Part shown: positions 1 through 64,000 of the stretch, one piece after another | Layout: the number at the start of each line of letters is the position of its first letter | How positions within the stretch are numbered: position 1 is the stretch's first letter | Origin: Escherichia coli | Lineage (GTDB): Bacteria; Pseudomonadota; Gammaproteobacteria; Enterobacterales; Enterobacteriaceae | Length of the DNA stretch: 64,000 nt | NCBI RefSeq assembly: GCF_044324875.1 | Contig: NZ_CP172185.1 | Strand: one strand, 5' to 3' | Position numbers and translations under genes: made by a program | The notes under the pieces: model-generated | Told to the model about the DNA's origin: nothing | Seen by the model: the letters and a program-made list of their open reading frames with translations, nothing else | Databases searched by the model: none

Positions 1-2
1 TG

Positions 3-638
3 ATGTCGCTGCTGCTGATGGCAGTCAGCATTCCGGCGGGGGCGGCGCTGCATGATATCCCGGAGGGATACGTGCGTGTGGCGGAACAGCATGGTGTTCC
101 GGCAGAAGTACTCTATGCCGTCTCGCTGACCGAGACGGCCATGGTCCCCTCCGCCATTGGTGCTGTAATGAAAAAACGGAATGAGGATTACAGGGTACCA
201 GCAGTGGCACGTCCCTGGCCCTGGACCATCAATGTGGCGGGCCGGGGATACCGCTATGCCAGTCGACTGGAGGCCTGGCAGGCCCTCCAGGTTTTTCTGA
301 AACGATATCCGGCCCGACGGATTGATGTGGGGATAGCCCAGGTCAATCTGGGCTGGAACGGGCACCGTTTTGCGTCCACATGGGCGGCATTTGACCCGTA
401 CACCAGTCTGAACACGGCGGCGGTCATCCTGAGAGAATGTCGCCGTCGCCATCCTGACAGCTGGCTGCAGGCTGCCGGCTGTTATCACCATCCGGCAGGC
501 GGCGCACCCGCAGTACGCTACATCGCGCTGGTGAGGCGGCATATTGACCGCCTCCACCGTGATGCGGTCAGTACGTCAGGTGTGACTGCCATGAATCCCC
601 GTTATATCCGGACAGAACCCCGGGAGTTAACCCCATGA
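3..638 (+). CDS. SLT-domain lytic transglycosylase of ICE transfer module; 5' end may continue upstream of window
   Basis: ORF opens at window edge; SLT-like motifs (LTETAM, GIAQVNLGW); first gene of co-oriented overlapping operon. Confidence 0.5.
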   Translation: MSLLLMAVSIPAGAALHDIPEGYVRVAEQHGVPAEVLYAVSLTETAMVPSAIGAVMKKRNEDYRVPAVARPWPWTINVAGRGYRYASRLEAWQALQVFLKRYPARRIDVGIAQVNLGWNGHRFASTWAAFDPYTSLNTAAVILRECRRRHPDSWLQAAGCYHHPAGGAPAVRYIALVRRHIDRLHRDAVSTSGVTAMNPRYIRTEPRELTP

Positions 639-1162
639 AACGATTTAAACGATATGTCATGACGACCGCAACGGGTCTGTTGCTGTGCGCGGCTCAGGCC
701 GGCGCGGAGCTCAGGGTGATTGCTGACCTTGGTGGCAGTGATGCCGGCAGGTTTTATGAAGCAATAAACCGCCAGGCGGACAGCGGAACGTCGTCGCCTG
801 TCACGGCGCTGCTGCCGCAGGGGGAGAGTGCGATGCTGCCGGTGTCCACACCGGAAATGTCTCCCGGAGAGGTGACGCCGAGATCACTGCAGTTACCGGG
901 GCTGGGGGCACTGTTCCTCGTGGGGGATGATGCACTCTCCCGTCAGTGGCTGCAGACGAATGCGGCCGCGCTGCTTGAAAGGAAGGCTGCCGGTATGGTG
1001 GTGAGCGTGACGAATGAGAGCGGTCTGCAGGCGCTGCGGGCGCTGGCTCCCGGTGTGATGATGGTACCGGCTTCCGGTTCAGCACTGGCCCGCCGTCTGC
1101 AGCTTGACCACTGGCCGGTGCTGATAACGGACAGTGGTATCAGCAGTGTGGTGATGCCGTGA
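635..1162 (+). CDS. ICE-associated exported protein, function unknown
   Basis: N-terminal signal-like segment; start overlaps upstream stop (operon coupling). Confidence 0.45.
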   Translation: MKRFKRYVMTTATGLLLCAAQAGAELRVIADLGGSDAGRFYEAINRQADSGTSSPVTALLPQGESAMLPVSTPEMSPGEVTPRSLQLPGLGALFLVGDDALSRQWLQTNAAALLERKAAGMVVSVTNESGLQALRALAPGVMMVPASGSALARRLQLDHWPVLITDSGISSVVMP

Positions 1163-1752
1163 TGCAGAGACAACTGACGGACCTGTTACAGGAAGGCACG
1201 TGGCACGGCATTCTGCTGTGCGTACTGGTCGTGCTGTTTCTGTTTTTTCCGCTCCTGTGGGGGCGATGCAGACGTCGTGAACGCGCCAGTGAGCGTCGTC
1301 ACCGCCGTTACCGCGCTGCGGCTGAACGTGTGCTGACAAAGCTGCCGGAAGGTGGGGCGGGTGTGAAATACCTGCGAAAAATTAACCCGTATGTGTTTGA
1401 AGAACTGCTGCTTCTGGCGTTTGAACGCAGGGGGATGGCGGTCATCCGTAACACACGTTACAGCGGAGATGGTGGCCTGGATGGTCAGGTGCTGATTGAC
1501 GGCGAGCGGTGGCTGATTCAGGCCAAACGTTACGGACGGACCATCCGTCCGTCACATATTGATGATTTTGGTGACCTGCTGCGCCGTGAAGGCTGCCGTG
1601 GATTTTTTATTCACACCGGTCGTACGGGACCGGCCAGCCGGGCACGGCTGGCGCTGTGGCCGGATATTGAGCTGGTCAGCGGGCAGCGTCTGCTGAAACT
1701 GCTGAACGGGGCATTGCTGCCGGATGAACTTACCAGAGGAGCGCGGAGATGA
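1159..1752 (+). CDS. membrane-anchored restriction-endonuclease-fold (Mrr-like) protein of ICE transfer module
   Basis: N-terminal TM helix then segment resembling Mrr catalytic core (DG..D...QAKRY); overlaps neighbours. Confidence 0.45.
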   Translation: MMQRQLTDLLQEGTWHGILLCVLVVLFLFFPLLWGRCRRRERASERRHRRYRAAAERVLTKLPEGGAGVKYLRKINPYVFEELLLLAFERRGMAVIRNTRYSGDGGLDGQVLIDGERWLIQAKRYGRTIRPSHIDDFGDLLRREGCRGFFIHTGRTGPASRARLALWPDIELVSGQRLLKLLNGALLPDELTRGARR

Positions 1753-2261
1753 TGACGGTAAAACGGATGTTTATGTTTTTATTCAGAATAACGATTGTCT
1801 GGCCATCCATGCTGACAGGATGCGTGATGATGCTGTATTTCGCGGAGGTCGCCGGCGGTGGTGTGGCGGGACTGGAGCAGCGTTACGGGGTGGAATCCGC
1901 CCGCTGGCGTGATGCGCCGGAAGGGATGGTGATGACAGCGCAGTGCCCGTCGCGTCCCTTTATGGCGCCTGTGAGTGCCGGGGAGTGGCGTGCACTGGCT
2001 GCATCTGATGATGAATGCAGCCAGGTTCCGCGCTCTTTCAGAGAAGCTGCAGAGGGCGATGTGCAGTCGCTGCGCAGAGTGGCACTGACACTTCTGCTGG
2101 CATCCGTGGTTCTGGAAGCGCTTTCAGCCTGCATTCTGCGCCGGGTAACGGCATCCGTCCGGGTATCACCACACTGTGGATATGGCTGCGGACGTGGTGC
2201 GGTGGCGCACTGGCCAGAGAGTCGCGTTCACGCTGCACCGGAGAAAGGAGAGCGGGTGTGA
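1749..2261 (+). CDS. ICE-associated putative exported/lipoprotein
   Basis: hydrophobic N-terminus with LTGC lipobox-like motif; start overlaps upstream stop. Confidence 0.4.
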   Translation: MMTVKRMFMFLFRITIVWPSMLTGCVMMLYFAEVAGGGVAGLEQRYGVESARWRDAPEGMVMTAQCPSRPFMAPVSAGEWRALAASDDECSQVPRSFREAAEGDVQSLRRVALTLLLASVVLEALSACILRRVTASVRVSPHCGYGCGRGAVAHWPESRVHAAPEKGERV

Positions 2262-3043
2262 ACGTTTCATTTACTGAACAGGTGCAGAGGGATATGCCGC
2301 AATGGGCGAATGACCCGTTACTGGCATGGGATGCCACCGCGTTTGCGGCAATGTCGGATTTTATTACAGAGCACTACTGGACGGGACAGGGCAGCATCAA
2401 TGTGTTCCGCATTGTGGGAACTGACCATCCACAGTATGCCGGAATGACCTGGCTGGAGCTGCTGGAGCGCGGTAACCGTATGGACATCAATATCCCGTTA
2501 CTGGAAAAAAATCCGGGATACTACACGCAGGCAGAGCAACAGCATGCCGGGATGAGTTTTGTCAGCACGGATGGCGTTGACTGGTATGTCAGTACAGACG
2601 GCAATCACCGCAGTTGCCTGGCACGCTTTCTGTTTCACCTGCAGGGGGAGGAGCGCACACAGCTTCACAACGTGGCACAGAGTATTTATCACACAGACCG
2701 GGCGTTCTGGTCTGCCTGCCGGGAAATCCACAACCTGACTGACGCGCTGTCCCGGCATGGTGTATATATCCGTCTGCAGATCCGACGGCAGTGTGTTGCC
2801 CGCGAAGACCTGGCCTGCTGGAAAGTGGACCGTTTCAGCACAGAGGCGCAGCTGACAGTGGATGACGTGCGTGCCGGCGGACATGATATGCCTGCGGTGT
2901 ATAAGACGTTGCTGCTGAATGCGGCAGACGCATGGCGTGAGGTGATGGTATTACAGCGCAGACTGGAGGCGCTGTCTGCATCACCGGGGAACGATTTGCC
3001 ACGCACATGGTGGCGACGTCTTTTACGGAAGGGGGACATGTAA
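2258..3043 (+). CDS. ICE-associated hypothetical protein
   Basis: GTG start overlapping upstream stop (GTGA) after GGAGAAAGGAG; long ORF in operon frame; table ORF 2015-3043 trimmed. Confidence 0.4.
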   Translation: MNVSFTEQVQRDMPQWANDPLLAWDATAFAAMSDFITEHYWTGQGSINVFRIVGTDHPQYAGMTWLELLERGNRMDINIPLLEKNPGYYTQAEQQHAGMSFVSTDGVDWYVSTDGNHRSCLARFLFHLQGEERTQLHNVAQSIYHTDRAFWSACREIHNLTDALSRHGVYIRLQIRRQCVAREDLACWKVDRFSTEAQLTVDDVRAGGHDMPAVYKTLLLNAADAWREVMVLQRRLEALSASPGNDLPRTWWRRLLRKGDM

Positions 3044-5160
3044 TGAGCAACCGCTATGTCATTGAGGCATTGCTGAGACCGGCTGTGGAGTTCAATACGG
3101 CAGTGGTGGCAGCAACAGCAGCATGTATCTGTGTGACAGCCCCCTGGGCGGTGGCGCTGGCACCCACCGTCAGTTACGCCACTGCCGGTGGATTTGCCCT
3201 GCTGGCCGTGGTGCGTTTCCGGCAGGGGATGAACATCATCCGGTATCGCCGTAATCTGCGCCGGCTGCCCCGCTATGTGATGAGTACACGGCAGATCCCG
3301 CTCAGCCGTCAGCGGCTGTTTCTGGGGCGGGGATTTCGCTGGACCCAGAAGCATACCCAGCGTCTCCAGGATACGCTGCGACCGGAGGTGGCACACTATC
3401 TGCAGCCGGGCGGACTTTACCGGCTGGCGCGCTGGCTGGAAATGAAAACGGAACACCGTCTGCCCGCGCTGGGGAAACTGCTCCGGCATGAGTCGTCGCT
3501 GAATCCTGTGCGTCCTCTGCCGCCGGTGGGGGGAAATCCCGCCCTGCATGGTATTGAGCCGGATGAACAGGATGTGACGCTGGCTCTGGGGGAGCGTGTG
3601 GGGCATACCATTGTCTACGGCACCACCCGTGTCGGTAAAACCCGCCTGGCAGAACTGCTGGTCACTCAGGATATTCGCAGGGGAGAGGTGACCATTGTTT
3701 TTGATCCCAAAGGTGATGCTGATCTGCTGCTGCGTGTCTGGGCGGAAGCACACCGTGCCGGGCGGGGTGATGAACTGTATATTTTCCATCTGGGATGGCC
3801 GGAAATTTCGGCCCGATATAATGCGGTGGGACGCTTCGGGCGTGTTTCGGAAGTGGCTTCCCGTGTGGCCGGGCAGTTGTCCGGTGAAGGGAACTCGGCG
3901 GCTTTCCGCGAGTTCGCCTGGCGGTTCGTCAACATCATTTCCCGCGCCCTGGTGGCACTCGGTGAGCGCCCGGACTACCTGCTGATTGTGCGGTATGTGA
4001 ACAACATAGCCGATCTCTATATCCGCTATGCCGGAAAGGTGATCCGCGAGCGCATGCCGGAACTGGAGCAGGCGATTGCGAATAACCAGAATGTGATCAG
4101 CGAGGAGGATGTTCCCCGCACCATGCAGAACCAGCCGGATGCGGTACGTATCTGGTCCATCGAGATGGCCCTGAGCAGTGAGGAGGGTAAAAAAATTTAC
4201 GATCCGATCCTGGACGGGCTTCGCAGTGCGGTCCGCTATGACCGTACCTATTTTGACAAAATCGTGGCGTCCCTGCTGCCGCTGCTGGAAAAACTCACCA
4301 CGGGCAGGATCGCAGAGCTGCTGGCACCGGACTATCTGGACATGAACGATGCGCGACCGATTTTTGACTGGGAACAGGTGATCCGTAAAAAGGCGGTGGT
4401 CTATATCGGCCTGGATGCACTCAGCGACAGTGTGGTAGCCAGTGCTGTGGGGAATTCGATGTTTGCGGACCTGGTGAGCGTGGCGGGGCATATCTACAAG
4501 CACGGCATGCATGCCGGTCTGCCCGGTAAGGGGGAAGGCAAAAATGTGGTGAACCTGCACTGCGATGAGTTTAACGAACTGATGGGGGATGAGTTTATTC
4601 CGCTCATTAACAAGGGGGGCGGTGCCGGTATGCAGGTCACCGCGTACACCCAGACATCGTCAGATATTGAAGCGCGTATCGGTAATGCAGCCAAAACGGC
4701 GCAGGTTCAGGGAAACTTCAACAACATGATCATGCTGCGTGTCAGGGAGAACAGGACGGCAGAGCTGCTGACCACACAACTGCCTCAGGTGGAGATCTAC
4801 ACCAAGACGCTGGTCTCCGGTCACCAGGATACGGCGGACGTGTCTGCCGGTCAGGATTTCACGTCCAGCACCCAGGATCGTGTCGGCACGGTGAAGGTAC
4901 CTCTGCTGGAGCCGTCAGATATTGTCACCCTGCCCAAGGGACAGGCGTTTGCCCTGCTGGAAGGGGGGCAGCTGTGGAAAATCCGGATGCCGCTGCCGGC
5001 AGGGGATACGGATGACGTGCTGATGCCGGAGAACATTGCCCGGGTGGCAGAGGCGATGAGACAGAACTATCACACCGGTGAAGGATGGTGGAATGAGCCG
5101 CCGTCAGCGCAGGCCGCCGGAACAGATGAAGGAGGCGGATATGGCGGAAGCGCGTCGTGA
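3043..5160 (+). CDS. traD: conjugative coupling protein TraD (VirD4-like ATPase), ICE class
   Basis: 706 aa; N-terminal TM helices; Walker A GTTRVGKT; ATG 1 nt overlap with upstream stop, GGGGGA RBS. Confidence 0.8.
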   Translation: MSNRYVIEALLRPAVEFNTAVVAATAACICVTAPWAVALAPTVSYATAGGFALLAVVRFRQGMNIIRYRRNLRRLPRYVMSTRQIPLSRQRLFLGRGFRWTQKHTQRLQDTLRPEVAHYLQPGGLYRLARWLEMKTEHRLPALGKLLRHESSLNPVRPLPPVGGNPALHGIEPDEQDVTLALGERVGHTIVYGTTRVGKTRLAELLVTQDIRRGEVTIVFDPKGDADLLLRVWAEAHRAGRGDELYIFHLGWPEISARYNAVGRFGRVSEVASRVAGQLSGEGNSAAFREFAWRFVNIISRALVALGERPDYLLIVRYVNNIADLYIRYAGKVIRERMPELEQAIANNQNVISEEDVPRTMQNQPDAVRIWSIEMALSSEEGKKIYDPILDGLRSAVRYDRTYFDKIVASLLPLLEKLTTGRIAELLAPDYLDMNDARPIFDWEQVIRKKAVVYIGLDALSDSVVASAVGNSMFADLVSVAGHIYKHGMHAGLPGKGEGKNVVNLHCDEFNELMGDEFIPLINKGGGAGMQVTAYTQTSSDIEARIGNAAKTAQVQGNFNNMIMLRVRENRTAELLTTQLPQVEIYTKTLVSGHQDTADVSAGQDFTSSTQDRVGTVKVPLLEPSDIVTLPKGQAFALLEGGQLWKIRMPLPAGDTDDVLMPENIARVAEAMRQNYHTGEGWWNEPPSAQAAGTDEGGGYGGSAS

Positions 5161-5902
5161 TGCGGAACGCAGCCCGCAGTCCCGGGCGCCCCGTCAGCAT
5201 GGTCTGCTGTACAATCTGGTGTGGGGCTGGCCGTGGGCACTGGTGGGGCTGATTTTATCCTCCCTGCTGCTGAGTCTGTTGATTGAGTATGCCGGTATGA
5301 CGTTTTTCTGGAGTGAGGAGGGGGCGGCGCACAGCCGCGCTGTCATGAACACGGAGCTGGGCTGGCTGTCAACGGAGTTCACCCGCAGTCTGCTGCTTTC
5401 CGCGCCGGCAGAAACGGTGCCTGCGTGGATTTCCGCCGCGTATCAGTGGCTGTTTGTGGACAGTGGCATGCAGACATGGCTGCATGCACAGCAGGCGGGG
5501 ACGGCGGCAGGCAGAAGCGTGTCTGAATTCAGCAGTGAGCTGAGTCAGTGGCTGGCTTATCATCTTCATGACTACCTGCTGGCGACGGTGTATGTGACGG
5601 TGGTGACGATGGTCAGGGTGGTTATTCTCGTCCTGTCCGTTCCGTTGTTTGTGATGGTGGTTCTGGTGGCCGTTGTGGAGGGGCTGGGGCGCCGTGATTT
5701 GCGGCGTTACGGCGCGGCTTATGAGTCCAGCTTTGTCTATCATCATGCAAAAAAATCAGTCAGACCGGCGATTTATGTCCCCTGCATTATTTACCTTTCC
5801 TGGCCCGGCGCGGTATATCCGAACCTGCTGATATGGCCGGCGGCCATGCTGCTGGGACTGGCGGTTACCGTGACTGTGGCATCGTTCAAAAAATATCTCT
5901 GA
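5141..5902 (+). CDS. ICE-associated inner-membrane protein
   Basis: GGAGG RBS 7 nt upstream of ATG; several TM segments; start inside 3' end of traD. Confidence 0.5.
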   Translation: MAEARRDAERSPQSRAPRQHGLLYNLVWGWPWALVGLILSSLLLSLLIEYAGMTFFWSEEGAAHSRAVMNTELGWLSTEFTRSLLLSAPAETVPAWISAAYQWLFVDSGMQTWLHAQQAGTAAGRSVSEFSSELSQWLAYHLHDYLLATVYVTVVTMVRVVILVLSVPLFVMVVLVAVVEGLGRRDLRRYGAAYESSFVYHHAKKSVRPAIYVPCIIYLSWPGAVYPNLLIWPAAMLLGLAVTVTVASFKKYL

Positions 5903-6320
5903 TTCATGCGCCGGACACCCCGGTGCAAAACGTGTTTTGTGGCGGGGTGTCGGCAGACAAGCCACGTACTGACTGTCACAGCGCGTCAGCGTAAGAGCAC
6001 CGGCAGCAAGGGAATGACAACAATGGTGATGACGATGATGAGCAGGTTGATGCCCCTGATGACGTCATATAACCAGACAGGGCACTGTGGCTCTTCCCTG
6101 ACGATATATAACACAACAAAAAACCAGGTAAGACTGAACAGGGCCCGGTACGGAAGGGCGGTGAGGAGAAATTCCATGCTGATGTTTCCTCTTTACGGGG
6201 GGTCATTAGCGGGAAACTGTAGTGATGACCTGTTTCAGTAAACAGAAAAAATCATTAAAGATGGAATAAAATTGCGCCCCGGCGCGGGGATATGTTCCGG
6301 CATTCAGCCATGTCCGTTTT

Positions 6321-6341
6321 CCCTTAAAAATTTTCAGTTTT
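6321..6341 (+). promoter_or_regulatory. conserved upstream motif shared with 17145-17166
   Basis: see paired feature; lies in 520-bp noncoding gap before RAQPRD gene. Confidence 0.3.
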
Positions 6342-6420
6342 ACAAATAGAGTTTATCGCTGACCGGCACACCTGCCTTCTTCATGCTGTACGCACCCACA
6401 GATTCTTAACGGAGGTGCGT

Positions 6421-6762
6421 ATGTTTTCTCTTCCCGCATTTCCCCGGCGTGCCGCTGCCCTGGCAGGTACTACCGGGATGATGCTTCTTGCCATTGTGGC
6501 TGTGCCGGCTCAGGCCGCCGAAAAGGATGAGCTGGCAACGGCCATGCGTCAGCTTGACCAGGTACGGGAGGCGCTTGACCGTGCGAGAACGGTTTCCCTT
6601 CAGGCCACGCCTCATGACGGGCGTTATTTCTTCGACTACCCGCGTGCACAGGCTGACATTCAGACCATACAGGCGGGTATTGACCGTTATCTCACGCCGT
6701 CCCGTGCCCAGCCCCGAAACGGCAGTGCCGTGACCGGTGAATACCGGCGGGAGCGTCCCTGA
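6421..6762 (+). CDS. RAQPRD-motif ICE protein (exported)
   Basis: GGAGG RBS; signal peptide; motif PSRAQPRNG typical of RAQPRD family of ICE proteins. Confidence 0.55.
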   Translation: MFSLPAFPRRAAALAGTTGMMLLAIVAVPAQAAEKDELATAMRQLDQVREALDRARTVSLQATPHDGRYFFDYPRAQADIQTIQAGIDRYLTPSRAQPRNGSAVTGEYRRERP

Positions 6763-7004
6763 TGGCGCTGACGTCGGCACAGACCACGGCCTTTATGGCG
6801 GCATCCGGTGGCCTGGCAGTGAATGAGCTGCATCTGACCGCTGTGGGAATACTGGTTGCCGTTCTCTTTCTCTGGGCCGCCTGGGGACTGTCGGATGCAT
6901 GGTCCGGGTGGCGTAACGGTGACGTCAGGGAATCTTCGTTTATCTGGTTTACCGTCCGTACCGCACTGCTGCTTGTCAGCAGTATCTGGATGTTTGCGGG
7001 CTGA
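6762..7004 (+). CDS. small ICE membrane protein
   Basis: 80 aa, two hydrophobic helices, start overlaps upstream stop. Confidence 0.45.
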   Translation: MALTSAQTTAFMAASGGLAVNELHLTAVGILVAVLFLWAAWGLSDAWSGWRNGDVRESSFIWFTVRTALLLVSSIWMFAG

Positions 7005-7031
7005 TTTTCCGTTTTCTTTAAGGAGACATAC

Positions 7032-7397
7032 ATGTGTAAAAAGGTTTTTACTTTCCGTCACCTGCGTCTGGCGGGAATGGGACTGATTGCTTTTCTGCTG
7101 GGCAGTCTGACCCCGGCACTGGCCGATTTGCCCAAAATTGAGCCGCCATCATCCGGTGGGGGTGGTGGTTTTTTTAATCAACTCAAAGGCTATATCCAGG
7201 ATGGCATTGTGCTGTTTGGTCTGGTAGTTGCAGCGGCGGCCTTTGTGAAGGTGGCGGAGGCTGCCGTTACCACTTTTTCTGAGGTGCGTGACGGCAAGAC
7301 GGGCTGGGGACAGTTCGGGGCCATTATCGTGGTCGGGGTGGTGCTGCTGGTTGCGGTTATCTGGCTGCTCGGCAAATCCGCGAACATCATCCTGTAA
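7032..7397 (+). CDS. ICE membrane protein, possible conjugative pilin-like subunit
   Basis: signal-like N-terminus, Gly run (SSGGGGGFF), two C-terminal hydrophobic helices; AAGGAG RBS. Confidence 0.45.
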   Translation: MCKKVFTFRHLRLAGMGLIAFLLGSLTPALADLPKIEPPSSGGGGGFFNQLKGYIQDGIVLFGLVVAAAAFVKVAEAAVTTFSEVRDGKTGWGQFGAIIVVGVVLLVAVIWLLGKSANIIL

Positions 7398-7415
7398 TCC
7401 ACCAGAGGGCTGTTT

Positions 7416-7781
7416 ATGGAAACCATTCGTTTTCTGCCCGATCGTCTGAATGCCGAACCGACGGTGTTCCGGGGATTCACCACGCCAGAGCTGGGTCTGG
7501 CCGCACTGAGCGGTGTCTTTCTCGGTCTTCTCTGGACACTGCCACTGATACCGCTGTTCGGCTGGGTGATTATTCCCACCGGTGCCCTGCTCACTCCACT
7601 GCTTCTGGTCTGGACCGGCGGCGTGTGGATCACCCGGCTGAAACGGGGCAAACCGGATAACTGGCTCTGGCAGCGTATTGAAGAGAAAAAAGCGGCGCTG
7701 GGTGTGGGGCGCCCTGCATTTATCAGGGAAGCACAGGGCTGGTCCCTGCGTCGTTCCCGCGTCAGGGGAGGAAAAGGATGA
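7416..7781 (+). CDS. ICE membrane protein (transfer region)
   Basis: two TM helices; in-operon spacing. Confidence 0.45.
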   Translation: METIRFLPDRLNAEPTVFRGFTTPELGLAALSGVFLGLLWTLPLIPLFGWVIIPTGALLTPLLLVWTGGVWITRLKRGKPDNWLWQRIEEKKAALGVGRPAFIREAQGWSLRRSRVRGGKG

Positions 7782-8425
7782 GTCGTTTTCGTCATGCCCT
7801 GCAGGATCGTGACCAGCATATTTTGACGCTTCGTGTGTTCAGTGGTGTGCTGGCGGGGCTGCTTCTGATGGTCACCCTCGGCTGGATGTCTGCACCTGAC
7901 CGGCTGACCATCCATAATCCACCTGATTTACGTTCCGGCAGTACCCGTCCGTGGTGGGAGGTTCCGCCTTCCACTGTCTATTCCTTTGCGTATTACATTT
8001 TCCAGCAACTGAATGCCTGGCCGAAAAACGGTGAGGTGGATTATCCGGCAAAAATTCATGCCCTGTCGGCCTATCTGACACCGTCGTGCCGGGAAATCCT
8101 TGAAACGGATGCACGACGCCGTAAGGACGCGGGGGAACTGCTGGATCGTGTTCGTGTGGTGTATGAGATCCCTGAGCACGGTTACGGCGGACGTTACAAC
8201 CGTAATCCGGTCACGGTGGAAGGCCGGGACAACTGGCAGGTTCGTCTCGACTTAGTGGTGGATGAGTATTTTCATGCTGAGCCGGTCAAACGGGCGCTGG
8301 TCCGCTATCCGATGAAGGTGGTGCGTATGGAGGGCGATCCGGAACTTAATCCGTTTGCTCTGGCGCTGGACTGTTACAGCTCCACGCCGCAGCGTCTGGA
8401 AGCCGTGAAGGGAGGTGGTGAATGA
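7778..8425 (+). CDS. ICE mating-pair formation protein (VirB8/TraE-like candidate)
   Basis: single N-terminal TM helix then periplasmic domain; overlapping start/stop. Confidence 0.45.
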   Translation: MSRFRHALQDRDQHILTLRVFSGVLAGLLLMVTLGWMSAPDRLTIHNPPDLRSGSTRPWWEVPPSTVYSFAYYIFQQLNAWPKNGEVDYPAKIHALSAYLTPSCREILETDARRRKDAGELLDRVRVVYEIPEHGYGGRYNRNPVTVEGRDNWQVRLDLVVDEYFHAEPVKRALVRYPMKVVRMEGDPELNPFALALDCYSSTPQRLEAVKGGGE

Positions 8426-9342
8426 GAACCTGTGTACTGCGCAACCTGCTGCGTCCTGCCGCTGTGATGTTGTCGCTGTCAGTGATGTCCCTGACGGCGC
8501 AGGCAGATGAACTGATGAAGTGGGAGCGTATTCCGCTGGATGTCCCGCTGATGGTGGGGCAGGAGCGGGTCATTTTTGCCGATAAAAACGTGAGGGTGGG
8601 CTTTCCGCCTGCACTGAACGGCAGGCTGCGGGTGCAGAGCACCGGCGGTGCCGTCTACCTGAAAGCGGACAGCGCCTTTCCGAAAACGCGGGTTCAGCTG
8701 CAGGATGTGGAAAGCGGGGAGATGATCCTGCTGGATGTGACGGCCGCAGAAAAGGGGCCCACTGAGCCTGTCCGGATTGTGTATGACGGGGAGGTGAACA
8801 CGGTGAGCCGTGCCGGCGGCAGCGCTCCGGAGAGCGCGAAGGCGGGCAGCAGTGACGGACGTCCCGGGAAAGTCGGTGCGGATGACGGCACGCAGGCCCG
8901 CCGGACCGCCCCCCGTTATGACGAGCCCTTGCCGGTTCTGCTGACCCGGTATGCGGCACAGTCCCTGTATGCTCCGCTGCGCACCCTTGAACCGGTTGCG
9001 GGGATCAGACCGGTGGTGCCACCTCTTCCCCGGCAAATCACCACGCTTTACCCGTCTGAACCCCTGACGGTATCCCCGGTGGCGGCATGGTCCGCCGGCG
9101 GACGAACCGTGGTGGCCCTGAAACTCACCAGTACGGTGAGCCGGCGTATTGTGCTTGATCCGCGAGCCCTGCAGGGCCGTTTTGTGGCGGCCACCTTCCA
9201 GCACCGCTGGCTGGGTGCTGCCGGGACACCGGAAGACACCACAATGCTGTATGTGGTGACGGCAGGCCGCCCGGAGAAGGCCTTTGTGGCAGAGCCTGTG
9301 GCACCGCGCAGGACGGGCGGGGAGGTGAAACATGCAGATTAA
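8422..9342 (+). CDS. ICE mating-pair formation protein (VirB9/TraK-like candidate), exported
   Basis: signal peptide; operon coupling. Confidence 0.45.
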   Translation: MRTCVLRNLLRPAAVMLSLSVMSLTAQADELMKWERIPLDVPLMVGQERVIFADKNVRVGFPPALNGRLRVQSTGGAVYLKADSAFPKTRVQLQDVESGEMILLDVTAAEKGPTEPVRIVYDGEVNTVSRAGGSAPESAKAGSSDGRPGKVGADDGTQARRTAPRYDEPLPVLLTRYAAQSLYAPLRTLEPVAGIRPVVPPLPRQITTLYPSEPLTVSPVAAWSAGGRTVVALKLTSTVSRRIVLDPRALQGRFVAATFQHRWLGAAGTPEDTTMLYVVTAGRPEKAFVAEPVAPRRTGGEVKHAD

Positions 9343-10810
9343 GTCCAATACCCTGGTGAAATTTGTGGTACCTGCTGTGGTACTGGCGGGGCTGGTGATC
9401 ACGATGAAAAGCTGCAGCACACCGGAGAGCGGGAGTGAGAGTACAGCACAGAGCGGTGCGCTGGCCGGATTATCGTCAGAAGAGCTGCGTGCGCTGGGCG
9501 TGGAAGGGGACACGCCGGAGGATACCCTGCGGACCCTGGTTGCCCGCCTGAACCAGGTCAGGGATAACCAGAAAACGCTGGAGAGCCAGAATGCGCAGTT
9601 GCTGAAGGACAACGAACAACTGCGTCGCCGGGGGACGGATGTGTCCGGCCAGGTCAGTGAAGCCGTGGCGGGAATGCAGAAAACCTACGATCAGAAGCAG
9701 CGTGAACTGCAGGAGCAGCAGCGCTCCCTGATGTCGCAGATTGATGTGCTGCGGGGGCAACTGAGTGACCAGCTGACGGGAAGTCACACGAAGCTCAGCG
9801 ATATTCCTGACGGGCTGGGACTGGATTCAGGCAGTGGTTCCGGGTCGTTGATCTCGCAGGGGGCGGACGGGCTGATGTGGGTGAGTCCGGCCGATCAGTC
9901 ACAGGATGATCCGCTGAGCAGCGGCGGAAAGAGCGGTCCGCGTTTTCCGACCTCCTTCCTTGAAGATAACCCCCTGACCCGGCAGAAAGCAGCCTATGAG
10001 CAGCAGGTGAAGGGGTACAGCAATGAGCAGCAGGCGGCCACCACGCAGGCCGTGTACACCCTGCCGGAGAACTCAACCCTGACGGGCAGCCGTGCCATGA
10101 CGGCCCTGCTGGGCAGGGTGCCGGTAAACGGCACGGTGACCGATCCGTATCCGTTCAAGATCCTCGTGGGGCGCGATAACCTCACGGCAAACGGCATTGA
10201 ACTGCCGGATGTGGAGGGGGCTGTGGTGTCAGGGACGGCCAGCGGTGACTGGACGCTTTCCTGTGTGCGCGGACAGGTGAACAGCATCACCTTTGTGTTT
10301 GCTGACGGCACGGTACGCACGCTGCCACAGGCGGATGTGAACGGTACCACCAACAGCAATCAGCAGGCGAAAAACGGGAATAACGCAGGCGGGATTGGCT
10401 GGATTTCGGATGAGGATGGGATCCCGTGTATCAGCGGCACCCGTAAATCCAATGCGTCAACCTACCTGCCGACGATATTCGGGCTGGCCGCAGCCGGCGC
10501 GGCAGGGGATGCCCTGAGTGAGGGGCAGTACACCTCGCAGAACAATGTCAACGGTATAACCTCGACGCTGACCGGCAGTGCCGGTGAAGCGGCGCTGGGT
10601 AAGGCCCTTTCCGGCGGGATGAATGAGACCGCGGACTGGGTAAGACAGCGTTACGGGCAGACCTTTGATGCCATTTATGTGCCGCCGGGAAAAACGCTGG
10701 CCGTTCACATTACCCGTCAGCTGGCGATTGATTATGAAGAGCGTGGACGTCGTGTGCGTTATGACTTCACCCTGCCGGGAGAAGCGGGCGACCGGGGCGG
10801 CCTTGACTGA
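9332..10810 (+). CDS. ICE mating-pair formation protein (VirB10/TraB-like candidate)
   Basis: N-terminal TM anchor, coiled-coil region, Gly/Ser-rich linker, C-terminal domain. Confidence 0.5.
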   Translation: MQIKSNTLVKFVVPAVVLAGLVITMKSCSTPESGSESTAQSGALAGLSSEELRALGVEGDTPEDTLRTLVARLNQVRDNQKTLESQNAQLLKDNEQLRRRGTDVSGQVSEAVAGMQKTYDQKQRELQEQQRSLMSQIDVLRGQLSDQLTGSHTKLSDIPDGLGLDSGSGSGSLISQGADGLMWVSPADQSQDDPLSSGGKSGPRFPTSFLEDNPLTRQKAAYEQQVKGYSNEQQAATTQAVYTLPENSTLTGSRAMTALLGRVPVNGTVTDPYPFKILVGRDNLTANGIELPDVEGAVVSGTASGDWTLSCVRGQVNSITFVFADGTVRTLPQADVNGTTNSNQQAKNGNNAGGIGWISDEDGIPCISGTRKSNASTYLPTIFGLAAAGAAGDALSEGQYTSQNNVNGITSTLTGSAGEAALGKALSGGMNETADWVRQRYGQTFDAIYVPPGKTLAVHITRQLAIDYEERGRRVRYDFTLPGEAGDRGGLD

Positions 10811-10827
10811 ACAGGGAGAATGAGTCC

Positions 10828-11232
10828 GTGAAACGATTACTGTTCGTGATGAGTGTGGCACTGGTGCTGTCGGGCTGTGCCACCTCTAAAGAAGAGCTGC
10901 TGCCTGCCGGAGAGCAGACGATGCTGGAGCTCTGGCAGGGTAAAACCGCAGGTGGCGGTCAGCGGCATGCGCTGGCCGCCCGGGAAACGTTGCGCCGTCC
11001 CCTTACGGTAACGGAGCAGCAGGGGATGAACGCGGAGGCGTACAGCTACAGCCGGACGCAGGAAAGCGAAATCAGCCAGCAGTTTCCGCGTCTGCCGAAT
11101 CCCGACATGGTGATGTATGTGTTTCCGCATCTGGCCGGCGGTACGTCGCCGGTTCCGGGCTACAGCACGGTATTTCCTTTTTACAGCAGGACGCAGTATG
11201 CGCTGCCAGGTGAGCGTACGGAGGCTCTGTAA
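10828..11232 (+). CDS. conjugal transfer lipoprotein (TraV-like)
   Basis: lipobox LSGC at residues 15-18. Confidence 0.55.
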   Translation: MKRLLFVMSVALVLSGCATSKEELLPAGEQTMLELWQGKTAGGGQRHALAARETLRRPLTVTEQQGMNAEAYSYSRTQESEISQQFPRLPNPDMVMYVFPHLAGGTSPVPGYSTVFPFYSRTQYALPGERTEAL

Positions 11233-14081
11233 TGACATTCTCGCTTTTCAGACGCCGTGAGGAAAAAGGTACAGCAGAGACCAGGGAACGACCGGAAGCA
11301 GAAGCGGGGGCATCTTCATCGGCCTTTGTTCCGCCCTGTCCTCCGGGGGCACAGCCCCTGCGACGTCCGGGACAGATGACCCGTGATGCTGAGGCGGCGG
11401 TTTATCATGCCGGTCCGTCGGTTATTGATTTTCTGCCATGGGTGGAATATCTGGATGAGGAGCAGTGTCTGCTGCTTGACGACGGGGTGTCGGTGGGAGC
11501 GGTCTATTCGGTGACGCCGGCCGCAACGGAAGGGCGTACGGAAGAGCGCCTGGCGCAAATCAGGGACATGGTGGAGGATGCCCTGCAGGACAGTTTTGAT
11601 GAGTACGACACGCATCCCTGGGTGGTGCAGTTCTACTGTCAGGATGAAAATGATGTGGATGCGTACCTGGACTATCTGAAGGGGTATGTGAAACCCCACG
11701 CGCAGGGAACGGCATTCACGGAGGCCTGGCTGGGTGAAATGGCCCGCCATCTCAGGGGGATTGCCCGTCCTGAGGGACTGTTTACGGACACCCTGGTCAC
11801 CGGTCAGCCCTGGCGGGGACAGCAGCGACGAACCCGGATGGTGGTTTACCGTCGTATCGGGAAGAACAATAACGATCCGATGTCGCCGGTGGCGATGCTG
11901 AACCAGGTCTGCGACCGCGTGGTGTCCGCACTGGGTGGAGCCGGTATCCGCTGTACCCGGATGAACGGTCAGCAGGTGCACAGCTGGCTGCTGCGGTTAT
12001 TTAATCCGGCACCGGACTGGATTGCCCGTGAAGAGCTGTACCGGATGGCCTCACGGGTTGATCCGCGTGAGCGTGGTGATGATGTGATGCCGGTGATGAC
12101 GGATTTTGCCGAGAGCCTGTGGTTTAACCCGCCGTATTCCGATCCGGAGAACGGGGTGTGGTGGCTGGACGCCATGCCGCACTGTGCCGTGGTGGTGGAA
12201 AAGCTGCGTACGCCGCCGGAGCCGGGGACCATCACCGGAGAGATGCCCCGTGGGGAAAAAACGGTGAATGCGCTGATGGACACCTTTCCGGAGGGAACGG
12301 TGATGTGCATGACCATCGTGGTGCAGCCCCAGGACACCCTGGAGGACCGTTTCACCCGGCTGTCGAAAAATGCGGTGGGTGAGAACACGGAATCCATCCG
12401 GGCGCGTCAGGACGTGAAGGTGGTGAAGGAGCTGCTGGGGAACCGGCACAAGCTGTACCGGGCAGGGCTCACCTTTCTTCTGCGGGCAGAGGATATGGAC
12501 AGCCTGAAACGCCGGCGTGTGGAGCTGACCACGGTGCTTCTGGGGGCTGGTCTGCAGCCGGTGCGGCCTGAGTTTGACGTGGGGCCGCTGAACAGCTGGC
12601 TGCGGGCGCTGCCGATGTGTTTTGATCCGGATACGGACAAAAAGCAGTGGTACACGCGTCTGATGTGGGTACAGCACATGGCAGGATTGTTGCCGGTGAC
12701 CGGCCGGGATACGGGGACCGGACATCCGGGGTTCAGTTTTTTTAACCGGGGTGGTGATGTGCTGACTTTCGATCCGCTGAACAAGCTGGACCGTACCCAG
12801 AACGCGCATCTGCTGCTGTTCGGACCAACGGGGGCCGGTAAATCGGCCACGCTGTGTGCTTCACTGTCGCAGGTGATGGCAGTACACCGTCCCCGCCTGT
12901 TCATTGCCGAAGCGGGGAACTCGTTTGGTCTGCTGGCCGATTATTTTGAGAGTCTCGGGCTGTCGGTGAACAAAATCAGCGTCAGACCGGGAACCGGTGT
13001 GACCCTGCCGCCGTTTGCAGATGCGCATAAACTGGTTGAGGAAGGGCAGGATCTGCAGTGCGTGGATGAGCACTCACTGCCTGATATTGAGGATGAAGCC
13101 GGGGATGAAGGGGAGGATAAACGAGACATTCTGGGCGAGATGGAAATCTCAGCCAGGATGATGATCACCGGGGGGGACCCGAAAGAAGAGGCCGCGCTGA
13201 AGCGTGCGGACAGGGCGATGATCCGCGAGGCGCTGCTGATGGCCACACACCGGACATACCGTGAGGGGCGGCAGATGCTGCCGGAGGATTTGCAGTCCGC
13301 CCTGTGGGAGATCTCCCGTGACAGCAGCCGTAACGATGTGCGCAATGCAAAGGCGGCGGAGATGGCGGAGTCTCTGGGGATGTTCACCCAGAAGGGGAGT
13401 TTTGAGGCGGAGTTGTTCAACCGTGAGGGCGAACTGTGGCCGGAAGCGGATGTGACGCTGATTGACCTGGGGCATCTGGCCCGTGAGGGGTATGAGGCAC
13501 AGATGGCGCTGACCATGGTGTCGATGACCAACATGATCAATAACATTGCCGAACGTGATCAGTATCTGGGGCGTGACATCGTGTTTGCGGTGGATGAGGC
13601 GCATATCGTGACGGTCAATCCGCTGCTTTCGCCGTACATGACGAAGGTTGTGAAGATGTGGCGTAAGCTGGGAGCGTGGCTGTGGCTGGCGACACAGAAC
13701 CTGAAGGATTATCCGGATGTGTCGGAGAAGATGCTGAATATGGCGGAATGGTGGGTGTGTCTGACGATGCCACCGGAGGAAGTGAACAACATTGCACGCT
13801 TTAAATCACTGACGGAAGAGCAGAAAGCGGTGCTGATGTCGGCGAGTAAGCTGTCCGGCTGTTATACCGAAGGCGTGGTGCTGGCGAAACAGATTGAGGC
13901 GCTGTTTCGTGCGGTGCCGCCAAGTCTCTATCTGGCGCTGGGCATGACGGAGAAAGAAGAGAAGGCTGAGCGGCGCATGCTGATGAAGGAACATAACTGC
14001 AGCGAACTGGAGGCGGCGTTCCATGTGGCGCGTAAGCTGGACAGGCTGCGTGGTCTGTCGGCCATGGAGGCGGATGTATGA
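11232..14081 (+). CDS. traC: conjugative transfer ATPase (VirB4/TraC-like), ICE class
   Basis: 949 aa; Walker A GPTGAGKS; Walker B-like FAVDEAH. Confidence 0.8.
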   Translation: MTFSLFRRREEKGTAETRERPEAEAGASSSAFVPPCPPGAQPLRRPGQMTRDAEAAVYHAGPSVIDFLPWVEYLDEEQCLLLDDGVSVGAVYSVTPAATEGRTEERLAQIRDMVEDALQDSFDEYDTHPWVVQFYCQDENDVDAYLDYLKGYVKPHAQGTAFTEAWLGEMARHLRGIARPEGLFTDTLVTGQPWRGQQRRTRMVVYRRIGKNNNDPMSPVAMLNQVCDRVVSALGGAGIRCTRMNGQQVHSWLLRLFNPAPDWIAREELYRMASRVDPRERGDDVMPVMTDFAESLWFNPPYSDPENGVWWLDAMPHCAVVVEKLRTPPEPGTITGEMPRGEKTVNALMDTFPEGTVMCMTIVVQPQDTLEDRFTRLSKNAVGENTESIRARQDVKVVKELLGNRHKLYRAGLTFLLRAEDMDSLKRRRVELTTVLLGAGLQPVRPEFDVGPLNSWLRALPMCFDPDTDKKQWYTRLMWVQHMAGLLPVTGRDTGTGHPGFSFFNRGGDVLTFDPLNKLDRTQNAHLLLFGPTGAGKSATLCASLSQVMAVHRPRLFIAEAGNSFGLLADYFESLGLSVNKISVRPGTGVTLPPFADAHKLVEEGQDLQCVDEHSLPDIEDEAGDEGEDKRDILGEMEISARMMITGGDPKEEAALKRADRAMIREALLMATHRTYREGRQMLPEDLQSALWEISRDSSRNDVRNAKAAEMAESLGMFTQKGSFEAELFNREGELWPEADVTLIDLGHLAREGYEAQMALTMVSMTNMINNIAERDQYLGRDIVFAVDEAHIVTVNPLLSPYMTKVVKMWRKLGAWLWLATQNLKDYPDVSEKMLNMAEWWVCLTMPPEEVNNIARFKSLTEEQKAVLMSASKLSGCYTEGVVLAKQIEALFRAVPPSLYLALGMTEKEEKAERRMLMKEHNCSELEAAFHVARKLDRLRGLSAMEADV

Positions 14082-14464
14082 TGTGTCTGAAATACCCGAA
14101 ACCGGAGGTGATGACAGAGGTCATGCCCGGGGGCAGCGTGTTTTTTCTGCCGCCGCAGGGAAAACCGGGTGTTGCGGATCTGGCGCAACCGCATCTGCAG
14201 CGCCTGCGGTCACAGCTTGAACGCAGGCTGGGTACGCTGCATCGTGTGGTGTGTCAGCCCCAGCGGGTGGGGCAGAGCAGCAGTGTGGCCGTGACAGCAG
14301 AAGGGGCGTGTGGCGAGGTGCATCTTCTGCTGACAGTAGGGGGGCATGAGAGCTGGCCCTCTGAAGAGGAATACCGGCATCCGCGCTGGTATATCCAGGT
14401 GGTGGATGCGGCCGATCTGTTCTACCTGCTGCTCTGGCTGTGTGATGGCGGGCAGGAAGCGTGA
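14078..14464 (+). CDS. ICE hypothetical protein; last 62 bp duplicated downstream of iha
   Basis: start overlaps traC stop; C-terminus VVDAADLFYLLLWLCDGGQEA repeated at 16806-16870. Confidence 0.4.
   Translation: MMCLKYPKPEVMTEVMPGGSVFFLPPQGKPGVADLAQPHLQRLRSQLERRLGTLHRVVCQPQRVGQSSSVAVTAEGACGEVHLLLTVGGHESWPSEEEYRHPRWYIQVVDAADLFYLLLWLCDGGQEA
14399..14460. repeat. direct repeat copy 1 (62 bp) flanking iha insertion
   Basis: 59/62 nt identical to 16806-16867. Confidence 0.8.
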
Positions 14465-14553
14465 AGTAAAAATACTTCCACTGGCAAACTGCTCCAGTGG
14501 AAGTGTATGTAATGTTTTGTTGTTTATTTTAATTTCTTGTAAAACACAAACAC

Positions 14554-14570
14554 TAATTATTCTCATTATT
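14554..14570 (+). promoter_or_regulatory. candidate Fur box upstream of iha
   Basis: TAATTATTCTCATTATT matches about 13/17 of the core of consensus GATAATGATAATCATTATC; 50 bp upstream of ATG. Confidence 0.35.
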
Positions 14571-14619
14571 GTTTAGATTTGTGTATCTTTCGCCCGATTA
14601 ATATAATCGGAGAGAAGAT

Positions 14620-16707
14620 ATGCGAATAACCACTCTGGCTTCAGTAGCCATCCCTTGTCTCGGATTTTCAGTCAGCAGCATGGCTGCGGAAGATGTGATG
14701 ATAGTCACCGCATCCGGCTATGAAAAAAAATTAACCAGTGCAGCTGCGAGTGTTTCGGTGATCAGTCAGGAGGACTTGCGATCCAGCCAGTATCATGATC
14801 TTGGGGAGGCACTGAGATCCGTAGAGGGGGTGGATGTTGAAAGCGGTACGGGTAAAACCGGTGGACTGGAAATCAGCATCCGTGGAATGCCTGCCAGTTA
14901 TACGCTGATACTGATTGATGGTGTCCGTCAGGGCGGGAGCAGAGACGTAACCCCGAACGGTTTTTCTGCCATGAACACGGGGTTTATGCCACCTCTGGCC
15001 GCCATCGAACGTATTGAGATTATCAGGGGCCCCATGTCCACTCTGTACGGCTCTGATGCCATGGGGGGCGTGGTGAATATCATCACCAAAAAGAATGCAG
15101 ACAAATGGCATTCTTCAGTTAATGCCGGGCTGAACCTGCAGGAAAGTAACAAATGGGGGAACAGCAGCCAGTTTAATTTCTGGAGCAGCGGCCCCCTGGT
15201 GGATAATTCTCTCAGCCTGCAGGTACGTGGCAGCACGCAGCAGCGACAGGGCTCATCGGTCACATCACTGAGCGGCACCTCAGCCACGCGCATCCCTTAT
15301 CCAACAGAGTCACAGAATTATAATGCAGGTGCTCGTCTTGACTGGAAAGCAACGGACAAGGATATGTTCTGGCTTGATATGGATACTGCACGACAGCGTT
15401 ATGATAACCGGGACGGCCAGCTGGGCAGCCTTACTGGCGGTTATGATCGTACCCTGCGCTATGAACGTAATAAAATTTCGGCAGGTTATGATCATGCATT
15501 CACCTTCGGAACCTGGAAGTCATCCCTGAACTGGAATGAGACGGAAAATAAAGGCCGTCAGCTTGTACGCAGCGTACTGAAGCGTGATAAATGGGGACTT
15601 GCCGGCCAGCCGAGGGAGCTTAAGGAGTCGAATTTTATCCTGAATTCCTTACTGCTTGCACCTGTGGGTGAATCTCACCTGGTTACTGTCGGTGGTGAGT
15701 ACCAGAACTCATCCATGAAAGACGGGGTTGTTCTCACCAGTACAGGCGAAACCTTCCGGCAGAAAAGCTGGTCGGCATTTGTTGAGGATGAGTGGCATAT
15801 CACGGATGCGGTTGCACTGACTGTGGGCAGTCGTTATGAACATCATGAGGTGTTCGGAGGACACCTCAGTCCGCGGGCATATATGGTCTGGGATGTGGCT
15901 GATGAGTGGACGCTGAAAGGTGGGGTGACCACGGGATATAAGGCACCCGGCATGGGGCAGTTACATAAGGGGATCAGCGGTGTGTCCGGTCAGGGGCGTA
16001 CGAATCTTCTCGGTAACCCGGACCTGAAGCCGGAGGAGAGTGTCAGCTATGAAGCGGGCGTGTATTACGATAATCATGCCGGTCTGAACGCCAATATCAC
16101 GGGCTTTATGACAGAGTTCTCCAACAAGATCGTATCTTATTCTATTGATGATAATACCCGCAGCTATACAAACAGCGGAAAGGCCAGGACTCAGGGTGTG
16201 GAGTTTGCCGGCACACTGCCTCTGTGGTCAGAGGATGTGACGCTGTCTCTGAATTATACCTGGACGCAGAGTGAACAACGGGATGGGGATAATAAAGGTG
16301 CACCACTGAGTTACACCCCTGAGCATATGGTGAATGCGAAACTGAACTGGCAGATTACTGAAGATGTGTCATCATGGCTGGGTGCCCGTTACCGCGGGAA
16401 AACGCCACGTTTCACCCAGAATTATTCGTCACTCTCAGCTGTACAGAAGAAAGTGTATGATGAGAAAGGTGAATATCTGAAAGCCTGGACGGTACTGGAT
16501 GCGGGCATGTCGTGGAAAGTGACGGATGCACTGACGCTGAATGCAGCGGTGAATAATGTGCTTAACAAGGATTACAGTGACGTAAGTCTGTATCGTGCCG
16601 GCAGTGGTACGCTTTATGCGGGTGATTACTTCCAGACGGGGGCATCGACAACAGGTTATGTGATACCGGAGAGAAATTACTGGATGTCGCTGAGCTATCA
16701 GTTCTGA
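14620..16707 (+). CDS. iha: TonB-dependent outer-membrane siderophore receptor/adhesin, Iha/IrgA-like
   Basis: 695 aa; signal peptide; TonB box EDVMIVTAS; plug motif IEIIRGPMSTLYGSDAMGGVVNIITKK; C-terminal YQF; N-terminus matches recalled Iha sequence. Confidence 0.75.
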   Translation: MRITTLASVAIPCLGFSVSSMAAEDVMIVTASGYEKKLTSAAASVSVISQEDLRSSQYHDLGEALRSVEGVDVESGTGKTGGLEISIRGMPASYTLILIDGVRQGGSRDVTPNGFSAMNTGFMPPLAAIERIEIIRGPMSTLYGSDAMGGVVNIITKKNADKWHSSVNAGLNLQESNKWGNSSQFNFWSSGPLVDNSLSLQVRGSTQQRQGSSVTSLSGTSATRIPYPTESQNYNAGARLDWKATDKDMFWLDMDTARQRYDNRDGQLGSLTGGYDRTLRYERNKISAGYDHAFTFGTWKSSLNWNETENKGRQLVRSVLKRDKWGLAGQPRELKESNFILNSLLLAPVGESHLVTVGGEYQNSSMKDGVVLTSTGETFRQKSWSAFVEDEWHITDAVALTVGSRYEHHEVFGGHLSPRAYMVWDVADEWTLKGGVTTGYKAPGMGQLHKGISGVSGQGRTNLLGNPDLKPEESVSYEAGVYYDNHAGLNANITGFMTEFSNKIVSYSIDDNTRSYTNSGKARTQGVEFAGTLPLWSEDVTLSLNYTWTQSEQRDGDNKGAPLSYTPEHMVNAKLNWQITEDVSSWLGARYRGKTPRFTQNYSSLSAVQKKVYDEKGEYLKAWTVLDAGMSWKVTDALTLNAAVNNVLNKDYSDVSLYRAGSGTLYAGDYFQTGASTTGYVIPERNYWMSLSYQF

Positions 16708-16805
16708 TAACAACAAAACCGATATAACGCACAGTAAAATGTAAACATGCTGCTGCTGTCACTGCAGGCAGTGGCAGCAGCGTATAACCGCAGATGTTTG
16801 TCCAT

Positions 16806-16867
16806 GTGGTGGATGCGGTCGATCTGTTCTGTCTGCTGCTCTGGCTGTGTGATGGCGGGCAGGAAGC
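16806..16867. repeat. direct repeat copy 2 (62 bp) flanking iha insertion
   Basis: re-encodes VVDAVDLFCLLLWLCDGGQEA plus stop. Confidence 0.8.
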
Positions 16868-17144
16868 CTGAAAAAACTGCCGCTACTGGCAACTGTGTCG
16901 TGGTGGCATGTTACTGGCAGGTGGTTTACGGAGTATGGGCCCAATTCTGGCCTGCCGGAACATGCCCTTATAACCTTTAACACAGCGGTTACATAAAAAA
17001 CAATGTCTTTTGTGCACAGCAGTATTGTGGCTGAAAGTGAAATAAAAGCGCGATATTATACTGCTTCGCGTCCGGTTGTCATTATCATGGATAGTGCGTT
17101 ATGTTTATAAAGGCGTGACGGACGCTTAATTCTCACGCAACGCA

Positions 17145-17166
17145 CCCCTCTTAAATTTTCAGTTTC
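17145..17166 (+). promoter_or_regulatory. conserved upstream motif shared with 6321-6341
   Basis: CCCCTCTTAAATTTTCAGTTTC vs CCCTTAAAAATTTTCAGTTTT, each 80-100 bp upstream of an ICE operon start. Confidence 0.3.
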
Positions 17167-17244
17167 CGGTTTTGAATTTATTGCTGCTATTGGTGCTGCT
17201 TATGCGCACGCTGTAAGTCGGATATTGTCTGACGGAGGCGTACA

Positions 17245-17640
17245 ATGTACCGGATTTTCTGTTCCCTGTTTTTCCTGCCGCTGGCAGCGTCTGCCGGCAC
17301 AACAATTTATACCGATTCTCAGCACCTCCCCGTTAATCCTCCCGATGGTGTCAGGGTGGTTCTGCTGGATGCACCGGAGCAGCTTCAGACCCGCTTTTTT
17401 GGCACGTTGCCTGCTGATGCGGATAAGGCTGAAGCGGTGGTCAGGGCACGTATGCAGTCTCCCGAATGGCAGATGATGCAGGCGGAACTGGCTGCTCATT
17501 ACCGCGATGTGGCACATGCCTGGTCGCTGGGCGTGAAGAAATATCCTGCCGTGGTGTTTGATGACAGTGAGGTGGTTTACGGCATCACGGATGTGGTGGT
17601 GGCCGGGAAACTCCGTACTGAGGGAGGAGTTCAGCCATGA
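17245..17640 (+). CDS. ICE exported protein, function unknown
   Basis: signal peptide; GGAGG RBS. Confidence 0.45.
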   Translation: MYRIFCSLFFLPLAASAGTTIYTDSQHLPVNPPDGVRVVLLDAPEQLQTRFFGTLPADADKAEAVVRARMQSPEWQMMQAELAAHYRDVAHAWSLGVKKYPAVVFDDSEVVYGITDVVVAGKLRTEGGVQP

Positions 17641-18611
17641 TGACCCTGAAAAGTCGTCTGCGTGCCTGCGTACTGTTACTGAGTGTGGCATCACTGCCTC
17701 TGGCGTCTGCGTCACTGAATACTGCCAGCATTATCGCCAGTGCGGCGGCACCGGACTGTATCAGCTGGCGTGTCAGCGGGATTTGTTACTGGCTTTACTG
17801 CAGCGCGTCTGGCTGTACGGTCAGAACTTCCGTGAAGGTGACACATTTCATCCCGGAAGTGGTTATTTCCACCTATACGGCACCGGGTGGTAATCCCTGG
17901 AAAGAGATGTCGCTGGTCAGCCGGACCGCAGGTGGCCCGGAGAATGCCATCACTGACGGCCTGTCCGGGCTGAGTGCCGGCGGGGGAAATCCGGCGGATA
18001 TGAAAATACAGGGGAAGCGCCGTTCAGCCATTCGTTTCAAATACGCAGATGCGCTGGGTCATCCGGCCACACAGCTTATCGGCGGGATGGTACCCGGATT
18101 CAGCTGTGATTCACCGGTGACACCGGCCATGCCCTATTTCCTCAGTACCCTGGACAGCATCGTCTGGCGAACGGGATTACCTGAATCCCTGTATCCAGAG
18201 GCACAGGTTCCCGGCAAACGCGAGATTGGCACCCAGGCCGATAAAAACATGTGGGGGAGCGTTTATCCCCGGAGTGGTTTTGTGATGCAGACCGATGATG
18301 ACCGGGCAGCGGCGGTGGTGGCCCAGCGGGTGGCCGACATTATCACGCGGACGGGGGAGCCGCATGTCTACAGGGAGGTTAAGGGCGTGAAACGTGACGG
18401 CTACTGGCCCCCGGAGGCGGTGGAGGAAAACACCGGCACCCGAAATCACAAATGGCAGCGACTGACGCCGTCAGTGTCGCGTTCCTGTGCCGTTTTCCCG
18501 GATGGTGAACATCAGGCAGCGGAGAACGGTAATGCCGCCTTTTCACTGTGGCAGCCCTATAGCTGCTGTAAAAAGCGCGGGCAGCGATTTCTTGGCAGTA
18601 CGAATTTTTAA
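17637..18611 (+). CDS. TraU-like conjugal transfer protein
   Basis: signal peptide; Cys-rich periplasmic protein about 320 aa at expected operon position. Confidence 0.5.
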   Translation: MMTLKSRLRACVLLLSVASLPLASASLNTASIIASAAAPDCISWRVSGICYWLYCSASGCTVRTSVKVTHFIPEVVISTYTAPGGNPWKEMSLVSRTAGGPENAITDGLSGLSAGGGNPADMKIQGKRRSAIRFKYADALGHPATQLIGGMVPGFSCDSPVTPAMPYFLSTLDSIVWRTGLPESLYPEAQVPGKREIGTQADKNMWGSVYPRSGFVMQTDDDRAAAVVAQRVADIITRTGEPHVYREVKGVKRDGYWPPEAVEENTGTRNHKWQRLTPSVSRSCAVFPDGEHQAAENGNAAFSLWQPYSCCKKRGQRFLGSTNF

Positions 18612-18617
18612 GGAACC

Positions 18618-20039
18618 ATGATGATGAAGATGAAAACAGGTGTGGTGGCACTGAGTGTGATGCTGTGCTGCAGTACTCCGGTGATGGCTGATCTTCTTTC
18701 TCTGCCGAAACTGAATGACAGCACGTTCGGTTACGGGAAATCCGTTGATGGCGCCGTATCCGACAAACTGTTCTATACGCTGGGTGGCGGCTCGGTGATC
18801 TCACAGCCGGCCACGCGCAGCAACATGCAGAAGCTGGGTATGGACCTGGGCTGGAGCAGCGATCTGATGTGCGGCAACTTTGACCTGAAGACCACGGTGG
18901 GTAATCAGCTTAACGGCGTGACTGAAGGCTTTAAAAATCTGATGGGGGATGTGATTCAGGGGGCGACCGGCGCCGTTGCCAGTCTGCCGGCGATGGTGAT
19001 ACAGCGTGCCAATCCAGGCCTGTACGACATGATCACCAACGGTGTGCTGCAGGCGAATGTGGCTTTCGACAAGGCGCAACTGAACTGCCAGAACATGGCA
19101 AAACGGATGATGGACTTTTCTGATCGCAGCAAATGGACGCAGGCTGCGATGCTGGAAGAGTACAAGAAGGTGGTGAACAGCGGTGACGGTGATGCGGTGA
19201 AAGGGGATGAGGCCGGGCGTCAGGCCACCGGGAAGGAGGGTAAGAAATGGATTGGCGGACAGCAGCGCGGCGGGGCAGGTCAGCCCGCCATCCGGCCGGT
19301 GCATGATCTGACAGCGGCCGGGTTTAACATGATGAACAGTCTGCCCGTGACCAGTAGGGCCAGCGTCAGTGCCGGTAACTGTAACGGCAGCGCCTGTGAG
19401 ATGTTCCGGAATGCAGAAGAGGCCGCTAAGGCGGTGGTAAAGGTGCTGGGTGATCGTACCATGCGCACCTGTACGGATGCGAAGGCCTGTACCAGCGGGG
19501 ATAATGAACAGCAACAGGGAACCGTTGCAGGAACGGGGTTTGCGCCGGTGCTGGAAGAGGCGACTAGGGTGAACACGGAACAATTGGTCCGTCTGGTGAA
19601 TGGTCAGGAAAAACCCACTGCAGAGAATCTGGCAAAACTGAAAACCGGCAGTCTGGCTGTATCTGCAGGGGTGATCCATGCCCTGCGTCGTGACCCGGAC
19701 AATATGTCCCTGACGTCACGGCTGGCGGGAGAACTGGCGATGGCGCATACCGTGGAAACGGCTCTGGTGATGCGCAGAATGCTGCTCACCGGGATGTCTG
19801 AGCCGTACGCGGCCGCAGAAGATGCCGCGATTCAGGAAGGCGACCGGCGTATCGCTGCACTGGACAGGGAAATCATGGCGCTGAAGAACGAGATGGAGCT
19901 GAAACGCGATCTGGCACGTAACAGCGTGCTGACCATCATTGAACGCGACAATGAGCGCGTGGGCAGCAACCCGATGATCCAGCCTGCAGACAATACTGAC
20001 AGTCGTGTCCGGGCACTGGACATTCCGGACGGGGAGTAA
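18618..20039 (+). CDS. ICE exported transfer protein
   Basis: signal peptide, 473 aa, C-terminal coiled coil. Confidence 0.45.
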   Translation: MMMKMKTGVVALSVMLCCSTPVMADLLSLPKLNDSTFGYGKSVDGAVSDKLFYTLGGGSVISQPATRSNMQKLGMDLGWSSDLMCGNFDLKTTVGNQLNGVTEGFKNLMGDVIQGATGAVASLPAMVIQRANPGLYDMITNGVLQANVAFDKAQLNCQNMAKRMMDFSDRSKWTQAAMLEEYKKVVNSGDGDAVKGDEAGRQATGKEGKKWIGGQQRGGAGQPAIRPVHDLTAAGFNMMNSLPVTSRASVSAGNCNGSACEMFRNAEEAAKAVVKVLGDRTMRTCTDAKACTSGDNEQQQGTVAGTGFAPVLEEATRVNTEQLVRLVNGQEKPTAENLAKLKTGSLAVSAGVIHALRRDPDNMSLTSRLAGELAMAHTVETALVMRRMLLTGMSEPYAAAEDAAIQEGDRRIAALDREIMALKNEMELKRDLARNSVLTIIERDNERVGSNPMIQPADNTDSRVRALDIPDGE

Positions 20040-20043
20040 GCGT

Positions 20044-20403
20044 ATGGCGATGACTCAGGGGACAAAAGCGGGGCTGGTTCTGAAGGGCGTTAAGGTGGCC
20101 GGCATGTGGCTGTCGGGCCTTATTGCCATGATGATTCTGGCCCTCCTGGTGGCTGATACGGGCATGCGGAATACGCAGGAAGTGGAAGCATTACGGCTCT
20201 GGCTCCACGAGACACGTTTCGGATGGCTGGGGTGGCGGGTGTGCCTCTACGGTGCGCTGGCATGGGGATGCCGGAAAACCTGGCGTGCGCCGGGGTTCAG
20301 ACCGGAATACCGCCGTCCCTTTGCGCGGATTTGTCTGGTCAGTGCCCTGTTTGCGTTACTTTGCGAGTACAGCATTTTTTTCGGACCGGGGGTTGAACTG
20401 TGA
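20044..20403 (+). CDS. small ICE membrane protein
   Basis: GGGGAG RBS; TM helices; table ORF 20005 trimmed to ATG 20044. Confidence 0.4.
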   Translation: MAMTQGTKAGLVLKGVKVAGMWLSGLIAMMILALLVADTGMRNTQEVEALRLWLHETRFGWLGWRVCLYGALAWGCRKTWRAPGFRPEYRRPFARICLVSALFALLCEYSIFFGPGVEL

Positions 20404-21923
20404 CCACGAATAACTATCTGGAACACTTTCTGACCCTGCTGGGCTGGCTGGTGAATAATGGCCTGTGGGATCTGCTGACGGGGACGGGGCTGTTTGCCCT
20501 GCCACTGGCCTTCAGGGTTATCGGGATCTGGCTGAAAGTGCGGGAAGAGGGGGCGGATGAGGGAAATAAAGGGATGCTCTCACTGCCCCGCATTGAGCAT
20601 GCCCTGTATGGTGCATTTTTTGTGATGGTGGCCTGTTGTGTGCCGCTGGTACAGGTGACGCTGGACACGCTGAAATTTGATCGCAGCCGTGCCCAGACCT
20701 GCGGTGTGTGGACACCGAAAGCACCCGGTGATACCGGGTACAGCGGGGTGATCAGCAGCCTGGGTGACAGGACAGCGGCCGCCCCGGTGTGGTGGGTGGT
20801 GGTGCATAAACTCTCCAAAGGTGTGACGCAGGCTGCTGTGGCTTCCATTCCCTGCCGGCCGGATATACGGCAACTGCGTTTTGAGGTGCAGCGGACATTC
20901 ATTGCGAACCGGGCGCTGGCCGACGAGCTGCAGGATTTCACCAACGACTGTTACTCGCTGGCGCTATATCAGTGGAAGCAGCGTGACCAGGGGATGACGA
21001 AGGACAGGAAGCTGCTTTCGGATATCAGCTGGATTGGCAGCAGTACGTTCATGCAGGGTGACTACGGAACACTGCAGTCGAAAATGCCACGTGCGGCATT
21101 CCCGTGGAATAGCGCCCGTGACAGCGGCCGTCCGGATACGGGACGGGGTGGTTATCCCACATGCCGTGAATGGTGGAGTGACAGTAGTGTCGGGCTGAAG
21201 AAGCGGGTGACAGGGGAAGTCGATGAAGGACTGTGGTTGCGTATTTCGGCGGCAATGAAAATGCTGGGGAACGCGCAGGCGAACTACCAGGAGGAAATCA
21301 TCAAACGTCTGGTGAGTCCGGCGAACCTGACCCTGTCACAGGGTGGTGAGGTGTACCGCGGCTATGGCGGTAATGCAGATATGACGGCGGCGAATGCGGT
21401 CACGCGTGCAGCAGGCACGGCGGGGTCTGCCGTTGCGAGTCTGGCAGCGTTTCCGGCGTTTGATGCGATGCGGCAGGCGCTGCCGATGGTGCAGAGTATT
21501 CTGCTGATGGCGGTGTATATCATGCTTCCGTTGATTCTGGCGTTTGCGGCGTATGAATTCAGCACGCTGATCACACTGACGTTTGTGGTGTTTGCGCTGA
21601 ACTTCCTGACGTTCTGGTGGGAGCTGGCGCGGTGGCTTGACAGCTGGATGCTGACGGCCTTGTACAGTTCGGACACGCATTCCCGAGTGAACATGATGGG
21701 GCTGCAGAACACGTCGGATGATATCATCATGAATTTTGTGATGGGCACGATGTTTATTATATTGCCAGCGGTGTGGCTTGGGGCTTTATCCTGGGCGGGT
21801 ATTAGCGCAGGTGTTGCTATTGCTAATGCAGCCAGAGATGGAACAAGTGCAGCACATCAAGCAGCTTCAAAGGCAGGAGATCTTGTTGGGAAAGTAGGAA
21901 ATTCTTTAGGTAAAAATCAATAA
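20400..21923 (+). CDS. TraG_N-like mating-pair stabilisation membrane protein; C-terminal tail AT-rich
   Basis: GTG start overlapping upstream stop; multiple TM helices; composition shifts near 21760. Confidence 0.55.
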   Translation: MTTNNYLEHFLTLLGWLVNNGLWDLLTGTGLFALPLAFRVIGIWLKVREEGADEGNKGMLSLPRIEHALYGAFFVMVACCVPLVQVTLDTLKFDRSRAQTCGVWTPKAPGDTGYSGVISSLGDRTAAAPVWWVVVHKLSKGVTQAAVASIPCRPDIRQLRFEVQRTFIANRALADELQDFTNDCYSLALYQWKQRDQGMTKDRKLLSDISWIGSSTFMQGDYGTLQSKMPRAAFPWNSARDSGRPDTGRGGYPTCREWWSDSSVGLKKRVTGEVDEGLWLRISAAMKMLGNAQANYQEEIIKRLVSPANLTLSQGGEVYRGYGGNADMTAANAVTRAAGTAGSAVASLAAFPAFDAMRQALPMVQSILLMAVYIMLPLILAFAAYEFSTLITLTFVVFALNFLTFWWELARWLDSWMLTALYSSDTHSRVNMMGLQNTSDDIIMNFVMGTMFIILPAVWLGALSWAGISAGVAIANAARDGTSAAHQAASKAGDLVGKVGNSLGKNQ

Positions 21924-21970
21924 ATGGAAAAGAAAATAGCGTTTGTCGGAGTACAAACGCTATTAAAATT

Positions 21971-22177
21971 TTATTTTTGTTCTTCCCATTGTTGATATTC
22001 CCAATAGGGGCGAGAGTCTAAAAAGGCAGGTAATTCATCATTTTTTTCTGGTGAATTTGTCAATTTTATGGAATTTGACAACTCAACAGCCAAAAGTTTT
22101 TTCAGCAGAGAGCTGAAAGTCCATGGGGTATCAGATGTTTTGCAACTCCACATTGCTTTTTCTGTTTCATTGTTCAT
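21971..22177 (-). CDS. small hypothetical protein
   Basis: AGGAGG RBS 7 nt upstream of ATG; AT-rich. Confidence 0.3.
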   Translation of the reverse strand: MNNETEKAMWSCKTSDTPWTFSSLLKKLLAVELSNSIKLTNSPEKNDELPAFLDSRPYWEYQQWEEQK

Positions 22178-22474
22178 CTCGTGCCTCCTGTAAGTGGATA
22201 ATCATCCTGGTACTATCATACGTGTTGTATGATAAATATTCAATGCTTGCAAATCCAGGTGTAATTGTCTGATTTTACTCTTCTTGCTGTACAGCCTGTG
22301 ATGTGGGCCAGGACGTGGCACTGCATGTCACAATAGCTCCAGGAGCTTCAGTCTCAGCCCTGCTGAACATTGTGTGATTAATTTTTAAAAATGCGAAAAG
22401 AATAATCTCTCTTTTTAGTCGTCCGGCTATGCCTTAATTCTCCCTGAGTCAAAACCTGTATCAGGAGAAGCTGA

Positions 22475-23047
22475 ATGAAAATATCAAAACTGGTTGTTAT
22501 GGCTACAGTATGTTCCACGTTGAGTGCATGCTCTGTGGAAGAGATGGCTGCTGTGAACAAGAAAATCAGTGACGGTGCATTTGCTGTGACGAAAGCGCTC
22601 AACGGGGGAACGGGCTACGCGGATAATGGTATGCCGATCCTTAACAAGCAATTGCCGCCGGAGCAGGATAAACGCGAAAATATTATTGATGTCCCTGTTG
22701 ATGTGGATACCGCAGCAGGCCGACTGAAACGCTATTACAAGTTTTACTCAAATGATGAGGTGAATGCGATACGCAATAACGGCACAACTGACGGAAAATG
22801 GCAGGCAAGTGCGATTATTGACAATGGACATATCTGGGATGCGATGCCGGGCAGTTACTACAAAATGGGAGGAAACTGGCGTAAAAGCAGCTTTGATGAT
22901 CACCTGACGATTGAGGTGGAAAAGAACGGTAAGGGAAGCCGGGTCTATATCACCTATGCTTCAGCTTCTCAGGCGCATTTGCAGGCAAGTTCTCTTGAGC
23001 CTCTGTTTAAGCGAGTGAAGGATGTGGCTGAAGGAAAGGTTCGTTGA
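22475..23047 (+). CDS. hypothetical lipoprotein
   Basis: lipobox LSAC; AGGAGAAG RBS. Confidence 0.5.
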   Translation: MKISKLVVMATVCSTLSACSVEEMAAVNKKISDGAFAVTKALNGGTGYADNGMPILNKQLPPEQDKRENIIDVPVDVDTAAGRLKRYYKFYSNDEVNAIRNNGTTDGKWQASAIIDNGHIWDAMPGSYYKMGGNWRKSSFDDHLTIEVEKNGKGSRVYITYASASQAHLQASSLEPLFKRVKDVAEGKVR

Positions 23048-23270
23048 TGAGCACATCACGGGCAAGCCCTTATGGCTAAAGGAGAGGGAGATTGCCCGTG
23101 GCGGCCCACTTTTTTAATCATTTTTTTACCATGTTGTCCAGTATTTTTACATAAGTGAAACATCTGGTGTTGTTTTCTGTTCATCGTGCTGGAAGTTACA
23201 GGGCTTGTAATTGAACGGGGAGAGATGTAATTTACGTGCGCAAAAATTTTACTCAAGGGGGAGAAAACCG

Positions 23271-23534
23271 ATGAAACCGAATATCCATCCTGAATACCGT
23301 ACTGTGGTGTTCCACGATACCAGTATCGATGAGTACTATAAAATTGGTTCGACCATCAAGACTGAACGTGTGATTGAGCTTGATGGTGTCACCTATCCGT
23401 ACGTAACTATTGACGTTTCCTCTAAGTCGCATCCTTTCTACACCGGCAAACTGAGAACTGTTGCTTCAGAAGGTAACGTGGCGCGCTTTAACCAGCGTTT
23501 CGGGCGTTTTGTTGACACCAAAAAAGGTGCCTGA
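23271..23534 (+). CDS. rpmE2: 50S ribosomal protein L31 type B (zinc-independent paralog)
   Basis: 87 aa [18 protein letters not shown]... lacking the Cys zinc motif; near-identical to recalled YkgM. Confidence 0.8.
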
Positions 23535-23575
23535 CCAGAAATTGATCACAGGCGCGCTTGATACGCAAAAGTATT
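23468..23575. repeat. direct repeat copy 1 (about 108 bp; 3' end of rpmE2 plus downstream)
   Basis: about 90 percent identical to 26863-26970. Confidence 0.75.
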
Positions 23576-23640
23576 ATTTGTATTATTTCTGATATTTTAT
23601 TTCAAAGGCGGTATTTACCGCCTTAATTAGTTTTATCCGT

Positions 23641-24813
23641 TTATTTATTTCCTTTTGAACGATTATGCGTAACGCAAAGCATTTCGCAATTATCAGGCTT
23701 ACTTTCACCCCCCTTACTCCATGCGGAAACATGGTCGGCTTCCATTTCTTTCAAAGCCCAGATTTTTGTTTTATTGGCATTATCTGAACTGGCGCAAAGG
23801 GGGCAGTTTGAAATACCTTGTTGCTCCGCTTTATCTGTTTGCCTTTTGTAGGCTTGTTTTTTAATTTTTTCATCAAAAAAGCGAATGTTTAATAAACGTT
23901 TATCAGATTGACCACCTAACACATATTCCCAGATGCCTTTAATGTTTTTTACACTATCATCCTGATATAATTTATTGATTTGCGTGGCTAATTCACCTGG
24001 ATTGTATGGTTTGTCTTTATAGGTTTCGTATAAACGCCCCCATTCCAGTCCGCACATTTCTTTTTTTACCTCGGTAAATGTGGTGTTAACCCAGTCAATC
24101 ACGCTATTGAAATAGGTTTTTAATTCCTTGATATTGTCATCATTACGATGGGCATTCATGTATTCGCTGATATTTCCTTTACTGACCCAGTTTAACGCAC
24201 ATTCTAAAATTTCCTGGCGTTTAACATTACCTTTGATGTAAGCACTCCATTTTTGCACATTTGAATTAGCAGAATTACTGAATTCTGCTTTTGCCAGTGT
24301 AACAAATTTGCCCGAATACACCGCATTCAATAATTCTTGTTCATTTAAAGGGACGCCAGTAATATTAATCGTTTTAAACCATTCTTTAATTTCGCTTTCT
24401 GTACCCTTACATTTGTAAATCAGCAAAGTGGTTTGTTTGATTTTCTCTTGTTGGTCTTGCGGTAAACTATGGAAATAGTATGGCGTGCCTTTATCATCTA
24501 TAATGGCGAATTTTCCGGTAACAAACCGCCCAATACTGGTAATGCGCTGCTGACCATCCAGTACTTCAAATGTATCTTCTGTATCTTTGTCAGGTTGATT
24601 AAAATAAATCAAACCGAGCGGATAACCTTTTAATACTGACTGGATAACTGCCACATCTTTCTTACCGTCTGCATAAATATAATTGCGTTGATATTCGGGC
24701 TGAATGGTAAGCTTTCCTGATAAACCAAACAAGCCTTTTCCCTCCAGTTCATTATAAACAAATCCATCGCACAATTGTTCAACGGTGATTGATGTATCTA
24801 ATTGTGTTTTCAT
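23641..24813 (-). CDS. DUF262 (ParB-like, DGQQR) plus C-terminal HNH nuclease
   Basis: motifs QPEYQR and DGQQR near N-terminus; HNH-like HVSAWSKGG...[10 protein letters not shown] at C-terminus; 15 bp after methyltransferase stop. Confidence 0.6.
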
Positions 24814-24828
24814 TTTTCACTTTTCCTT

Positions 24829-25983
24829 TTATTTATTTTGTGGATTGATGTGTTTAATAAGAATGCGTCCATAAGTACGTTTGCCGTTAATAACTGTACA
24901 CCCACCCCTATCTTCAGAATGTTGAGAATAATTTAAAATCTCCAGTATCTCTTCGGGAGTTGATGCTCGTGTATTACCACTTGCTTGCCAAATAATTTCA
25001 AACTGTTCAGGACAATATTTATCCAAAAAGCTAATTGGCACGCCCATAACTCCTGCATAATCGCTAGGAATACCGTTAGTTCTGGGCACTTCAATAGCAT
25101 CATAATTGTCATATGCCTGATAAGCGTTAGGGTCATTGATAATTTGTTTGTTGTATTTTAAATTATCCGCCATAGACATTAGCTGTAAAGATTGATGCCG
25201 TCTGCCGTGTTCAATATTGGTAAACCAACAAGAGTTACCCAAACGAGTATAATCACCTATATATCCTAGACGCTCCGCTTTTTTCTTATCAGCTTCCCTC
25301 ACATCAGCACCTTGTGGTACAGCAAAAACCATATCATTACCATTCCCAGTAGCACCCAACCAAATTTTATTTCCTTTGATAAGTGGAAAAATCTCTTTAT
25401 AAGTAATAGCATTCATATTACCGATAACGGCAAACTGCTTTTTACCTTCCATAATCCATGCCATAAATTCGCGAAACAGCGAAAAAGGCGGATTGGTGAT
25501 AATTATGTCGCTTTCATCGCGTAGAGCTTTGATTTCATCACTACGAAAATCGCCATCACCCTGCAGGTATTGCCATTTAATATCTTTAAAATCAATTACA
25601 CCATCGTGATTACTGTCTTCGGTTAGCGTGTAAATTTTGCCATGTTTCTGGCTTTTATCACTGTCGTATTGTTCACTTTCGCTTTCAAATAATGATGGCT
25701 GATAAGCTGTGTTTAACTGTTTGGATTGATGAGCGTAGCTGGTACTGATGAGCTTCTTTAATCCAAGTCGTTCAAAGTTTTGTGCAAAATAAAGTGTGAA
25801 ATTGCTCCACTCGGGGTCATCACATGGTAAGAGAATGGTTTTGCCACGAAATACGTCTTTATTGAAATCAAGATAGGCATTCATCTCTTTTTCAATATCA
25901 TGGTATTGGGTGTAAAATTCGTCATTTTTGGCTTTTTTTGCAGCAGAAAGATTACTGTTTTTGGCAGAAATATTCTTTGACAT
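24829..25983 (-). CDS. N6-adenine DNA methyltransferase (NPPF motif)
   Basis: catalytic motif IITNPPF; GGAGG RBS 7 nt upstream. Confidence 0.6.
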   Translation of the reverse strand: MSKNISAKNSNLSAAKKAKNDEFYTQYHDIEKEMNAYLDFNKDVFRGKTILLPCDDPEWSNFTLYFAQNFERLGLKKLISTSYAHQSKQLNTAYQPSLFESESEQYDSDKSQKHGKIYTLTEDSNHDGVIDFKDIKWQYLQGDGDFRSDEIKALRDESDIIITNPPFSLFREFMAWIMEGKKQFAVIGNMNAITYKEIFPLIKGNKIWLGATGNGNDMVFAVPQGADVREADKKKAERLGYIGDYTRLGNSCWFTNIEHGRRHQSLQLMSMADNLKYNKQIINDPNAYQAYDNYDAIEVPRTNGIPSDYAGVMGVPISFLDKYCPEQFEIIWQASGNTRASTPEEILEILNYSQHSEDRGGCTVINGKRTYGRILIKHINPQNK

Positions 25984-26033
25984 TTCAAACCTCCAAAACA
26001 GTATTGAAGGTTTGAAAAAACGGGGTTACATTA

Positions 26034-26152
26034 TGCTTGTTGCTTGTTGCTTGTTGCTTGTTGCTTGTTGCTTGTTGCTTGTTGCTTGTTGCTTGTTGCT
26101 TGTTGCTTGTTGCTTGTTGCTTGTTGCTTGTTGCTTGTTGCTTGTTGCTTGT
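26034..26152. repeat. heptanucleotide microsatellite (TGCTTGT)x17
   Basis: 17 perfect tandem units, 119 bp, beginning 50 bp upstream of the methyltransferase ATG. Confidence 0.9.
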
Positions 26153-26211
26153 ATTAGCATTGGATTTTCCCTTTTACTTGTCAAGTATTTTCTTTTGGAT
26201 TCTGAAGTTTT

Positions 26212-26538
26212 TCACGTATTCGTAACGATGGCATCAAGTGCAGCGATAATTTCATTTCTGGATGAAGAAATATTACATATAAAATCTTTGCTGTTTATTT
26301 TTTTTGCATCCAGGAACGTGAGCGCCGGGGTGAACACATAGAAATCCGATGTCTCTATTTTAACTAATGGCGTTATCCTTTTCTTTTTAAGCTCAATATC
26401 ATTTTTTGATACCAGAGGCACGACTATCCTTGTGGTTAAATCGTCAAAATAATCATTCTGGAGAATAAGGTAGAACGGCCAGAGTTTATTCGTTCTGACC
26501 GATGGATTGCGGTATACATCAAATTGCTTTGGCATCAC
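26212..26538 (-). CDS. CcdB-like toxin candidate
   Basis: 108 aa; QFDVYRN...FYLILQNDYF...PL pattern resembles CcdB; 4-nt overlap with upstream antitoxin-like ORF. Confidence 0.4.
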   Translation of the reverse strand: MMPKQFDVYRNPSVRTNKLWPFYLILQNDYFDDLTTRIVVPLVSKNDIELKKKRITPLVKIETSDFYVFTPALTFLDAKKINSKDFICNISSSRNEIIAALDAIVTNT

Positions 26539-26783
26539 AGACTCCCAAAGAAATCGTCATCCGTCAACATTCCTGCTTTTGCCATAAATTTATTCATAGT
26601 GTGCATATCCTGTTTTTCTTCTTCCCGCTCTACAGTTTTGGCCTCGATAGCCTGTGCCAGAAGGTTATCCAGTGTTGCCGACAGGTTCATGTCCATACTC
26701 CGGGCTTTATCAACCAGTGAGGCCGTCAGGTAAACGTTGGTGCTTCTTTTGTTGCTGTTACGAGTGGTGGCAACTGTATTCAT
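26535..26783 (-). CDS. CcdA-like antitoxin candidate
   Basis: 82 aa from ATG 26783 (AGGAG RBS); table ORF 26535-26879 trimmed. Confidence 0.4.
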   Translation of the reverse strand: MNTVATTRNSNKRSTNVYLTASLVDKARSMDMNLSATLDNLLAQAIEAKTVEREEEKQDMHTMNKFMAKAGMLTDDDFFGSL

Positions 26784-26862
26784 TATGCTTGCTCCTGTGC
26801 GCAGATGTATGCGCATAATTATGATGGGGGAAGGATAAACAATCAAGTGTGATCCTTCCGTT

Positions 26863-26970
26863 AGAAGGTAATGTGGCATGCTTTAACCAGCGTTTCGGGT
26901 GTTTTGTTGACACCAAAAAAGGTGCCTGATCAGAAATCGATCACAGGCGCTATTGATATGCAAAAGTATT
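26863..26970. repeat. direct repeat copy 2 (about 108 bp)
   Basis: re-encodes ...[21 protein letters not shown] plus stop and downstream flank. Confidence 0.75.
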
Positions 26971-27053
26971 GCTTGAGTGTCTGAGGTCGGTTATTTTATG
27001 TTTCACAAGTAAAGAAGCATTTAAAAAGAAACTCACAGTCCATATTCCTTCAT

Positions 27054-27077
27054 CCCCGGTTACGGGGATTTTTTTTA
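27054..27077 (+). terminator. rho-independent terminator
   Basis: CCCCG GTTA CGGGG hairpin followed by T8; downstream of repeat copy 2. Confidence 0.45.
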
Positions 27078-27190
27078 GCTGCTGTCTGGTGAGGAGGAAA
27101 GGGGCTGTGTCGGGCAGGGCGCTGTAAGGCTGCGATTGTCCGGGTGATGTCTGAACATGCGGTATGTTTGTGTTAAACAAGGGGGGAGTA

Positions 27191-27378
27191 TGTGGATACT
27201 GATTTTCTGGCTTTCAACACCATATTCAGTGTCATCCAGCGTTGCCAGACAACCAACGCTTGCTGTTCATTCTCAGGAGTTCGCCAGCGAAAGGGCCTGC
27301 AGGAATGCGCTGGCTGAGATGAAGAAGGTGAATGTCGGAGAACTGACCCTGAGGGGTATCTGTGTCTCAAAAGAATAG
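27191..27378 (+). CDS. small exported protein, hypothetical
   Basis: G-rich RBS; signal-like N-terminus; 62 aa. Confidence 0.3.
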
Positions 27379-28121
27379 TGGGGGAGAGGGAGCGAACCAG
27401 GCAGTTTTATCAGGAATGTGATTCCGGCGAACCCGCTCGCCGCAGTCCGGCGACCGAACGTCAGTGAGTAAGCGGACGAGGAAGCGGAATGTCACCGTTC
27501 TTTCATAATGCACGAACGCTGTGTGGTTACATGGGGAAAGGATGAATGTCACCATTCTGTATCTGTTTCTGAAAAACAGTTCCGCTTGTTACCCTGTAAT
27601 TGCCGACTGGCGTTAGCATACAGAGGCGGTATTATCCCCTGTGATATCAGGGGTTATTTTGTTTTGCTCTGTAAGACCTGGCCAGCTATTATGCTGGCCT
27701 TTTTGTGGTTTATTGTTCGCAGTCCAGCATTGCAAATAATTTTCGTTTCTGTTCCTTCACATACTCAACATCAACAGTACAATCCAGATAACTTAACTCA
27801 TCTTCTGTCCAGGCATTGATGGATTCTTTTATTCGGTGTGTCACATCAGGTGTGAGTATGTCGCGCATTTCTCAATGGTATCCCGGCTTATTTCTCCTCG
27901 TGGAGATTCAAGCAGAGGAATTACGGCCTGATCTCCCGGAGGGAGTATAAGACGTAATTCATATTTAAGCGTTTCGTTGAGTAAACTACAGAAAGCACTG
28001 TATTTCTCTTTCCGGGTACTGTTCATCGTTTTATTCCTTCTAATTACTGTGCATGGGGTAAGATTAAAGTGTTTTGCAAAAAATGTACAAGTTGTTTTTA
28101 TCCTGATTTAATTTGATGTCA

Positions 28122-28802
28122 TCACTTTTCTTTTGTGTCAGTGGGTACTGCATTGTTTATTAGCCACGGCAATTGTTGATTATCCTGTATTTTTCGGATG
28201 TAGTTATCAATAATATCTTTTGTTTCATCAATATTATTATAAAAAGATTCAAGTGTGCATATAAAATCATCATTTAATGTAGGTAGCAGGATTATGTTTT
28301 TTACTGTGAACCGGATATGACGATTACTCAGTGTTTTTAAATAAAGTTTCTTTCCAATAACAGGATTTACATTGAAAATATTGTAACAGATTTCCACTGT
28401 GTTTTCTGAAGGTGCGTATAATACGTATACCGGATATTTTTTATGAAGTTTTATCAAGCAACTTATAAAATCTAAGTAATTTGTTTGTTTTGCTTTTTCT
28501 CGCATCTTATTTACGTGCTGCGAAAAGAAATATGCTTTTGTAAATATAAAAAGAAAAATAAACGCAGTGTTTAACAGAAATGTGATGACAATTGTTGTAA
28601 ATAACCATTTGCCTGAACCTGTATTAAAAATATGGGATGAAAGATACCCACCTGTCAGCAACAAAAATATAAATAATAATGACTGCATTTTTTCCTGGTT
28701 GTTTATTGATGATTTCAGACACAGAAATATAACAACACATGAAAAGGTCCAGAAAAATATAACAGCAAAATCCATATTATCACCTTTTGTCTGACAGTTC
28801 AT
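28122..28802 (-). CDS. polytopic membrane protein, hypothetical
   Basis: 226 aa, several hydrophobic helices, strongly AT-rich. Confidence 0.4.
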   Translation of the reverse strand: MNCQTKGDNMDFAVIFFWTFSCVVIFLCLKSSINNQEKMQSLLFIFLLLTGGYLSSHIFNTGSGKWLFTTIVITFLLNTAFIFLFIFTKAYFFSQHVNKMREKAKQTNYLDFISCLIKLHKKYPVYVLYAPSENTVEICYNIFNVNPVIGKKLYLKTLSNRHIRFTVKNIILLPTLNDDFICTLESFYNNIDETKDIIDNYIRKIQDNQQLPWLINNAVPTDTKEK

Positions 28803-28944
28803 TTGTTGATGCTATCACGATATTCGCGATGCGGTAAATATATCAATATGTTGGTTTATTTGTGTAATACATTATTTCCCATACGCCATAAATCAGTCTG
28901 TTGACGATAGCTTTTTTCTTTTGTTATTCTGTACCCGCTTTAAC

Positions 28945-29187
28945 TGTCGCTTCGGCGACCACCAATGTTCCATGAGGCCTGTGAGGAACGCCTTCGGGTG
29001 GCCCACGTCGCTCCGGCGACCACCAATGCTCCATCTGACCTGTGAGGAGCGCCTTCGGGTGGTCAGTTTTACACCTCCGTAGCCTGAAAGGAGCTGTGCG
29101 TGCTGATGGGATATGTTCCCGGAAGTACGGGTAAATCTGCACACCTTTGCGAGCAGATGTCACCACGGTTTACGTGATGATGAAGGC
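28945..29187. repeat. 244-bp direct repeat copy A with internal 48-bp tandem sub-repeat
   Basis: about 95 percent identical to 31740-31983. Confidence 0.8.
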
Positions 29188-29921
29188 ATTCCGGATTTCG
29201 TCCGGTACTTTTACTTTTTCTCAGCAGACTTTCATAAAAATGCTTTATGGATCTGCTTCTTAAGATGTTTTCTGGCTTTCCGCATAAGCTTCTTATGACT
29301 GTGCGCACGGCATAAGGCCATTTGAAATTTGGCCGCTTGCGTGTGTACGTGGATTTTGAAGCCTTGCGGCGTCACTTGAGTGCGACCGTAGGGAACACCA
29401 AGTGACGCCACAACAATCTGCCCTGAAAGCAGCATCACGTAAGGCCAGCCAGAAAATCGTCGCTCGTGACCAGCGTTCTGATGACCGTTTCGTCTGTCTG
29501 ACAGCGTCTTTCAGTAACGTGTCCATGCCTTTCCGGCGCGTCCGTTTTCACGGACGGCCACGCCGGAATGTCTTTTTAAACTTCATAATACATGAGAGGT
29601 AAGTGTATTAACTTGTTGAAAAAAGGAATAAATATGAAAAATCGTTCTGAAGTCGGAAGGCGTCATCGTAAGATGACGGGGAGTAAAAAATCGCCCTGGT
29701 GCACAGGTAGCGAACTCCTGTAAAAACTCAACATGTGCAAGCTCTGCTACATCGACATCAAACGAGCCAGGAAGGCGAGCAACCGCGTTACAGAGCCGTC
29801 CGTGATGACGAAAAACTAACAATATCAACGATCTGGTCTGTTTATCGGAAGGGCATCTCATGCAGTTGAACTTTCAGAACGGATGGTTTTCTGCATCTTT
29901 TTTAACAGGGGGATTGACGTT

Positions 29922-30839
29922 ATGTCCCGTAAATCGTCACGTTCCAAAGTTGAAGTCTTTCGCAAGTCATTCATCTCACTTGCCCGTGATTGTGGTGGCA
30001 GCTACGCAACAACCGCTGACAGAATGCGAATTGCCAGATACTTTTTGAATTATTTGCAAGTAAACGGTATCAAACTTCGTCAGACGGGCAGTATTAAGAC
30101 GAGGCATATTTCTGGTTATCTTCTCAGCAGGAAAGAGCAGGGGATCTCTCACCGCACAATTCAGAATGAACGGGCAGTTATGCGCGCAATTCTAGAGAAA
30201 GATGGTCGCCTTAAAATAGCGGATCCGTCCAATCCTTTATTGAGCAATGAAGCTCTTGGACTCAGGGATACATGCCGTGATGGTAAAAAGATACCACTCT
30301 CACAGGATGAGTTTAATAAAGCCTTCAGTAAGGTTGAAAAAAATAATCCCGGTGTTGCTGCAGTAATGCAAATTTCTTATGTTCTTGGACTGAGGACAAA
30401 AGAAGCTGTTCAGTCTTGTAAATCAGTTAACTCGTGGCTACGTGAACTTGATTCAGGGCATGATTCTCTTCTCGTTGTTTTTGGGACGAAAGGTGGAAGG
30501 CCCAGAGATACAACGATCATTAATCGTGATGCAGTGAAACATGCGCTCATTTATGCAAAAAACATTATGGATAAACAGAATGGTAAACTTATCGATTGCC
30601 CCAATATTAAACAGGCTATAAACGTATATCGTTACCATGTAAGAAAAGCTGGTTTATCTGGAGTGAAGGCACCACATAGTATGCGTTATCATTTTTCGCA
30701 GGAAGCAAGGCAGTTTTATCGAAAAAGTGGATATGGAGATAAAGAAATTTACGCAAGGGTTTCCATGGACCTTGGTCATGGTGACGGAAGAGGGCGTTAT
30801 GTAAAACAGGTCTACTTTAAAGGCGATGATGAGAGCTGA
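29922..30839 (+). CDS. tyrosine-recombinase-like protein (integrase family)
   Basis: C-terminal HSMRYHFS...LGHGDGRGRY resembles Box II HxLRH...LGH...Y; AGGGGG RBS. Confidence 0.45.
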   Translation: MSRKSSRSKVEVFRKSFISLARDCGGSYATTADRMRIARYFLNYLQVNGIKLRQTGSIKTRHISGYLLSRKEQGISHRTIQNERAVMRAILEKDGRLKIADPSNPLLSNEALGLRDTCRDGKKIPLSQDEFNKAFSKVEKNNPGVAAVMQISYVLGLRTKEAVQSCKSVNSWLRELDSGHDSLLVVFGTKGGRPRDTTIINRDAVKHALIYAKNIMDKQNGKLIDCPNIKQAINVYRYHVRKAGLSGVKAPHSMRYHFSQEARQFYRKSGYGDKEIYARVSMDLGHGDGRGRYVKQVYFKGDDES

Positions 30840-30842
30840 TAT

Positions 30843-31583
30843 TTAAAATGAATCCGGAGGATATGTGTTTTTCGCGAACTTATTAATTTCTGTAATAAGA
30901 ATTTCTGATGCACGATTACACATGCTCTCATTAAAGTATCCTATATGGCATTCATGGATGCGGCAATTTAGTTTTCTGGATAGCCATCTGTTTGCCTCGT
31001 TACGGGATATATTTGTTTTTTGCTGATAGCTGTCAAAAAGTTTACGCACTTGTGCTCTGAGTATTCTCAAATTTTCTTTAGCTGGAGTACCTAATGGTCT
31101 CCCTGAATTTTTATGACATCCAACCCATGCATTGCATGGGCTGCAAATCCAGTAATATTTGTTTTCTGTAGTGGGTGTCGTGGAAAATGGCATAAGTGCA
31201 CCTTTTCTGAGTTGTGCCTTATTACCACAGTAAGTGCAGATTACAATTGGACGAACATCTGCAATATTCAGTGCTGCATAAGTAAGACGTTCATTTTTCA
31301 TCATGTTTCGTTTTCCACAGTCAGTGAGAATATGCTTTATTGTGTCTAATTCTTCTCGGAGTATTTTTGAACGGACGCCAGTTCGATAACGCTGTTGAAA
31401 GTAGAGCTCAATATGGCGTAGTTTTATACTATTTATTGATTTTATCTGTATATTGGATTCTTTAAGAAATGAAGCAAATCTTCTGGCTCTCCCCATATAT
31501 ACCAGTATGTCTTCTGGTGTCGGGGCGCATGCTTTAGCTATTTTGATTAGCTCATCTTTTAATTTTTTGTATTTCGATTTCAT
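30843..31583 (-). CDS. integrase-N-terminal-like domain plus Cys-rich zinc-ribbon protein
   Basis: CTYCGN...CSPCNAWVGCH and CRIHECH clusters; convergent with 29922-30839. Confidence 0.4.
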   Translation of the reverse strand: MKSKYKKLKDELIKIAKACAPTPEDILVYMGRARRFASFLKESNIQIKSINSIKLRHIELYFQQRYRTGVRSKILREELDTIKHILTDCGKRNMMKNERLTYAALNIADVRPIVICTYCGNKAQLRKGALMPFSTTPTTENKYYWICSPCNAWVGCHKNSGRPLGTPAKENLRILRAQVRKLFDSYQQKTNISRNEANRWLSRKLNCRIHECHIGYFNESMCNRASEILITEINKFAKNTYPPDSF

Positions 31584-31739
31584 CCTGATATCTCTCTTTA
31601 AGGTTCATTAAGAGTGTTACTGAGTAAAAAAATATCAAATTAAGTATTTATTGTCATTCAGTTGTAGCTTCTCAGCCGCTCCACGACAATAACAACTTGA
31701 AGTTTTATGCAGTTTGTGCTTACAATTTAAACGCTAACT

Positions 31740-31983
31740 TGTCGCTTCGGCGACCACCAATGTTCCATGTGGCCTGTGAGGAACGCCTTCGGGTGGCCCA
31801 CGTCGCTCCGGCGACCACCAATGCTTCATCTGACCTGTGAGGAGCGCCTTCGGGTGGTCAGTTTTACACCTCCTGAGCCTGAAAGGAGCTGTGCGTGCTG
31901 AAGGGATATGTTCCCGGAAGTACGGGCAAATCTGCGCACCTTTGAGAGCAGATGTCACTGCGGTTTTCCGTGATGATGAAGGC
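31740..31983. repeat. 244-bp direct repeat copy B
   Basis: pairs with 28945-29187. Confidence 0.8.
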
Positions 31984-32112
31984 TTTTTTATCACTGTATG
32001 ACCTGAGTTATCTCTGGTCTTTAAGCGCATCGTGTTATCGCGTTGATGTGTTCACCTGACGGATTTTCCAGTCCGTCAGGGCGGAACGTCCGTCTTTTAT
32101 CCGGAGGTTCCG

Positions 32113-32514
32113 ATGTTTATTCCACTTCTGTTTCGCGCAGAGATGCGCCTGACACCTTTCTTTCAGCGACTCAGACAACGTCTGTGTTATCCGGTGAGTC
32201 GTGTTCATACACAACATCCCTGGTCTTCTCCACAGTTGCGGCACCTTTACTGCACGCCGTGGTTTGTTAACGCCACCGGCAATCTGGCAGTCCGTGCCTG
32301 CATTGTTTCCATTGACGGTTCTTTGCGACACTGCTTTGAGTTCCGTGAAGGCTCTCACAGCCGTGAATACCGTTTCTGGTTTGAGGCGCTTCCTTTGTCG
32401 GTACTGCGTTTTAACGCTTTTACCGGTCGAATATCCGATCGCCGTACACTCTCTGCTGCCTCCCGTATGGCCGCGCAGCTTACTTCCTTTCGCTATCGCT
32501 TCGGTTTGCGCTGA
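32113..32514 (+). CDS. hypothetical basic protein
   Basis: GGAGG RBS 7 nt upstream; Arg-rich. Confidence 0.3.
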   Translation: MFIPLLFRAEMRLTPFFQRLRQRLCYPVSRVHTQHPWSSPQLRHLYCTPWFVNATGNLAVRACIVSIDGSLRHCFEFREGSHSREYRFWFEALPLSVLRFNAFTGRISDRRTLSAASRMAAQLTSFRYRFGLR

Positions 32515-32666
32515 AGCTGTTTGAGGTCGTTATGACCGTCATTTTCTCTACGAGCAGCGTTGTCTGATCGCGCCATTCAGAACGCGATGACAAAGCTGAT
32601 TTTTCCTTAACCCGTCCGGGAGCGCTTCCGTTCGGGGAACGGTCTCTCTGTTTCTGGAGATTGTTT

Positions 32667-33053
32667 ATGGGACTCGATATTTTTTTCCTTGGGCGTGATC
32701 GTGTTTGTGTTACCGACGCAGTGGTATCGGTACCGGAAACGCGGGAAGTGGGGTACTTTCGCAAGGTTAACCCACTGATTGCCTGGTTTGAGAAGCATTG
32801 TGGACCGCTTGAAAATGCCGTGGAGCGTCCGGTTTCCAGAACGAAACTGGAGGCACTACTGAGCGATCTTGAATGCCTTACGCCGGAGAACTGCCGGGAA
32901 TTCTTCCCCACAACAGAAGGATTCTTTTTTGGCTCTCAGGAGTATGACCAGTATTACTGGAAGGATGTTGAGGACGTGAAGTCGTGGGTCAGACGCACGC
33001 TTGATTCGTTTGATTTTGAACGAAAAATACTGTTGCTCTGGGCATGGTGGTAA
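32667..33053 (+). CDS. hypothetical protein
   Basis: GGAGA RBS; 128 aa. Confidence 0.35.
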   Translation: MGLDIFFLGRDRVCVTDAVVSVPETREVGYFRKVNPLIAWFEKHCGPLENAVERPVSRTKLEALLSDLECLTPENCREFFPTTEGFFFGSQEYDQYYWKDVEDVKSWVRRTLDSFDFERKILLLWAWW

Positions 33054-33139
33054 CTATTTCTCAGTCCTTATTTTTAACCATGTGATTATTCGCAGAGGCC
33101 CGACAGCTCTGGCCTGCTTTTATTCCGGAGAATGAGATT

Positions 33140-33331
33140 ATGCAAATAAGTGCAGAAACTCGCGCTGTTTTACGTCACTACAGACAGATCATTAACGCCA
33201 GACGGCGTGAAGATGGCATGAAAGCTCTCAGCACGCCGCAAATCGTTGATGAGATCTGTGAGTTTATGCTCAGCCAGCCAGCAGTGTATCTGGGGGGGCA
33301 GTTCATCATGCAGAAGGCCAGAACAAGATAG
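33140..33331 (+). CDS. small hypothetical protein
   Basis: GGAGA RBS; 63 aa. Confidence 0.3.
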   Translation: MQISAETRAVLRHYRQIINARRREDGMKALSTPQIVDEICEFMLSQPAVYLGGQFIMQKARTR

Positions 33332-33884
33332 CTGTCTTTGTTCATGGCTTTTCAACAGACCGTTATGCTTTCGCCACCACATGGTAAGGCGGGTCTGATT
33401 TTACTGTTAACCGTACGGTTCACTCTCATACCGTACGGTGGGAGTGAACCCTTTTCATTAAGGACACTCTCATGAAAACGAAAACTTCTGCACCTGCTGT
33501 ATATGTTGGTACCTGGGCTAAATACAACAATGGCAGCATAGAAGGATGCTGGTTTAATGATTTAACCGTTTTTGAAACTGAAAGCGATTTTTTATCTGCG
33601 GCCCGTAAGTTTCATCAGGATGAAAAAGATCCTGAATTTATGTACCAGGATTATGAAAACTTTCCTTCGGGAATGGCTTCAGTGCAAAATGGCATCTGAA
33701 TCGATCGCAGTTTGGCATTCGAATCGATCATGATTTGGCATCCATCTCCGATCACAGTTTGGCATCACAATCGATCACGATTTGGCATGCTTCCGATCAT
33801 TGATTGGCATCCTGCCAGTCACTCCGGGAATTAACTCTTTTCACCACAGTCTCCATTGCCGTGTTTAAACCAGTGGAGACGTCA

Positions 33885-35450
33885 ATGTCCAGAAAGAGAA
33901 AATCCAGGAGCACTATGGAAACCTGTTTTAAGATCCTTCAGCTCAAGTTCGACAAGAAGCTGACTAACCGTTGTATCGGACTGACGTTACACATCAGCGC
34001 CTCAACCGTTTTTGAGGTTCTTGCCCGCTTCAAAGCCTCTTCTCTGTCATGGCCATTACCTGCTGATATATCCCATGACACGCTGGAGAAACTCATTTTT
34101 CCGCCCAAAGACACCTTTGCATCAGAGCTTGTAATGCCTGACATGTTGTACTTCGATACGGAAATGAGAAAACCAGGTGTGACGCGGCAACTGTTGTGGA
34201 TGGAATACAAGGCACAGGCGGGTAACAAAGCGATGGGATACTCGCACTTCTGCCGTTGCTACCGGGAGTGGAAAAAAACGCGACGTCTCTCCATGCGCCA
34301 GGAGCATCGTGCCGGCGAAAAGCTTTTTATCGACTTCTGTGGTCCTACGGTTCCTGTTATTAATCCGGACACCGGTGAGATACGCCGCGTGGCAATCTTC
34401 GTGGCCGTAATGGGGGCGTCCAACTATACCTACGTTGAAGCGTGCGAAGGTCAGGACATGATGTCATGGTTAAATGCCCACAGCCGTTGCCTGACCTTCC
34501 TGGGCGGCGTACCGAAGCTGCTCATCCCCGATAACCTCAGAAGCGCAGTGAAAAAGGCCGATCGATATGAGCCTGTCATCAACGACAGTTATCAGGCACT
34601 GGCTGAGCACTATGGCACGGTTATCATCCCGGCCCGACCACGCAAACCTAAAGATAAACCAAAAGCAGAAAACGGCGTCCTCATCGTTGAACGATGGCTT
34701 CTTGCCCGCATCCGTAATGAAACCTTCCACACGCTCAGGGCGCTGAATGCGCGCCTTAGGGAGTTACTGACAGACATGAATAACCGGCCAATGAAGGGGT
34801 ACGGCAATCAAACCCGTGCAGAACGCTTCCGCATACTGGATGCGCCAGCACTCTCTCCGCTGCCTCTGGCACCTTATGAATACACGGAATACAAAGCTGT
34901 GAAGGTTGGCCCTGACTACCACGTTGAATATGCCCGTCACTGGTACTCCGTTCCACACGAACTGGTCGGTCAGCGTCTGTCACTGAAGGCGGGGCAGTCG
35001 GTGGTACAGCTCTGGCACAAGGGGCAGTGTGTGGCGCAACATCCGCGCAGCACACATGAATATAAACACACAACCAATCCGCTTCACATGCCAGAGCGCC
35101 ACCGGCAGCACGGGACATGGACACCGGAACGCCTGATCGAGCAGGGAAAACGTACGGGCCCGTCCACAGGCCGGGTGGTTGAATCCATGCTGAAGGCAAA
35201 ACCCCATCCGGAACTGGCTTATCGTGCAGTTCTGGGGCTGCTGGCACTTCAGAAAAAATACGGCCCGGAACGGCTGGAAAAGGCCTGTTACGTTGCCCTG
35301 CACTATAACGCCCCTGACAGACGCTTTATCGACAATCTGCTGCGTCACCATCGGGAGAACCTGGAGCTTCCATTATCCCGCCAGGGCGAACAACATCCGG
35401 CATATGCTTCAGAGCATGAAAACCTGCGTGGTCCGGGCTACTACCACTGA
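33885..35450 (+). CDS. istA: IS21-family transposase IstA
   Basis: 521 aa, N-terminal HTH and DDE-like core; GGAGA RBS. Confidence 0.7.
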   Translation: MSRKRKSRSTMETCFKILQLKFDKKLTNRCIGLTLHISASTVFEVLARFKASSLSWPLPADISHDTLEKLIFPPKDTFASELVMPDMLYFDTEMRKPGVTRQLLWMEYKAQAGNKAMGYSHFCRCYREWKKTRRLSMRQEHRAGEKLFIDFCGPTVPVINPDTGEIRRVAIFVAVMGASNYTYVEACEGQDMMSWLNAHSRCLTFLGGVPKLLIPDNLRSAVKKADRYEPVINDSYQALAEHYGTVIIPARPRKPKDKPKAENGVLIVERWLLARIRNETFHTLRALNARLRELLTDMNNRPMKGYGNQTRAERFRILDAPALSPLPLAPYEYTEYKAVKVGPDYHVEYARHWYSVPHELVGQRLSLKAGQSVVQLWHKGQCVAQHPRSTHEYKHTTNPLHMPERHRQHGTWTPERLIEQGKRTGPSTGRVVESMLKAKPHPELAYRAVLGLLALQKKYGPERLEKACYVALHYNAPDRRFIDNLLRHHRENLELPLSRQGEQHPAYASEHENLRGPGYYH

Positions 35451-35466
35451 CAGAAGGAACAACAGT

Positions 35467-36222
35467 ATGAGTGATAACCTGTTAAACAAACTGACCCAAC
35501 TGAAACTCCCGGCGATGGCCGGGAGCCTGATACGGCAGCGGGAAACGCCTCAGACCTACGACGAACTGTCGTTCGAGGAAAGGCTGACGCTGCTGGTTGA
35601 TGACGAGCTTCTGAGCAGGGAAAACAGCCGTGTGGCACGGTTGAGAAAAAATGCCGGCCTGAAATACCAGGCAACACCGGAAGGGCTGCGCTATCCGGCC
35701 TCAAGAGGTCTGCGGGCTGAACAGATGAGAGAACTGCTGAACGGCCACTACATAACCCACAGGAAAAACCTGCTGATAACCGGTCCGACAGGATGTGGCA
35801 AGAGCTGGATAGCCAATGCGCTGGGCGAACAGGCATGTCGACAGAAACACAGCGTCCGGTACTGTAGAACCGGGCGATTACTGGAACAACTGGCTCAGGG
35901 ACGTGTTGATGGCAGCTGGCTGAAATATCTGAAACAGTTGCAAAAAATACAGGTTCTAATCCTGGACGATCTGGGGCTGGAACAGTTAAGTAACGCCCAG
36001 TGTAATGACCTTCTGGAGCTCATAGAGGATCGTTACGGACAAAGCAGCACGATAGTGGTAAGCCAGTTCCCGGTAGATAAATGGCATGGTCTGATGGAGA
36101 ACCCAACAACAGCAGATGCCATCCTGGACAGACTGGTACATAACTCACACCGAGTGGTCCTTCAGGGAGAGTCACTGAGGAAAAATCCCCCGGTAGTGGA
36201 AAGCAGCGAAAAAACGCGTTAA
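35467..36222 (+). CDS. istB: IS21-family helper ATPase IstB
   Basis: Walker A GPTGCGKS, Walker B ILDDLG. Confidence 0.75.
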   Translation: MSDNLLNKLTQLKLPAMAGSLIRQRETPQTYDELSFEERLTLLVDDELLSRENSRVARLRKNAGLKYQATPEGLRYPASRGLRAEQMRELLNGHYITHRKNLLITGPTGCGKSWIANALGEQACRQKHSVRYCRTGRLLEQLAQGRVDGSWLKYLKQLQKIQVLILDDLGLEQLSNAQCNDLLELIEDRYGQSSTIVVSQFPVDKWHGLMENPTTADAILDRLVHNSHRVVLQGESLRKNPPVVESSEKTR

Positions 36223-36823
36223 AAAGCGGTAGAAAAAGTTAAGTTCCCGGTTGATCGAATGGATGCGAATCGCTGATCGGACTTCGATGCCAATCCGTGA
36301 TCGAATAGAGCGGAATACGCAGCTTCAGAATATGGTTTCAACTGGGCTTATGTTGAAGGTTATCGTCTTGCCCGTGAAGAAGGCTGTGAAGATGCATGGT
36401 ATGCATGGGTTTCTAATACCGGTGATACCTGTTTCGAACAGTTCAGGGAGGCGTGGCTTGGTGGTCCTTATGACAGTGAACTCGAGTTCGCCGCGCAGTA
36501 CGTGGATGAATGCGGTTTTCTGTCAGAGGTACCTGATACTGTTGCACGCTATTTTGATTATGAGGCTTTTGCGCGCGATTTGTTCATGGAACTGGATTTT
36601 GTCGACGGACACGTTTTCCATCGGTAACTCACAGCCATGAGGGCGCATATAAGCCGTGTACTGGCGGATGTGATTTCAGCATACATTCTGCTGGTTTTTT
36701 TACCGTTGTTGACAATTTTAATCATCGCGGATGAACAACCTGAACTCTGTTGTTCACCGCCCGGAGGCATCGTTCCTTCGGACGGTGTGCTCTTTCATCA
36801 GAAAGAATCAGACAGGGGGTTTT

Positions 36824-37183
36824 ATGTATTCGCGTTTTATTACTGGTTACTGGCATCTTCAGACGCAGTCCGCTTTGCTGGCACATCTCTGTCAGCTTGA
36901 AGGTGAACTGACGATACTTCGCGCCTGGCAACGTCTCGGAATTACCCCGGTGCCGGAGGATGAAGATGAGCCTTCACCACTTTACTCAATTTTGTGGGAT
37001 GTTGGTGAGGCTCTGGGCTGGTTGCTGTATGACCTGGAGATGGAAAATGTTCCTGCACCGGGAACGATTTTCCACGAGGTATTCGACAGGGTTATATCTC
37101 TGGGGTATGAGACTGAGCCCGGTATCTGGGCTGAAAGTATCAGTACCGGAAAGCGCTACGCTGCAATGCCTGACGAATTTTAA
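36824..37183 (+). CDS. hypothetical protein (gene 1 of 4-gene cluster)
   Basis: GGGGG RBS; acidic 119 aa. Confidence 0.35.
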   Translation: MYSRFITGYWHLQTQSALLAHLCQLEGELTILRAWQRLGITPVPEDEDEPSPLYSILWDVGEALGWLLYDLEMENVPAPGTIFHEVFDRVISLGYETEPGIWAESISTGKRYAAMPDEF

Positions 37184-37250
37184 TGTTTTCCACATTCCCA
37201 CAGGGACTCATCCCTGTGGGACGGGTCCCGGCTTTTTCAGGAGAAATTTC

Positions 37251-37589
37251 ATGAGACCCGATTTGAATACTTTACCCGGAGATTCCGGCTGCAGCGTCTG
37301 GTTCTATGACGGAATGTCTCAACCGCGTCTGCTGGCGGGCAGTATTGCCGGGTTACTGACGGATGTTACGATCACATCGAATTACCGTGGTGACGTCACA
37401 TCTGAAATTCATGACGTGGTGCAGGAGTGGCTTGCGACCGGCAGGGGTAACCTGGCGGATTTAAAGGAAGAACTCTGGTACTACAACCTCTACATAAATC
37501 CGTCGGCAGACGAACTTATGAATGCCAACAGGCGGTATGGCCTCGGACATACCACCAGGCTGAAAGGCTTTATCAATAACGCGGCGTGA
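37251..37589 (+). CDS. hypothetical protein (gene 2)
   Basis: AGGAG RBS; 112 aa. Confidence 0.35.
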   Translation: MRPDLNTLPGDSGCSVWFYDGMSQPRLLAGSIAGLLTDVTITSNYRGDVTSEIHDVVQEWLATGRGNLADLKEELWYYNLYINPSADELMNANRRYGLGHTTRLKGFINNAA

Positions 37590-37664
37590 CACACCGCCAT
37601 CCCGTGAGGGCTCAGCTCCTCACGGGGCTGTTCCCTCGGTGATTTTCATACAGAGAGGAGCAGA

Positions 37665-38102
37665 ATGATGAACGTTAAGTCTGTGACTGAGGTTGACGAC
37701 GCTGTGGTTGCCCGTGTCAGTGAAGTTCTGGAATTCGCATTTCCGGGGCAGAAATTTGAAGTGCTGAAGGTATGCGATTCCGGCGTTTACAACATGATTA
37801 ATGTGTACTGGCTGGACGGCCCGACACAGGCTGAAGTGCGGTTTATCACCCGTGCGTTTGAAGGCAAAAACGGGCTGAGGTTTGTGCACGAATCCCGCGA
37901 ATTCAGTAATGAATTTGTGCAGGAGTGCATTGACCGGCTTCGCCAGAAGTACGGGCATCGCAACGTTCCGCCAGAGGTGACCGTGGAGCGTTACTGGAAA
38001 AACGATCTGTGGAAGATTAAAACAGATCGTTTCCCGGGCACTATTGAGGTTGCCATCAACGAAATGGGGATGGAAACCAGTAAATACCGGAAGGTTGTAT
38101 AA
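37665..38102 (+). CDS. hypothetical protein (gene 3)
   Basis: GAGAGGAG RBS; 145 aa. Confidence 0.35.
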   Translation: MMNVKSVTEVDDAVVARVSEVLEFAFPGQKFEVLKVCDSGVYNMINVYWLDGPTQAEVRFITRAFEGKNGLRFVHESREFSNEFVQECIDRLRQKYGHRNVPPEVTVERYWKNDLWKIKTDRFPGTIEVAINEMGMETSKYRKVV

Positions 38103-38209
38103 CCGGCTGGACTTTTGACGATGGCGGAATGTGACAATTCCGCTTTTCCCGTGAGGGCATTGTTCCTCACGGGACAATGCCCTCTTCATTTACCAGAGGA
38201 GCATTGATT

Positions 38210-39187
38210 ATGGCTGAATGGTGCAGAAATCGTTTTGAAATCACCGGTAAGTCAGTCTGTCTTGACGTACTGATTCAGTGGATTGAAGGGAATGATGCCC
38301 CCCGGTACCGTCATGCGATCCAGCAGAGCATACTGCTGTTTCTTGCAGGCTGTGCGGGGATACTGAAACCGGTAAGAACGGTGTCATATCCGCCTTATCC
38401 CGGGCTGGTCAGTCACGGTGCCGGCTCAACAACTGTAGCCAGTCAGGCGTTTGAACAATGGCTGGGATTACTGACCAGGGATGCCTTCCTTGATCACGAG
38501 ACGGTGAAGACAATAGATCGTCTTTATCATCAGACAGGGACAGGCGCTATCCGGTGGAGTAATCTGCCTGATACGGCGAAGGAGATAATCGGTGGTGTGC
38601 TTGCACAACAATATGCTGACTGGTTTGGCGTGGCGGATGTGTATGAACGCCCTGATAACGCCTTTCTCTGGGAGTCGTTGTTAACATTTGCGGAGTATTC
38701 GCAACCCTGTGATATGCTGCAGGTGATGCCAACACGACTGGCCACGGAGCTGAACGGAAGTGGTGGTTTGCTGAAAGGCACCGGAACGACCCGCAGTTTT
38801 TACTGCCGCCAGTTTGGTATGGAGTACCCACTGGGGCAGAATGTCCGGTGGAAACGAACCGGGCTGAGTACGTTGATACTGGAGTTTGATACCATCTGGT
38901 GTCCGCCTTCAGGTGTACTGGTGGGGGAGATTTCGGCAGTGTTTGACTGTGAGGTCCGTCACTGGTACAGCGAGCCGAAGAACGGAATCAGAGGCTATGA
39001 CTGTTATGATGGTGGTGAACATACGGACAGCAATATGGAAGCCGAATGGCCACACTCTGACGATGAGGGGGAGGTCGCGGAGCATGAGCAGCCACAACTC
39101 TGTCTGATCAGGGACACGCAGCCAGGTGAACGCGTCATGGCATTAGCATCAGTCGAGTCCCCGGGGCCAGTAGTAAAAATAGTGTAA
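38210..39187 (+). CDS. hypothetical protein (gene 4)
   Basis: AGGAG RBS; 325 aa, acidic C-terminus. Confidence 0.35.
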   Translation: MAEWCRNRFEITGKSVCLDVLIQWIEGNDAPRYRHAIQQSILLFLAGCAGILKPVRTVSYPPYPGLVSHGAGSTTVASQAFEQWLGLLTRDAFLDHETVKTIDRLYHQTGTGAIRWSNLPDTAKEIIGGVLAQQYADWFGVADVYERPDNAFLWESLLTFAEYSQPCDMLQVMPTRLATELNGSGGLLKGTGTTRSFYCRQFGMEYPLGQNVRWKRTGLSTLILEFDTIWCPPSGVLVGEISAVFDCEVRHWYSEPKNGIRGYDCYDGGEHTDSNMEAEWPHSDDEGEVAEHEQPQLCLIRDTQPGERVMALASVESPGPVVKIV

Positions 39188-39196
39188 TGAAACAAT

Positions 39197-39221
39197 GCGC
39201 CACATTTTGTGGCGCTTTTTT
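39197..39221 (+). terminator. rho-independent terminator
   Basis: GCGCCACA tttt GTGGCGC followed by T6. Confidence 0.55.
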
Positions 39222-39268
39222 AATAAATCAGTGATGGCAGAGTTGTTATTGTAAATAACTCTCCGTGT

Positions 39269-42184
39269 TTACTGAGTCAGTTTTTTTATCAGGTCGTGAA
39301 TTTTATCACCTGAAAACTGGGTCATGAAAGTTATCTTTATGGATTTACTGATTTGTTCGAAGAGTTTCTGTGCATGTTTTATTTTATCGCGTTCTTCATG
39401 TCTGAGTTCACGTTTGCCATCAACATTTTTGGTTTCAATAATAAGGTTCAGATAATCACCCTTTGACGTGTTTACAACATAAGCGAAGTCAGGGGAGTAA
39501 GTGTATCCTCCCGCTACAGGAATTTTTATTGAATTTTTGGGGATCTTTGTGAAGACAATGACTGACCTGACCTCACCCTCTGTCATATTGAGTTTTTCAA
39601 GTTCTGAATCATAAAATACTTCTTCAAAAAGATAAGAGTCCAGTGGAGGGCTTGTATTATCCTGTAAAACGCCAAGATCACTTGACAATACATCAGCAAG
39701 ATAACCGCCGTCTGCATTGGTGAATTTCGTGGGATGGACAGTTCCTGATATTACATTATACCCAAGGCTGAATTTACTGAACGAGTTATTAAGCAAATAC
39801 TTGCTGAAACCAGATTTAATTTTTCTGATTGTCTGAATGTTAAGGTATTCAGTTATATTTATGATGTCTTTTATATCACAAAAAACCTTATGCATGGTGT
39901 CATGTTTGACAAAAATAGTCTGTGATAATTTATCAAGGAATTCACGATAGCTCATTGTGTTTATTTTGTGAAAATTATCCTCATCAACACTGAGAATGCT
40001 TTTCGACATTGCCGTATCATTATGGATATAAATTCTTTCAATACGAGTATGAGCACCGGATTTGGTAAATCTGTCTGCTTCTTCCAGCATAAACGCTCTG
40101 AAAAGGGATAAAAACTCACGTTCACTTTTTATTTTATACTCAATCACGACCTTTTGATTGATCAAGTCCCATAGTTCTTTCAGCTCACTGAACTTACCAA
40201 CACGCATTTTAGTGCGTCTTTTTCCATCAGAGGCTTTTTTTATTTTGCCTGGTTTCACTCCTGCAGGAAATGCTGCCGGATATCTGGCTTTTAAGCGGCT
40301 ATAGGCATCTGAATCTTTGAAGTTATCATTATCATCAATGATCTCATCATCAAAAATTTCATTCAAGAGTGTTCTGGAGGAAAGCTCCGGATATTGAGAC
40401 AGGATTTTATCCTTAAGTTCCTGAGTAAACTTACCTGGAACAGTCTCTTTGAAAGAACTATCGTTGATCTCTTTGACAAGAGAATCGACAAAATCTTTTT
40501 CTGTAAAATCAACATAATAGTTGAGGGTAAAATTGCGGTCTTTCACACGACACATGTATTCATTCACCGGAAGACGTAAACCACGCCCTACTTCCTGAAG
40601 TTTAGATGTGGTGCTACCGCTCGAACGGAGCTTACAAATCTGAAAGACATTTGGGTTATCCCATCCCTCACGCAACGTCCATTTAGAGAAAATGAAACGG
40701 CGAGGATTTTCTAAAGACAATAGAAGCTCTTTATCATGAAGGATTTCGTTGATTTCCTGCTCAATTTTATCATCTTTATCACTATTATCTTTTGAAAAAT
40801 AACCACCATGAACAGAAGATATATCCTTAACAGTTTTTTCAAGGTAGTTTCTGTAAAACTCATCTTTTTCTGTTTTTAACAGTTCATTTGCTTCTGCCAA
40901 AACGTATTCTTCGAACTTAGTTTTCAGGCTTCCTGCAATATCATTACCATCACGATAGCCTTCAATGTCATCAATGAAGAAAAGAGTAAGAGGTTTTATG
41001 CGTGGCCTTTGTGTCAGATACTCTTTTTCTAACTTAAAGTGTTCTTTGACAGCTTTACGTATCATGTTATCAGCAAGTGTCTGATCGTAAGAATAGGGGT
41101 TTATCGAACTACCAATTTTTAGCTCAATACCATTACTCAACACTGCTGTATTCTTATTTAAAGCATCAAGAGTTAAATCATGGATCGCACTATGCGTCTT
41201 AGATAGTGATTCACCTTTGGCTAACTTAAAAATTTTTTTATTATTATTTTCGTTCAGTTCAAATGTAGCTTCTTTTCCGTCAGATTTGACCAACTTGAGG
41301 TTGGCATTACCATCACCAACTATATCCTCAATGTATGCATCAATACCTTTAACAAGATCTTCATTGAAGGCATCTACGGCTGTAAGACGATAAACTAAGT
41401 TCTTATATCCTTCACTAAAGGTTGCACCATAGCGGATGATATATTGGGCATTAAATTTTTGAATATGTTCCCATGTCTTTTTACCAGTAGGAAATTTATG
41501 AGGCTCATCAATGATAATGAATGGTTTTATCGCACTAAGTGCAGAAAATGGGGTATCAAACTGATTATTAAGCAAGCCAACATCATAAGTGTCAGTTAAA
41601 GACTTAGAGTTAATCATCCCTGAATTGATCACAAGAATGTGTATATATTTCTTATTGAAATTACTTGCTTCAACAAAATCATGGATAGCTTGAGGCATAT
41701 ACGATTTTGTATTTTTACCCGAACGTTTCTGACTTTCAACAACGTAAGTCTTTAGTTCACGCTCGTAATCATCTCGAAAGTGTTCTTTTATAGCATCGCT
41801 TTTTAAAAAGTTAACGGTTCCGGCTTTGATCGATAGGGTAGGAACAATGATGATAAACTTGTTAATACCAAATGATTTGTTCAGGTCAAAAATTGTTTTG
41901 GTGTAAGTATAAGTTTTACCTGTACCTGTCTCCATAGAAACATCAATTACGTTGCTTTTAGCATCGTAATTATCTTTTGAGTGCTCAATACCATTGAACT
42001 CCTGAACATTTTTTATGTTGTTGTAGTATTGTTGTTCAGATAGATTCAGTTCTGGATTAGCTAACAGGCGAATTGCAACATGATCCGTCTGATGAGGTAT
42101 GGCGGATACAAAGACATTCATTACCGAATCAACGCCAGCCTTTTGATGAGGTAAATTTTTTTCGAATGTGAACCCTTTAGACAT
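39269..42184 (-). CDS. res: Type III restriction enzyme, Res subunit
   Basis: 971 aa; Walker A METGTGKT; DEAH-like IIIDEPH; immediately downstream of mod. Confidence 0.8.
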   Translation of the reverse strand: MSKGFTFEKNLPHQKAGVDSVMNVFVSAIPHQTDHVAIRLLANPELNLSEQQYYNNIKNVQEFNGIEHSKDNYDAKSNVIDVSMETGTGKTYTYTKTIFDLNKSFGINKFIIIVPTLSIKAGTVNFLKSDAIKEHFRDDYERELKTYVVESQKRSGKNTKSYMPQAIHDFVEASNFNKKYIHILVINSGMINSKSLTDTYDVGLLNNQFDTPFSALSAIKPFIIIDEPHKFPTGKKTWEHIQKFNAQYIIRYGATFSEGYKNLVYRLTAVDAFNEDLVKGIDAYIEDIVGDGNANLKLVKSDGKEATFELNENNNKKIFKLAKGESLSKTHSAIHDLTLDALNKNTAVLSNGIELKIGSSINPYSYDQTLADNMIRKAVKEHFKLEKEYLTQRPRIKPLTLFFIDDIEGYRDGNDIAGSLKTKFEEYVLAEANELLKTEKDEFYRNYLEKTVKDISSVHGGYFSKDNSDKDDKIEQEINEILHDKELLLSLENPRRFIFSKWTLREGWDNPNVFQICKLRSSGSTTSKLQEVGRGLRLPVNEYMCRVKDRNFTLNYYVDFTEKDFVDSLVKEINDSSFKETVPGKFTQELKDKILSQYPELSSRTLLNEIFDDEIIDDNDNFKDSDAYSRLKARYPAAFPAGVKPGKIKKASDGKRRTKMRVGKFSELKELWDLINQKVVIEYKIKSEREFLSLFRAFMLEEADRFTKSGAHTRIERIYIHNDTAMSKSILSVDEDNFHKINTMSYREFLDKLSQTIFVKHDTMHKVFCDIKDIINITEYLNIQTIRKIKSGFSKYLLNNSFSKFSLGYNVISGTVHPTKFTNADGGYLADVLSSDLGVLQDNTSPPLDSYLFEEVFYDSELEKLNMTEGEVRSVIVFTKIPKNSIKIPVAGGYTYSPDFAYVVNTSKGDYLNLIIETKNVDGKRELRHEERDKIKHAQKLFEQISKSIKITFMTQFSGDKIHDLIKKLTQ

Positions 42185-42186
42185 GA

Positions 42187-44223
42187 TTAGTTTCTTACCA
42201 CCAAATCTAAATCAATAGATTTTTTATTAGCATAACTTTTTAGTGCTTCATTGAGTTCCATCTGTTTCGCACTTTCGAAGTTGCTGCCATAAAATACAAC
42301 TTTGTTAGGGGCAAAGTCTTTGTCTGCATCCAGCTTTTGAAGTAAAGCTTTCAAAGCCTCACTTGTGAAATTAGGCGCAATTAGATATAGCCGACCATCG
42401 CACAAGTGTGCTTTGTAGCCATTAAGGTCAATATCTTCAATTGGTGTTGTTAGCAAGCTGCCATCATACACGCACCATGTCGTCAATAGAGTGTCATACT
42501 GCTCTGGTGTCAATACAGCATCGTCAAAGAAACTAAGATTAGAAAGCGTAAGTTCAGACTCATCTTTCACTCGAAAATTATGAACTGTTTCAAATATTTT
42601 AAATCCCAAATCTCCATTATAATTAGGATTATCTTTTTTCAGCTTTTTTCCTGCCTTAATAATTCTGTCTTTTGTTATATTGAAGATGGATTTATACCCT
42701 TCTTTATAGGCTTGTTTCTTTTTATCTGTTTCTTCATCTAATTGAACACAGATGAAGTTTCTTTTCCTGCCGTCTTCAATATTTAACTCCAGAATACCAT
42801 GAGCTGTAGTTCCAGAGCCAGCAAAAAAGTCAAGATAAATGTCTTTATCTTCGGTTTTTACTGAACCAAATAGTGTTTTTATTAAACTTGTTGGCTTCGG
42901 GTAGGAGAAATATCCTTTCCCACCAAAAAGATTTTCAACCTCAACACCACCATCACTTTTAGTTGAAATAATTGATCTTAGTAAAAACTCTTCAACTTCA
43001 TCTAAAAATTTAACCGAACTGGGTTGGGTGTTTTCTGTACTGGCAAACCAAATTCCACCACAAATAACGCTACCATCATGTAGTTTTTTGATATCTGCAT
43101 ACTTTCCATCTATTCTTTTTGCAATATGATTAAAAGTGCCTTCTTTCCAACGCCAGCCTCTGTCTGGGATTTTGACAGGGTTATTAGTCAAAGGGTGCAA
43201 TACTTCATACGTGGGTCCAAATGAATCTGCATTAGGCCAGCTCATATTAATTTTACCCCATGGCCTATAATCTTCGTTCAAACAGTTGTAAAGAGTAATT
43301 CCACGATCATATCCGTTGGAGCTGTAGAATTTTTTGAGTTGCTGCTCTGCTTTATCTAATGGCACCTTCTCCTTTTTTAACTTTTCAATAAACTGATATA
43401 CATCATCAATACCATCTTTCCGCATTAAAAATTCTTTACTTATTTCGTTATTCTTCGCATAAGCAAGGATGTACTCATGGATATTACCAATACCCTTATC
43501 ATTTTTAGGGATACGTTTATTCCATACAATATTTTCTATGAAATTTGCTTCGCCAAAAATTTCATCACAAATAGTTTTAAGTTGATTTAATTCATTTTCG
43601 TCAATCGAAATAAATATCACACCATCTTCACGTAGAAGCTCACGAGCAATATATAAACGAGGATAAATGAACGTTAACCATGCGCTATGGCTGCTTGAAC
43701 CATTCGTGGTAAATTCAAGTATACGTTTAGCCTCATCAAGATCGATACCTGCCAGATCAGAAAGCTGTTCAGGTGTAAACTTGCGATCATCGTTATAGGC
43801 GAATCCATCCTTACCTGTATTGTATGGTGGATCAATGTAAATCATCTTCACCTTTTCAGAGTAAGCATTAACCATATGCTTCAATACTTCGAGGTTATCC
43901 CCTTTGATTAACAGATTCTGACTGTTTTTGTTCTCTTCACGTTGGTTATGGTCTTTATCTTCGGAGAGTAATGTCTTCGGCGGCAAGTTAGCTAACAGAC
44001 GGGCATAGGATTTACCAAGCCAGTTCAGGCTGTATGATTCTTTGGAGAGTTCAACATCCGATGATTTGACGATTTCAAGCAATTTTTCCTGAATGAACGC
44101 TCCATTTTTATCAAAACACTGTGGAAAGTTAGCCTTTAAAATCGCAAGCTGTTTACTGTTTGTGGTTTCAGTTTCAGAGAAAAGAGTTTCTTTTTTCAGT
44201 TGAAATTGGGGTTGTGTATTCAT
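42187..44223 (-). CDS. mod: Type III restriction-modification methyltransferase, Mod subunit
   Basis: 678 aa; DPPY motif (IYIDPPYNTG); AdoMet motif FFAGSGTT; GGAGG RBS. Confidence 0.8.
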   Translation of the reverse strand: MNTQPQFQLKKETLFSETETTNSKQLAILKANFPQCFDKNGAFIQEKLLEIVKSSDVELSKESYSLNWLGKSYARLLANLPPKTLLSEDKDHNQREENKNSQNLLIKGDNLEVLKHMVNAYSEKVKMIYIDPPYNTGKDGFAYNDDRKFTPEQLSDLAGIDLDEAKRILEFTTNGSSSHSAWLTFIYPRLYIARELLREDGVIFISIDENELNQLKTICDEIFGEANFIENIVWNKRIPKNDKGIGNIHEYILAYAKNNEISKEFLMRKDGIDDVYQFIEKLKKEKVPLDKAEQQLKKFYSSNGYDRGITLYNCLNEDYRPWGKINMSWPNADSFGPTYEVLHPLTNNPVKIPDRGWRWKEGTFNHIAKRIDGKYADIKKLHDGSVICGGIWFASTENTQPSSVKFLDEVEEFLLRSIISTKSDGGVEVENLFGGKGYFSYPKPTSLIKTLFGSVKTEDKDIYLDFFAGSGTTAHGILELNIEDGRKRNFICVQLDEETDKKKQAYKEGYKSIFNITKDRIIKAGKKLKKDNPNYNGDLGFKIFETVHNFRVKDESELTLSNLSFFDDAVLTPEQYDTLLTTWCVYDGSLLTTPIEDIDLNGYKAHLCDGRLYLIAPNFTSEALKALLQKLDADKDFAPNKVVFYGSNFESAKQMELNEALKSYANKKSIDLDLVVRN

Positions 44224-44432
44224 AACGCACCTCCAGAATGCACGGAGGTACTTGACGCGGAATTTTTATACAGGCATATTGTTGCGTTGCGTTGCGTTGC
44301 GTTGCGTTGCGTTGCGTTGCGTTTCGTTGCGTTGCGTTGCGTTGCGTTGCGTTGCGTTGCGTTGCGTTGCGTTGCGTTGCGTTGCGTTGCGTTGCGTTGC
44401 GTTGCGTTGCGTTGCGTTGCGTTGCGTTTCAT
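44220..44432 (-). CDS. repeat-encoded leader ORF (QRNAT)n overlapping mod start
   Basis: ATG at 44432 followed by the 5-mer tract; TGA overlaps mod ATG as ATGA. Confidence 0.35.
   Translation of the reverse strand: MKRNATQRNATQRNATQRNATQRNATQRNATQRNATKRNATQRNATQRNATICLYKNSASSTSVHSGGAL
44281..44425. repeat. pentanucleotide microsatellite (GTTGC)x29; GCAAC on mod strand
   Basis: 29 tandem units with one GTTTC variant. Confidence 0.9.
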
Positions 44433-44514
44433 TAAATAGCCTCGAGTTTCGTTTTACAGGTTTTTATTCTAACCTGAATTGTTGATTTTCTGAATAAGTC
44501 TGACGTCAGTTGTT

Positions 44515-44680
44515 ACGGGAAGGTATCAGAGTGGCTAGATGCACTGTGGCACGTCTCATGGCGGTTATGGGGCTTGCCGGCGTTCTCCGGGGGGTAAAGC
44601 TCCGTGCTACTGTCACCTGGAACGCCGTTGCCGCAGGCGACCGCGTAAACCGTCTGTACCGCCCGGGCCCAATATTAAGA
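44515..44680 (+). pseudogene. IS3-family (IS629-like) transposase OrfB N-terminal fragment
   Basis: GIRVARCTVARLMAVMGLAGVLRG... resembles IS3-family OrfB; no start or DDE core. Confidence 0.35.
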
Positions 44681-44709
44681 ACTAACGTCATACCAGGGAC
44701 GTTGTCTGA

Positions 44710-45723
44710 ATGGATGAGAAGCTAAAACATGCGGATTTATCGTCTTTGCCAGAGCAGGTGAGGGTTGCCGCTAGGGAGCTTGTTGACCTGAAGTTTCGTA
44801 TCGATATGGCAGCAAGAGGCGGTACGTCAGGGATACCACTTGACCTGCATGGGAGGATGACAGGAGGAGAATGGGGGCCGCATTGCGGGCTGGAATTTTT
44901 CTGCAGCATCATTCCTTTTTTCCCGCGAGATTTTGAAACCTGTTCAGTAACTGAAATGTTGGTTCCTACCTTACATACCTTCGGCTGCAACTGGCGTTGG
45001 TGGCCCGATCGTTATTGTAGCGACAAAGATGAACACTATATACGGCGTCACATTTTTTCTGATTACGGGCTGAAAAGTACGAGCTATACCTTCATTCCTC
45101 AGTTGGGATTGTTCTGCCCGAGTGAAGGTAAAAATCGTGTTAACTTCTGCCGCCATCACGGTATCGAATATATCCCCGCACAGGTTTATTCCCATGATTA
45201 CCCAGAAGCAAATCGAATCTCTGTGTACGTTCAGGATACTGCCGGAGGGCTGGATGTGTGGGCCGTTCTTGATAATCGCTATGTTCAGAAGGTTACTCAC
45301 TATGCCTTTGCGCTCCCACTTTTGTGCGCTTATGGGGTAGAGTTCCCAGGTAAGTGGCCAGCAGGATGGCCATCGATATCGGACCTCCTGGCTAATCAAC
45401 TGTGTTGCACTGATGACACAACCTTTCATAAACCCGTGATCGATATGCAAGCTGTCAGGGATACGCTGGATCGTGATGAGAACAGCAGAGAGGATGGGGA
45501 GATGTATGTCAAAACCAATGTGGTTGAGCTGCCGCTGGCCGGGCTGGTTCGCTTCATTCTGATCGCAATGTTACTGAGTTTAGGTGCGTTGTTCATCCAC
45601 GAGGTACTGGATGAGGGAAGCCTGTCCAGGATTGCACTGGGAATAAGCACTTTCACGGCTGGCGTGGTTGCTTCGTTTTTTATCCCAGCGTTCCGTATCA
45701 AGAAAAAATATCTTCGCAAATAG
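44710..45723 (+). CDS. hypothetical protein with C-terminal membrane anchor
   Basis: 337 aa, Cys/Trp/His-rich domain then two hydrophobic helices. Confidence 0.4.
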   Translation: MDEKLKHADLSSLPEQVRVAARELVDLKFRIDMAARGGTSGIPLDLHGRMTGGEWGPHCGLEFFCSIIPFFPRDFETCSVTEMLVPTLHTFGCNWRWWPDRYCSDKDEHYIRRHIFSDYGLKSTSYTFIPQLGLFCPSEGKNRVNFCRHHGIEYIPAQVYSHDYPEANRISVYVQDTAGGLDVWAVLDNRYVQKVTHYAFALPLLCAYGVEFPGKWPAGWPSISDLLANQLCCTDDTTFHKPVIDMQAVRDTLDRDENSREDGEMYVKTNVVELPLAGLVRFILIAMLLSLGALFIHEVLDEGSLSRIALGISTFTAGVVASFFIPAFRIKKKYLRK

Positions 45724-45739
45724 TTGTGGCATTTCTTGA

Positions 45740-45993
45740 ACACTTTTTCGAGACAGGTTCAACCGCAGGCATTCAGGCCAAACATGCGGTTAAACTACGT
45801 ATTCAATTAACTGCCCTAAATATGGCTAAGCGCCCGGACGATATGTCTGTCTGCACCTAGGTGGAAATTACACCCTCTAAAGGGAGCTGATCTTAGAGGT
45901 CATTGGGAAATATCAGTAAACTCTAACTGGCGAATTACCTTTCGATTTGAAGGCGAAGACGCAATTCTGGTTGACTATCAGGATTATCATTGA
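45740..45993 (+). pseudogene. HigB-like (RelE/killer family) toxin gene, frameshifted
   Basis: C-terminus KLHPLKGADLRGHWEISVNSNWRITFRFEGEDAILVDYQDYH; N-part in another frame ending TAG near 45858. Confidence 0.45.
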
Positions 45994-46001
45994 GGGATAA
46001 C

Positions 46002-46746
46002 TGAACCGCCCCGGGAATCCTGGAGACTAAACTCCCTGATAAAGAGGTAAACAGAATGACTAAAAATACTCGTTTTTCCCCCGAAGTCCGTCAGAGGGCG
46101 ATTCGTATGGTTCTGGAAAGTCAGGGCGAATATGACTCACAGTGGGCGGCAATTTGTTCCATTGCCCCAAAGATTGGCTGTACACCGGAGACTCTGCGTG
46201 TCTGGGTACGCCAGCATGAGCGGGATACCGGAGGCGGTGATGGCGGGCTCACCACCGCTGAACGTCAGCGTCTGAAAGAGCTGGAACGTGAAAATCGTGA
46301 ACTGCGCCGCATCGTCTATGGAAACGACATTCGTGCTGGATGCTCTGGAGCAGGCGTTATGGGCCCGTCGACCGTCCGGCACAGTCCATCACAGTGATAA
46401 AGGTTCTCAGTATGTATCGCTGGCCTACACACAGCGGCTTAAGGAAGCCGGATTACTGGCATCAACAGGAAGTACTGGTGACTCGTATGACAACGCGATG
46501 GCGGAGAGCATCAATGGCCTTTACAAAGCGGAGGTAATACACCGTAAGAGCTGGAAAAACCGGACAGAAGTGGAGCTGGCCACACTCACGTGGGTGGACT
46601 GGTATAACAATCGACGATTGCTGGAAAGGCTGGGCCATATCCCACCGGCAGAAGCAGAAAAAGCTTATTATGCTTCCATCGGAAACGATGATCTGGCAGC
46701 CTGAGTTCACAGATAAAACACTCTCCAGGAAACCCGGGGCGGTTCA
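46002..46746 (+). mobile_element. IS629-like (IS3 family) element with internal deletion
   Basis: terminal inverted repeats TGAACCGCCCCGGG...; OrfA 46056-46380 joined to OrfB C-terminus (to 46704); flanked by AAC/AAC. Confidence 0.6.
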
Positions 46747-46750
46747 AACT

Positions 46751-46959
46751 ATGAGTCGTATTCATAATCCCGCCACTCAGGCGCGGTTCTTCGTGAAGAT
46801 CTGGGAGATATGTCAGTCACAGACGCTGCCACCGCATTGGGCATTACTCGCACGGCGCTTTCCCGGATTCTGAACGAAAAAGCGGGTATTTCTGCGGATA
46901 TGGCGCTCCGTCTGGAATCAGCACTCGGAACCAGCGCCGAAATGTGGACAGGTATGTAA
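46751..46959 (+). pseudogene. HigA-like HTH antitoxin gene, frameshifted
   Basis: MSRIHNP... then frame switch to ...ALGITRTALSRILNEKAGISADMALRLESALGTSAEMW. Confidence 0.4.
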
Positions 46960-47159
46960 TCACAGTATGAGCTTTGGGTTGCTTCGCAAACTGCTCGCCC
47001 AAACATTCGCCCATTATTTCACCATGCCTGACATGCATTCCCCAACATTGGACGGGGAGCCGTCATGGAGGGGGCTACGCAGGAACCGCCGAAAGCACGC
47101 TGTTTTATATTTGTTTTATTGAATATAAGAGGAGGCCATAAAACGGCCCCCTTGTTTTT

Positions 47160-47480
47160 ATCAGAAAGAGTAACGGAAGCTGGCGTTCACCGCGTTATCC
47201 ACGTTGTACTTACCAAATGCCGATTTCTCAAACTCCAGACCAAAGCGGAGATTATCGCGAATTTCTGCATTCAGACCAACATTCATGAGCATACGTCCGT
47301 CTTTCTCGCCTTTGATGCGTTTTTCACCAGAGGCATCGCGCGGAACGGTTTCACTGTTTGCCAGAATGTCAAACTGGTAACCGAGGCCGGCACGGGCAGT
47401 GACTTTCCAGTCCTTACCAGAGAAGGTTTTACCGACATCGATACCGGTACGGCCAATCAGCGGGTTGAAGTCCTTTCTGG
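47160..47480 (-). pseudogene. outer-membrane beta-barrel protein gene fragment
   Basis: minus-strand reading ends ...NASFRYSF stop; no intact ORF. Confidence 0.3.
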
Positions 47481-47640
47481 TGTGAGAACCTTAAGGAAAT
47501 CGTCCGCAGCCCCATTACCGTCTTATATCACTGGCGCTGACATGTATTATCCGGGGAGTTAAGTCTGTCGATGTCCGACAGACTTTTGATAATGGAAACA
47601 ACATGCAGCGATAATGTGCATGCTGTTTTGCAGGTGGAAC

Positions 47641-48843
47641 TCAGAAGGTGAACTGCAACTGTGCGACCGCACCGTAAGTGTTGTCCGTGCCGATCAGGCC
47701 TGCCACATCAAGGTGAACCACATCAAACGGTGAGATACCAACCCCGGCCGTGAATGCACTGCCGTTGTTGCTGGCCAGATTCTGGCGGTAACCGGTACGT
47801 AACTGTGCCCATTTCCAGGCATTAAACTCAGCACCAACGGCGGCAAACTGACGTTTGCTGTCTGATGTGAAGCCGCTGGCCGGGGTCAGATCCACATCCA
47901 GTGCCGTGGTGAACATGTCGTTGTGCCATGATACGCCGGTCGTTACCTGCGGACGGATCCTGAAGGTTTCAGTGACACCATGTACCTCTTTGGTCTCAAT
48001 GCTGCGTGGGATCAGGTTTTGTGCGACCAGACCCAGCGTCCAGTTGTCATCCAGGTCCATGCTGGCACCGATATCAGCGTTAATACCGTTTTGGGTGTTG
48101 TGGTAACGGTTACCTTTGAATGCGCTGCTGTCATAGTTTTTGATCAGCGTATTGTAGTTAAACAGGTCAACACGCTGGAATTTTGGTGTGAAGCCCAGTG
48201 ACCATTTTTGTCCGGCCGTTTCCAGTTCAGTGGCCAGCGCAACGCCCACATCGGTGATCAGTGCGGCACGGGCAAAAGCCTGTGAGGTCAGTCTGTTTTT
48301 ATCCACATCCTGGCTGCCACTGTCTGCAATGCTTTCCAGATAGTTCAGGTCGGCATCGCTGACTTTACCGTCGACGCTGACAGTCCCGAACGTTTTCAGC
48401 ATCAGTGCAGCAGCGAGGGTATCACCGGGAAGGGCCGCCACAGCAGATACCCCGGCCTGTGCGCTGGCATGGGTGTTCCGGAAGTCCTGCAGTCTCTCTT
48501 TCAGGCGGGCCGCTGTCTGCGGTACCCCGGAGTGGCTGTCGACGGCACGGTCGAAGGCTTTCCAGTCATCGCTGATTTTGTCGGCGTTGTCGGCGATATT
48601 ACCCGGATCGGACAGCTGCGCACCCACGGACGGAAGCAGAAGACTGAAGTCATCTTTTGCACCGGATTTTGTCAGCAGTGCCGGGTTTGCCAGTGGGGCC
48701 ACACCATAGTGAGAGGAGGCAACCCCCGTTCCTCCCATCGCATCATTGCGGGCTTCAAAATATGACGTTGCTGCAGTCGAATTAAAGGAAAATAAAACGG
48801 CAGACGCGATGAGAGTACGGGTAATATGCTTTTTCATCATCAT
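47641..48843 (-). CDS. outer-membrane beta-barrel protein
   Basis: signal peptide; 400 aa; C-terminal ...QLQFTF aromatic terminus. Confidence 0.45.
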   Translation of the reverse strand: MMMKKHITRTLIASAVLFSFNSTAATSYFEARNDAMGGTGVASSHYGVAPLANPALLTKSGAKDDFSLLLPSVGAQLSDPGNIADNADKISDDWKAFDRAVDSHSGVPQTAARLKERLQDFRNTHASAQAGVSAVAALPGDTLAAALMLKTFGTVSVDGKVSDADLNYLESIADSGSQDVDKNRLTSQAFARAALITDVGVALATELETAGQKWSLGFTPKFQRVDLFNYNTLIKNYDSSAFKGNRYHNTQNGINADIGASMDLDDNWTLGLVAQNLIPRSIETKEVHGVTETFRIRPQVTTGVSWHNDMFTTALDVDLTPASGFTSDSKRQFAAVGAEFNAWKWAQLRTGYRQNLASNNGSAFTAGVGISPFDVVHLDVAGLIGTDNTYGAVAQLQFTF

Positions 48844-48944
48844 TTCAGTTTCCTGTATTGAGGTATTTTGGGTATAACAACAGAGGGCACGGCTGTGCCA
48901 TTAAAAATAGTTGGTGTATTATTCCGGTTTGTTGCTCAGTATTA

Positions 48945-49766
48945 TTACCAGGGGGATAACGGAACCCTGAATAACGCAGTGGGTAATATTTTTCCTGTTA
49001 TCAGATATTCTGCCTGTGCCGGAGTGAGTGTTACGGCGCGAACAGGGATATCCGGAGATATTTTTCGGGCCATCTGAAACCAGCCTTCTTTTTCTATATC
49101 CATTCTGACCGGATATAACGAAAGTACCGGATAAATAATGGTGTTATTAATTTCTTTTTTCTGCCTGAGCAGAACGCCGCAATATTCTCCGGAATGCGTT
49201 CCGGCAAACGGAAAACCATGCCAGAGAATAATGTCCATATTCTCGCGGGCTGAAATAATCCTGCAGAATATCTCCTGTGTGGCTGGCCAGTCTCCCGGAC
49301 GATACAGTGGATAATGCACCCTGCCGTTCAGCCATTCCGGACTGAGATAAAACCAGTCAGCCAGTGCTGCAAGAATCTCCCCGCTCAGATAGTCAGTGAG
49401 TCTGTCCGGCTCCCGGAAGACGGCAGGGCGGATATTCCAGGGGGCCAGTAATGCAGCCATCGTTGTTGCGCTGATATCATGTGCCTGCATGATGTGCTCC
49501 ATCCTGCTGAGAAGACGGCGGACGATGTTATCTGCAGGAAGAAACATTTCACTTAACGCGTCTTCGACCAGGATACGCGTCAGGTCAGAGACGGAAAGAG
49601 AAAGCTGTTCGCTCATGATACCAAGGGCATCCCTGACTCCCTGCGGATAACGAACCTGCAGGGGTGTGGACTGCAGCTGGCGATGACTGAGCAGGCATTC
49701 GCAAATTCGCTCCCTGTCCAGGGAGAGCATCATACGGGCGGCAATACCTGTGCTGTCAGTTTTCAT
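48945..49766 (-). CDS. hypothetical protein
   Basis: 273 aa ORF between OMP gene and rci. Confidence 0.35.
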   Translation of the reverse strand: MKTDSTGIAARMMLSLDRERICECLLSHRQLQSTPLQVRYPQGVRDALGIMSEQLSLSVSDLTRILVEDALSEMFLPADNIVRRLLSRMEHIMQAHDISATTMAALLAPWNIRPAVFREPDRLTDYLSGEILAALADWFYLSPEWLNGRVHYPLYRPGDWPATQEIFCRIISARENMDIILWHGFPFAGTHSGEYCGVLLRQKKEINNTIIYPVLSLYPVRMDIEKEGWFQMARKISPDIPVRAVTLTPAQAEYLITGKILPTALFRVPLSPW

Positions 49767-49978
49767 TTCACCTCCATGCGGGTCAGCGTGTTTTGTTCAT
49801 AAATTGAGTCTAAAGAGAGTGTTTTTTAAACGGAAGCGAGTTATTTCGATCGTTATGATCGAGTGTGTTTCAAGAGTGTTTGCAACTCTGTTTTAAGGGC
49901 GAATGAAAAGGATTCGGACAGGATGACCGTGATTAATTTAACCCGGAAGCAAAAGTTGATTTTCATTCTGATATGCCT

Positions 49979-51103
49979 TCAGTTTGTTAACGGACAAATC
50001 ATGACCCGTTCATCAATGTTTGCGGGTAGCTCGCCTGGCGTGGGAACGCGTTCACCCCGCTGAGCAGCCTGTGCCAGTGTGCGCAGCAACAATACGCTGG
50101 CATGAGATATAGCCAGTTCCCGGGTTTCTGCACGGGTTTCAAGGTCGAAATCGTGCAGTGTCACGACAAACAGCCCGTTTCTGCACCCGACAGTTGCAGG
50201 GTAGGGAACAAAATAAGGTGAAATTTTGCTGGTCTGTTTACGCCTTGCATCGAGTTTGCTGACCAGCTGATATGCCCGGAGATGCGTGTACCGTTTTAAC
50301 ATGTTCAGGGAGCGGTGGCCTGAAATAGCGGCAACTTCAATGACATTCAATGTACCAAGTTCGAAAAATCGGCTGATGGCTTCATGACGGAGATCGTGAA
50401 AATGCAGATTTTCTATTTTCAGGTCCAGAAGTGCGGTACGCCAGGCGCTTTTGAAACCGGATGAGGTGTAACTGAACACATTGCCGTTTATCTGTTGTGG
50501 CAGAATTTGCAGGTAGTTGCGAGCTTTCCGGGAGAGTGGGACATCGCGTGGTAAACCATTTTTCGTTTCAGGAAGATGCGCCACTCCGTGCTGCAAATCG
50601 AGGTGTTCCCAGCGTAATGTGAGAATTTCCCCCTGTCGCATTGCTGTTTCCAGGGCCAGATGGAAGATAACGTAGAGCTGCTGATTTTTATCTCTGAAAT
50701 AGCGGGAGAGTCGGCGTTCTTCGCCAGAAGTCAGGCGACGCTCTCGCCCATTACTGATTTTGGGTTTTCGGACCAGTTCAACAGGATTCATACGGCATGT
50801 CCCCCATTCCACACGGGCGATATTGAATAATGATGATAAAAGAGCAAGTTCAAGACGGACGGTGTTTCCGGTGATTTGACGCCCAGTTCGTGGGTTAATT
50901 TGAGCCAAACGCTGATCCCGGTAACTGGCGATATCAACGGTCGTGATTTCATCCATATAGCGATCGGCCACAGGGTGACGTTTAATCACATTGACGCGAT
51001 AAACCTCCTGCAGATGCCCTTTTTTATGGACGGAAACGGTTTTCAGGTATTTGTCCAGCGCCCGGTTGAGAGTCATTTTGCGAATTTTGATTTTTCGAAA
51101 CAT
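49979..51103 (-). CDS. rci: shufflon-specific tyrosine recombinase Rci
   Basis: 375 aa from ATG 51103 ([23 protein letters not shown]...); [11 protein letters not shown] and RYTHLRAY motifs; table ORF start inside shufflon repeat region trimmed. Confidence 0.75.
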
Positions 51104-51165
51104 ATCGGCCTTCCACGATAAAAACGGGGAAGGTAGGAATAGTGAAACGGAAATGCAATATCGCC

Positions 51166-51184
51166 GTGCCAATCCGGTTTGTGG
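51166..51184 (+). repeat. shufflon crossover repeat R1
   Basis: GTGCCAATCCGGTTTGTGG. Confidence 0.7.
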
Positions 51185-51673
51185 CTTGGAGGCAATAAAG
51201 TGAACTATTCTGCCTGTAAATGGTATGAAGCGACCTCCGCACATTTTATCGGTGGCAGAAGCGGAGGCTCTATTTATTACAAGCCGATTCAGTGCCCTGC
51301 CGGGTACGTCATGACAGGTACAAGAATGTACGGCATCGGAGATGGTGTTGATGAAGAGCACGTCGATGCTTACTGTTGCCCTTTTGGTTAGATTCCGAGG
51401 GCCGGTATTTAATTTTCTCCCGTTGGCTTATTTCTCACAGATTGCTATAGCCTGGAAACAACTCAGGGAGCCAGAGCCAGTAGCAATCCACCGATTGTTT
51501 TTGTAATCAGGGTAACTACCATCTGGTGAGTTGTATCCGTTATGGACCCACTGGGATAACCTGTAGCCGCCGGAGACCAACTTACTCCCCGATGGGCATA
51601 CCGCGTAAGACGATGTCTGAAAGCACCCATTCCCGCCGGATACTGTGAAACGCTCTTTTTTGTCACTGTTTTG

Positions 51674-51692
51674 CCACACACCGGATTGGCAC
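51674..51692 (-). repeat. shufflon crossover repeat R2
   Basis: reverse complement of GTGCCAATCCGGTGTGTGG. Confidence 0.7.
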
Positions 51693-51700
51693 TGGCCTCC

Positions 51701-51719
51701 GTGCCAATCCGGTGTGTGG
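51701..51719 (+). repeat. shufflon crossover repeat R3
   Basis: GTGCCAATCCGGTGTGTGG, 8 bp from R2. Confidence 0.7.
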
Positions 51720-52095
51720 ATTGGCTTTGAATCCTACCCTGTGGGAAGCCCTATCCCATGGCCATCTGCCACTCCTCCACAAGGCTATCTGTTGATGAAC
51801 GGCCAGTCGTTTTCCTGTTCCCGGTATCCTCAGCTTGCCCGTGCTTATCCTGGCTGTAAATTGCCCGATCTGCGCGGTGTTTTTATCCGTGGCTGGGATA
51901 ACGGGAAGGGACTTGATGGTGATCGGAACAGACAACTCCTGAGTTATCAGGCCGATCAATCAGGCGTCTATCACGAACGTGGCGGATGGCTGAAAGGGCA
52001 TCATAGTGGTATGCCATACTGGGCACAGGGGAGTACCACAGAAATGCGTCCCAAAAATATTGCATTCAACTACATTGTTAAAGCCAGCTAGGGAC

Positions 52096-53385
52096 TCACA
52101 TCTGATAGGCATACACAGAGAAAACACCGTTACCACAGGCGTAATTTTGTGGTGGTCTGGAGATGATTTGATATGACGCTCCCACTGGCACGGCAAATGA
52201 AATAAATGCTGTCTTTCCGTAGGAGGGGTTATTGCTGGCATTCATACCAATGAAAGCGCCGTTCACATAGCCCTGAAGATTTGATGTGTTGGCGCAATCA
52301 CCGCCACCGGCACCATTTCCACCGGAAGCGTACACAAACAAAGTTCCTCTGCCGTTATTTCTCCCGTTAAATGTTCCCCGGTGAGAACCCAGATTGCTGT
52401 AACTTCCGTCAGGTGCACCAATCGTTCGCCACACACCGGATTGGCACGAAAGTATTGCCCCTTTACTGTCGCGGCCTACAAGTCCGTCCGGTGAGCAGGA
52501 AGTACCTGCGGTGGCTGTTTTTTCCAGCTGTAAATACTCACCCGTGGAAAGACGCCCCTCAGACCGGACAGTTCCACCACTGACTTTTCCTCCTTTGAGC
52601 TCTCCTTCGGTTGTGATCCCTTTGTTGTTAACAGCACGTATCCATTGGCTGTCCGTCATGGTGAAGCCGCCACCATTTGGATGTAACCAACGATTTGATG
52701 TGACATCGCCTGAAAATCTGGCGTTTTTACCACTGGCTTCATTGATATTGGTGATGCTGTTATTATTCATATCAATGCCAGTATGCATTCTGTTTAAATC
52801 GGGTCTTCCCTGAACGCTGTAGCGGTAAAGCCGATCGCTTTCCTCCAGATCTTTTCCAGCCATTCGCATGGCGATATGCCCCTTGTTGCAGGTAATCTGA
52901 TAATTACTTCCCAGATCGGTCCAGCCGCCAAAGGCACCTGTAACGGAATTATTCTGGAGCATAAAACCACCGAGTCCATTAATCTGGCCCGCTATGCGAC
53001 GTAACCCATCTTCTTTAATATCCTGTCCTCCGGTTGTGCAGGTAAGTGCTTCCAGACGACCGGATAAATTATTTTTTCTGATACCGGTAATATAGCTGTG
53101 TCCAAAGGGGGAGCGGGAAAAACCGTTGTTCAGATATCCCTGCTGAATTAATTCATTTACCGTGATGGTTTTACTGGAAAGTGAGCTGGTTTTATCAGCC
53201 ACATAATTCTTTATTGCATTATTATATTCATCAGCATGTAAAGCCGCACTTTGATAAAGTTGTTCATTCAGCCAGTCTTCAATTTCTGAATAAATCATTG
53301 GCGTGGCGATACCAATTACTATCAGGCCTGCCAGAATTTCAAGCAGAATAAAACCTTTATCGTCATCGTGTCTGAATTTTTTCAC
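52096..53385 (-). CDS. pilV: type IVB minor pilin/adhesin PilV (current shufflon configuration)
   Basis: prepilin-like N-terminus GFILLEILAGLIVIG; C-terminal segment starts at R4. Confidence 0.7.
   Translation of the reverse strand: MKKFRHDDDKGFILLEILAGLIVIGIATPMIYSEIEDWLNEQLYQSAALHADEYNNAIKNYVADKTSSLSSKTITVNELIQQGYLNNGFSRSPFGHSYITGIRKNNLSGRLEALTCTTGGQDIKEDGLRRIAGQINGLGGFMLQNNSVTGAFGGWTDLGSNYQITCNKGHIAMRMAGKDLEESDRLYRYSVQGRPDLNRMHTGIDMNNNSITNINEASGKNARFSGDVTSNRWLHPNGGGFTMTDSQWIRAVNNKGITTEGELKGGKVSGGTVRSEGRLSTGEYLQLEKTATAGTSCSPDGLVGRDSKGAILSCQSGVWRTIGAPDGSYSNLGSHRGTFNGRNNGRGTLFVYASGGNGAGGGDCANTSNLQGYVNGAFIGMNASNNPSYGKTAFISFAVPVGASYQIISRPPQNYACGNGVFSVYAYQM
52429..52447 (-). repeat. shufflon crossover repeat R4, inside pilV
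   Basis: reverse complement of GTGCCAATCCGGTGTGTGG at constant/variable junction. Confidence 0.7.
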
Positions 53386-54032
53386 GTGAATATCTCCGAT
53401 GTGTGGATAACGGAATCAGGGAAGAGGGTCAGCACATACAGGGACCCGCAGAGAAACGGGGCAAACGGCAGCGCCAGCTGGCGTCTGCGACGGCAGAAAA
53501 TGAGGATAAACAGAAATGCTCCGGAGGCTGCGGCGGTGATTATGAGTGGAGTGTGTTGCGGTTGCGTCCACATTGCGATCCCCGCAATCAGGAACACATC
53601 ACCAAGGCCGAGCGCTTCCGTCCCTTTCGCTGCCAGAAAAATGCGTCGTAACAGGTATATCATGCCGAACCACAGTGACGCGTTGAGCAGGGCATGAGCC
53701 AGTGAGTCCTGGCTGTATCTGAACGCTGCGCCCAGAATAATAAGAGAAAGCGTGAATATCCGGGGAAGCCGACAGACAGCAATATCCGTCAGCGTCATTA
53801 CAGTTAATAATCCCGTCAGAATGGAAAGGAATAACAGTCCTGTCGCGTCAACACCATATGCACCGTTGAGGCAAATGCTCAGGACAGCCAGAAGACAACA
53901 GATGCACACCGCAGCGTTGTGTGGGCGGGTATTGTGTACTTCTGATAAATATACTGTGGCGGCGCTGTATGAAAGATACAGAATTGCCGCAAGGACAATC
54001 AGGATAATGCATATCGGGAGTAATTCAGACAC
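53382..54032 (-). CDS. pilU: prepilin peptidase PilU
   Basis: polytopic membrane protein, GLGDV motif. Confidence 0.65.
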   Translation of the reverse strand: MSELLPICIILIVLAAILYLSYSAATVYLSEVHNTRPHNAAVCICCLLAVLSICLNGAYGVDATGLLFLSILTGLLTVMTLTDIAVCRLPRIFTLSLIILGAAFRYSQDSLAHALLNASLWFGMIYLLRRIFLAAKGTEALGLGDVFLIAGIAMWTQPQHTPLIITAAASGAFLFILIFCRRRRQLALPFAPFLCGSLYVLTLFPDSVIHTSEIFT

Positions 54033-54044
54033 AGTTACCTCAGC

Positions 54045-54521
54045 TTAATCTTTTCTGAAATACCGGTTGTGGATTATTCGGGCATATATCATGCGCCGGG
54101 CTGTGTTATTTTTGCTGAATCCTGCGTTGTAACTGCCAAGGCATTCCCAGTTAACGCCGCAGCGTTGAAAATGGCGGGCCAGTATCCAGGCACCGGTATG
54201 AATATTCAGGCAGGGCTTTTTAAGCAGTTCATCCTTGTTTTTAATGACGCCCAGTTTTTTCAGTTCAGGAATATGCACTGAATTAATCTGCATTATTCCG
54301 TAATCCGTACTGATGATTTTTCCGGATTTGTTTTTATTGTGATTTATCGCAGTGGCGACCAGGCCGCTTTCCTGCTGTGCAATGGTTTTCAGAAGCTCAG
54401 GGGCAATCAGGTAACGTTTTCCGGCCTGAATAAAACAGGAATCGAGATGATTATTATTCATCACAGATGCGATTGATGTGTGACTGAATAAAAGCAGGAC
54501 AGAGAGATATAACCATTTCAT
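54045..54521 (-). CDS. pilT: lytic transglycosylase PilT
   Basis: signal peptide; SLT motifs ESG and GIMQIN. Confidence 0.6.
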   Translation of the reverse strand: MKWLYLSVLLLFSHTSIASVMNNNHLDSCFIQAGKRYLIAPELLKTIAQQESGLVATAINHNKNKSGKIISTDYGIMQINSVHIPELKKLGVIKNKDELLKKPCLNIHTGAWILARHFQRCGVNWECLGSYNAGFSKNNTARRMIYARIIHNRYFRKD

Positions 54522-54579
54522 TATGATAATCCCGGCAGTGACAGCATCCTCTGGTATTTAAGGATGCTGTCCGGAAACA

Positions 54580-55116
54580 TTAGCTGTTTGTTTCAAGGGT
54601 GATGTTATTTTTGTCGTTACTACATACTGTTACGGGATCCACAGTAGCCGGGGCGGTATTCATGATTTTGGTAAACATGGATGAACTGCGCAGGCTGTTA
54701 ATGAGTTCCACGCAATTTTCTTTCGGTACATTATTGCTGGTAATCGTATAACCATACTTATCTGCTGTTGCCTTAATGGTGACATCACCGCCCCAGGCAT
54801 TTTTGGCCTTGTTACCACCGGCGATCATATCGGCCGGCAGGGAACCACTCTGCGTCAGCGTTTTGATATAATCACTGCTGGTATATTGTCCCTGGAACTT
54901 GTACTGCTTCATTTTGGTTGCAATAGTCTGCAGGTTTTTCAGTTCGCGCTGGTTATCACTGGATGACATTGTGCTGGACATCTGACTTATTGCGAGAGCT
55001 ACCACAATACCGATGATAATCAGTGCACCGGCAATTTCCAGTAATGTTAAACCTTTATCCTCCTCTTTCTCTTTTTTTAAAGCAAAATAAGAATAAAGAC
55101 ATGATCTGAAGTTCAT
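54580..55116 (-). CDS. pilS: type IVB major pilin PilS
   Basis: prepilin leader then GLTLLEIAGALIIIGIV. Confidence 0.65.
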   Translation of the reverse strand: MNFRSCLYSYFALKKEKEEDKGLTLLEIAGALIIIGIVVALAISQMSSTMSSSDNQRELKNLQTIATKMKQYKFQGQYTSSDYIKTLTQSGSLPADMIAGGNKAKNAWGGDVTIKATADKYGYTITSNNVPKENCVELINSLRSSSMFTKIMNTAPATVDPVTVCSNDKNNITLETNS

Positions 55117-55165
55117 ATATCACTCCTGGTTTATGGGATGTTTCAGAAATATTCTGTATGCGGGA

Positions 55166-56266
55166 TTATTGTTTCAGCATGTCGCTGATACTGTAGATGG
55201 CAGATATCATGTTAAGAATAAAAAAGAAGACAAAACCTCCTGATATACCGGTAATAATTAATCCCATTCGTTTTACCCGTTTTTTTGCCTCTTCCAGCCA
55301 CTGATCGGCATAGAGTGCCATGGTTGCCACTCTGTCCTCCCTTTCGGAGTTCAGGAGCAGTTTATTGATGCATATTCTGGACGGAAAATCGTAACCGGAA
55401 TTTCGCATTGCTGTGGCCAGATTCTGACCGGATAATACATGTTTTCGTATTGCCTGAATTCTCTCCTTTAACCATTTATTCTTTTCTGCACCTTTTTCCA
55501 TTCGGAGCAGCGCCTGCGAAAGAGGAATATTAATCTGCAGCATGGATGAAATACTGAACAGATAATTCACCCCGTGTAAGGTCTGATACAGTGACCAGGG
55601 GGGAGCCTTGTCCAGCATCCTCCGGCCGGGGCCGGTATACCGGCTGAATGAAAAACGGATCAGAAGCGTCAGGGCGAAAATGGTCCCACAGAGCCAGAAT
55701 CCGTACCCGATGAAAAATTCCGACATGCCGGCAAGCAATTTCATCTGGAATGACCATTTATCTTCTGAAGCAAACGCACTGACGATGGGGATGATACGGG
55801 TATGGGCGTTGTACATATTCACCACACAGAGCGAAAGCAGCAGAAGGGGGTAGAGGCAGACGGCAATGAGGCTGGATGTCATTTCCCGCCGGGCTTTAAC
55901 GGTTCTGGCCACCTGGAAAAGGGCGTCGGCAATATTTCCGCGCTCTTCCCCGTTTCTGATTAACGTGGCTTCCTCCGGTGGCACCCAGGTTAACAGGGCA
56001 CCGGATAACATGCCGCTGGCTTTGATGGAATCGATGCATTCTTTTGCCAGAAAATACATGCCGGATGTGCCTTTCTTTTCACCAAAATCGGTTTCGATCT
56101 CGCAGAGAAATTCGAGTGCACGCAGGGACGGCGTTCCGTCACGTATCATGCCGCCCAGGGCTTCGTAGAACTCCACCCGGTTCAGGGCAAAGGTTTTTCT
56201 GGCTATCCAGACAGTCAGTGCTGTCAGCTCAATGTCGGTGTTGTTGAGTTTTTCCAGAAATCTCAT
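55166..56266 (-). CDS. pilR: pilus assembly inner-membrane platform protein PilR (GspF-like)
   Basis: about 366 aa with TM segments; ATG 56266 one nt after pilQ stop. Confidence 0.6.
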   Translation of the reverse strand: MRFLEKLNNTDIELTALTVWIARKTFALNRVEFYEALGGMIRDGTPSLRALEFLCEIETDFGEKKGTSGMYFLAKECIDSIKASGMLSGALLTWVPPEEATLIRNGEERGNIADALFQVARTVKARREMTSSLIAVCLYPLLLLSLCVVNMYNAHTRIIPIVSAFASEDKWSFQMKLLAGMSEFFIGYGFWLCGTIFALTLLIRFSFSRYTGPGRRMLDKAPPWSLYQTLHGVNYLFSISSMLQINIPLSQALLRMEKGAEKNKWLKERIQAIRKHVLSGQNLATAMRNSGYDFPSRICINKLLLNSEREDRVATMALYADQWLEEAKKRVKRMGLIITGISGGFVFFFILNMISAIYSISDMLKQ

Positions 56267-56267
56267 G

Positions 56268-57788
56268 TCAGTGCAGCAGCGTATAGCTGTCCTCGTCGAT
56301 GGGAGAGATGTAATGGGCCGCCAGCGGATCAACCTGCCCGCTGTTGATTTTTCCCAGCAGATGCTGATTTCGTGTCATGCCGCCCAGCTCCCGGTGCCAG
56401 TATGTTCTGGCCTCAATACGCCCCTTTTCCCGGTACAACTGGAAAAAACGGGCATCCGGGGAGATGACTTCTGCGATCACCGTTCGTCCTGTCACGCCAC
56501 GCCAGCAGTGCGGGCAGCCTTCATGATTTCGCAGATATACCTGGTCCGGGTTGCAGACGCTTTCCACCAGGCGCCGTTCATCATCCGTGCGCTCGGTAGC
56601 CACCTCATGCCAGGGGCGACGGCAGTGCGGACATATCAGCTGAACCAGACGCTGGCTCAGCAGGCCAATGAACAGTTGCGGGTCGGCAATCATCCTGGCC
56701 TGTACCCCCTCCATCTCAAGACGTTCGAGGATGTTAATCGGGTCGTTCGCATGGATGGTGGTCAGCATCAGATGCCCGGTCATGGCGGCTTTTATTGCCG
56801 TAATGGCGGAATCGTGGTCACGGATTTCGCCGTTCAGGATCCCGTCAGGGTCAAGACGCAGTGCTGATTTAATGGAGTCCACCCAGCCCTGTGCGGAATC
56901 CATGACGGCAGTCTGAATGGCACCGGGTATACGGCCCTCTGGCGGGGATTCAATGGTGAACAGCCTGCGACGGGGCAGAAGAATACCGCCGGTATTGTTG
57001 AAGCCGTACTGTTCAAGGTATGCCGCAGAGGCGGTTCTCAGCGTGGTGGATTTTCCTGAACCTGTTGGTCCTGAGAGCGTGATAATACCTTCAGGGCGCT
57101 GCAGAATACGGCGCAGGGTGCGCTCCTGCTCAGGGTGGTAGCCCAGCATGCTGAAGGTCGGGATTTGCTGACTGTCATCCTTGATCAGACGGAGCACAGC
57201 ATAGAGGCCGCCCACGCAGGGATAGTGGGAGTAGCGTGCACCAAACAGACCGGCCAGTTTCAGGTACTGCTCTGAAAGACGCGCATCCTGAGGCACCCCG
57301 GGATCAAACTGTGTGCCCTTGATGACGTCGGTCATGCCGGAATAGGTGGCCCCCAGTAATTCGAGGCCTTCTTCTTTCCGGAGGATATCGAGCACTTCCA
57401 GTTCGCCGTGAACCCGGGCTTCCACATAGGTGAAGTCCGTGTTGTCTCGTCCCGGGGTCATATGAAGGTCTGAGGCATCCAGTTGAGCGGCTTTTCTGAT
57501 GTAATCAAGAACTTTTCTTTGTACTGTGTTGATCCCTCCGTCGGATAAAACGCCCGGTGCACGTTCCGTATTATTGCTGTTCAGGGTTGCGATAACGTCA
57601 AGAGTGGTAAAATCGAATTTGCTGATTTTTCCCGGATAGCGGGAGCGTAAGAGCGTCAGGTAACGTTGTACAGAGGTGATGTGCTTCTTCGCCTCGACGA
57701 CTTTCACCCTGATTTTTCCGTCAGCGTCATGCTGAATTGCGACGAAATCACGAATATCTTCAGGAGGCAGTTCGATAGTCTCTGGCAT
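56268..57788 (-). CDS. pilQ: pilus assembly ATPase PilQ (GspE-like)
   Basis: Walker A SGPTGSGKST; C-terminal Cys tetrad CPHC...CPHC. Confidence 0.8.
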   Translation of the reverse strand: MPETIELPPEDIRDFVAIQHDADGKIRVKVVEAKKHITSVQRYLTLLRSRYPGKISKFDFTTLDVIATLNSNNTERAPGVLSDGGINTVQRKVLDYIRKAAQLDASDLHMTPGRDNTDFTYVEARVHGELEVLDILRKEEGLELLGATYSGMTDVIKGTQFDPGVPQDARLSEQYLKLAGLFGARYSHYPCVGGLYAVLRLIKDDSQQIPTFSMLGYHPEQERTLRRILQRPEGIITLSGPTGSGKSTTLRTASAAYLEQYGFNNTGGILLPRRRLFTIESPPEGRIPGAIQTAVMDSAQGWVDSIKSALRLDPDGILNGEIRDHDSAITAIKAAMTGHLMLTTIHANDPINILERLEMEGVQARMIADPQLFIGLLSQRLVQLICPHCRRPWHEVATERTDDERRLVESVCNPDQVYLRNHEGCPHCWRGVTGRTVIAEVISPDARFFQLYREKGRIEARTYWHRELGGMTRNQHLLGKINSGQVDPLAAHYISPIDEDSYTLLH

Positions 57789-57797
57789 GATGGCACC

Positions 57798-58259
57798 TCA
57801 CGGGAGTAGCGTCTGCCTGTTGCCGTTGTATTCCAGAATCACACTGTCCGGTGTGATTTGTTCCACCATGAACAGTGTACCGGGTAATGCCTGTCCGGCC
57901 CTGACATCAGTTTCAGTTCCTCCGGGGAGTATGACGCGTGCTGAAAGCTGTGGCTGAATACCAAAGATTTCTTTCAGACGGGGGGATGAAAATGCCTGTG
58001 AACCGGAGGAGGTGCCAGCCGCATTTTCCGGCTGATGTCCCGTGACAGAACCGGAAACCGGGGAGATACCCTGTTCCAGTGTCCGCAATTCATGACGAAT
58101 TTTTTCTCTTGCCAGCATCGCTTCATACAGGGCGGTTTCTTCCTGAATCTGCTCAATCTGCAGTTGTTTGTTCTGTGACGCGTCATTTTCGTTGCCGGCC
58201 ACTGCCATTGCCGGTAACAGCAGGGCTGCAATCAGCAGCGCTTTTGTTTTATCGTGCAT
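57798..58259 (-). CDS. pilP: pilus assembly protein PilP
   Basis: signal peptide MHDKTKALLIAALLLPAMAVA; table ORF trimmed. Confidence 0.45.
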   Translation of the reverse strand: MHDKTKALLIAALLLPAMAVAGNENDASQNKQLQIEQIQEETALYEAMLAREKIRHELRTLEQGISPVSGSVTGHQPENAAGTSSGSQAFSSPRLKEIFGIQPQLSARVILPGGTETDVRAGQALPGTLFMVEQITPDSVILEYNGNRQTLLP

Positions 58260-59547
58260 AATATTTACCTGTGAACTGATAACGGAAACGACCATTTTCC
58301 AGTTGTCTTGTGACAGAGAGAAAACGGACAGATGGCTCGCTGAAGCGCTCTGCCAGCTGGTTAGCCGGGAGTAGCGTCTGTATCTGCAGGTCATACTCTT
58401 TCCACGGTGGCTGGATGATGTTTCCGTTTTCATCAGTGAAGCTGTTATTGACTTCCTGCCAGTCAATCTGCAGTTGAACTGACTGTGCGAGCGTGGTCAG
58501 TCGTTCCTGCAGGTCTCGGGTTTCCGGAAGGGAATCAACCGGGACAGGATTATCCGGGAGCCGGAATGTGACCGGCAGTGCAACGCCGCCAGAGTTCCCT
58601 TCAGGCATAACAATAAACGGCCGGGTGTCTGTGAGTTCAGTGATGCGCCGGATGAAGGCTGTCACTGTCGTGCCTGCTGTATTGGTGTATGAAGAACGCA
58701 GATTACCGCTGTTACCGTCAGAAGAACATTCAGCCAGGGTATAACGCCATCCGGCAGCAGACAGTGGCGTCTGGTTCCATGTTGTGCTGCATTGCCGGAT
58801 AAATTCTCCGCTCTCAGGCTGCCTCGTCCATGGTGGCGTTATACGTGCTTCAGCTGCTTTCCGGGCGCTTTCTTCCCGTTCCGCTTTTTCCGCCTGCCAG
58901 ATTTCATAACGTTGCCAGCCGTACCACGATGCGCCAAGCAGCGTGATGATGAGTAAGGCTGTCATTAACTGTGGGCCTCTGGACACGGGGAGCAGACGCG
59001 CTTCTGCCGGATGCTTTCTGGTGCTGATCAGGTTTGACAGCGGTAGCGGGATACACCGACTGTCTGGTGAAAAACCGTCAGGTTCGTAGCGTACCCAGCC
59101 GTTTTCCGGTTCCGCATTGAGCATCAGGAACGTGTTGCGGGCTTCCGTGATTTCAGTCGGGGTACCGGTAACGTCGTTAACCAGAATGCCATTAATCACC
59201 GATACAAACGCACAGGTGAGTTCAGCGTCGTCGTTCTCGATGATGAAAATGGCATACCCACCTGATTTGAGTAGCGGGCGTATTAACATTGCCAGTGACA
59301 GGCACTGGCGAATGTTACGGGGGATATCTGCATCCTGACGACTGAGCAGGGCAATCATCATTTCATCACCGTTTTCACCGTCGTGGTTGTGGCAGGAAAG
59401 ATACAGTTCTGCGCCCTGTGACCGGGCAAACCGCCGGGCATTCCGGTAACCGGGAGGTATGCTCTTCCAGTCAAGGCCCGCAAGGAATGCCTGTTTACCC
59501 GATATCAGTGAAACCGGACGAATTTTTTTCTGCATTGACCCGTTCAA
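58249..59547 (-). CDS. pilO: pilus assembly protein PilO
   Basis: 432 aa, single internal TM helix; operon position. Confidence 0.45.
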   Translation of the reverse strand: MNGSMQKKIRPVSLISGKQAFLAGLDWKSIPPGYRNARRFARSQGAELYLSCHNHDGENGDEMMIALLSRQDADIPRNIRQCLSLAMLIRPLLKSGGYAIFIIENDDAELTCAFVSVINGILVNDVTGTPTEITEARNTFLMLNAEPENGWVRYEPDGFSPDSRCIPLPLSNLISTRKHPAEARLLPVSRGPQLMTALLIITLLGASWYGWQRYEIWQAEKAEREESARKAAEARITPPWTRQPESGEFIRQCSTTWNQTPLSAAGWRYTLAECSSDGNSGNLRSSYTNTAGTTVTAFIRRITELTDTRPFIVMPEGNSGGVALPVTFRLPDNPVPVDSLPETRDLQERLTTLAQSVQLQIDWQEVNNSFTDENGNIIQPPWKEYDLQIQTLLPANQLAERFSEPSVRFLSVTRQLENGRFRYQFTGKYYAR

Positions 59548-59558
59548 GGGAACCTCCG

Positions 59559-61184
59559 TCAGATTACGTGCGGTGTGATCAGCACAACCAGAATGGTGTC
59601 ATCGTCACCGCTGTCAGTGCCGCCACCCAGCCCGAAGAATGCCGGGCTGCCGACGCCCTGGCGCACGGATTTGCTGCCGGACTGCCGGAATCCGCTGAGA
59701 ATGACGGTCTGACCTGATTTCAGGTCGATGGTCTGGTTGATGGTTTTCAGGTCCACCGTGGGTACCTGTGCCCGGCTGCCGCCGCTCTCGAACACCTCAA
59801 AGGTGGGTTTGTCGGAGAGGTTCATGCTGAAGAGCAGCTGCAGGCTGCGCGCATCCGGCTGAATGAACGGCAGCAGGGTCATGTTGAAGCCGGTGGTGAT
59901 GGTGGCGGCGTTCAGGGAGGTGCTGGTCCCGACGTTGGCCGTGGTGTCGGTGGTGACACCTTCGATATAGCCCTGCTGGCTGGCCACCTGCATGGGCACC
60001 GGCGTCATGTTTTTGGTGACGGCGGAGTTCTGTGTGACCACGCTGACGGTGCCCTGACTGGAGAGCGCCTTCAGGAAGGCCTTCGAGCCGGTGAGCTTAC
60101 CGTCCACAATGGAGACGCCACTGGTGATGATGTCATCGGCGGCACTGCTGAATGCCCCTCCCAGCGTGAGGCCGAGACGTCCGTCGCTGAAGACGGCATT
60201 CCAGTCAATGCCGGCCTGGTCACGGCGGGTTTTTCTGACGCTGAGGACTTCCACGTTCAGCACCACCTGACGTCGCATCTCGCGGTTACGTGCCTCCACA
60301 AAACGGCTGACGGTGTCGAGGACCCGAGGGGTGTCGGTGACGGTGAGAAAGCCGGTGGCAAGCACCATCCGGCCGGTCCCGGGGGTCAGCATGGCACCGA
60401 CGGCATTTTTCAGGTCCTCATAGAGGGTGGACTTCATGTCGACCGTGGTGGTCTGGGTGTTGCTGGCCTCCCCGCTGAGGGTGCCGGCGTTACTGCCGGT
60501 ACTGCTGCCGGATGAGGAGGAGGCGGTGCCACTGACGACTCTGGCATTGTAGGCGACCTGGCTGTCCATGTAGGTGACCGGGAAGGTGCGTGTCTCCAGC
60601 CAGTAAAAGGTGATGGCGCGCCGGTCACTGTCGTAACGGTACGAGATACCGAGCCGGGAGGCGACGGTATCCAGCAGCTGCCGCAGCCCGGTGGCGCTGA
60701 GTTCCGGCAGGACGGCACCGCCGCCCGGGGGGATGACCTGTGCGCCACTGCCGACGGCGGCCAGCGGCACCATGCCGTTCGGGTCAGGTGCGGGGATTGC
60801 GCCTGTCAGCTGCTGTGTGGGGCCGGTGGTGGCCAGCGCCTGCCAGACGTCGGCGGTGATGGTCACGGGGATACCGCAGCTTCCGGTGATGCGCTGGGCT
60901 ATCTGCCGCAGGCTGATATCCCGGCGGGTGTTGATGATGATGGGGCAGCCCGGCAGGCTCTGGTGTGCGGGGCTGACGCTGACAGGAGAGGGGTTGATCC
61001 ACTGTCGCGTGGTCTCCGTGACCACCGGCCGGGATTTACGGAGTTCGCCCGCGTGCCGGCGCGCTTTCTCCAGTGTGGCGGTGGCGTCTTTTTCCGTGTT
61101 GCTGATACGTTCGGCCGTACCGCAGCCTGACAGCAGCAGGGCGACGGCAGTCAGTGGCAGGAGCATGTGTTGTCTTTTTTTCAT
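59559..61184 (-). CDS. pilN: secretin-like outer-membrane lipoprotein PilN
   Basis: lipobox LLSGC; large Gly/Ser/Thr-rich secretin-like body; table ORF trimmed. Confidence 0.6.
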   Translation of the reverse strand: MKKRQHMLLPLTAVALLLSGCGTAERISNTEKDATATLEKARRHAGELRKSRPVVTETTRQWINPSPVSVSPAHQSLPGCPIIINTRRDISLRQIAQRITGSCGIPVTITADVWQALATTGPTQQLTGAIPAPDPNGMVPLAAVGSGAQVIPPGGGAVLPELSATGLRQLLDTVASRLGISYRYDSDRRAITFYWLETRTFPVTYMDSQVAYNARVVSGTASSSSGSSTGSNAGTLSGEASNTQTTTVDMKSTLYEDLKNAVGAMLTPGTGRMVLATGFLTVTDTPRVLDTVSRFVEARNREMRRQVVLNVEVLSVRKTRRDQAGIDWNAVFSDGRLGLTLGGAFSSAADDIITSGVSIVDGKLTGSKAFLKALSSQGTVSVVTQNSAVTKNMTPVPMQVASQQGYIEGVTTDTTANVGTSTSLNAATITTGFNMTLLPFIQPDARSLQLLFSMNLSDKPTFEVFESGGSRAQVPTVDLKTINQTIDLKSGQTVILSGFRQSGSKSVRQGVGSPAFFGLGGGTDSGDDDTILVVLITPHVI

Positions 61185-61373
61185 GCAGAAATCCTTGTGT
61201 GAAACGTGAAAACAGTGAGCAGAGCAGGGAGGGCAGAAGCGCTTCGGGACTGAAGTCTGCGCGTGATGGCGATATATCCGCGGGACATGACCGCGGCCGG
61301 ATATGCAGACTTCAGTCCACAGGCTCCTCACACTGTGCGGGACAGCGAAGGTTAACGGTGCAGTGATGTCCCG

Positions 61374-61811
61374 CTAGTTGAAATAAACAAATGCGCTGTC
61401 AGGAATGACGGACGGCACGCTGATACCGGTGTCCTGACCTGTGGTGTTCAGCAGTCGCCGCCCCTTCACCCGGCCTGCCAGCGCGGTTTTGTGGGTGATG
61501 TCTGCCAGCGCACCTGCAAGCCCAGGGCGGTCATCCTGCCAGACAAAGACCCGCTGTCCGGCGATGATATGGCGGGTACCGTATACCGGGCGGAAACCCG
61601 TGGCGGTGACGGGGAGCGTGCCACCCCCCGTGCGCTCAGCCGGATGGGTGTACAGCCGGTCGTTAATGCCGTTCATGAGGCGGACCATCTCCCACGCACG
61701 TTCACGCATCTCCGCCTGCTCGCTGTACACGGTGACCCGGTGGGTACTGCTGTTGTGAAACCAGGTCAGCGCCACGGTCAGGGCCATGACCAGGGAGAGC
61801 GACCAGCCCAT
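61374..61811 (-). CDS. pilM: pilus assembly protein PilM
   Basis: 146 aa with N-terminal TM helix. Confidence 0.4.
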   Translation of the reverse strand: MGWSLSLVMALTVALTWFHNSSTHRVTVYSEQAEMRERAWEMVRLMNGINDRLYTHPAERTGGGTLPVTATGFRPVYGTRHIIAGQRVFVWQDDRPGLAGALADITHKTALAGRVKGRRLLNTTGQDTGISVPSVIPDSAFVYFN

Positions 61812-61813
61812 GG

Positions 61814-62539
61814 TCAGTCTCCCGGTCTGTCGCTGACGTGCACCACACACTGCGTGCTGTTGATGGCTGCATACAGCGGCGTCTGTGCGTCCTGATAGAG
61901 ACGGAAGAGTTCACTGAGCGCGTGGCGGAACTCGCCGGTGAAATGCAGCGGCGCATCGATGCTGTAATTGAGTCTGGGGTTCTGCCAGGCCAGCTGCCAG
62001 GTGCCACCGGCCTGACAGGGAACGGCGGCCACCCACTGCTCAAGACCGGCACGCAGCAGGGTTCCGCGGGCAAGAGTCCAGGTGGTCCGTGCATGCGCCG
62101 GTTGCGGCATGTTTGCTGATTTTTCCGCGGTTTTTTCCTGCAGACTGGTGGTGCCCGGGGTGGCCTGAGACGGACTGAACAGGGTGTTCCGCTCAATACG
62201 TACATGCTTCTTCTCCGTGTCGGTGATGGCGCGGAGCTGATATTTTTTCAGCATGCGTTCCGTAACGTAATTCCACTGGTCATTTCCCTTCCATGACACC
62301 GTGCGGGGCGGCCTGACATCCGGTGCAATGTCAAATGTCCATCCCGGCGGTATCAGTTGCTGCATGGCTTTTTTCAGTGATAACCCTTTACCGTCCCGGG
62401 GAATAAATTTCAGTGCTCCCGGAGCGCTGCTGACCGTGGACGATGAGGGTGCACTGACCTGAGAAGGTGACGGTGCAGCAAAAAGTGGAACAGAAAATGC
62501 CAGCAGCGGCACAATAAGAAGTGGTTTCAGTGGTGTCAT
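61814..62539 (-). CDS. pilL: pilus assembly protein PilL (exported)
   Basis: signal peptide; first large gene of minus-strand pil operon. Confidence 0.45.
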   Translation of the reverse strand: MTPLKPLLIVPLLAFSVPLFAAPSPSQVSAPSSSTVSSAPGALKFIPRDGKGLSLKKAMQQLIPPGWTFDIAPDVRPPRTVSWKGNDQWNYVTERMLKKYQLRAITDTEKKHVRIERNTLFSPSQATPGTTSLQEKTAEKSANMPQPAHARTTWTLARGTLLRAGLEQWVAAVPCQAGGTWQLAWQNPRLNYSIDAPLHFTGEFRHALSELFRLYQDAQTPLYAAINSTQCVVHVSDRPGD

Positions 62540-62591
62540 ATTATGGTCCTGTATCGCACATTTTTTGTGTTTCCTGAGCCTGTATCCGGTT

Positions 62592-62810
62592 TTATTCCGG
62601 CTGAACTCTGCTGCATGAGAATGCGGTGACGTTCACTTTCACACTGAACGATTTACCGGCCTCTTTTTCTTTTAAAAACAGCCTGACGCATTCAGGCTCA
62701 GTCATCGGTGTGTTCTGAAAACGCACCCAGGATACCGGTGCACCACCAGGCTTCAGGATGGTGGCTTCAATCCGGTATTTATGCGGTGTGGTGTCTGTTG
62801 TTGCTGTCAT
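62592..62810 (-). CDS. small hypothetical protein upstream of pilL
   Basis: 72 aa ORF. Confidence 0.3.
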   Translation of the reverse strand: MTATTDTTPHKYRIEATILKPGGAPVSWVRFQNTPMTEPECVRLFLKEKEAGKSFSVKVNVTAFSCSRVQPE

Positions 62811-63336
62811 TCATGGCTCCTGTTGCCGGTTTCCGGTCCCGGAAAAACAGGCGACATCAGCAACAAGGGGAAAAACGCGATGTCGCCTGAAAGGTACTGG
62901 TGCAGCGGTGCGTTGTACGGACGCAGGTCCGCACAACCGGAAATACACGGGATGATTCGGTCAGTGTATTTTCGTGTTGTGCGCCTGTACTGATACGGCA
63001 GGGTGTGATGAGTGTTACCTGTGGCTGCAGGCGCGGCACGTCACTCATAACGTAGCATTCTGTTTCCTCCTCAGCCCGGCTTCAGGGCGTTGCCGCAATA
63101 CCCGATTGTTAAAGAGCCTTACCGGCATGGTGTCCGGTGTCACCGCGCGGATAACGATACGGCGGTGTCTGAAGGGATGATGCTGCGGCGCTCTGCACAT
63201 GGCGACGATTAATTCTTTTTGTGTTTCTGAAAATTTATTGCCGGGAAATTTCTGGTGTGACAGGGTGAATTAATTCTGGTCAGCGACGCTCCTGAGAAGG
63301 CAGAGTGCGCTGACATTTCGTGAACGGAGGAATGCC

Positions 63337-64000
63337 ATGTCCCTGAATCCCACCGATGAACAGTCAGCCATCATTCACTGGCAGGGGGAAAAACTGGTGG
63401 TGAATGCCTTTGCCGGTACAGGCAAAACCAGCACACTGGTGCAGTTCGCCGCAGCCTGCCCTGAGAGCCGGATGCTGTATCTGGCCTATAACCGCGCGAT
63501 TCGTGATGAGGCGGAGCGCCGGTTTCCCTTTAATGTGGAGTGCAAAACCTCCCATCAGCTGGCGTATTCGCGGTTCGGAAAGCATTTCCGGCATCGTCTG
63601 GTGCCGGGGCTGTCAGTGACGGATGTAGCGAGAAAACTGAACACCCGCTACTGGACGCTTGCCCGTGTTGCCATGACCGCGCTGAATCAGTTCATCTGTT
63701 CGGCGGACGTGGCGCCCGGAATGCAGCATATGCCGCCTCCCGACGAGATGAAGGGCATGTCGCCACAGGATGCGCTGCGTGCCGTGCAGATCCTCTGGCA
63801 TGAAATGAGCAATCCGGATGGCAATTTTCCGGTCACTCACGACACCTATCTGAAGCTCTATCAGCTTTCCTCACCGGATCTGTCACGCAGGTGGGATACG
63901 ATCCTTTTTGATGAGGCCCAGGATGCGAATCCGGTGACGTCCGCACTGGTGCTGGGGCAGCGGTGCAGGGTGGTACTGGTTGGCGACCGTTACCAGCAGA
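63337..64000 (+). CDS. UvrD/Rep-family DNA helicase, 3' end beyond window
   Basis: GGAGG RBS; Walker A AGTGKTS; FDEAQD motif. Confidence 0.6.
   Translation, partial: MSLNPTDEQSAIIHWQGEKLVVNAFAGTGKTSTLVQFAAACPESRMLYLAYNRAIRDEAERRFPFNVECKTSHQLAYSRFGKHFRHRLVPGLSVTDVARKLNTRYWTLARVAMTALNQFICSADVAPGMQHMPPPDEMKGMSPQDALRAVQILWHEMSNPDGNFPVTHDTYLKLYQLSSPDLSRRWDTILFDEAQDANPVTSALVLGQRCRVVLVGDRYQQ

Follow-up and report, generated by a model that had tools for sequence, protein, structure and literature searches.

Two modules in opposite orientation, one for conjugative transfer and one for a type IVb pilus with its shufflon, frame the 64-kb stretch of Escherichia coli DNA analysed here (the window). Whether they belong to one mobile element, to two unrelated elements or to decayed remnants is the question raised by this locus. 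The preliminary description, made from the sequence alone, regarded the window as an internal slice of a larger integrative and conjugative element (ICE). To follow this up, we compared it with E. coli chromosomes that are near-identical to and collinear with the window, the three closest complete genomes being those of CM2, GF43 and TUM1886 (99.7-99.9% identity); no whole-window identity was found among the complete genomes in the collection. The flanks of these relatives showed one element, neither two unrelated ones nor decayed remnants. The window is very probably an internal slice, about 73%, of a single ICE of roughly 85-88 kb. We are likewise highly confident in assigning this element to the GI-type T4SS (MPF_G)/MobH family, in the SPI-7-PAPI-1-pKLC102 group and of the ICEEc2 kind. 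It is an ICE type already known in E. coli, and its layout is real but ordinary. The layout first described thus stood, but the position of iha, the extent of the cargo, the number of insertion sequences (IS) and the visibility of recombinases needed correction.

Transfer and pilus modules

Both modules proved to be as described in kind and orientation, one at 1-21923 (+) and the other at 47641-62539 (-). All 23 T4SS genes of the transfer module are uninterrupted ORFs, and NCBIfam matches exceeded the curated cut-offs for TraD (TIGR03754), the VirB4-like ATPase (TIGR03744), TIGR03747/49/52/56/55/46/51, RAQPRD and PFL_4695. The iron receptor gene, iha, had been counted with the central cargo; it sits instead within the transfer genes, after the ATPase operon and before TIGR03757. 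At this intergenic site, the sister lineage has 265 bp; a third lineage carries a DUF1187 gene there.

The minus-strand module was recognised by PilN (TIGR02520), GspE- and GspF-like proteins, a pilin and rci, and its gene lengths are those of intact annotated copies, while pilS or pilT is a pseudogene in some relatives. Strain-to-strain comparison revealed shufflon inversion, the entire 1284-bp unit being inverted relative to CM2. From traF to pilQ (47641-57477) the block is collinear with the IncI-type plasmid pLS45-2 and 88-98% identical to it, and traF and the 822-nt ORF adjoin rci in the plasmid order. Within the pil operon, the part up to 57477 is 94% identical to the plasmid, with a GC content of about 0.46-0.51; past this point identity is 70-73% or undetectable, and GC is 0.61-0.63. 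An ICE lineage of E. coli strain C5, at pheU, shares the ends, central block and T4SS and is without the pil block. The pilus block is optional in the family and in part plasmid-derived, a separate plasmid-type module by evolution.

Table 1. Features of the 64-kb window and the evidence for each.
Feature	Position	Strand	Evidence or remark
GI-type (MPF_G) conjugative transfer module	1..21923	+	NCBIfam; PGAP names in CM2
SLT gene	window start	+	~19 nt missing at edge
PFL_4695-family protein, then Mrr-like nuclease	after SLT gene	+	transfer module start
TraD coupling protein	3043-5160	+	TIGR03754
TIGR03747, RAQPRD, TIGR03758/45/50, PFL_4703, TIGR03749/52/51	between TraD and ATPase	+	
VirB4-like ATPase	11376-14081	+	TIGR03744
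Cargo insertion within transfer operon	14465..17244	+	carries iha; local GC dip to 0.51
iha, siderophore receptor/adhesin	14620-16707	+	NF010012, 1539 bits
TIGR03757/56/55, then TraG-N	TraG-N 20400-21923	+	module end
Conserved small backbone genes	21971..23534		include L31 paralogue; also in strain 64.1 and sister lineage
Type B (zinc-independent) ribosomal protein L31 paralogue	23271-23534	+	NF002462
Type II restriction-modification pair	23641..25983	-	GC 0.37-0.39; missing in strain 64.1
HNH-type endonuclease	23641-24813	-	PADLOC REase_II, 3e-86
EcoRI-family methyltransferase	24829-25983	-	PADLOC MTase_II, 7e-96
Microsatellite (ACAAGCA)17, plus strand (TGCTTGT)17	26034..26152	-	TRF
ccdA/ccdB toxin-antitoxin pair, intact	26212..26783	-	CM2 annotation; weak CcdB NCBIfam match
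STAXI motif, copy 1	28945..29117	+	Rfam RF01728, 85.3 bits (gathering score 40.5)
EFASI motif	29642..29764	+	Rfam RF02957, 71.7 bits (gathering score 51.2)
Internal tyrosine-recombinase-like gene	29883..30839	+	Pfam PF12835 2e-51, PF12834 1e-22
Zinc-finger-containing protein, backbone	30843..31583	-	relatives' annotation
STAXI motif, copy 2	31740..31911	+	Rfam, 83.3 bits; starts plus-strand ardA operon
ardA 5' part	33472..33682	+	collinear with intact CM2 ardA; reconstruction
IS21-family element, istA and istB	33683..36321	+	NF033546, NF038214 above cut-off
ardA 3' part	36322..36627	+	collinear with CM2
Backbone 3' of ardA: two hypothetical genes, LPD29, DUF1281	36824..39187	+	relatives' annotation
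LPD29	37665-38102	+	within 36824..39187
DUF1281	38210-39187	+	within 36824..39187
Type III restriction-modification system	39269..44223	-	GC 0.35-0.36; missing in strain 64.1
res	39269-42184	-	PADLOC REase_III
mod	42187-44223	-	PADLOC MTase_III
70-codon ORF 5' of mod, almost all (GCAAC)29	44220..44432	-	sequence, frame model
Debris zone: both IS3-family fragments, orphan ORF, relE-/higA-like genes, autotransporter 3' fragment	44497..47562		CM2 pseudogene annotation
337-aa orphan ORF	44710-45723		in debris zone
traF (47641-48843) and 822-nt ORF	47641..49766	-	87.7% nucleotide identity to plasmid pLS45-2
rci, shufflon tyrosine recombinase	49979..51103	-	family search and CM2 annotation
Shufflon	51164..52447		four sfx-like 19-31-nt repeats, two invertible segments
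pilV tip adhesin	52096..53385	-	3' end within shufflon
pilU, T, S, R, Q, P, O2, N, M and pilL/TcpQ-like gene	53382..62539	-	all intact
DUF1187 gene	62590..62808	-	comparison with annotated relatives
UvrD-like helicase, first 221 codons	63337..64000	+	heads uvrD-traI-int operon; runs out of window

Ends of the element and its mobility

The preliminary description saw no integrase, relaxase or attachment site. Indeed, no tRNA gene, att core, relaxase or att-site integrase was found within the 64-kb window, but two tyrosine-recombinase genes (rci and the PF12835/PF12834 protein) and the start of uvrD are present. The missing parts were found in the flanks of relatives, which carry integrase, relaxase, tRNA-Phe and a maintenance arm. 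Beyond the right end, CM2, GF43 and TUM1886 share the order uvrD, traI, tyrosine integrase, tRNA-Phe (pheV) and yqgA, with the integrase, the MobH/TraI relaxase and pheV 1-4 kb outside the window; TraI of relatives matches TIGR03760 (PFGI-1-class MobH relaxase). Beyond the left end, CM2, TUM1886 and JNEC-KY177 of the sister lineage carry TIGR03759, PilL2, Ssb, STY4534, TopB, STY4528, ParB, DnaB-PI and ParA, in this order, and the ParA-DnaB-ParB-TopB-Ssb arm lies about 20 kb outside the window. In relatives, a 49-nt tRNA-Phe direct repeat encloses an element of 81-86 kb; in three genomes, its 22-nt att core stands as a direct repeat at either end of the element. Compensatory T-stem changes are present in the tRNA copy next to the integrase. 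The closest relatives are integrated in pheV, a tRNA-Phe gene, at its 3' end. Judging from such flanks, the window's own copy would occupy pheV, pheU or malS and would have intact int, traI and par genes.

Both modules occur, with order and orientation unchanged, in 33 of the 35 close genomes and in all 18 sister-lineage genomes (51/53). The T4SS of these two lineages differs by about 16%, and the interval between the modules varies from 23 to 61 kb. Copies 99.3-100% identical were found in unrelated hosts (chicken, turkey and human; Asia, Europe and North America) and at three different chromosomal sites, which argues for recent movement. One of them, at pheU in strain CH4804, matches the window at 99.5% identity in the T4SS and 99.3% in pil. 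In PMC13127887, a 2026 study of clinical E. coli, an ICE of CH4804 is reported to transfer experimentally, and this ICE-2 may be the pheU copy; ICEs of this type at pheV, pheU and malS are described there as transferring and mobilising the chromosome (citing Roche 2010).

The collinearity with pLS45-2, the GC shift within the pil operon and the pil-less lineage of strain C5 would also fit two unrelated neighbours, a GI-type ICE beside an integrated IncI-type plasmid fragment (pil-shufflon-rci-traE/F). We consider this very unlikely. By position, the pil block falls within the att repeats, with uvrD-traI-int on one side and the remaining element on the other; it is paired with the T4SS in the same order in 51 of the 53 genomes of both lineages; neither an IncI replicon nor I-type T4SS genes occur with it; and the promoter-proximal stretch from pilL to pilP does not resemble the plasmid. 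For these reasons, the element is best seen as mosaic in origin and yet single. It is similarly improbable that the region is a decayed, immobile island whose ICE remnants are retained for the cargo alone, as might be suggested by the disrupted ardA, the IS element and IS fragments, the frameshifted relE/higA, the autotransporter stump, the pil pseudogenes of some relatives and the statement of a 2008 review that SPI-7 had not been seen to transfer. Against decay, all transfer and pilus genes in the window are intact, near-identical copies occupy unrelated hosts and several sites, the shufflon is still switching, and experimental transfer is reported for elements of this ICE type.

Genes for a GI-type T4SS are also found, at 74-78% identity, on certain plasmids of Klebsiella, Citrobacter and Pantoea, and the element encodes ParA, ParB and DnaB. 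This could point to a region that is carried on a plasmid, or is an integrated plasmid, instead of a chromosomal ICE. The chance of this is negligible in our estimation, as 146 of the 147 E. coli loci matching the transfer module are chromosomal, no plasmid covers even 15% of that module, and tRNA-Phe att repeats flank the element.

Backbone and cargo of the central interval

The interval between the modules measures 25.7 kb and shows a sharp fall in GC (0.35-0.40 versus 0.58-0.62), consistent with the roughly 25 kb of cargo first described. However, comparison of three lineages, by which backbone and cargo were separated, placed roughly 10 kb of it in the conserved backbone, so that only about half of the interval is true cargo. 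These 10 kb are the stretches at ~27.0-33.7 and 36.3-39.2 kb; together with 21.97-23.5 kb, they are kept in all the copies compared, two diverged lineages among them, and the STAXI/EFASI/ArdA block is therefore assigned to the backbone. EFASI lies 3' of STAXI and 5' of the integrase-like gene, its canonical context as PMC12370729 gives it from Rfam. The recombinase-like gene is kept in all three lineages and is distinct from the att-site integrase. For the neighbouring zinc-finger-containing protein, NCBIfam and PADLOC searches gave no matches.

The truly variable cargo comprises both restriction-modification systems, ccdAB, a single IS21-family element and debris. Both methyltransferase loci carry microsatellites, as had been noted: (TGCTTGT)17 at the type II methyltransferase and (GTTGC)~30 at the type III mod. 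By sequence and a frame model, (ACAAGCA)17 lies within a short leader ORF (ATG at 26160), which has a TTGACA box on one side and the start codon of the methyltransferase on the other. This repeat has 11 units in CM2, read directly, and BLAST span lengths suggest that it is 21-107 nt shorter in five other genomes. The GCAAC repeat (GTTGC on the plus strand; 44281-44428) has 29 to ~30 units, and in the window's copy the TGA of the 70-codon ORF overlaps the mod ATG as ATGA. CM2 has 33 units, and five other genomes would differ by -16 to +18 units, again from BLAST span lengths. The type III system matched NF012027 at 1074 bits. ccdAB varies along with the type II system, both being missing in strain 64.1. 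The toxin-antitoxin pairs of the preliminary description are thus real, ccdAB being intact and the relE-/higA-like pair of the debris zone frameshifted. The 337-aa orphan ORF had no matches in Pfam, NCBIfam or PADLOC.

The disrupted antirestriction gene was confirmed by its junctions and by CM2, in which ardA is intact and the IS21-family element absent. This element is 2639 bp long, with TG..CA ends, 23-nt terminal repeats at 33690-33811 (TRF) and a 7-bp target duplication, GCTTCAG. Its removal in silico restored an intact 169-codon ardA; the insertion has inactivated the window's copy. The 5' part of ardA has ~69% nucleotide identity to the ArdA genes of 1941 plasmids. Where several IS elements had been counted, we found one intact IS21-family element and two IS3-family fragments.

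Proposed working and relation to known elements

The att-site integrase would recombine the 49-nt repeats to release a circle, which TraI and the UvrD-like helicase are predicted to nick and unwind; one strand may then be exported by TraD and the GI-type T4SS. Thin pili have a known role in transfer, and an R64-like pilus, its PilV tip switched by Rci, would stabilise mating and set recipient specificity. The conserved central block (STAXI/EFASI, second recombinase, ArdA, DUF1281) may help the element to become established in a new host and to counter restriction there, and ParA/ParB/DnaB/TopB/Ssb may maintain the circular form. The true cargo occupies a few hotspots: iha in the T4SS operon, the type II system with ccdAB, the type III system with the debris, and the IS21-family element in ardA.

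Transfer of ICEEc2 reportedly needs three DNA-mobility genes and a type IV pilus, which would correspond to uvrD-traI-int and pil. The two restriction-modification systems, ccdAB and the IS21 insertion in ardA are strain-specific cargo of the window in this comparison. ICEEc2, from avian E. coli BEN374, belongs to the pKLC102/PAGI-2 (PAPI-like) family and inserts at phe-tRNA (Roche et al. 2010, J Bacteriol 192:5026, as cited by others); the name, and the likeness in family and target, are taken from this citing literature.

The flanking arms of relatives encode SPI-7-type DnaB, STY4528 and STY4534, whose NCBI names refer to SPI-7, and the GI-type T4SS is shared with SPI-7 of Salmonella Typhi, which stands for a sublineage of GI-type T4SS islands. 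SPI-7 also targets phe-tRNA and has a pil operon with rci, located between its ssb/topB arm and the T4SS. Relative to this order, the window's pil block is on the other side, inverted and adjoining uvrD-traI-int. The cargo differs, being the Vi capsule and the SopE phage in SPI-7 (2008 review). PAPI-1 and pKLC102 of Pseudomonas aeruginosa share the GI-type T4SS and a PFGI-1/MobH-class TraI, a similarity at the level of HMM families only, and likewise have ParA (Soj) at one end and the integrase at the other; they target tRNA-Lys, whereas the window's relatives target tRNA-Phe. The type IVb pilus is used for transfer in this group (Carter 2010, as reported in a citing paper).

GI-type T4SS islands have been described as syntenic across ICEHin1056, PAPI and SPI-7. 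ICEHin1056 of Haemophilus influenzae is the prototype, with a conserved set of ~24 genes, and the window's TIGR0374x-0375x families belong to the same class; its cargo, unlike that of the window, is antibiotic resistance. ICEHin1056 is not known to have an R64-type pil/shufflon block. With R64/ColIb-P9-type (IncI complex) plasmids, the order pilL-M-N-O-P-Q-R-S-T-U-V, sfx, rci, 822-nt ORF and traF is identical in pLS45-2 and the window. The window's block differs in being part of a chromosomal ICE whose T4SS is GI-type rather than I-type, in its divergent, GC-rich pilL-pilP half and in a shufflon limited to four sfx sites and two segments.

Extent of the element and its integration site

The preliminary description had read this DNA as an internal slice of a larger integrative and conjugative element (ICE) of the SPI-7, PAPI-1 and ICEHin1056 kind, and the flanks of near-identical genomes supported this reading. 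The window is E. coli chromosomal DNA. At least 80% of the length of its first 22 kb was matched in 53 complete E. coli genomes (best, 99.9%), and the same genomes matched the remainder. By local BLAST, the genome of strain CM2 (NZ_CP158308.1) was collinear with the window from end to end, on the minus strand, with only five differences: the unit number of a heptamer repeat, a 2639-bp insertion in the window, an IS1414 copy found only in CM2, a 20-nt length change corresponding to a pentamer repeat, and a 1284-bp inversion.

A search of the window revealed no tRNA gene, att core, relaxase or att-site integrase, and the lack of the integrase and att core is what is expected of an internal slice. 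The earlier statement that no element integrase is visible holds for the att-site enzyme only, as two tyrosine-recombinase genes, rci and a gene for a PF12835/PF12834 protein, lie within the window. The integrase and the att sites were both found beyond the window ends in the relatives' genomes, and the flanks of the near-identical genomes gave no sign that the two modules belong to unrelated elements or to decayed remnants. On the right, CM2, GF43 and TUM1886 carry uvrD, traI, a tyrosine integrase gene adjoining tRNA-Phe, and yqgA, in that order, which is the pheV locus. TraI of CM2, encoded approximately 0.8-2.4 kb beyond the right end, matched TIGR03760 with 193 bits (cut-off 161) and also MobH, and the same protein is found in GF43 and TUM1886. 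This relaxase, known from the relatives and outside the window, is by its profile matches a predicted PFGI-1-class ICE relaxase of the MobH family. The left flank, read in CM2, TUM1886 and the sister-lineage strain JNEC-KY177 with names from PGAP/NCBIfam, comprises TIGR03759, PilL2, Rpn, Ssb, STY4534, TopB, PFL_4669, STY4528, a ParE-like gene, ParB, SPI-7-type DnaB and ParA. Thus, the arm typical of the SPI-7 sublineage (SPI-7-type DnaB, STY4528, STY4534, ParA/ParB, TopB and Ssb) is present in the relatives, outside the window.

The last 49 nt of tRNA-Phe recur just past parA, and a 22-nt att core forms a direct repeat at both ends of the element in CM2, TUM1886 and JNEC-KY177, bounding approximately 86.2, 84.8 and 80.8 kb, respectively. 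The window therefore represents about 73% of the element, with a further stretch of about 3.8 kb missing at the right end and one of about 19.8 kb at the left. Of the two tRNA-Phe copies, the one beside the integrase gene shows compensatory T-stem changes relative to the other, indicating that the tRNA receives a new 3' end from the ICE. The JNEC-KY177 element borders directly on yghD, the native neighbor of pheV, so that this copy looks like a clean insertion at pheV. In CM2, an older pheV island with its own, separate integrase gene lies in tandem with the ICE, which was apparently added to it.

Near-identical copies are found at pheV (CM2, GF43, TUM1886), at pheU (CH4804) and in malS (strain 64.1). 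They carry two integrase/TraI allele pairs, WP_000711123/WP_070127793 at pheV and WP_001696146/WP_001696147 at pheU (CH4804) and malS (64.1). The rest of the element is >99% identical across these pairs, and the integration-site module is thus exchangeable. The uvrD-like gene at the head of the mobility operon has its first 221 codons inside the window. Because the window stops within uvrD, its own site cannot be read directly; judging from overall similarity, pheV would be the best guess.

Whether the two modules form one element or two was addressed by locating both across the complete-genome collection. Among the matches listed, 33 of the 35 genomes with a transfer module of at least 98% identity had the pilus module in the same order and orientation, at a spacing of 23.3-45.5 kb (median 29.0 kb; 39.4 kb in the window). 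Of the two exceptions, one is a genome whose best matches fall in two separate copies, and in the other the pilus module was not among the matches listed. The modules were also paired in all 18 genomes of the sister lineage. As the interval varies and the modules do not, the interval looks like a cargo region inside one element.

Islands with a GI-type type IV secretion system (T4SS), such as ICEHin1056, pKLC102/PAPI, SPI-7 and clc, have been described as a syntenic family. According to the papers citing it, ICEEc2, from strain BEN374, is a PAPI-like E. coli ICE at phe-tRNA genes, described in 2010 (Roche et al.); it is linked to the window through the citation of Roche et al. for the CH-strain ICEs. 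A recent study (PMC13127887, 2026), which cites Roche et al. (2010), reported transfer of ICEs at pheV, pheU and malS from clinical isolates, with Hfr-like mobilization of the chromosome. The copy in CH4804, a strain from that study, is 99.5% (T4SS) and 99.3% (pil) identical to the window. Since the family has been described and the CH4804 copy is so similar, the architecture is already known, and the present copy differs only in cargo details. Excision and conjugative transfer would be expected from that literature and, indirectly, from the near-identical copies at pheV, pheU and malS.

As an architecture, the window adds little: descriptions of the family, its tRNA-Phe targets, the GI-type T4SS and the type IVb pili date back to 2004-2010, and dozens of complete E. 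coli genomes hold near-identical copies. The preliminary description was essentially right, with corrections to the place of iha, the presence of backbone in the cargo, the number of IS elements, and the recombinase genes and uvrD start inside the window. It was recently shown (PMC13127887) that this ICE type drives chromosome transfer in an Hfr-like manner as well as hybrid E. coli clones resistant to fluoroquinolones, so that a map of its backbone and cargo hotspots is useful for annotation and surveillance. Three by-products outrank the architecture itself: repeat-controlled leader ORFs before two restriction-modification (R-M) systems, a half plasmid-derived pilus operon, and a STAXI-EFASI unit common to rolling-circle plasmids.

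Positions of features in the window and in the genome records compared (L003 and L004, CM2; L006, sister lineage; L012 and L013, small plasmids)
Feature	Window	Other record	Remark
Window ends in CM2	1; 64000	NZ_CP158308.1 5368291; 5305639	minus strand
Mrr-like nuclease gene	1162-1752		within T4SS operon; weak PADLOC type IV restriction match (5e-5); "restriction endonuclease" in CM2 annotation
iha site	14465-17244
iha	14620-16707
Ribosomal protein L31 paralogue	23271-23534		type B (zinc-independent); ICE backbone in two lineages
Heptamer leader region	26026-26184
Heptamer (ACAAGCA)17	26034-26152
STAXI+EFASI unit	28945-29914	L012 2197-3140; L013 2109-3083	first STAXI starts at 28945
Segment shared with 3.1-kb plasmid	29239-29828		592 nt, 94% identical
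PF12835/PF12834 protein gene	29883-30839
Second STAXI	31740-31911
Insertion relative to CM2	33683-36321
Upstream ORF of mod	44220-44432		70 codons; ATG at 44432
Pentamer (GCAAC)29	44281-44428
337-aa ORF	44710-45723		conserved in CM2
Autotransporter 3' stump	47065-47562	L006 22552-26473	next to traF; sister-lineage pseudogene at same position
traF to pilQ	47641-57477
sfx-like repeats	51164-52447		four, 19-31 nt
Inversion relative to CM2	51165-52448
Integrase/TraI allele pairs		L004 37130-39802 (CM2); L005 4853-7521; L011 3903-6571
tRNA-Phe at integrase end and displaced native half, CM2		L004 36850-36925; L003 19710-19758	hybrid, 3' half from ICE; T-stem CGGTGG..CGCCTCC vs CCTTGG..CGAGTCC in displaced native half
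Region beyond attR, CM2		L003 19935-30000	second tyrosine recombinase gene and leoA-containing island

Transfer module, pilus module and shufflon

The plus-strand transfer module is real and intact: all 23 genes mapped from CM2 are uninterrupted ORFs in the window. GI-type systems were recognized by the conserved set and order of the TIGR03745-03759 families, RAQPRD, PFL_4695 and PFL_4703. In the window, twelve families of this mating-pair-formation set scored above the NCBI curated cut-offs in one co-oriented array, including TIGR03746/47/49/51/52/55/56, RAQPRD and PFL_4695. The TraD coupling protein (TIGR03754) reached 1087 bits (cut-off 648) and the VirB4/TraC-like ATPase (TIGR03744) 1401 bits (cut-off 521). 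The iron receptor gene that had been assigned to the central cargo, iha, in fact lies within the transfer operon, between ATPase-proximal genes and TIGR03757. In the sister lineage this intergenic site is empty, with a length of 265 bp, and in the third lineage it is occupied by a DUF1187 gene, which makes it a cargo hotspot inside the T4SS operon.

The minus-strand pilus/shufflon module proved equally real. It encodes a PilN secretin (TIGR02520), GspE- and GspF-like proteins, pilin, prepilin peptidase, PilV, an Rci-type recombinase and TraF, and its ORF lengths are those of intact copies in other strains. Four sfx-like repeats bound two invertible segments. Compared with CM2, both segments have been inverted together as one unit, the ends of which are sfx sequences identical over 21 nt. 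This inversion shows that the shufflon is active in nature and is direct evidence of Rci activity in the lineage.

Strain C5 represents a third lineage, located at pheU, whose element shares the int-traI-uvrD end, the T4SS and, with its STAXI and EFASI, the DUF1281/integrase-like block, whereas the genes of the pilus and shufflon, rci and traF are all lacking. In the IncI-type plasmid pLS45-2, pilL-V is followed by the shufflon, rci, an 822-nt ORF and traF, the very arrangement seen in the window. The segment from traF to pilQ is 88-98% identical to pLS45-2, whereas pilP-pilN is 70-73% identical and pilM/pilL is undetectable at the nucleotide level. GC content steps from approximately 0.46-0.51 (distal) to 0.61-0.63 (proximal) at this same pilQ/pilP switch. 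Given the lack of the block in C5, the split identity to pLS45-2 and the coincident GC step, the pilus module is an optional mosaic block, the distal half of which has, judging from these alignments, been exchanged with IncI-type plasmids.

These similarities raise the question of whether the DNA is itself an R64-like plasmid of the IncI complex, with which it shares the pilL-V operon, the sfx repeats and Rci with inversion. However, the TraH/I/J-type genes that are present in pLS45-2 are absent here, where only traF and the adjacent ORF are found. The element, being chromosomal and having neither I-type T4SS genes nor an IncI replicon, is therefore no IncI plasmid, even though its pilus block resembles the R64 thin pilus. 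The pilus block lies within the att boundaries and is co-inherited with the rest of the ICE. Next to traF, only a 3' stump of a large autotransporter gene remains; the sister-lineage pseudogene at this position is still about 3.9 kb long, which points to cargo decay beside traF.

Central interval and repeat-bearing leader ORFs

The interval between the modules measures 25.7 kb, in agreement with the approximately 25 kb of cargo proposed earlier. It is heterogeneous, however, and part of it is conserved backbone. Its GC content falls to troughs of 0.35-0.40, as compared to 0.58-0.63 in the modules. Backbone and cargo were separated by comparison with strain 64.1, whose element has the commonest form, JNEC-KY177 (T4SS identity 83.5%) and C5 (about 80%). 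A block consisting of STAXI, EFASI, an integrase-like gene, a zinc-finger gene, STAXI, ardA, LPD29 and DUF1281, together with the gene for the type B L31 paralogue, is kept across the compared lineages and is therefore backbone; the ardA position holds ardC in the sister lineage. The L31 paralogue may provide a fitness benefit under zinc limitation. The variable parts are the type II R-M system with ccdAB, the type III R-M system with its debris, and the IS.

The disrupted antirestriction gene was confirmed as ardA. The element splitting it belongs to the IS21 family, has TG..CA ends with a 7-bp duplication, and when removed in silico left a restored 169-codon ardA. It is the only intact IS: two others are fragments, so that the earlier count of several IS elements does not stand. 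Of the reported toxin-antitoxin pairs, ccdAB is intact, and the relE/higA-like pair is frameshifted with an IS3 remnant between its genes. The 337-aa ORF beside the type III R-M system gave no Pfam, NCBIfam or PADLOC match.

Both methyltransferase loci with microsatellites exist as described, one being a type II methyltransferase/HNH-endonuclease pair and the other a type III mod/res pair. At the type III locus, the pentamer fills a short ORF upstream of mod and lies outside mod itself. The TGA of this ORF overlaps the mod ATG (ATGA) in the window. The mod gene has its own GGAGG site, and the 678-aa Mod protein spans the full PADLOC profile from its own ATG. In a frame model, the pentamer number cycles the upstream ORF through three states, in which it ends 45 nt short of mod, at an overlap with the start of mod, or, out of frame, 47 nt inside mod. 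Direct reading gave 29 pentamer units for the window and 33 for CM2, and BLAST span lengths gave estimates of 13, 25, 25, 30 and 47 units for five other near-identical loci; these counts indicate that all three phases occur. The heptamer lies in a leader ORF downstream of a perfect TTGACA box, before the type II methyltransferase/HNH operon, and has 17 units in the window, 11 in CM2 (counted directly) and about 14 in TUM1886 (by span). With every third heptamer number, the leader ORF ends 4 nt ahead of the ATG of the methyltransferase gene.

The hypervariability of the pentamer between close strains is that expected of a phasevarion. Nevertheless, the classical arrangement, with the repeat within the mod frame, was rejected: the repeat belongs to the upstream ORF, which in the frame model meets a stop in each of the three frames and fuses to mod in none. 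We infer instead that both R-M systems may be switched by the phase of the leader ORF, through translational coupling or occlusion.

STAXI and EFASI sequences

Two STAXI sequences (RF01728) and one EFASI (RF02957), which follows the first STAXI, scored above the Rfam gathering thresholds in the window, and beyond the window a further STAXI (a double match) precedes STY4534-ssb. The STAXI copies of the ICE all share one orientation, and each heads a co-oriented operon: the integrase-like gene, the ardA operon and STY4534-ssb. Three lineages that differ by about 20% have the STAXI/EFASI block in the same order. The Rfam entry, in the portion quoted in PMC12370729, describes STAXI, EFASI and then an integrase gene, near ssb, topoisomerase and antirestriction genes, and raises a role in single-stranded DNA; the ICE context is exactly the one described there.

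A 3.1-kb plasmid of the ICE-bearing strain 64.1 encodes a Rep_1 rolling-circle initiator (PF01446, 4e-89) and carries STAXI (139 bits) and EFASI. It shares 592 nt with the window at 94% identity, and a 5.3-kb plasmid shares 677 nt at 96.8%. The non-coding STAXI+EFASI unit is about 0.9 kb long and is 94-97% identical over its EFASI-containing part (590-677 nt). Besides Rep_1, this unit is the sole conserved feature of the 3.1-kb plasmid, in which the Rep_1 nick motif CTTGATA is absent. Since a rolling-circle plasmid needs a single-strand origin, a role in single-stranded DNA priming or as a promoter would be the most economical for both the plasmid and the ICE. It is thus possible, though we regard it as rather doubtful, that the conserved middle of the cargo is an establishment region in which STAXI-EFASI would act as single-stranded DNA priming or promoter sites, comparable to the ssi/Frpo sites of plasmids or to the single-strand origins of rolling-circle plasmids. 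If this were true, the polarity of STAXI-EFASI would tell which ICE strand is transferred.

That STAXI is, by sequence, the single-stranded promoter (Frpo) of F/IncI leading regions was rejected, as STAXI matched only 19 plasmids, most of which also matched the GI-type T4SS or integrase-domain queries. The thousands of plasmid matches comprised ardA homology in 1941, and the remainder included approximately 1,080 records at 80-90% identity. Folding with RNA parameters favored the Rfam sense in nine of ten STAXI copies by 1-14 kcal/mol, and with DNA parameters the two strands were within about 2 kcal/mol of each other.

Follow-up and report, generated by a model that had tools for sequence, protein, structure and literature searches.

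Two T4SS operons and a divergent relaxase–pilus region

The 64-kb stretch of Escherichia coli DNA analysed here (the window) is part of an ICE of the PFGI-1/pKLC102/SPI-7/ICEclc (MPF_G) family, of which E. coli TUM9803 and CM2 carry near-identical versions. Since the window begins inside the ICE, TUM9803 supplied the left half of the backbone. Two runs of T4SS genes lie on the plus strand. T4SS operon 1 (6421–14464) encodes RAQPRD, TIGR03758, TIGR03745, TIGR03750, PFL_4703, TIGR03749, TIGR03752 and TIGR03751 proteins, a TraC ATPase and a 128-aa ORF, and T4SS operon 2 (17245–21923) encodes TIGR03757, TIGR03756 and TIGR03755 proteins, a 132-aa ORF and a protein with a TraG N-terminal domain. Towards the end of the window, a divergent intergenic region separates the UvrD-helicase/TraI relaxase operon from the DUF1187/type IVb pilus operon.

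An initial annotation of this DNA had picked out two similar strings, CCCTTAAAAATTTTCAGTTTT at 6321–6341 and CCCCTCTTAAATTTTCAGTTTC at 17145–17166, as a conserved element ahead of two operons. Both are found at these positions, 80–100 nt 5′ of an ATG, that of a RAQPRD-family gene at 6421 and that of a TIGR03757-family gene at 17245. Each gene opens a run of ICE T4SS genes, and the Shine–Dalgarno (SD) sequence ACGGAGG precedes both. The two sites have the exact 13-mer AAATTTTCAGTTT in common, a match that about 0.1% of 2000 dinucleotide shuffles of the two 180-nt upstream regions reach.

The string first noted at the RAQPRD gene is thus real and shared, but its 21 nt make up only the distal half of a larger module, and the module stands at four operon heads in this ICE rather than at two. 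Overlooked in the initial annotation were the in-register similarity further 3′ (with GARTTTATYGCTG 11 nt on and CAYGCTGT 20 nt after that), a third copy on the minus strand (63236–63177) and a fourth, looser copy on the plus strand (63246–63306). Counted on both strands, the 64-kb window has three occurrences of the 10-mer AAATTTTCAG against 0.19 expected (at least three copies in 0 of 100 shuffles), all of them at ICE operon heads. There are likewise three copies of AAATTTTCAG-N11-GARTTWATYG in the window against 0 expected, and the relaxed pattern AWWTTT-N15-KARTTWAY gives four matches against 0.03 expected, all at ICE operon heads. Three of the four module copies start 91–95 nt from the first start codon.

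The motif is common to several core promoters; elsewhere on the ICE, in the left half and the cargo, nothing exceeds shuffle level except a weak hit at 26276 (minus strand). Position weight matrix (PWM) scans of the left half of the ICE (TUM9803) and of the whole of SGI-4 returned no further strong copies, and the heads of the PFL_4669, pilL2, ParA, STY4528 and STY4534 genes show a degenerate resemblance at most. In total the module is present in four copies in the window, two in SGI-4 and seven in pKLC102. Other occurrences of the AT-rich 9-mer TTTTCAGTT in the window (19636, 44193, 54257 and 54936) have no module context and were rejected.

Architecture of the module and its putative core promoter

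The module is about 60 bp long and consists of block 1 (AAATTTTCAG), 11 variable nucleotides, block 2 (GARTTWATYG), a weak −35-like hexamer, 17–18 variable nucleotides and a −10-like CAYNNT. Block 2 is a direct repeat of block 1 (ARTTTWYNG) at a spacing of 21 bp, or two helical turns. The assignment of the −35 and −10 hexamers is one that we infer from the pattern of conservation described below.

At site 1 (plus strand), which heads T4SS operon 1, block 1 (AAATTTTCAG, 6328–6337) is the core of the motif first noted and is conserved in both the alignment and the information profile. Block 2 (GAGTTTATCG, 6349–6358) begins 21 nt after the start of block 1 and is the best-conserved block of the module. 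It is followed by the putative weak core promoter (6359–6387), made up of the −35-like CTGACC (6359–6364), a 17-nt variable spacer and the −10-like CATGCT (6382–6387), which is placed by the conservation of CAYNNT. If CATGCT is the −10 element, block 1 would be centred near −61.5 and transcription is predicted to start near 6394. Site 2 (plus strand), heading T4SS operon 2, repeats this layout: block 1 (AAATTTTCAG, 17153–17162) lies inside the second of the two strings first noted, block 2 (GAATTTATTG) occupies 17174–17183, and the putative core promoter (17184–17212) comprises CTGCTA (17184–17189), a 17-nt spacer and the −10-like CACGCT (17207–17212), with a predicted start near 17219.

Sites 3 and 4 stand back to back in the divergent intergenic region. 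Site 3 (63177–63236, minus strand) contains AAATTTTCAG (63236–63227), GAATTAATCG (63215–63206), the −35-like TCGCCA (63205–63200), a 17-nt spacer and CATCAT (63182–63177), and faces the DUF1187 gene (62592–62810, minus strand) and the type IVb pilus (pil) operon. It has a PWM score of 47.9, against a shuffle maximum of −2.7, and is kept in ICE variants of 75% identity. The looser site 4 (63246–63306, plus strand) has AAATTTCTGG (63246–63255), GAATTAATTC (63267–63276), the −35-like TGGTCA (63277–63282), an 18-nt spacer and CAGAGT (63301–63306). It lies 91 nt 5′ of the ATG (63337) of the relaxase operon, and its blocks are kept in the related loci L054 and L055.

Across 37 distinct copies, information content is concentrated in three places and the spacers hold nearly none. 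In block 1 it resides in AATTTT, the following CAG being variable and less conserved than block 2; the strongest signal is AAAGAGTTTAT.GCTGA, that is, block 2 with its flanks, and the third is GCA..CT. We read CAYNNT as the −10 element because positions 2 (A) and 6 (T) are invariant across all three classes of copy while the inner positions vary. A scan of the site 1 and site 2 regions for canonical sigma-70 promoters (at least 4/6 per hexamer, 9/12 overall, spacer of 16–18 nt) gave no match inside either module, the putative hexamers scoring about 4/6 and 3/6, which fits dependence on an activator. A sigma-54 reading (GG-N10-GC) was rejected by eye, as one site gives a loose match and the other none, and the pattern is not conserved.

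The leader that follows CAYNNT is about 25–30 nt long with a strong SD at sites 1, 2 and 4, and about 370 nt long at site 3. In both T4SS operons, inverted repeats (6388–6423 and 17213–17247) would let the SD and AUG of the first gene pair with the region of the predicted start. The pairing partners are TACGCACC and GGTGCGTA for RAQPRD and CTGTCAGA and TCTGACGG for TIGR03757, and the 5′ arm lies in the 3′ part of the third block. In the site 1 leader (6388–6423, plus strand), GTACGCACC (6388–6396) can pair with GGTGCGTAT (6414–6422), an arm that overlaps the SD GGAGG (6411–6415) and the ATG (6421), with a ΔG of −14.2 kcal/mol and a z score of −2.6. For the E. coli, Salmonella and Serratia versions the hairpin has z scores of −2 to −6; those of Pantoea and Xenorhabdus show a weak hairpin or none. 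Each operon has its own arm sequences, and these also vary from genus to genus, Serratia and Pantoea included. This evidence consists of single-sequence folds and z scores and is mixed, and MAFFT places the Serratia stem, which has a different loop length, out of register.

Of the long site 3 leader (62811–63176, minus strand), which precedes DUF1187, ICE variants with 75% identity retain several segments, among them a GC hairpin (GCCCTGAAGCCGGGC), a mini-ORF of five codons (MLRYE-stop here, MLRRE-stop in the variants) and a strong SD. This leader may be a leader-peptide or attenuation element.

The module is conserved across related ICEs

The initial annotation had named absence of the motif from related ICEs as an observation that would speak against it. 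The opposite was found in relatives chosen by gene homology and not by the motif (n = 11: six divergent E. coli ICEs of 72–84% nucleotide identity, two Klebsiella elements, Salmonella SGI-4, one Serratia and one Pantoea element), every one of which carries the module at equivalent positions. It lies 5′ of the RAQPRD gene in 11/11 relatives, the copy in the most distant Klebsiella element being diverged, and 5′ of the TIGR03757 gene in all nine whose examined locus included that gene. The alignment is free of gaps from block 1 to the ATG, so that the spacing to the start codon is fixed, and the blocks are near-invariant while the spacers and the upstream DNA vary among the E. coli ICE variants, Klebsiella, SGI-4, Serratia and Pantoea. 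BLAST similarity to the window begins at query position 138–150, which is the motif, and the DNA further 5′ is unrelated cargo.

A pattern scan of about 100,000 species genomes, one per species, gave 36 matches (in which the blocks are conserved by construction), of which 23 are in Enterobacterales. Of these 23, 22 are placed at one constant distance directly 5′ of a homologue of RAQPRD (15) or TIGR03757 (7), in Erwinia, Pantoea, Mixta, Chimaeribacter, Xenorhabdus and Rosenbergiella, and six species have both sites on one contig. The remaining match, in Candidatus Pantoea edessiphila, has no RAQPRD or TIGR03757 gene downstream and looks like chance, as do the 13 matches outside Enterobacterales, which come from AT-rich, unrelated genomes that lack such a gene.

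About 168 other E. coli genomes and strain ABU 83972 (NC_017631.1 4942021–4942132) contain a 112-bp remnant with 78% identity that spans the module from block 1 to the first RAQPRD codons; among the matches listed, no annotated feature lies under it. The ABU 83972 copy, the one whose neighbourhood was inspected, is inside a pap-fimbriae island. The remnant is probably a fossil of a decayed ICE of the MPF_G family.

Relation to ICEclc, pKLC102/PAPI-1 and FlhDC-type systems

A module of this kind is already described for ICEclc, a related Pseudomonas element of the same superfamily (MPF_G; PFGI-1, pKLC102, SPI-7, ICEclc). The ICEclc promoters P67231, P58432, PtraI, Pint and others are transfer-competence promoters that depend on BisDC (PMC9286271, PMC12409273), and eight of the ICEclc promoters, including P67231 and P58432, share a MEME motif (PMC9286271 S3 Fig). 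The master activator of transfer competence is composed of the ParB-like BisD and the DUF2857 protein BisC, the latter linked to FlhC by Phyre2 modelling (PMC7423338). ChIP places BisC peaks at the core promoters; BisD spreads outward from sites that resemble parS (PMC12409273).

Several features of the enterobacterial module have a match in ICEclc. The operon heads are orthologous: P67231 has its counterpart in the RAQPRD T4SS operon, P58432 in the TIGR03757 operon and PtraI in the relaxase operon. In both elements the motif is common to several core promoters and found nowhere else, and a ParB-like (BisD) and a DUF2857 (BisC) protein are encoded. The distance from the end of block 2 to the ATG is 59 nt at site 1, equal to that published for P67231, and the RAQPRD and TIGR03757 genes are 8.4 kb apart here when cargo is left out, compared with 8.8 kb between orf67231 and orf58432. 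Positional orthology with the ICEclc promoters is established by an ICEclc-like element on an Enterobacter plasmid (L017), which has motif copies at both heads: GGCTGTTCTCATTGTTTGCGG at the RAQPRD head, close to the GCGGGTTCCTATTGTTTGCAG of P67231 (PMC9286271 S3 Fig), and CGGATTCCGATTGTTGACTG at the TIGR03757 head.

The two modules differ in sequence and in detail. The motif is AAATTTTCAG-N11-GARTTWATYG here but of the GTTTCC-N-TTGCA type in ICEclc, and the blocks here form a direct repeat at a spacing of 21 bp, while the ICEclc site has been described as a weak inverted repeat at 12 bp. Clear copies are fewer here (four), and the upstream cascade of MfsR, TciR, BisR and AlpA is not evident. 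There is a loose resemblance of GAGTTTATCGCTG to GTTTCCTG...TTGCA of ICEclc, to which the GAGTATTTCCTGCTG of pKLC102 is intermediate; the operators are at most candidate homologues.

pKLC102 and PAPI-1 have the same backbone and operon heads as the E. coli ICE, and the second block of the pKLC102 version resembles block 2. In pKLC102 the module takes the form AAAAAATACCCC-N11-GAGTATTTCCTGCTG and occurs at seven places, all on the plus strand. Six copies start 92–102 nt 5′ of the annotated first gene of the PFL_4669, pil2, TIGR03759–traD, RAQPRD, TIGR03757 and mobH–int operons. The seventh is a duplicate of the TIGR03757 module that stands before cargo; the two TIGR03757-type copies, at 74761–74800 and 77737–77776 in record coordinates, flank a block of oxidoreductase, DUF1641 and methyltransferase genes, which suggests capture of this cargo under a copied transfer promoter. 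The E. coli ICE, unlike pKLC102 and PAPI-1, has neither tprA nor ndpA2. At 9335–13115 of the pKLC102 locus L059, yejK (NdpA2) and an Arc-family gene (TprA) lie immediately 5′ of the genes for the ParB-like and DUF2857 proteins, in the same orientation, and the published effects of TprA and NdpA2 on PAPI-1 could come about partly through the BisDC homologues.

The arrangement also recalls the promoters controlled by FlhD4C2, SetCD and AcaCD (class II flagellar genes and the transfer operons of SXT/R391 and IncC). In those systems every head of a transfer or flagellar operon has a box, 5′ of a poor −35 or overlapping it, that a single FlhDC-like master activator binds. A weak match to FlhD is found for the DUF2857 protein of the E. 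coli ICE. The box sequence, the ICE family and the T4SS type are different from those systems, and the candidate partner is a ParB-type CTP clamp, not FlhD.

A probable activator-dependent transfer promoter

We consider it probable that this motif serves as a promoter-distal half-site within a transfer-promoter module that is conserved among ICEs and depends on an activator, for which a BisDC-type pair is the likeliest candidate. By analogy, the module is best read as the enterobacterial counterpart of the BisDC-dependent promoters of ICEclc. The conservation, fixed spacing and operon-head location of the module support, at the level of sequence, the suggestion in the initial annotation of a common regulator site or specialised promoter coordinating the transfer genes. 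In the mechanism that we propose, the core promoter would be too weak to fire alone. An activator encoded by the ICE would bind blocks 1 and 2, centred near −61.5 and −40.5 (classic activator positions), and would recruit or remodel RNA polymerase, such that all operons for the mating apparatus and DNA processing would switch on together.

The likeliest activator would be the ParB-like clamp protein together with the DUF2857/FlhC-like protein from the left half of the same backbone; both the binding of an activator and the identity of the binding protein we infer. The near-identical TUM9803 ICE, which differs in its cargo, encodes a TIGR03764 ParB protein of 549 aa (E = 1e-113) and a DUF2857 protein (E = 5.8e-66) in the part of the element outside the window. 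The DUF2857 proteins of the E. coli ICE and SGI-4, which share the motif, are 76% identical, whereas those of the E. coli ICE and pKLC102, whose motifs differ, are 32% identical; on these comparisons the version of the motif tracks the divergence of DUF2857. Several observations count against the proposed mechanism. There are only four strong or clear copies here, compared with 7 in pKLC102 and 8–11 in ICEclc, the resemblance to the 27-bp ICEclc motif is only loose, and a search of the left half of the ICE (TUM9803) for a bisS-like repeated palindrome gave nothing convincing. In addition, the inverted repeat across the predicted start and the SD would fit better with a start 5′ of block 3.

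Another reading takes blocks 1 and 2 themselves as the core promoter, with TTTTCA as −35 and TATCGC or TATTGC as −10, so that a dedicated regulator would be superfluous. The CGCAYSCTGT block would then lie in a 5′ untranslated region of about 60 nt and supply the 5′ arm of an SD-sequestering hairpin. Exactly 17 nt separate TTTTCA from TATCGC, and the hairpins between block 3 and the SD described above point the same way, with arm sequences that differ between genera. The putative −10 nevertheless never ends in T in 37 distinct copies (TATCGC, TATTGC, TAATCG, TAACGG, TACTGC), the canonical scan finds nothing, and the hairpin is weak or absent in Pantoea and Xenorhabdus, so we regard this arrangement as improbable. 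We give similarly little credence to the proposal that the AT-rich blocks are sites for host factors, either for nucleation and silencing by H-NS, which would keep the acquired transfer genes silent, or for an UP-element-like contact with the alpha C-terminal domain, which would boost a weak promoter. The region of blocks 1 and 2 is strongly AT-rich. The high-affinity motif of H-NS is TCGATAAATT, and, compared by eye with this consensus, the reverse complement of block 2 at sites 1–3 (GCGATAAACT, GCAATAAATT and ACGATTAATT) agrees at 8/10 positions. The H-NS-like protein MvaT represses transfer promoters of PAPI-1 (PMC8565334). The fixed register to the core promoter and the invariant G/C letters within the blocks are instead typical of a dedicated regulator, and the pKLC102 version is clade-specific and GC-richer yet occupies the same positions. 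Silencing by H-NS and specific activation are not mutually exclusive and may coexist.

A dedicated regulator need not be of BisDC type, and another ICE protein might bind the blocks: a TprA-like RHH protein, a member of the InrR/STY4534 family or the DUF2786 protein. TprA directly binds 13 PAPI-1 promoters, among them those of T4SS operons (PMC8565334); the pKLC102 yejK and Arc-family genes adjoin the genes for the ParB-like and DUF2857 proteins on their 5′ side; and the conserved backbone includes two uncharacterised genes, that for STY4534 and that for DUF2786, the latter located between those for the ParB-like and DUF2857 proteins. The annotations of the E. coli ICE and of SGI-4, however, list no Arc/RHH or YejK gene, small backbone ORFs scanned against PHROGs and NCBIfam gave no match to a regulator family (RHH-type), and tprA and ndpA2 are reported only from Pseudomonas ICEs (PMC12388829). 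The TprA site mapped at pilL2 lies at −254 to −287 (PMC8565334), about 200 bp 5′ of the pKLC102 module at about −92 to −53 of the same gene, and the module is therefore not the TprA site. Regulators of these kinds seem to us a poor prospect. The last alternative, that the similarity is a functionless leftover of an ancient duplication of an upstream region, or chance in AT-rich DNA, could be entertained while two sites were known and 9-mers such as TTTTCAGTT were seen elsewhere in the window. Four copies against 0.03 expected, a fixed distance to the start codon, conservation that begins exactly at the motif, and blocks retained in different genera despite divergence of the spacers and of the sequence at synonymous level leave it a negligible probability, and the comparative data effectively refute it.

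Cargo borders and a possible fold-back control

Sites 1 and 2 border cargo hot spots, because unrelated cargo lies immediately 5′ of the motif. The intergenic regions just 5′ of the modules (5903–6320 and 14620–16980) are cargo hot spots across the relatives, and other ICEs have iha, omptin, ars genes, RND efflux genes and AraC genes at the same two places. In the window, the cargo just 5′ of site 2 (14620–16980, plus strand) comprises a gene for a TonB-dependent receptor of PRK13486 type in an iha-like position (14620–16707) and a small ORF (16747–16980). This 2.4-kb insertion is missing from the otherwise near-identical TUM9803 ICE and is not part of the module.

Elsewhere in the window, a perfect 17-copy heptanucleotide repeat occupies 26034–26152, its unit reading TGCTTGT on the plus and ACAAGCA on the minus strand. 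It is located immediately 5′ of, or in the 5′ end of, a gene for an EcoRI-family adenine methyltransferase (24829–25983, minus strand), which is followed by an HNH endonuclease gene (23641–24813). This locus looks like a phase-variable restriction–modification system carried as ICE cargo. The weak, degenerate module-like sequence at 26276 (minus strand; PWM score of 11.5 against a shuffle maximum of −2.7) is just 5′ of the repeat.

A tentative idea, which we think unlikely but worth stating, is that the module serves as a promoter cassette that stands at the downstream edge of the cargo-integration hot spots and is insulated by fold-back of read-through transcripts. Because the 5′ arm of the leader hairpin spans the predicted start, only transcripts entering from the cargo would be able to form the hairpin. 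Read-through from, for example, the TonB-receptor gene would then fold and hide the ribosome-binding site, and transcripts from the activator-dependent promoter would lack the 5′ arm and be translated. Expression of a toxic T4SS would in that case be uncoupled from expression of the cargo. Fold-back inhibition controls translation of the IS10 and IS50 transposases, and the likeness lies in an inverted repeat that spans the predicted start and the SD, with both arms held only by read-through transcripts. Unlike in IS10 and IS50, fold-back here is purely conjectural and depends on the predicted start, and the hairpin is not conserved in all lineages.

Implications for the control of ICE transfer

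A literature search found no description of the module for the enterobacterial clade, and to our knowledge the control of transfer in these enterobacterial ICEs is essentially unstudied. The backbone, represented by SPI-7, SGI-4 and E. coli ICEs with iha-like receptors, restriction–modification systems and metal resistance, spreads virulence and resistance genes among Enterobacterales. A cis-module of about 60 bp in front of four operons and a named pair of candidate activator proteins provide a direct handle on transfer control and support reporter fusions, forced activation of transfer and the prediction of islands that are still inducible. The E. coli, pKLC102 and ICEclc types have the same architecture with an operator and a DUF2857 protein that co-vary, and their comparison could yield a recognition code for BisC-type proteins.

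Follow-up and report, generated by a model that had tools for sequence, protein, structure and literature searches.

The iha locus considered here raises the question of how a segment bracketed by two copies of a gene's 3' end came to lie between the transfer genes of an ICE, and whether these repeats are the marks of a site-specific integration event. The locus forms part of a 64,000-nucleotide stretch of an Escherichia coli genome (contig NZ_CP172185.1 of assembly GCF_044324875.1), which is referred to in its entirety as the window. The reading that we favor, with a probability of roughly 0.6, is that iha is a self-contained cargo of an ICE hotspot and that the repeat behind it is an old remnant of the neighboring gene, orf128, reshaped by homologous recombination.

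Judged by its gene content and surroundings, the host element is an ICE of the ICEEc2/PFGI-1/pKLC102 type located at tRNA-Phe. The TIGR037xx ICE genes are present, and in order, around the TraC/VirB4-like ATPase, TraD and TraG genes (RefSeq annotation of a 99.6%-identical ICE), and in VTB96815v, to which the corresponding segment of the window is 99.4% identical, a tyrosine recombinase gene is followed by tRNA-Phe and then by the chromosomal yqgA/speC genes. Carriers of the ICE are mostly poultry isolates. The orf128 gene, the 3' end of which forms repeat copy 1 (Table 1), begins just before the TraC-like ATPase gene ends, and its homologues are found directly 3' of TraC in most of the Enterobacterales ICE loci surveyed; its protein gave no family match in Pfam and NCBIfam profile searches.

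Table 1. Features of the iha locus and of the rpmE2 island, numbered from the first nucleotide of the window.
Feature	Position	Strand	Remarks
TraC/VirB4-like conjugative transfer ATPase gene	11232..14081	+	ORF; RefSeq annotation of near-identical ICE in VTB96815v
orf128 (target gene)	14078..14464	+	128-aa ORF; conserved ICE gene of unknown function
Repeat copy 1	14389..14465	+	functional 3' end of orf128; equal to empty-site sequence up to 14460
Left junction segment (P')	14461..14494	+	departs from empty site from G14461 onward (alignment)
Terminator-like hairpin	14472..14506	+	13-bp stem, then U-rich tail; directly after orf128
Fur-box-like sequence	14552..14570	.	14/19 matches to GATAATGATAATCATTATC; 50-68 nt upstream of iha start codon
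iha, TonB-dependent siderophore receptor/adhesin	14620..16707	+	695-aa ORF
GC-rich hairpin	16752..16781	+	13 bp, no following T-run; downstream of iha
Repeat copy 2	16796..16872	+	non-coding remnant of orf128 3' end
Native orf128-TIGR03757 spacer	16872..17244	+	intact downstream of insert
Promoter-like box	17153..17186	+	AAATTTTCAGTTT-N10-RTTTATYGCTG; upstream of TIGR03757 operon
TIGR03757-family ICE gene	17245..17640	+	opens next transfer gene block; 126.5 bits, cut-off 73.2
rpmE2 repeat copy 1	23461..23580	+	last 75 nt of rpmE2 (gene 23272-23535) + 45 nt downstream
rpmE2 island	23581..26855	-	3.3 kb, GC 0.38; HNH-family endonuclease, EcoRI-family adenine methyltransferase, CcdB/CcdA (CcdB profile match weak; names from ORFs and RefSeq names under the match)
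rpmE2 repeat copy 2	26856..26975	+	remnant of rpmE2 3' end, then native downstream DNA

As had been proposed in a preliminary description of the locus, the 2.3-kb interval between the repeats carries iha alone, together with a Fur-box-like sequence. Iha matches the NCBIfam equivalog NF010012 over residues 1-695 (model positions 1-696 of 696) with 1539 bits against a cut-off of 924, and is the product of the sole long ORF in 14465-16795, the remaining listed ORFs being inside or overlapping iha in other frames or on other strands. The GC content of the insert is 0.50, falling to 0.30 over the 155 nt that precede iha, compared with 0.60 in the ICE backbone. Fur-box scores of at least 14/19 occur at only 4 positions in the window, and on reading the sequences the Fur-box-like stretch is visibly conserved upstream of other iha alleles; the predicted box suggests that this allele may be under the control of Fur. 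The hairpin following orf128 has a folding energy of -19.7 kcal/mol (z = -4.2; none of 200 shuffles folds as well) and was missed by a simple terminator scan. Together with the second hairpin downstream of iha, it may insulate transcription.

A repeat search of the window recovered the 77-nt direct repeat (91% identity), including the previously described 62-nt core (14399-14460 and 16806-16867) with its three mismatches, namely C/T at 14412/16819 and AC/GT at 14424-25/16831-32. A degenerate pattern fitting both copies matches only these two sites in the 64 kb, and so the repeat is not a common dispersed motif. In addition, the pattern gave no hits in 100 shuffles and the repeat brackets exactly the DNA that is missing from 12 related ICEs, which leaves a negligible probability that the similarity is due to chance or to a widespread motif unconnected with the insertion. 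Translated in the register of copy 1, copy 2 reads MFVHVVDAVDLFCLLLWLCDGGQEA followed by a stop; the suggestion that it re-encodes the last 21 residues and the stop is therefore correct for the stop and for 19 of the residues, not for all 21.

The segment is an insertion, since 12 E. coli genomes contain a ca. 99% identical ICE without iha in which there is one repeat copy, the same orf128 protein (WP_000968513.1) and an unbroken 373-nt spacer. This is the uninterrupted junction that the preliminary description had proposed to look for, and none of these iha-less ICEs retains both repeat copies. Their left backbone is 0.35% divergent from that of the window, and the spacer downstream of the insert matches those of 5CRE51 and E19035 in length and shows 2 differences as far as 17294. 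A second empty lineage has a spacer of 265 nt. The view that the insertion splits a tightly coupled transfer operon has to be abandoned, because the empty site already contains the 373-nt (or 265-nt) spacer, because this spacer holds a promoter-like box, and because 25 related ICEs hold ca. 1-7 kb of different cargo in the same gap. The sole other copy of the box in the window (6328-6361) lies upstream of the RAQPRD operon, a transfer operon, and the box at 17153-17186 is conserved in lineage-B and LR-31 loci.

The variability of this gap became evident from a scan of genome contigs with the TraC C-terminus, by which 80 loci were located (no relatives were detected when an orf128 alignment was used instead). 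Between the orf128 stop and the TIGR03757 gene there are 1.0-7.4 kb in 25 non-E. coli Enterobacterales ICEs, versus 265-374 nt in empty E. coli ICEs, and in several more the gap exceeds 8 kb or is unresolved. Other E. coli lineages have DUF1187 or AraC-family genes in the same gap, and in a lineage-B ICE, the backbone of which is 84% identical, a different iha allele is inserted 165 nt past the stop codon of orf128, without a repeat. With an interval that is short in some ICEs and filled with unrelated cargo in others, and with the flanking core genes intact (the orf128 protein is unchanged and the spacer and TIGR03757 gene are retained), the orf128-TIGR03757 gap is a cargo (variable-region) hotspot across related ICEs, of which we found no previous description. 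The iha segment is thus an ordinary ICE cargo insertion, albeit one with an informative recombination footprint. Because orf128 is intact and the downstream genes keep their native upstream region, the putatively iron-regulated receptor/adhesin has been added with the transfer genes and their upstream regions undisturbed.

The footprint itself consists of two unequal parts. The left part of copy 2 (16796-16832) is decayed, with 6 differences from the functional end, while from 16833 onward the sequence equals that of the empty-type ICE; the clean identity block between the two copies is consequently 35 nt long (14426-14460). At the left junction, P' bears a weak resemblance to the start of the native spacer (TGAAG.AAA...ACTGGCAA.CTG, as judged by eye and without statistics), given which the duplicated unit may have been ca. 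110 nt. Of the codons that differ between copy 1 and copy 2, 6 are changed non-synonymously and 1 synonymously, and the 6 non-synonymous changes fall within or just before a motif that shows 5 synonymous and no non-synonymous differences between the functional alleles of two ICE lineages. Every base specific to copy 2 alters an amino acid in a conserved motif, which gives these bases the appearance of decay and not of a donor allele. Copy 2 is accordingly best read as a decaying pseudogene remnant of the orf128 end and not as a working integration site.

Also significant is the observation that the transition to empty-type sequence within or behind the remnant is not fixed. Between the window and 5CRE51, there are 6 differences in 16796-16832 and 2 in 16833-17294 (Fisher p = 2.8e-6), followed by a divergence of ca. 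4%. The ICE in TUM9803 has the same left junction as the window and an iha gene that is only 1.2% different; its remnant has undergone a 12-nt deletion and an insertion of 4 nt, and the divergence of its spacer extends to 17325. In the metagenome contig L099, a TUM-type remnant is followed by a transition to the R-type spacer in the interval 16873-16903. The change to empty-type sequence thus occurs at 16832/16833 in the window, at 16873-16903 in L099 and at 17325-17338 in TUM9803, and the derived bases at 16798, 16800, 16805 and 16819 are common to all three. The identical core between the repeats is 35 nt in the window and is confined to a 15-nt block in TUM9803 and L099. As far as these three remnant variants go, the near-perfect 62-nt form of the repeat is lineage-specific, and the clean right part of copy 2 is probably secondary. 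One left junction combined with three different switch points points to homologous-recombination tracts and not to a fixed crossover.

A different origin of the same pattern would be a recent Campbell-type insertion, in which an iha circle with a diverged orf128 3' end entered by a single homologous crossover in 14426-14460. This would produce the observed B-O-P' / P-O-B' arrangement, copy 1 being equal to the empty site up to 14460 and copy 2 from 16833, and the rpmE2 repeats (see below) show the same complementary pattern; furthermore, 35 nt of identity are within the range usable by RecA. However, TUM9803 and L099 have the same left junction and derived bases with other switch points, so that the window represents one of a nested series and not the primary junction, and on this ground the integration of a single circle was dropped as the source of the chimeric copies. 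The amino-acid-changing character of the copy-2-specific bases also argues against it, as does the failure to find a donor junction in complete E. coli genomes or in the metagenome scan, which likewise contained no intact orf128 allele with these bases. A recent insertion of this kind is consequently considered improbable.

The sequence of events that we favor starts from a self-contained iha module, bounded by two hairpins and equipped with a Fur-box promoter region of its own. An old acquisition event would have left behind, downstream of iha, a defunct remnant of the orf128 3' end native to the ICE, and the left part of this remnant, free of coding constraint, would then have decayed. Later, a tract from an empty-type ICE would have overwritten the right part of the remnant and the spacer through homologous recombination between ICE variants. 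As the leftward extension of such a tract is limited to where homology lasts, it would end inside the remnant, which would give rise to the 35-nt identity block and the 62-nt near-perfect repeat. Later recombination provides no explanation for the first creation of the 77-110-nt duplication. With regard to direction, empty ICEs may be descended from iha-bearing ones through a deletion between the repeats, or the change may have run the other way.

Alternatively, the repeats might be the attL and attR sites of a small module targeting the orf128 3' end by site-specific integration, through a tyrosine recombinase that acted in trans or was module-borne and has since been lost, and the rpmE2 island would have been acquired likewise. 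An intact gene end with a displaced, decaying 3' remnant is in fact the classic footprint of integrase islands such as e14 and phage 21 in icd and the tRNA-gene islands, which are integrase-borne elements that enter the 3' end of a gene and bring a replacement end. In keeping with this explanation, the 15-nt block TGTGTGATGGCGGGC is preserved in every remnant variant (n = 3) and could be a core site, and an accessory tyrosine integrase (29922-30839; PF12835 and PF12834) is present in the cargo region of the ICE and could act in trans. Moreover, two islands with matching architecture are present in one ICE: as noted in the preliminary description, the iha arrangement matches that of the rpmE2 island, an AT-rich insert absent from the close relatives VTB96815v and 5CRE51 and surrounded by a 120-nt repeat of a gene 3' end (88% identity). 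The occurrence of this intact-end, displaced-remnant layout twice hints at a common process. (A further insert, at 33683-36321, was rejected as a third example, being an ordinary IS21-family element.)

The further proposal that one integration mechanism recurs at both islands is not sustained. No recombinase gene is found in 14465-16795 or in the rpmE2 island among the ORFs and RefSeq names, and the iha and rpmE2 repeats have no common core (local score of 8 versus 8.3 for the null). Hallmarks of a transposon or insertion sequence are also lacking: the repeat is imperfect and 77 nt long, the two ends of the module are not matched by an inverted repeat, and a transposase is absent. A crossover common to all carriers is contradicted by the switch points, which vary among lineages, and when the orf128-end remnant was sought in 25 + 4 other cargo-filled hotspots, the scores were equal to those of controls, so that a repeat of this kind accompanies none of the other cargoes surveyed there. 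In lineage-B ICEs, the rpmE2 island proper is present at 96-97% identity and lacks the repeat arms. Finally, among 5,426 complete E. coli genomes, in which rare circles are seldom assembled, none of the 1,624 matching records covered an attP-type, contiguous donor (P-O-P') junction, and the 23-mer of the copy-2 left arm was present in just two metagenome contigs, both integrated and iha-linked. On balance, site-specific integration is regarded as unlikely, and the iha insertion does not reveal a new integration mechanism.

More speculative is a homology-guided 'plug-in' route, in which recombinase-less modules carrying ca. 100 nt of the 3' end of a backbone gene would enter by a single crossover and could loop out again, perhaps assisted by a product of the ICE, for example its accessory PF12835 integrase or its Rpn-family nuclease. 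We doubt that this route operates; were it to do so, it would allow ICEEc2-type ICEs to gain and shed cargo and would account for long imperfect direct repeats at several sites (iha and the rpmE2 island).

Traces of the hotspot extend to other iha loci. The iha loci of O157 and ST131 retain a 97-nt fossil of the ICE spacer, and a third iha allele is still trailed by TIGR03757/TIGR03756 pseudogenes, which suggests that several chromosomal iha loci originated here. The ICE spacer fossil is absent from the iha locus of a pO113-like plasmid, and the notion that all iha alleles derive from the hotspot was rejected on that account. The present locus places iha, a widely typed virulence marker of E. 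coli, on an element that is intact, potentially self-transmissible and frequent among poultry isolates. The definition of the hotspot could guide the annotation of PFGI-1/ICEEc2-type elements, and the nested recombination endpoints would reflect ICE variants exchanging cargo by homologous recombination.

Compared with known systems, the element resembles ICEEc2 of the avian E. coli strain BEN374 and the PAPI-1/pKLC102/PFGI-1-type ICEs (cited in PMC6761156 and PMC11537424) in its ordered TIGR037xx set, PFGI-1-class PilL2, type IVb pilus with shufflon, TraI relaxase and tyrosine integrase adjoining tRNA-Phe; the cargo of ICEEc2 differs from that of ICEKp2, according to PMC6761156. The gene itself belongs to the same NF010012 equivalog family as the iha genes of the OI-43/48 tellurite-adherence island of O157:H7, the LAA and LPA islands and plasmid pO113 (PMC6920203, PMC3064760), with a Fur-box-like sequence in the same place, and iron/Fur regulation, catecholate siderophore uptake and adherence have been established for other alleles (PMC6920203, PMC3064760). 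The allele in the window is divergent (ca. 86% nucleotide identity to the O157/ST131 allele), lying beyond the 91-94% identity among the named subtypes (PMC6920203). Unlike the O157 and ST131 loci, where only the 97-nt fossil is left, it is situated within an intact ICE.

As with e14, phage 21 and the tRNA-gene islands, the gene at the insertion point is intact and a 3' remnant is displaced to the far end of the insert; in contrast to such elements, the iha module was found without an integrase, a fixed crossover, a core common to the second island or an excised form. A further parallel is offered by ICE variable-region hotspots such as HS1-HS5 in the SXT/R391 ICEs. The present hotspot differs from these in belonging to another ICE family (PFGI-1/pKLC102/ICEEc2 type) and in that one cargo keeps a duplicated, decaying gene-end remnant, which the other 29 filled hotspots surveyed do not. 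Like the SXT/R391 hotspots, it occupies a fixed intergenic position between transfer genes and receives varied cargo with the core genes undisturbed, and, as in ICEs of that type, the elements concerned are mosaic through recombination between relatives.

The window from position 1 to about 58,000 is an ICE of the PFGI-1/pKLC102/ICEEc2 type of E. coli, ending in a tyrosine integrase gene that adjoins tRNA-Phe. Positions 1-21805 align at 99.6% with the close relative VTB96815v, the RefSeq annotation of which lists TIGR037xx ICE genes, TraD, a TraC-like ATPase and TraG, as well as a type IVb pilus with shufflon, the TraI relaxase, the integrase and tRNA-Phe. Within this element, iha is a true cargo insertion in a variable-region hotspot, the interval between orf128 (the ICE gene that follows TraC) and the TIGR03757 gene. 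An insertion had been proposed in the preliminary description, with alignment to ICEs lacking iha as the check, and this alignment supports it: the same ICE without iha is present in 12 complete E. coli genomes (5CRE51 and APEC E19035 among them), in all of which the orf128 protein is identical, the repeat is single and 373 nt of native spacer precede TIGR03757. A single copy, with a spacer of 265 nt, is also found in a second ICE lineage (lineage B; 84% identical; FDAARGOS_1300), and the ICEs without iha thus carry one copy rather than the pair. At this position iha occurs in 23 genomes, 22 of the window type and strain TUM9803, most of them from poultry. Elsewhere in the window, 33683-36321 is an IS21-family insertion (IstA-like, 548 aa; IstB-like, 332 aa; multiple terminal repeats) that neither VTB96815v nor 5CRE51 has, and an 8.4-kb variable region (39220-47640), differing from both strains, contains the pentanucleotide tract (GTTGC)x29.6 at 44281-44428 (98% purity).

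The iha module is bracketed by a direct repeat of 77 nt (14389-14465, copy 1; 16796-16872, copy 2) with 91% identity in a repeat search of the window. The 62-nt core with 3 mismatches described previously was recovered (2 matches in the window, 0 in 100 shuffles); copy 2 re-encodes the stop codon and 19 of the last 21 residues of orf128, rather than all 21 as had been stated. Also confirmed were iha as the sole gene of the interval (1539 bits, cut-off 924) and a Fur-box-like sequence at 14552-14570 (14/19 consensus matches). The GC content is 0.50 in the insert versus 0.60 in the backbone. Directly after orf128 lies a hairpin with a U-rich tail (14472-14506; -19.7 kcal/mol, z = -4.2), and another follows downstream of iha; both were brought in by the module, that at 14472-14506 being a strong one.

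Features of the iha and rpmE2 inserts and of related loci (window positions unless a locus is named)
Feature	Position	Basis or content
TraC ATPase	11232-14081	ORF; RefSeq annotation of relative
orf128, 128 aa, no family match	14078-14464	ORF; family search
iha	14620-16707	ORF; NF010012 match
TIGR03757 gene	17245-17640	ORF; family match
rpmE2 island, 3.3 kb	23581-26855	HNH-family endonuclease, EcoRI-family adenine methyltransferase, CcdAB
rpmE2-end repeat arms	23461-23580 and 26856-26975	120 nt, 88%
97-nt spacer fossil	L012 4772-4868 (O157:H7 F6321); L013 4772-4868 (ST131 strain 5506)	versus L001 4526-4621

Among 80 ICE loci retrieved with the TraC C-terminus as query (one genome per species), most Enterobacterales loci have an orf128 homologue as the gene next to TraC. 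The distance from its stop to TIGR03757 is 1.0-7.4 kb in the 25 loci with both genes placeable, TIGR03757 lies beyond the 8 kb reach in several others, and DUF1187 and AraC-family genes occupy the same interval in other E. coli lineages. The native spacer holds a box, AAATTTTCAGTTT-N10-RTTTATYGCTG, at 17153-17186, the sole other window copy of which (6328-6361) lies upstream of the RAQPRD transfer genes. Because the box is shared only with the RAQPRD block and is kept in other ICE lineages, the TIGR03757 block probably has its own start signal, untouched by the insert. With this box retained and the site a cargo hotspot, the suggestion that iha splits a tightly coupled operon is not supported. 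The box itself is a candidate binding site or promoter for an activator of ICE transfer genes. In cargo-filled hotspots, 25 of them foreign and 4 from E. coli, local alignment found no remnant of the hotspot's own orf128 end: the scores, 9-14, were no different from those of controls, whereas the window scored 61 and TUM9803 21.5.

Relative to the empty ICE (without iha), copy 1 is identical to 14460 and divergent afterwards, while copy 2 has 6 differences in 16796-16832 and none from 16833 onward. Such complementary divergence would be left by a recent single-crossover insertion, which is nevertheless distinctly improbable in view of the different switch points in TUM9803 and metagenome contig L099 and of the pseudogene-like changes in copy 2. 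A first reading, one reciprocal crossover between the ICE and a circular donor, was dropped on the substitution pattern, the mosaic right flank and the other switch points. The codon differences specific to copy 2, of which 6 are non-synonymous and 1 is synonymous, are located in, or just before, the motif WYIQVVDAADLFYLLLWL, which has 5 synonymous and 0 non-synonymous differences between the functional alleles of two ICE lineages; judged by this excess, copy 2 is, in its left part, a pseudogene in decay and did not come in as an allele of a functional gene. Compared with 5CRE51, the window differs at 6/37 positions, then at 2/462 (Fisher p = 2.8e-6), then at ~4%. The left junction of the window and its derived bases at four positions (16798, 16800, 16805, 16819) recur in TUM9803 and L099. 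In TUM9803, iha is 1.2% different, the remnant (copy 2) shows a deletion of 12 nt and an insertion of 4 nt, and the spacer is divergent up to 17325; L099 has a degenerate remnant of the TUM9803 type, and its change to the common spacer falls within 16873-16903. A single origin and three nested endpoints fit homologous-recombination tracts from an empty ICE that enter from the right and overwrite the right part of the remnant, ending inside it because homology with the empty ICE stops there. Given the nested endpoints and tract limits, the window's clean 35-nt identity block is most likely secondary. At the TraC gene 3' end (13817-13997), the window has 8 clustered differences from 5CRE51 and MS1679, and MS1679 has the 5CRE51-type haplotype there despite carrying iha, which is further evidence, on the left flank, of short recombination tracts. 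We favor, at a probability of about 0.6, a repeat that is a relic of acquisition, with a first duplication of 77-110 nt, partly restored by recombination.

The iha module contains no recombinase gene and no terminal inverted repeats, and the predicted donor junction was found in 0 of 1,624 matching records from complete E. coli genomes. That the repeats are an att pair made by an integrase is rather unlikely, with a module devoid of recombinase and iha and rpmE2 repeats that have no sequence in common (score 8 versus a null of 8.3), but with the accessory tyrosine integrase encoded by the ICE at 29922-30839 (PF12835 + PF12834), action in trans retains a low probability. A 227-nt direct repeat (28945-29171 and 31740-31966; 96%), each arm with a 61-nt unit present 1.9 times, brackets a 2.8-kb segment with this integrase and a zinc-finger-type protein (30843-31583, minus strand); the segment is present in all three close ICEs and may be a module able to excise or invert. 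The parallel drawn previously to the rpmE2 island of the same ICE is real: the arrangement is alike, including the complementary pattern. The iha repeat gives no support to a dedicated recurring mechanism of integration, neither insert containing a recombinase gene and the two repeats having no common core. VTB96815v and 5CRE51 lack the rpmE2 island. Lineage-B ICEs (L101, L102) have the island proper, 96-97% identical, between other flanks, beside an IS66 fragment and with no repeat arms. As the repeats differ and the island exists without arms, one recombinase with one core for both islands appears unlikely; the two may still share a process, for instance an insertion that made a long duplication, the arms of which then decayed in a complementary manner and were homogenised from their outer sides. 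At 26034-26152, a short way upstream of the start of the methyltransferase gene (minus strand, 25983), lies a perfect run of a heptanucleotide, (TGCTTGT)x17; its copy number differs between the window and SCU-171 (shifted blast hits), and it may act as a phase-variable switch of the restriction-modification genes.

In the orf128-TIGR03757 spacer, lineage-B ICEs (2013C-3033, also STEC2018-553) carry another iha allele, which lies 165 nt past the orf128 stop and has no repeat, and the O157:H7 and ST131 iha loci match this allele at 94%. Immediately upstream of iha, the latter two keep 97 nt of ICE spacer at 73-74% identity (E = 4e-13 and 6e-14), and the similarity ends at the exact ICE insertion point (intact lineage-B ICE, L010), which suggests that these island copies descend from ICE-borne iha. 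The iha copy of one pO113-like plasmid begins right at the module boundary, with no spacer fossil. In LR-31, XDL and many others, a third allele precedes a small ORF, behind which lie TIGR03757/TIGR03756 pseudogenes; this is a different cargo combination in the same hotspot, within a decayed ICE fragment widespread in E. coli. For this ORF (L002 6640-6940, L094 7505-7756), the corresponding match in one genome (H209) lies over an annotated thioredoxin-domain protein. The ICE hotspot context of iha is not mentioned in PMC6920203 or PMC3064760; the places known from these two papers are OI-43/48, the LAA and LPA islands and pO113, and the named iha subtypes are 91-94% alike.

Follow-up and report, generated by a model that had tools for sequence, protein, structure and literature searches.

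A Predicted Fur Operator in the Promoter of an ICE-Borne iha Allele of Escherichia coli

Introduction

The window analysed is a continuous stretch of 64,000 nucleotides (64 kb) of Escherichia coli DNA, to which all positions refer. It contains a gene for the siderophore receptor/adhesin Iha embedded in an integrative conjugative element (ICE), and the question raised by this locus is whether the DNA directly upstream of the gene contains an operator for the iron-dependent repressor Fur. A sequence-only reading had pointed to a Fur-box-like sequence in front of iha and taken it to be consistent with iron-repressed expression of an inserted receptor gene.

Iron control of iha has been described for other alleles. 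According to the statement in PMC6313751, which cites Rashid et al. 2006, iron represses iha by way of Fur, and the passage on regulation in PMC2671405 mentions a Fur box in the iha promoter as well as a SNP "upstream of the Fur-box" that alters regulation between two strains. Transcription of iha is increased in iron-limited DMEM and almost shut off when FeCl2 is supplied or LB is used (PMC3064760), and induction of the gene has been described in urine as well as in vivo (PMC2736566). A full-text literature search for an iha promoter or Fur footprint returned nothing beyond the cited statements, the work of Rashid et al. 2006 being known via PMC6313751 and PMC2671405, and iha is absent from the main text of the preprint on the Fur pan-regulon by ChIP-exo (CFT073, Sakai; bioRxiv 10.1101/2020.05.21.109694).

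The iha Gene and Its Insertion into the ICE

The gene downstream of the site is located at 14620-16707 on the + strand and encodes a TonB-dependent catecholate siderophore receptor/adhesin of 695 amino acids. It had been named iha from the letters of the window, and RefSeq annotation and the NCBIfam model agree with that name: identical DNA in RefSeq is annotated as "bifunctional siderophore receptor/adhesin Iha", the identical protein is WP_024210527.1 (Iha), and the equivalog NF010012 matches residues 1-695 of 695 with 1539 bits versus a cut-off of 924. For the models of the next families, CfrA, CirA, and IreA, the window Iha is below the cut-offs. Its amino acid identity to a sister allele is 95%; for the alleles of pO113 and EDL933 the value is 90.5-90.9%. 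The Shine-Dalgarno sequence GGAGAG (14609-14614, + strand), 5 nt before the ATG, is invariant in all alleles. Directly before it, and overlapping it, lies the palindrome CCGATTA-ATA-TAATCGG (14594-14610), of which a 5-bp version, CCGAT/ATCGG, is found in all alleles, those of O157/UPEC having a G-U variant of it. An RNA element as the explanation of the conserved iha leader was considered and discarded; Rfam returned a chance-level match alone (E = 0.51), and an RNA hairpin before the Shine-Dalgarno sequence was no more stable than shuffled sequences (z = -1.2).

The module that carries iha is located between the genes for a conjugative ATPase and a small ORF on one side and the TIGR03757-TraG genes on the other. 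The corresponding empty site is found in an ICE without iha in strain SF-088, whose locus L018 aligns to window positions 14000-14491 and 16801-17706 with 97.6-97.8% identity. As the alignment stops at 14491 and resumes at 16801, the insert in the ICE backbone covers approximately 14492-16800 (+ strand), and the receptor gene is indeed inserted, as had been supposed. The GC content is 0.58-0.61 in the ICE backbone versus 0.52-0.53 in the iha region, and iha is foreign to the surrounding ICE. The insert is flanked by a direct duplication of about 95 bp of ICE sequence, the left copy of which is found at 14389-14491 (+ strand) and the right copy at 16796-16895; a repeat search pairs 14389-14465 with 16796-16872 at 91%, and positions 3495-3589 of L018 align to both copies. 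The duplicated DNA consists of the 3' end of the ICE gene that precedes the insert and of DNA adjoining this end, and it is too long for a target duplication of the transposase type.

The sister allele of E. coli 702/18 (L022, NZ_CP074701.1, 2262500-2270500) is likewise located beside TIGR03757/TIGR03756 genes, which are pseudogenes there, and IS elements flank that locus. The association of iha with the ICE thus seems to be older than the element in the window and to have decayed elsewhere. By blastn, the window and 702/18 have positions 14506-16779 (+ strand) in common, at 93.5% identity, which comprise the promoter with the Fur box, the gene, and 72 bp of 3' flank. Since the sister allele shares this module, the Fur box would travel on a compact promoter-gene unit. 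With regard to the carrier element, the window is identical to AR_0089 (NZ_CP032265.1) over the 301 bases compared (14400-14700), while further downstream, at about 27-31 kb, the two differ in the arrangement of their ORFs. No tRNA was detected in the window by ARAGORN, and the ICE of AR_0089 ends at a tRNA-Phe approximately 43 kb after iha. From the differences in layout and tRNA it follows that the window derives from an element related to the ICE of AR_0089, albeit with different cargo or length.

Two further repeats border the module. An inverted repeat at 14467-14511, with 18-nt arms of 83% complementarity and a 9-nt loop, spans the left junction and is followed by T-rich DNA; it was not called by the terminator scan and may serve as a terminator of, or an insulator against, transcription that enters from the ICE genes on its upstream side. 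A GC-rich hairpin at 16749-16781 (GCTGCTGC..GCAGCAGC) is located 42 nt after the iha stop, inside the shared module, with no T-tract following.

The Fur Box Upstream of iha

Direct reading of the 64-kb window gives TAATTATTCTCATTATT at 14554-14570, which is exactly the sequence that had been reported from there. When it is aligned with positions 3-19 of the classical Fur consensus GATAATGATAATCATTATC, in the form in which PMC3788343 quotes it, 13 of 17 positions are identical, and 49 nt separate position 14570 from the iha ATG at 14620; the earlier estimates of about 13 of 17 matches and about 50 bp are thereby reproduced. The classical 19-bp Fur box is located at 14552-14570 and reads ACTAATTATTCTCATTATT on the + strand and AATAATGAGAATAATTAGT on the - strand, with 13/19 and 14/19 matches to the consensus, respectively. 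Common to the matches on both strands is the best register, a 7-1-7 inverted repeat CACTAAT-T-ATTCTCA at 14551-14565. With this repeat inside the 19-mer, the coordinates given by the sequence-only reading are right to 2-3 bases. The box is situated in an AT-rich gap of 155 bp (14465-14619; GC 0.30) bounded by a small ICE gene (14078-14464) and the 695-amino acid ORF at 14620-16707. Judged from these features together with the scores and the conservation described below, the segment 14545-14571, with its core at 14551-14565 and the classical box at 14552-14570, is very probably the Fur operator of the iha promoter.

An AT-rich leader may come to resemble an AT-rich consensus by chance, in which case iron control of iha, if any, would be exerted via another site or indirectly. 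Some observations are in line with such a fortuitous resemblance. Matches of at least 12/19 to the consensus occur at 101 positions of the window and matches of at least 13/19 at 16, albeit matches of at least 14/19 at just 4 positions in 64 kb, 14552-14570 among them; furthermore, the left half-site is poor, with CACTAAT agreeing with TGATAAT at 4 of 7 positions. As both consensus and region are AT-rich, an independent Fur model was built. Twelve intergenic regions of E. coli K-12 MG1655 upstream of textbook Fur targets (fepA-fes, fepD-entS, fepB-entC, fhuA, cirA, fecI, tonB, exbB, fiu, fhuE, fhuF, and feoA) were subjected to a de novo motif search by expectation maximisation, which converged on AAATGAGAATGATTATCAT, that is, the Fur motif. 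The resulting matrix rests on 12 sites, from promoters that were picked from prior knowledge. Scored leave-one-out, the 12 genuine K-12 sites attain 8.3-25.4 bits (median 20.9), and all matches of at least 14 bits in 97 kb of K-12 DNA fall into Fur-regulated intergenic regions, including the fecA leader, which was not part of the training set.

A matrix scan had been named as a check of the site. When it was run over both strands of the 64 kb, the best match of the whole window, ranking first among approximately 128,000 positions, was TAATGAGAATAATTAGTGT at 14550-14568 on the - strand, 52-70 bp upstream of the iha ATG, with 19.7-20.1 bits. Dinucleotide shuffles of the 155-bp intergenic region attained this score in 5 of 5000 cases and a consensus match of 14/19 in 67 of 5000. 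Rescored against an AT-rich background, 14550-14568 retains 15.1 bits. In a separate comparison, 34 real tiles of 155 bp from AT-rich parts of the window gave at most 13.4 bits. By matrix score, consensus match, rank, and shuffle frequency, the quality of the motif is on a par with that of established Fur sites.

The next-best matches are found at 27730-27748 (17.6 bits), 42619-42637 (15.8), 28904-28922 (15.4), 30676-30694 (15.0), and 41237-41255 (14.1). These five come from AT-rich DNA of the window (GC 0.36-0.44), and four are contained in long ORFs; the match at 28904-28922 is located between ORFs and precedes, by some 100 bp, a - strand ORF (28122-28802) that starts at 28802. As there is no obvious iron gene behind any of them, they are probably chance matches, and their occurrence would speak for chance in front of iha, too. 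Against it stand the first rank of the site and its rarity among composition-matched shuffles, the recurrence of a strong site at the same location in all intact alleles and in three other genera (see below), and the published Fur dependence of iha. A fortuitous origin of the site is, on balance, highly improbable.

Around the main site, weaker overlapping sub-sites extend the operator to 14545-14571. They follow a 6-bp phase, with matrix starts at 14542 (+ strand), 14548 (+ strand), and 14556 (- strand) and scores of 10.9, 14.3, and 9.9 bits, respectively. Within 14465-14619 nothing else is found above 14.3 bits, and the scoring sub-sites all overlap the main site. By analogy with the published Fur-box models to which PMC3788343 refers for the binding of two or more dimers, such a phased array would be the arrangement expected for at least two Fur dimers on overlapping 7-1-7 motifs.

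Conservation of the Site

Among 5426 complete E. coli genomes, 1585 have promoters of the iha type, and 23 have the allele of the window. Other iha subtypes are 78-86% identical to the window over the promoter and the 5' end of the gene, with the homology beginning at approximately 14506-14514. Besides the window, five intact alleles were aligned, namely, the sister allele of 702/18, a plasmid allele, and those of RM9245, O157:H7, and a UPEC-type strain. In all five, the best upstream Fur match is found at the homologous place, with 16.2-19.5 bits; the right half of the site, ATTCTCATTAT, is nearly invariant, and the left half varies. The O157:H7 and UPEC-type promoters of the set differ from each other only at -109 and -41, which flank the site at -72 to -54. 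The majority fraction among the E. coli alleles is 0.92 in the site versus 0.86 in the flanks. Given these values, conservation within E. coli alone is a weak argument, and orthologues from other genera were used instead.

Distant orthologues of Iha were retrieved by tblastn from a plasmid collection. They are encoded on plasmids of Citrobacter freundii (74% amino acid identity), Salmonella enterica (60%), and Enterobacter soli (56%), where the best Fur match of the respective 3-kb locus scores 19.4, 16.7, and 18.4 bits. In all three genera this match is located 73-92 bp upstream of the ATG, in upstream DNA that is otherwise very different. The site is thus conserved upstream of orthologous genes in five E. 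coli alleles and three other genera.

A seventh E. coli locus, that of strain S14 (L007, NZ_CP107114.1), is interrupted. An ISEc23 element (IS66 family) has taken the place of all upstream DNA from about -57 onward, the promoter region with the Fur box included, and the matrix scan found no Fur match upstream of this iha gene. For S14 it is predicted that Fur control has been lost or that the gene is either silent or driven by the IS element.

The Candidate Promoter and Its Overlap with the Site

The only sigma-70-like combination on the + strand that is found in all six intact iha promoter alleles is TTCTCA-18 nt-TAT(C/T)(T/G)T. In the window it would consist of a candidate -35 hexamer TTCTCA at 14560-14565, inside the Fur box, and a candidate -10 hexamer TATCTT at 14584-14589, with a predicted start at about 14596 (both + strand). 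With 8 of 12 matches this candidate is weak, and a stricter promoter scan returned no promoter on the + strand and two matches on the - strand only. Other elements were tried and rejected. The perfect TATAAT at 14602-14607 is located 13 nt from the ATG, too close for a Shine-Dalgarno sequence to be accommodated; it reads CATGAT in four alleles of the O157/UPEC/LAA/pO113 type and is shared with the sister allele (L002) alone. For a -35 element TTGTAA at 14537-14542 there is no usable -10 element at a spacing of 16-19 nt. With the candidate -35 hexamer inside the Fur box, Fe2+-Fur would occlude the iha promoter, and this predicted overlap fits the classical occlusion design.

The same overlap invites the reading that the block is conserved mainly as a core promoter (-35 or UP element), or as the site of another protein such as H-NS or a factor of the short-chain fatty acid (SCFA) response, with Fur acting mainly at neighbouring sequence. 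It would account for the coincidence of the invariant right half with the candidate -35 hexamer and for a conservation in E. coli that does not single out the Fur core, and effects of SCFA on iha expression are mentioned in PMC6313751, which cites Herold 2009. Yet the intergenic region 14465-14619 offers no separate position above 14.3 bits to which Fur could be assigned, since the scoring sub-sites overlap the site itself, and what the distant orthologues share is the Fur motif and not the TTCTCA hexamer alone. Moreover, the roles of promoter and operator are compatible, their overlap being the normal design of Fur control. It is therefore very unlikely that Fur is a minor user of this block, and the assignment as a Fur operator is retained.

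Fur might also bind at the site for another purpose, namely, to halt transcripts that read through from the transfer genes of the ICE on the upstream side (a roadblock) or to control an antisense transcript. The orientation of iha, co-directional inside a transfer-gene cluster, would suit a roadblock. An antisense transcript could start from the - strand promoter-like sequence TACACA-18-AATAAT at 14585-14556, which emerged from the promoter scan and overlaps the Fur site, and in other alleles RefSeq lists small ORFs that run antisense across the promoter. A roadblock would, however, find the inverted repeat at 14467-14511 already placed between the upstream gene and the promoter, and the site accompanies iha also without the ICE, on plasmids and in O-islands; the antisense ORFs are short, and one of them is a pseudogene. 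Either role as the main function of the site is extremely improbable, and repression of iha itself is the reading followed below. As for these ORFs, the RefSeq entries of several genomes (L003-L006) are short - strand coding sequences for a "hypothetical protein" that cover the promoter and the 5' end of iha, and in the window a - strand ORF of 118 amino acids (14210-14566) overlaps the Fur box. They look like over-annotation of AT-rich promoter DNA.

Proposed Mechanism and Implications

The following scenario is proposed for the locus. When iron is plentiful, Fur dimers loaded with Fe2+ would bind to the AT-rich inverted repeat, probably as two dimers on overlapping 7-1-7 motifs, a stoichiometry suggested by the phasing of the sub-sites. 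Since the operator would overlap the -35 region of the iha promoter, RNA polymerase would be excluded. When iron becomes scarce, Fur would lose its metal and leave the DNA, and Iha would be made. Occupancy of the operator of the window allele by Fur is an inference from the motif, and the dependence on iron and Fur is taken over from the literature on homologous alleles. The iron-repressed expression that the sequence-only reading had proposed thus finds support in the operator-like score, in the conservation of the site, and in the published work on those alleles.

The operator would belong to a compact module, composed of a promoter segment of 114 bp, the gene, and approximately 70 bp of 3' flank, which presumably moves as a unit. 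As the module moves with its operator, iha would stay iron-regulated wherever it lands, in the present case inside an ICE. Given the capture of the module in a co-directional transfer cluster and the lack of a T-tract after the hairpin at 16749-16781, iron starvation could conceivably drive read-through from the derepressed iha promoter into the downstream transfer genes and so couple transfer functions of the ICE to iron limitation of the host, a speculation with very little likelihood of being correct. The decayed but like arrangement at the sister allele suggests an old, possibly selected association.

A rare ICE-borne iha allele would accordingly carry its own predicted iron switch, so that the receptor/adhesin should be expressed in iron-poor niches such as urine and the gut mucosa, whatever its carrier. 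This is of help for annotation and for predicting when virulence-associated cargo is expressed; the knowledge of Fur and Iha as such is left unchanged.

Comparison with Known Systems

Iha, the "IrgA homologue adhesin", was named after the iron-regulated irgA of Vibrio cholerae (PMC6024878). The product of irgA is a homologous TonB-dependent receptor, and the name of the gene records its iron regulation. There is a Fur box in the V. cholerae irgA promoter, and irgA also needs the divergently transcribed LysR-type activator IrgB. Unlike irgA, the iha gene of the window is not flanked by a gene of the IrgB type; the gene next to it on the upstream side belongs to the ICE and has the same orientation.

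The operators of cirA, fepA, fiu, fhuA, fhuE, and fecI in E. coli K-12 resemble the site in the window in that the same motif, with 15-25 bits, is located in the intergenic region upstream of the gene for a TonB-dependent receptor, and overlapping sub-sites in a 6-bp phase are found also at fhuF, fepB-entC, and fecI of K-12. They differ from it in that they belong to the core genome and to experimentally mapped promoters, whereas the site in the window is located on horizontally mobile DNA in front of a predicted promoter.

The Fur box of iha in O157:H7 and UPEC (Rashid, Tarr & Moseley 2006, Microb Pathog 41:207, as represented in the papers citing it) belongs to the same gene family and is presumably found at the same position. 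The homologous O157:H7/UPEC sequence, ATATAAATTATTCTCATTA, which scores 18.0 bits, occupies -72 to -54 relative to the ATG; its right half is identical to that of the window. The site in the window is, judged by this alignment, very probably the homologue of the published iha Fur box, and the mechanism to be expected is the same in both cases, namely, repression by Fe2+-Fur. Differences are seen in the promoter, which is 78-86% identical to those of the studied alleles, in the left half-site (CACTAAT in the window versus TATAAAT), in the score (20.1 versus 18.0 bits), and in the setting, which is an ICE for the allele of the window and O-islands/PAIs or plasmids for the studied ones. As control of iha by iron and Fur via a Fur box has already been published, the finding is correct but ordinary; what is new is the rare allele and its ICE context.
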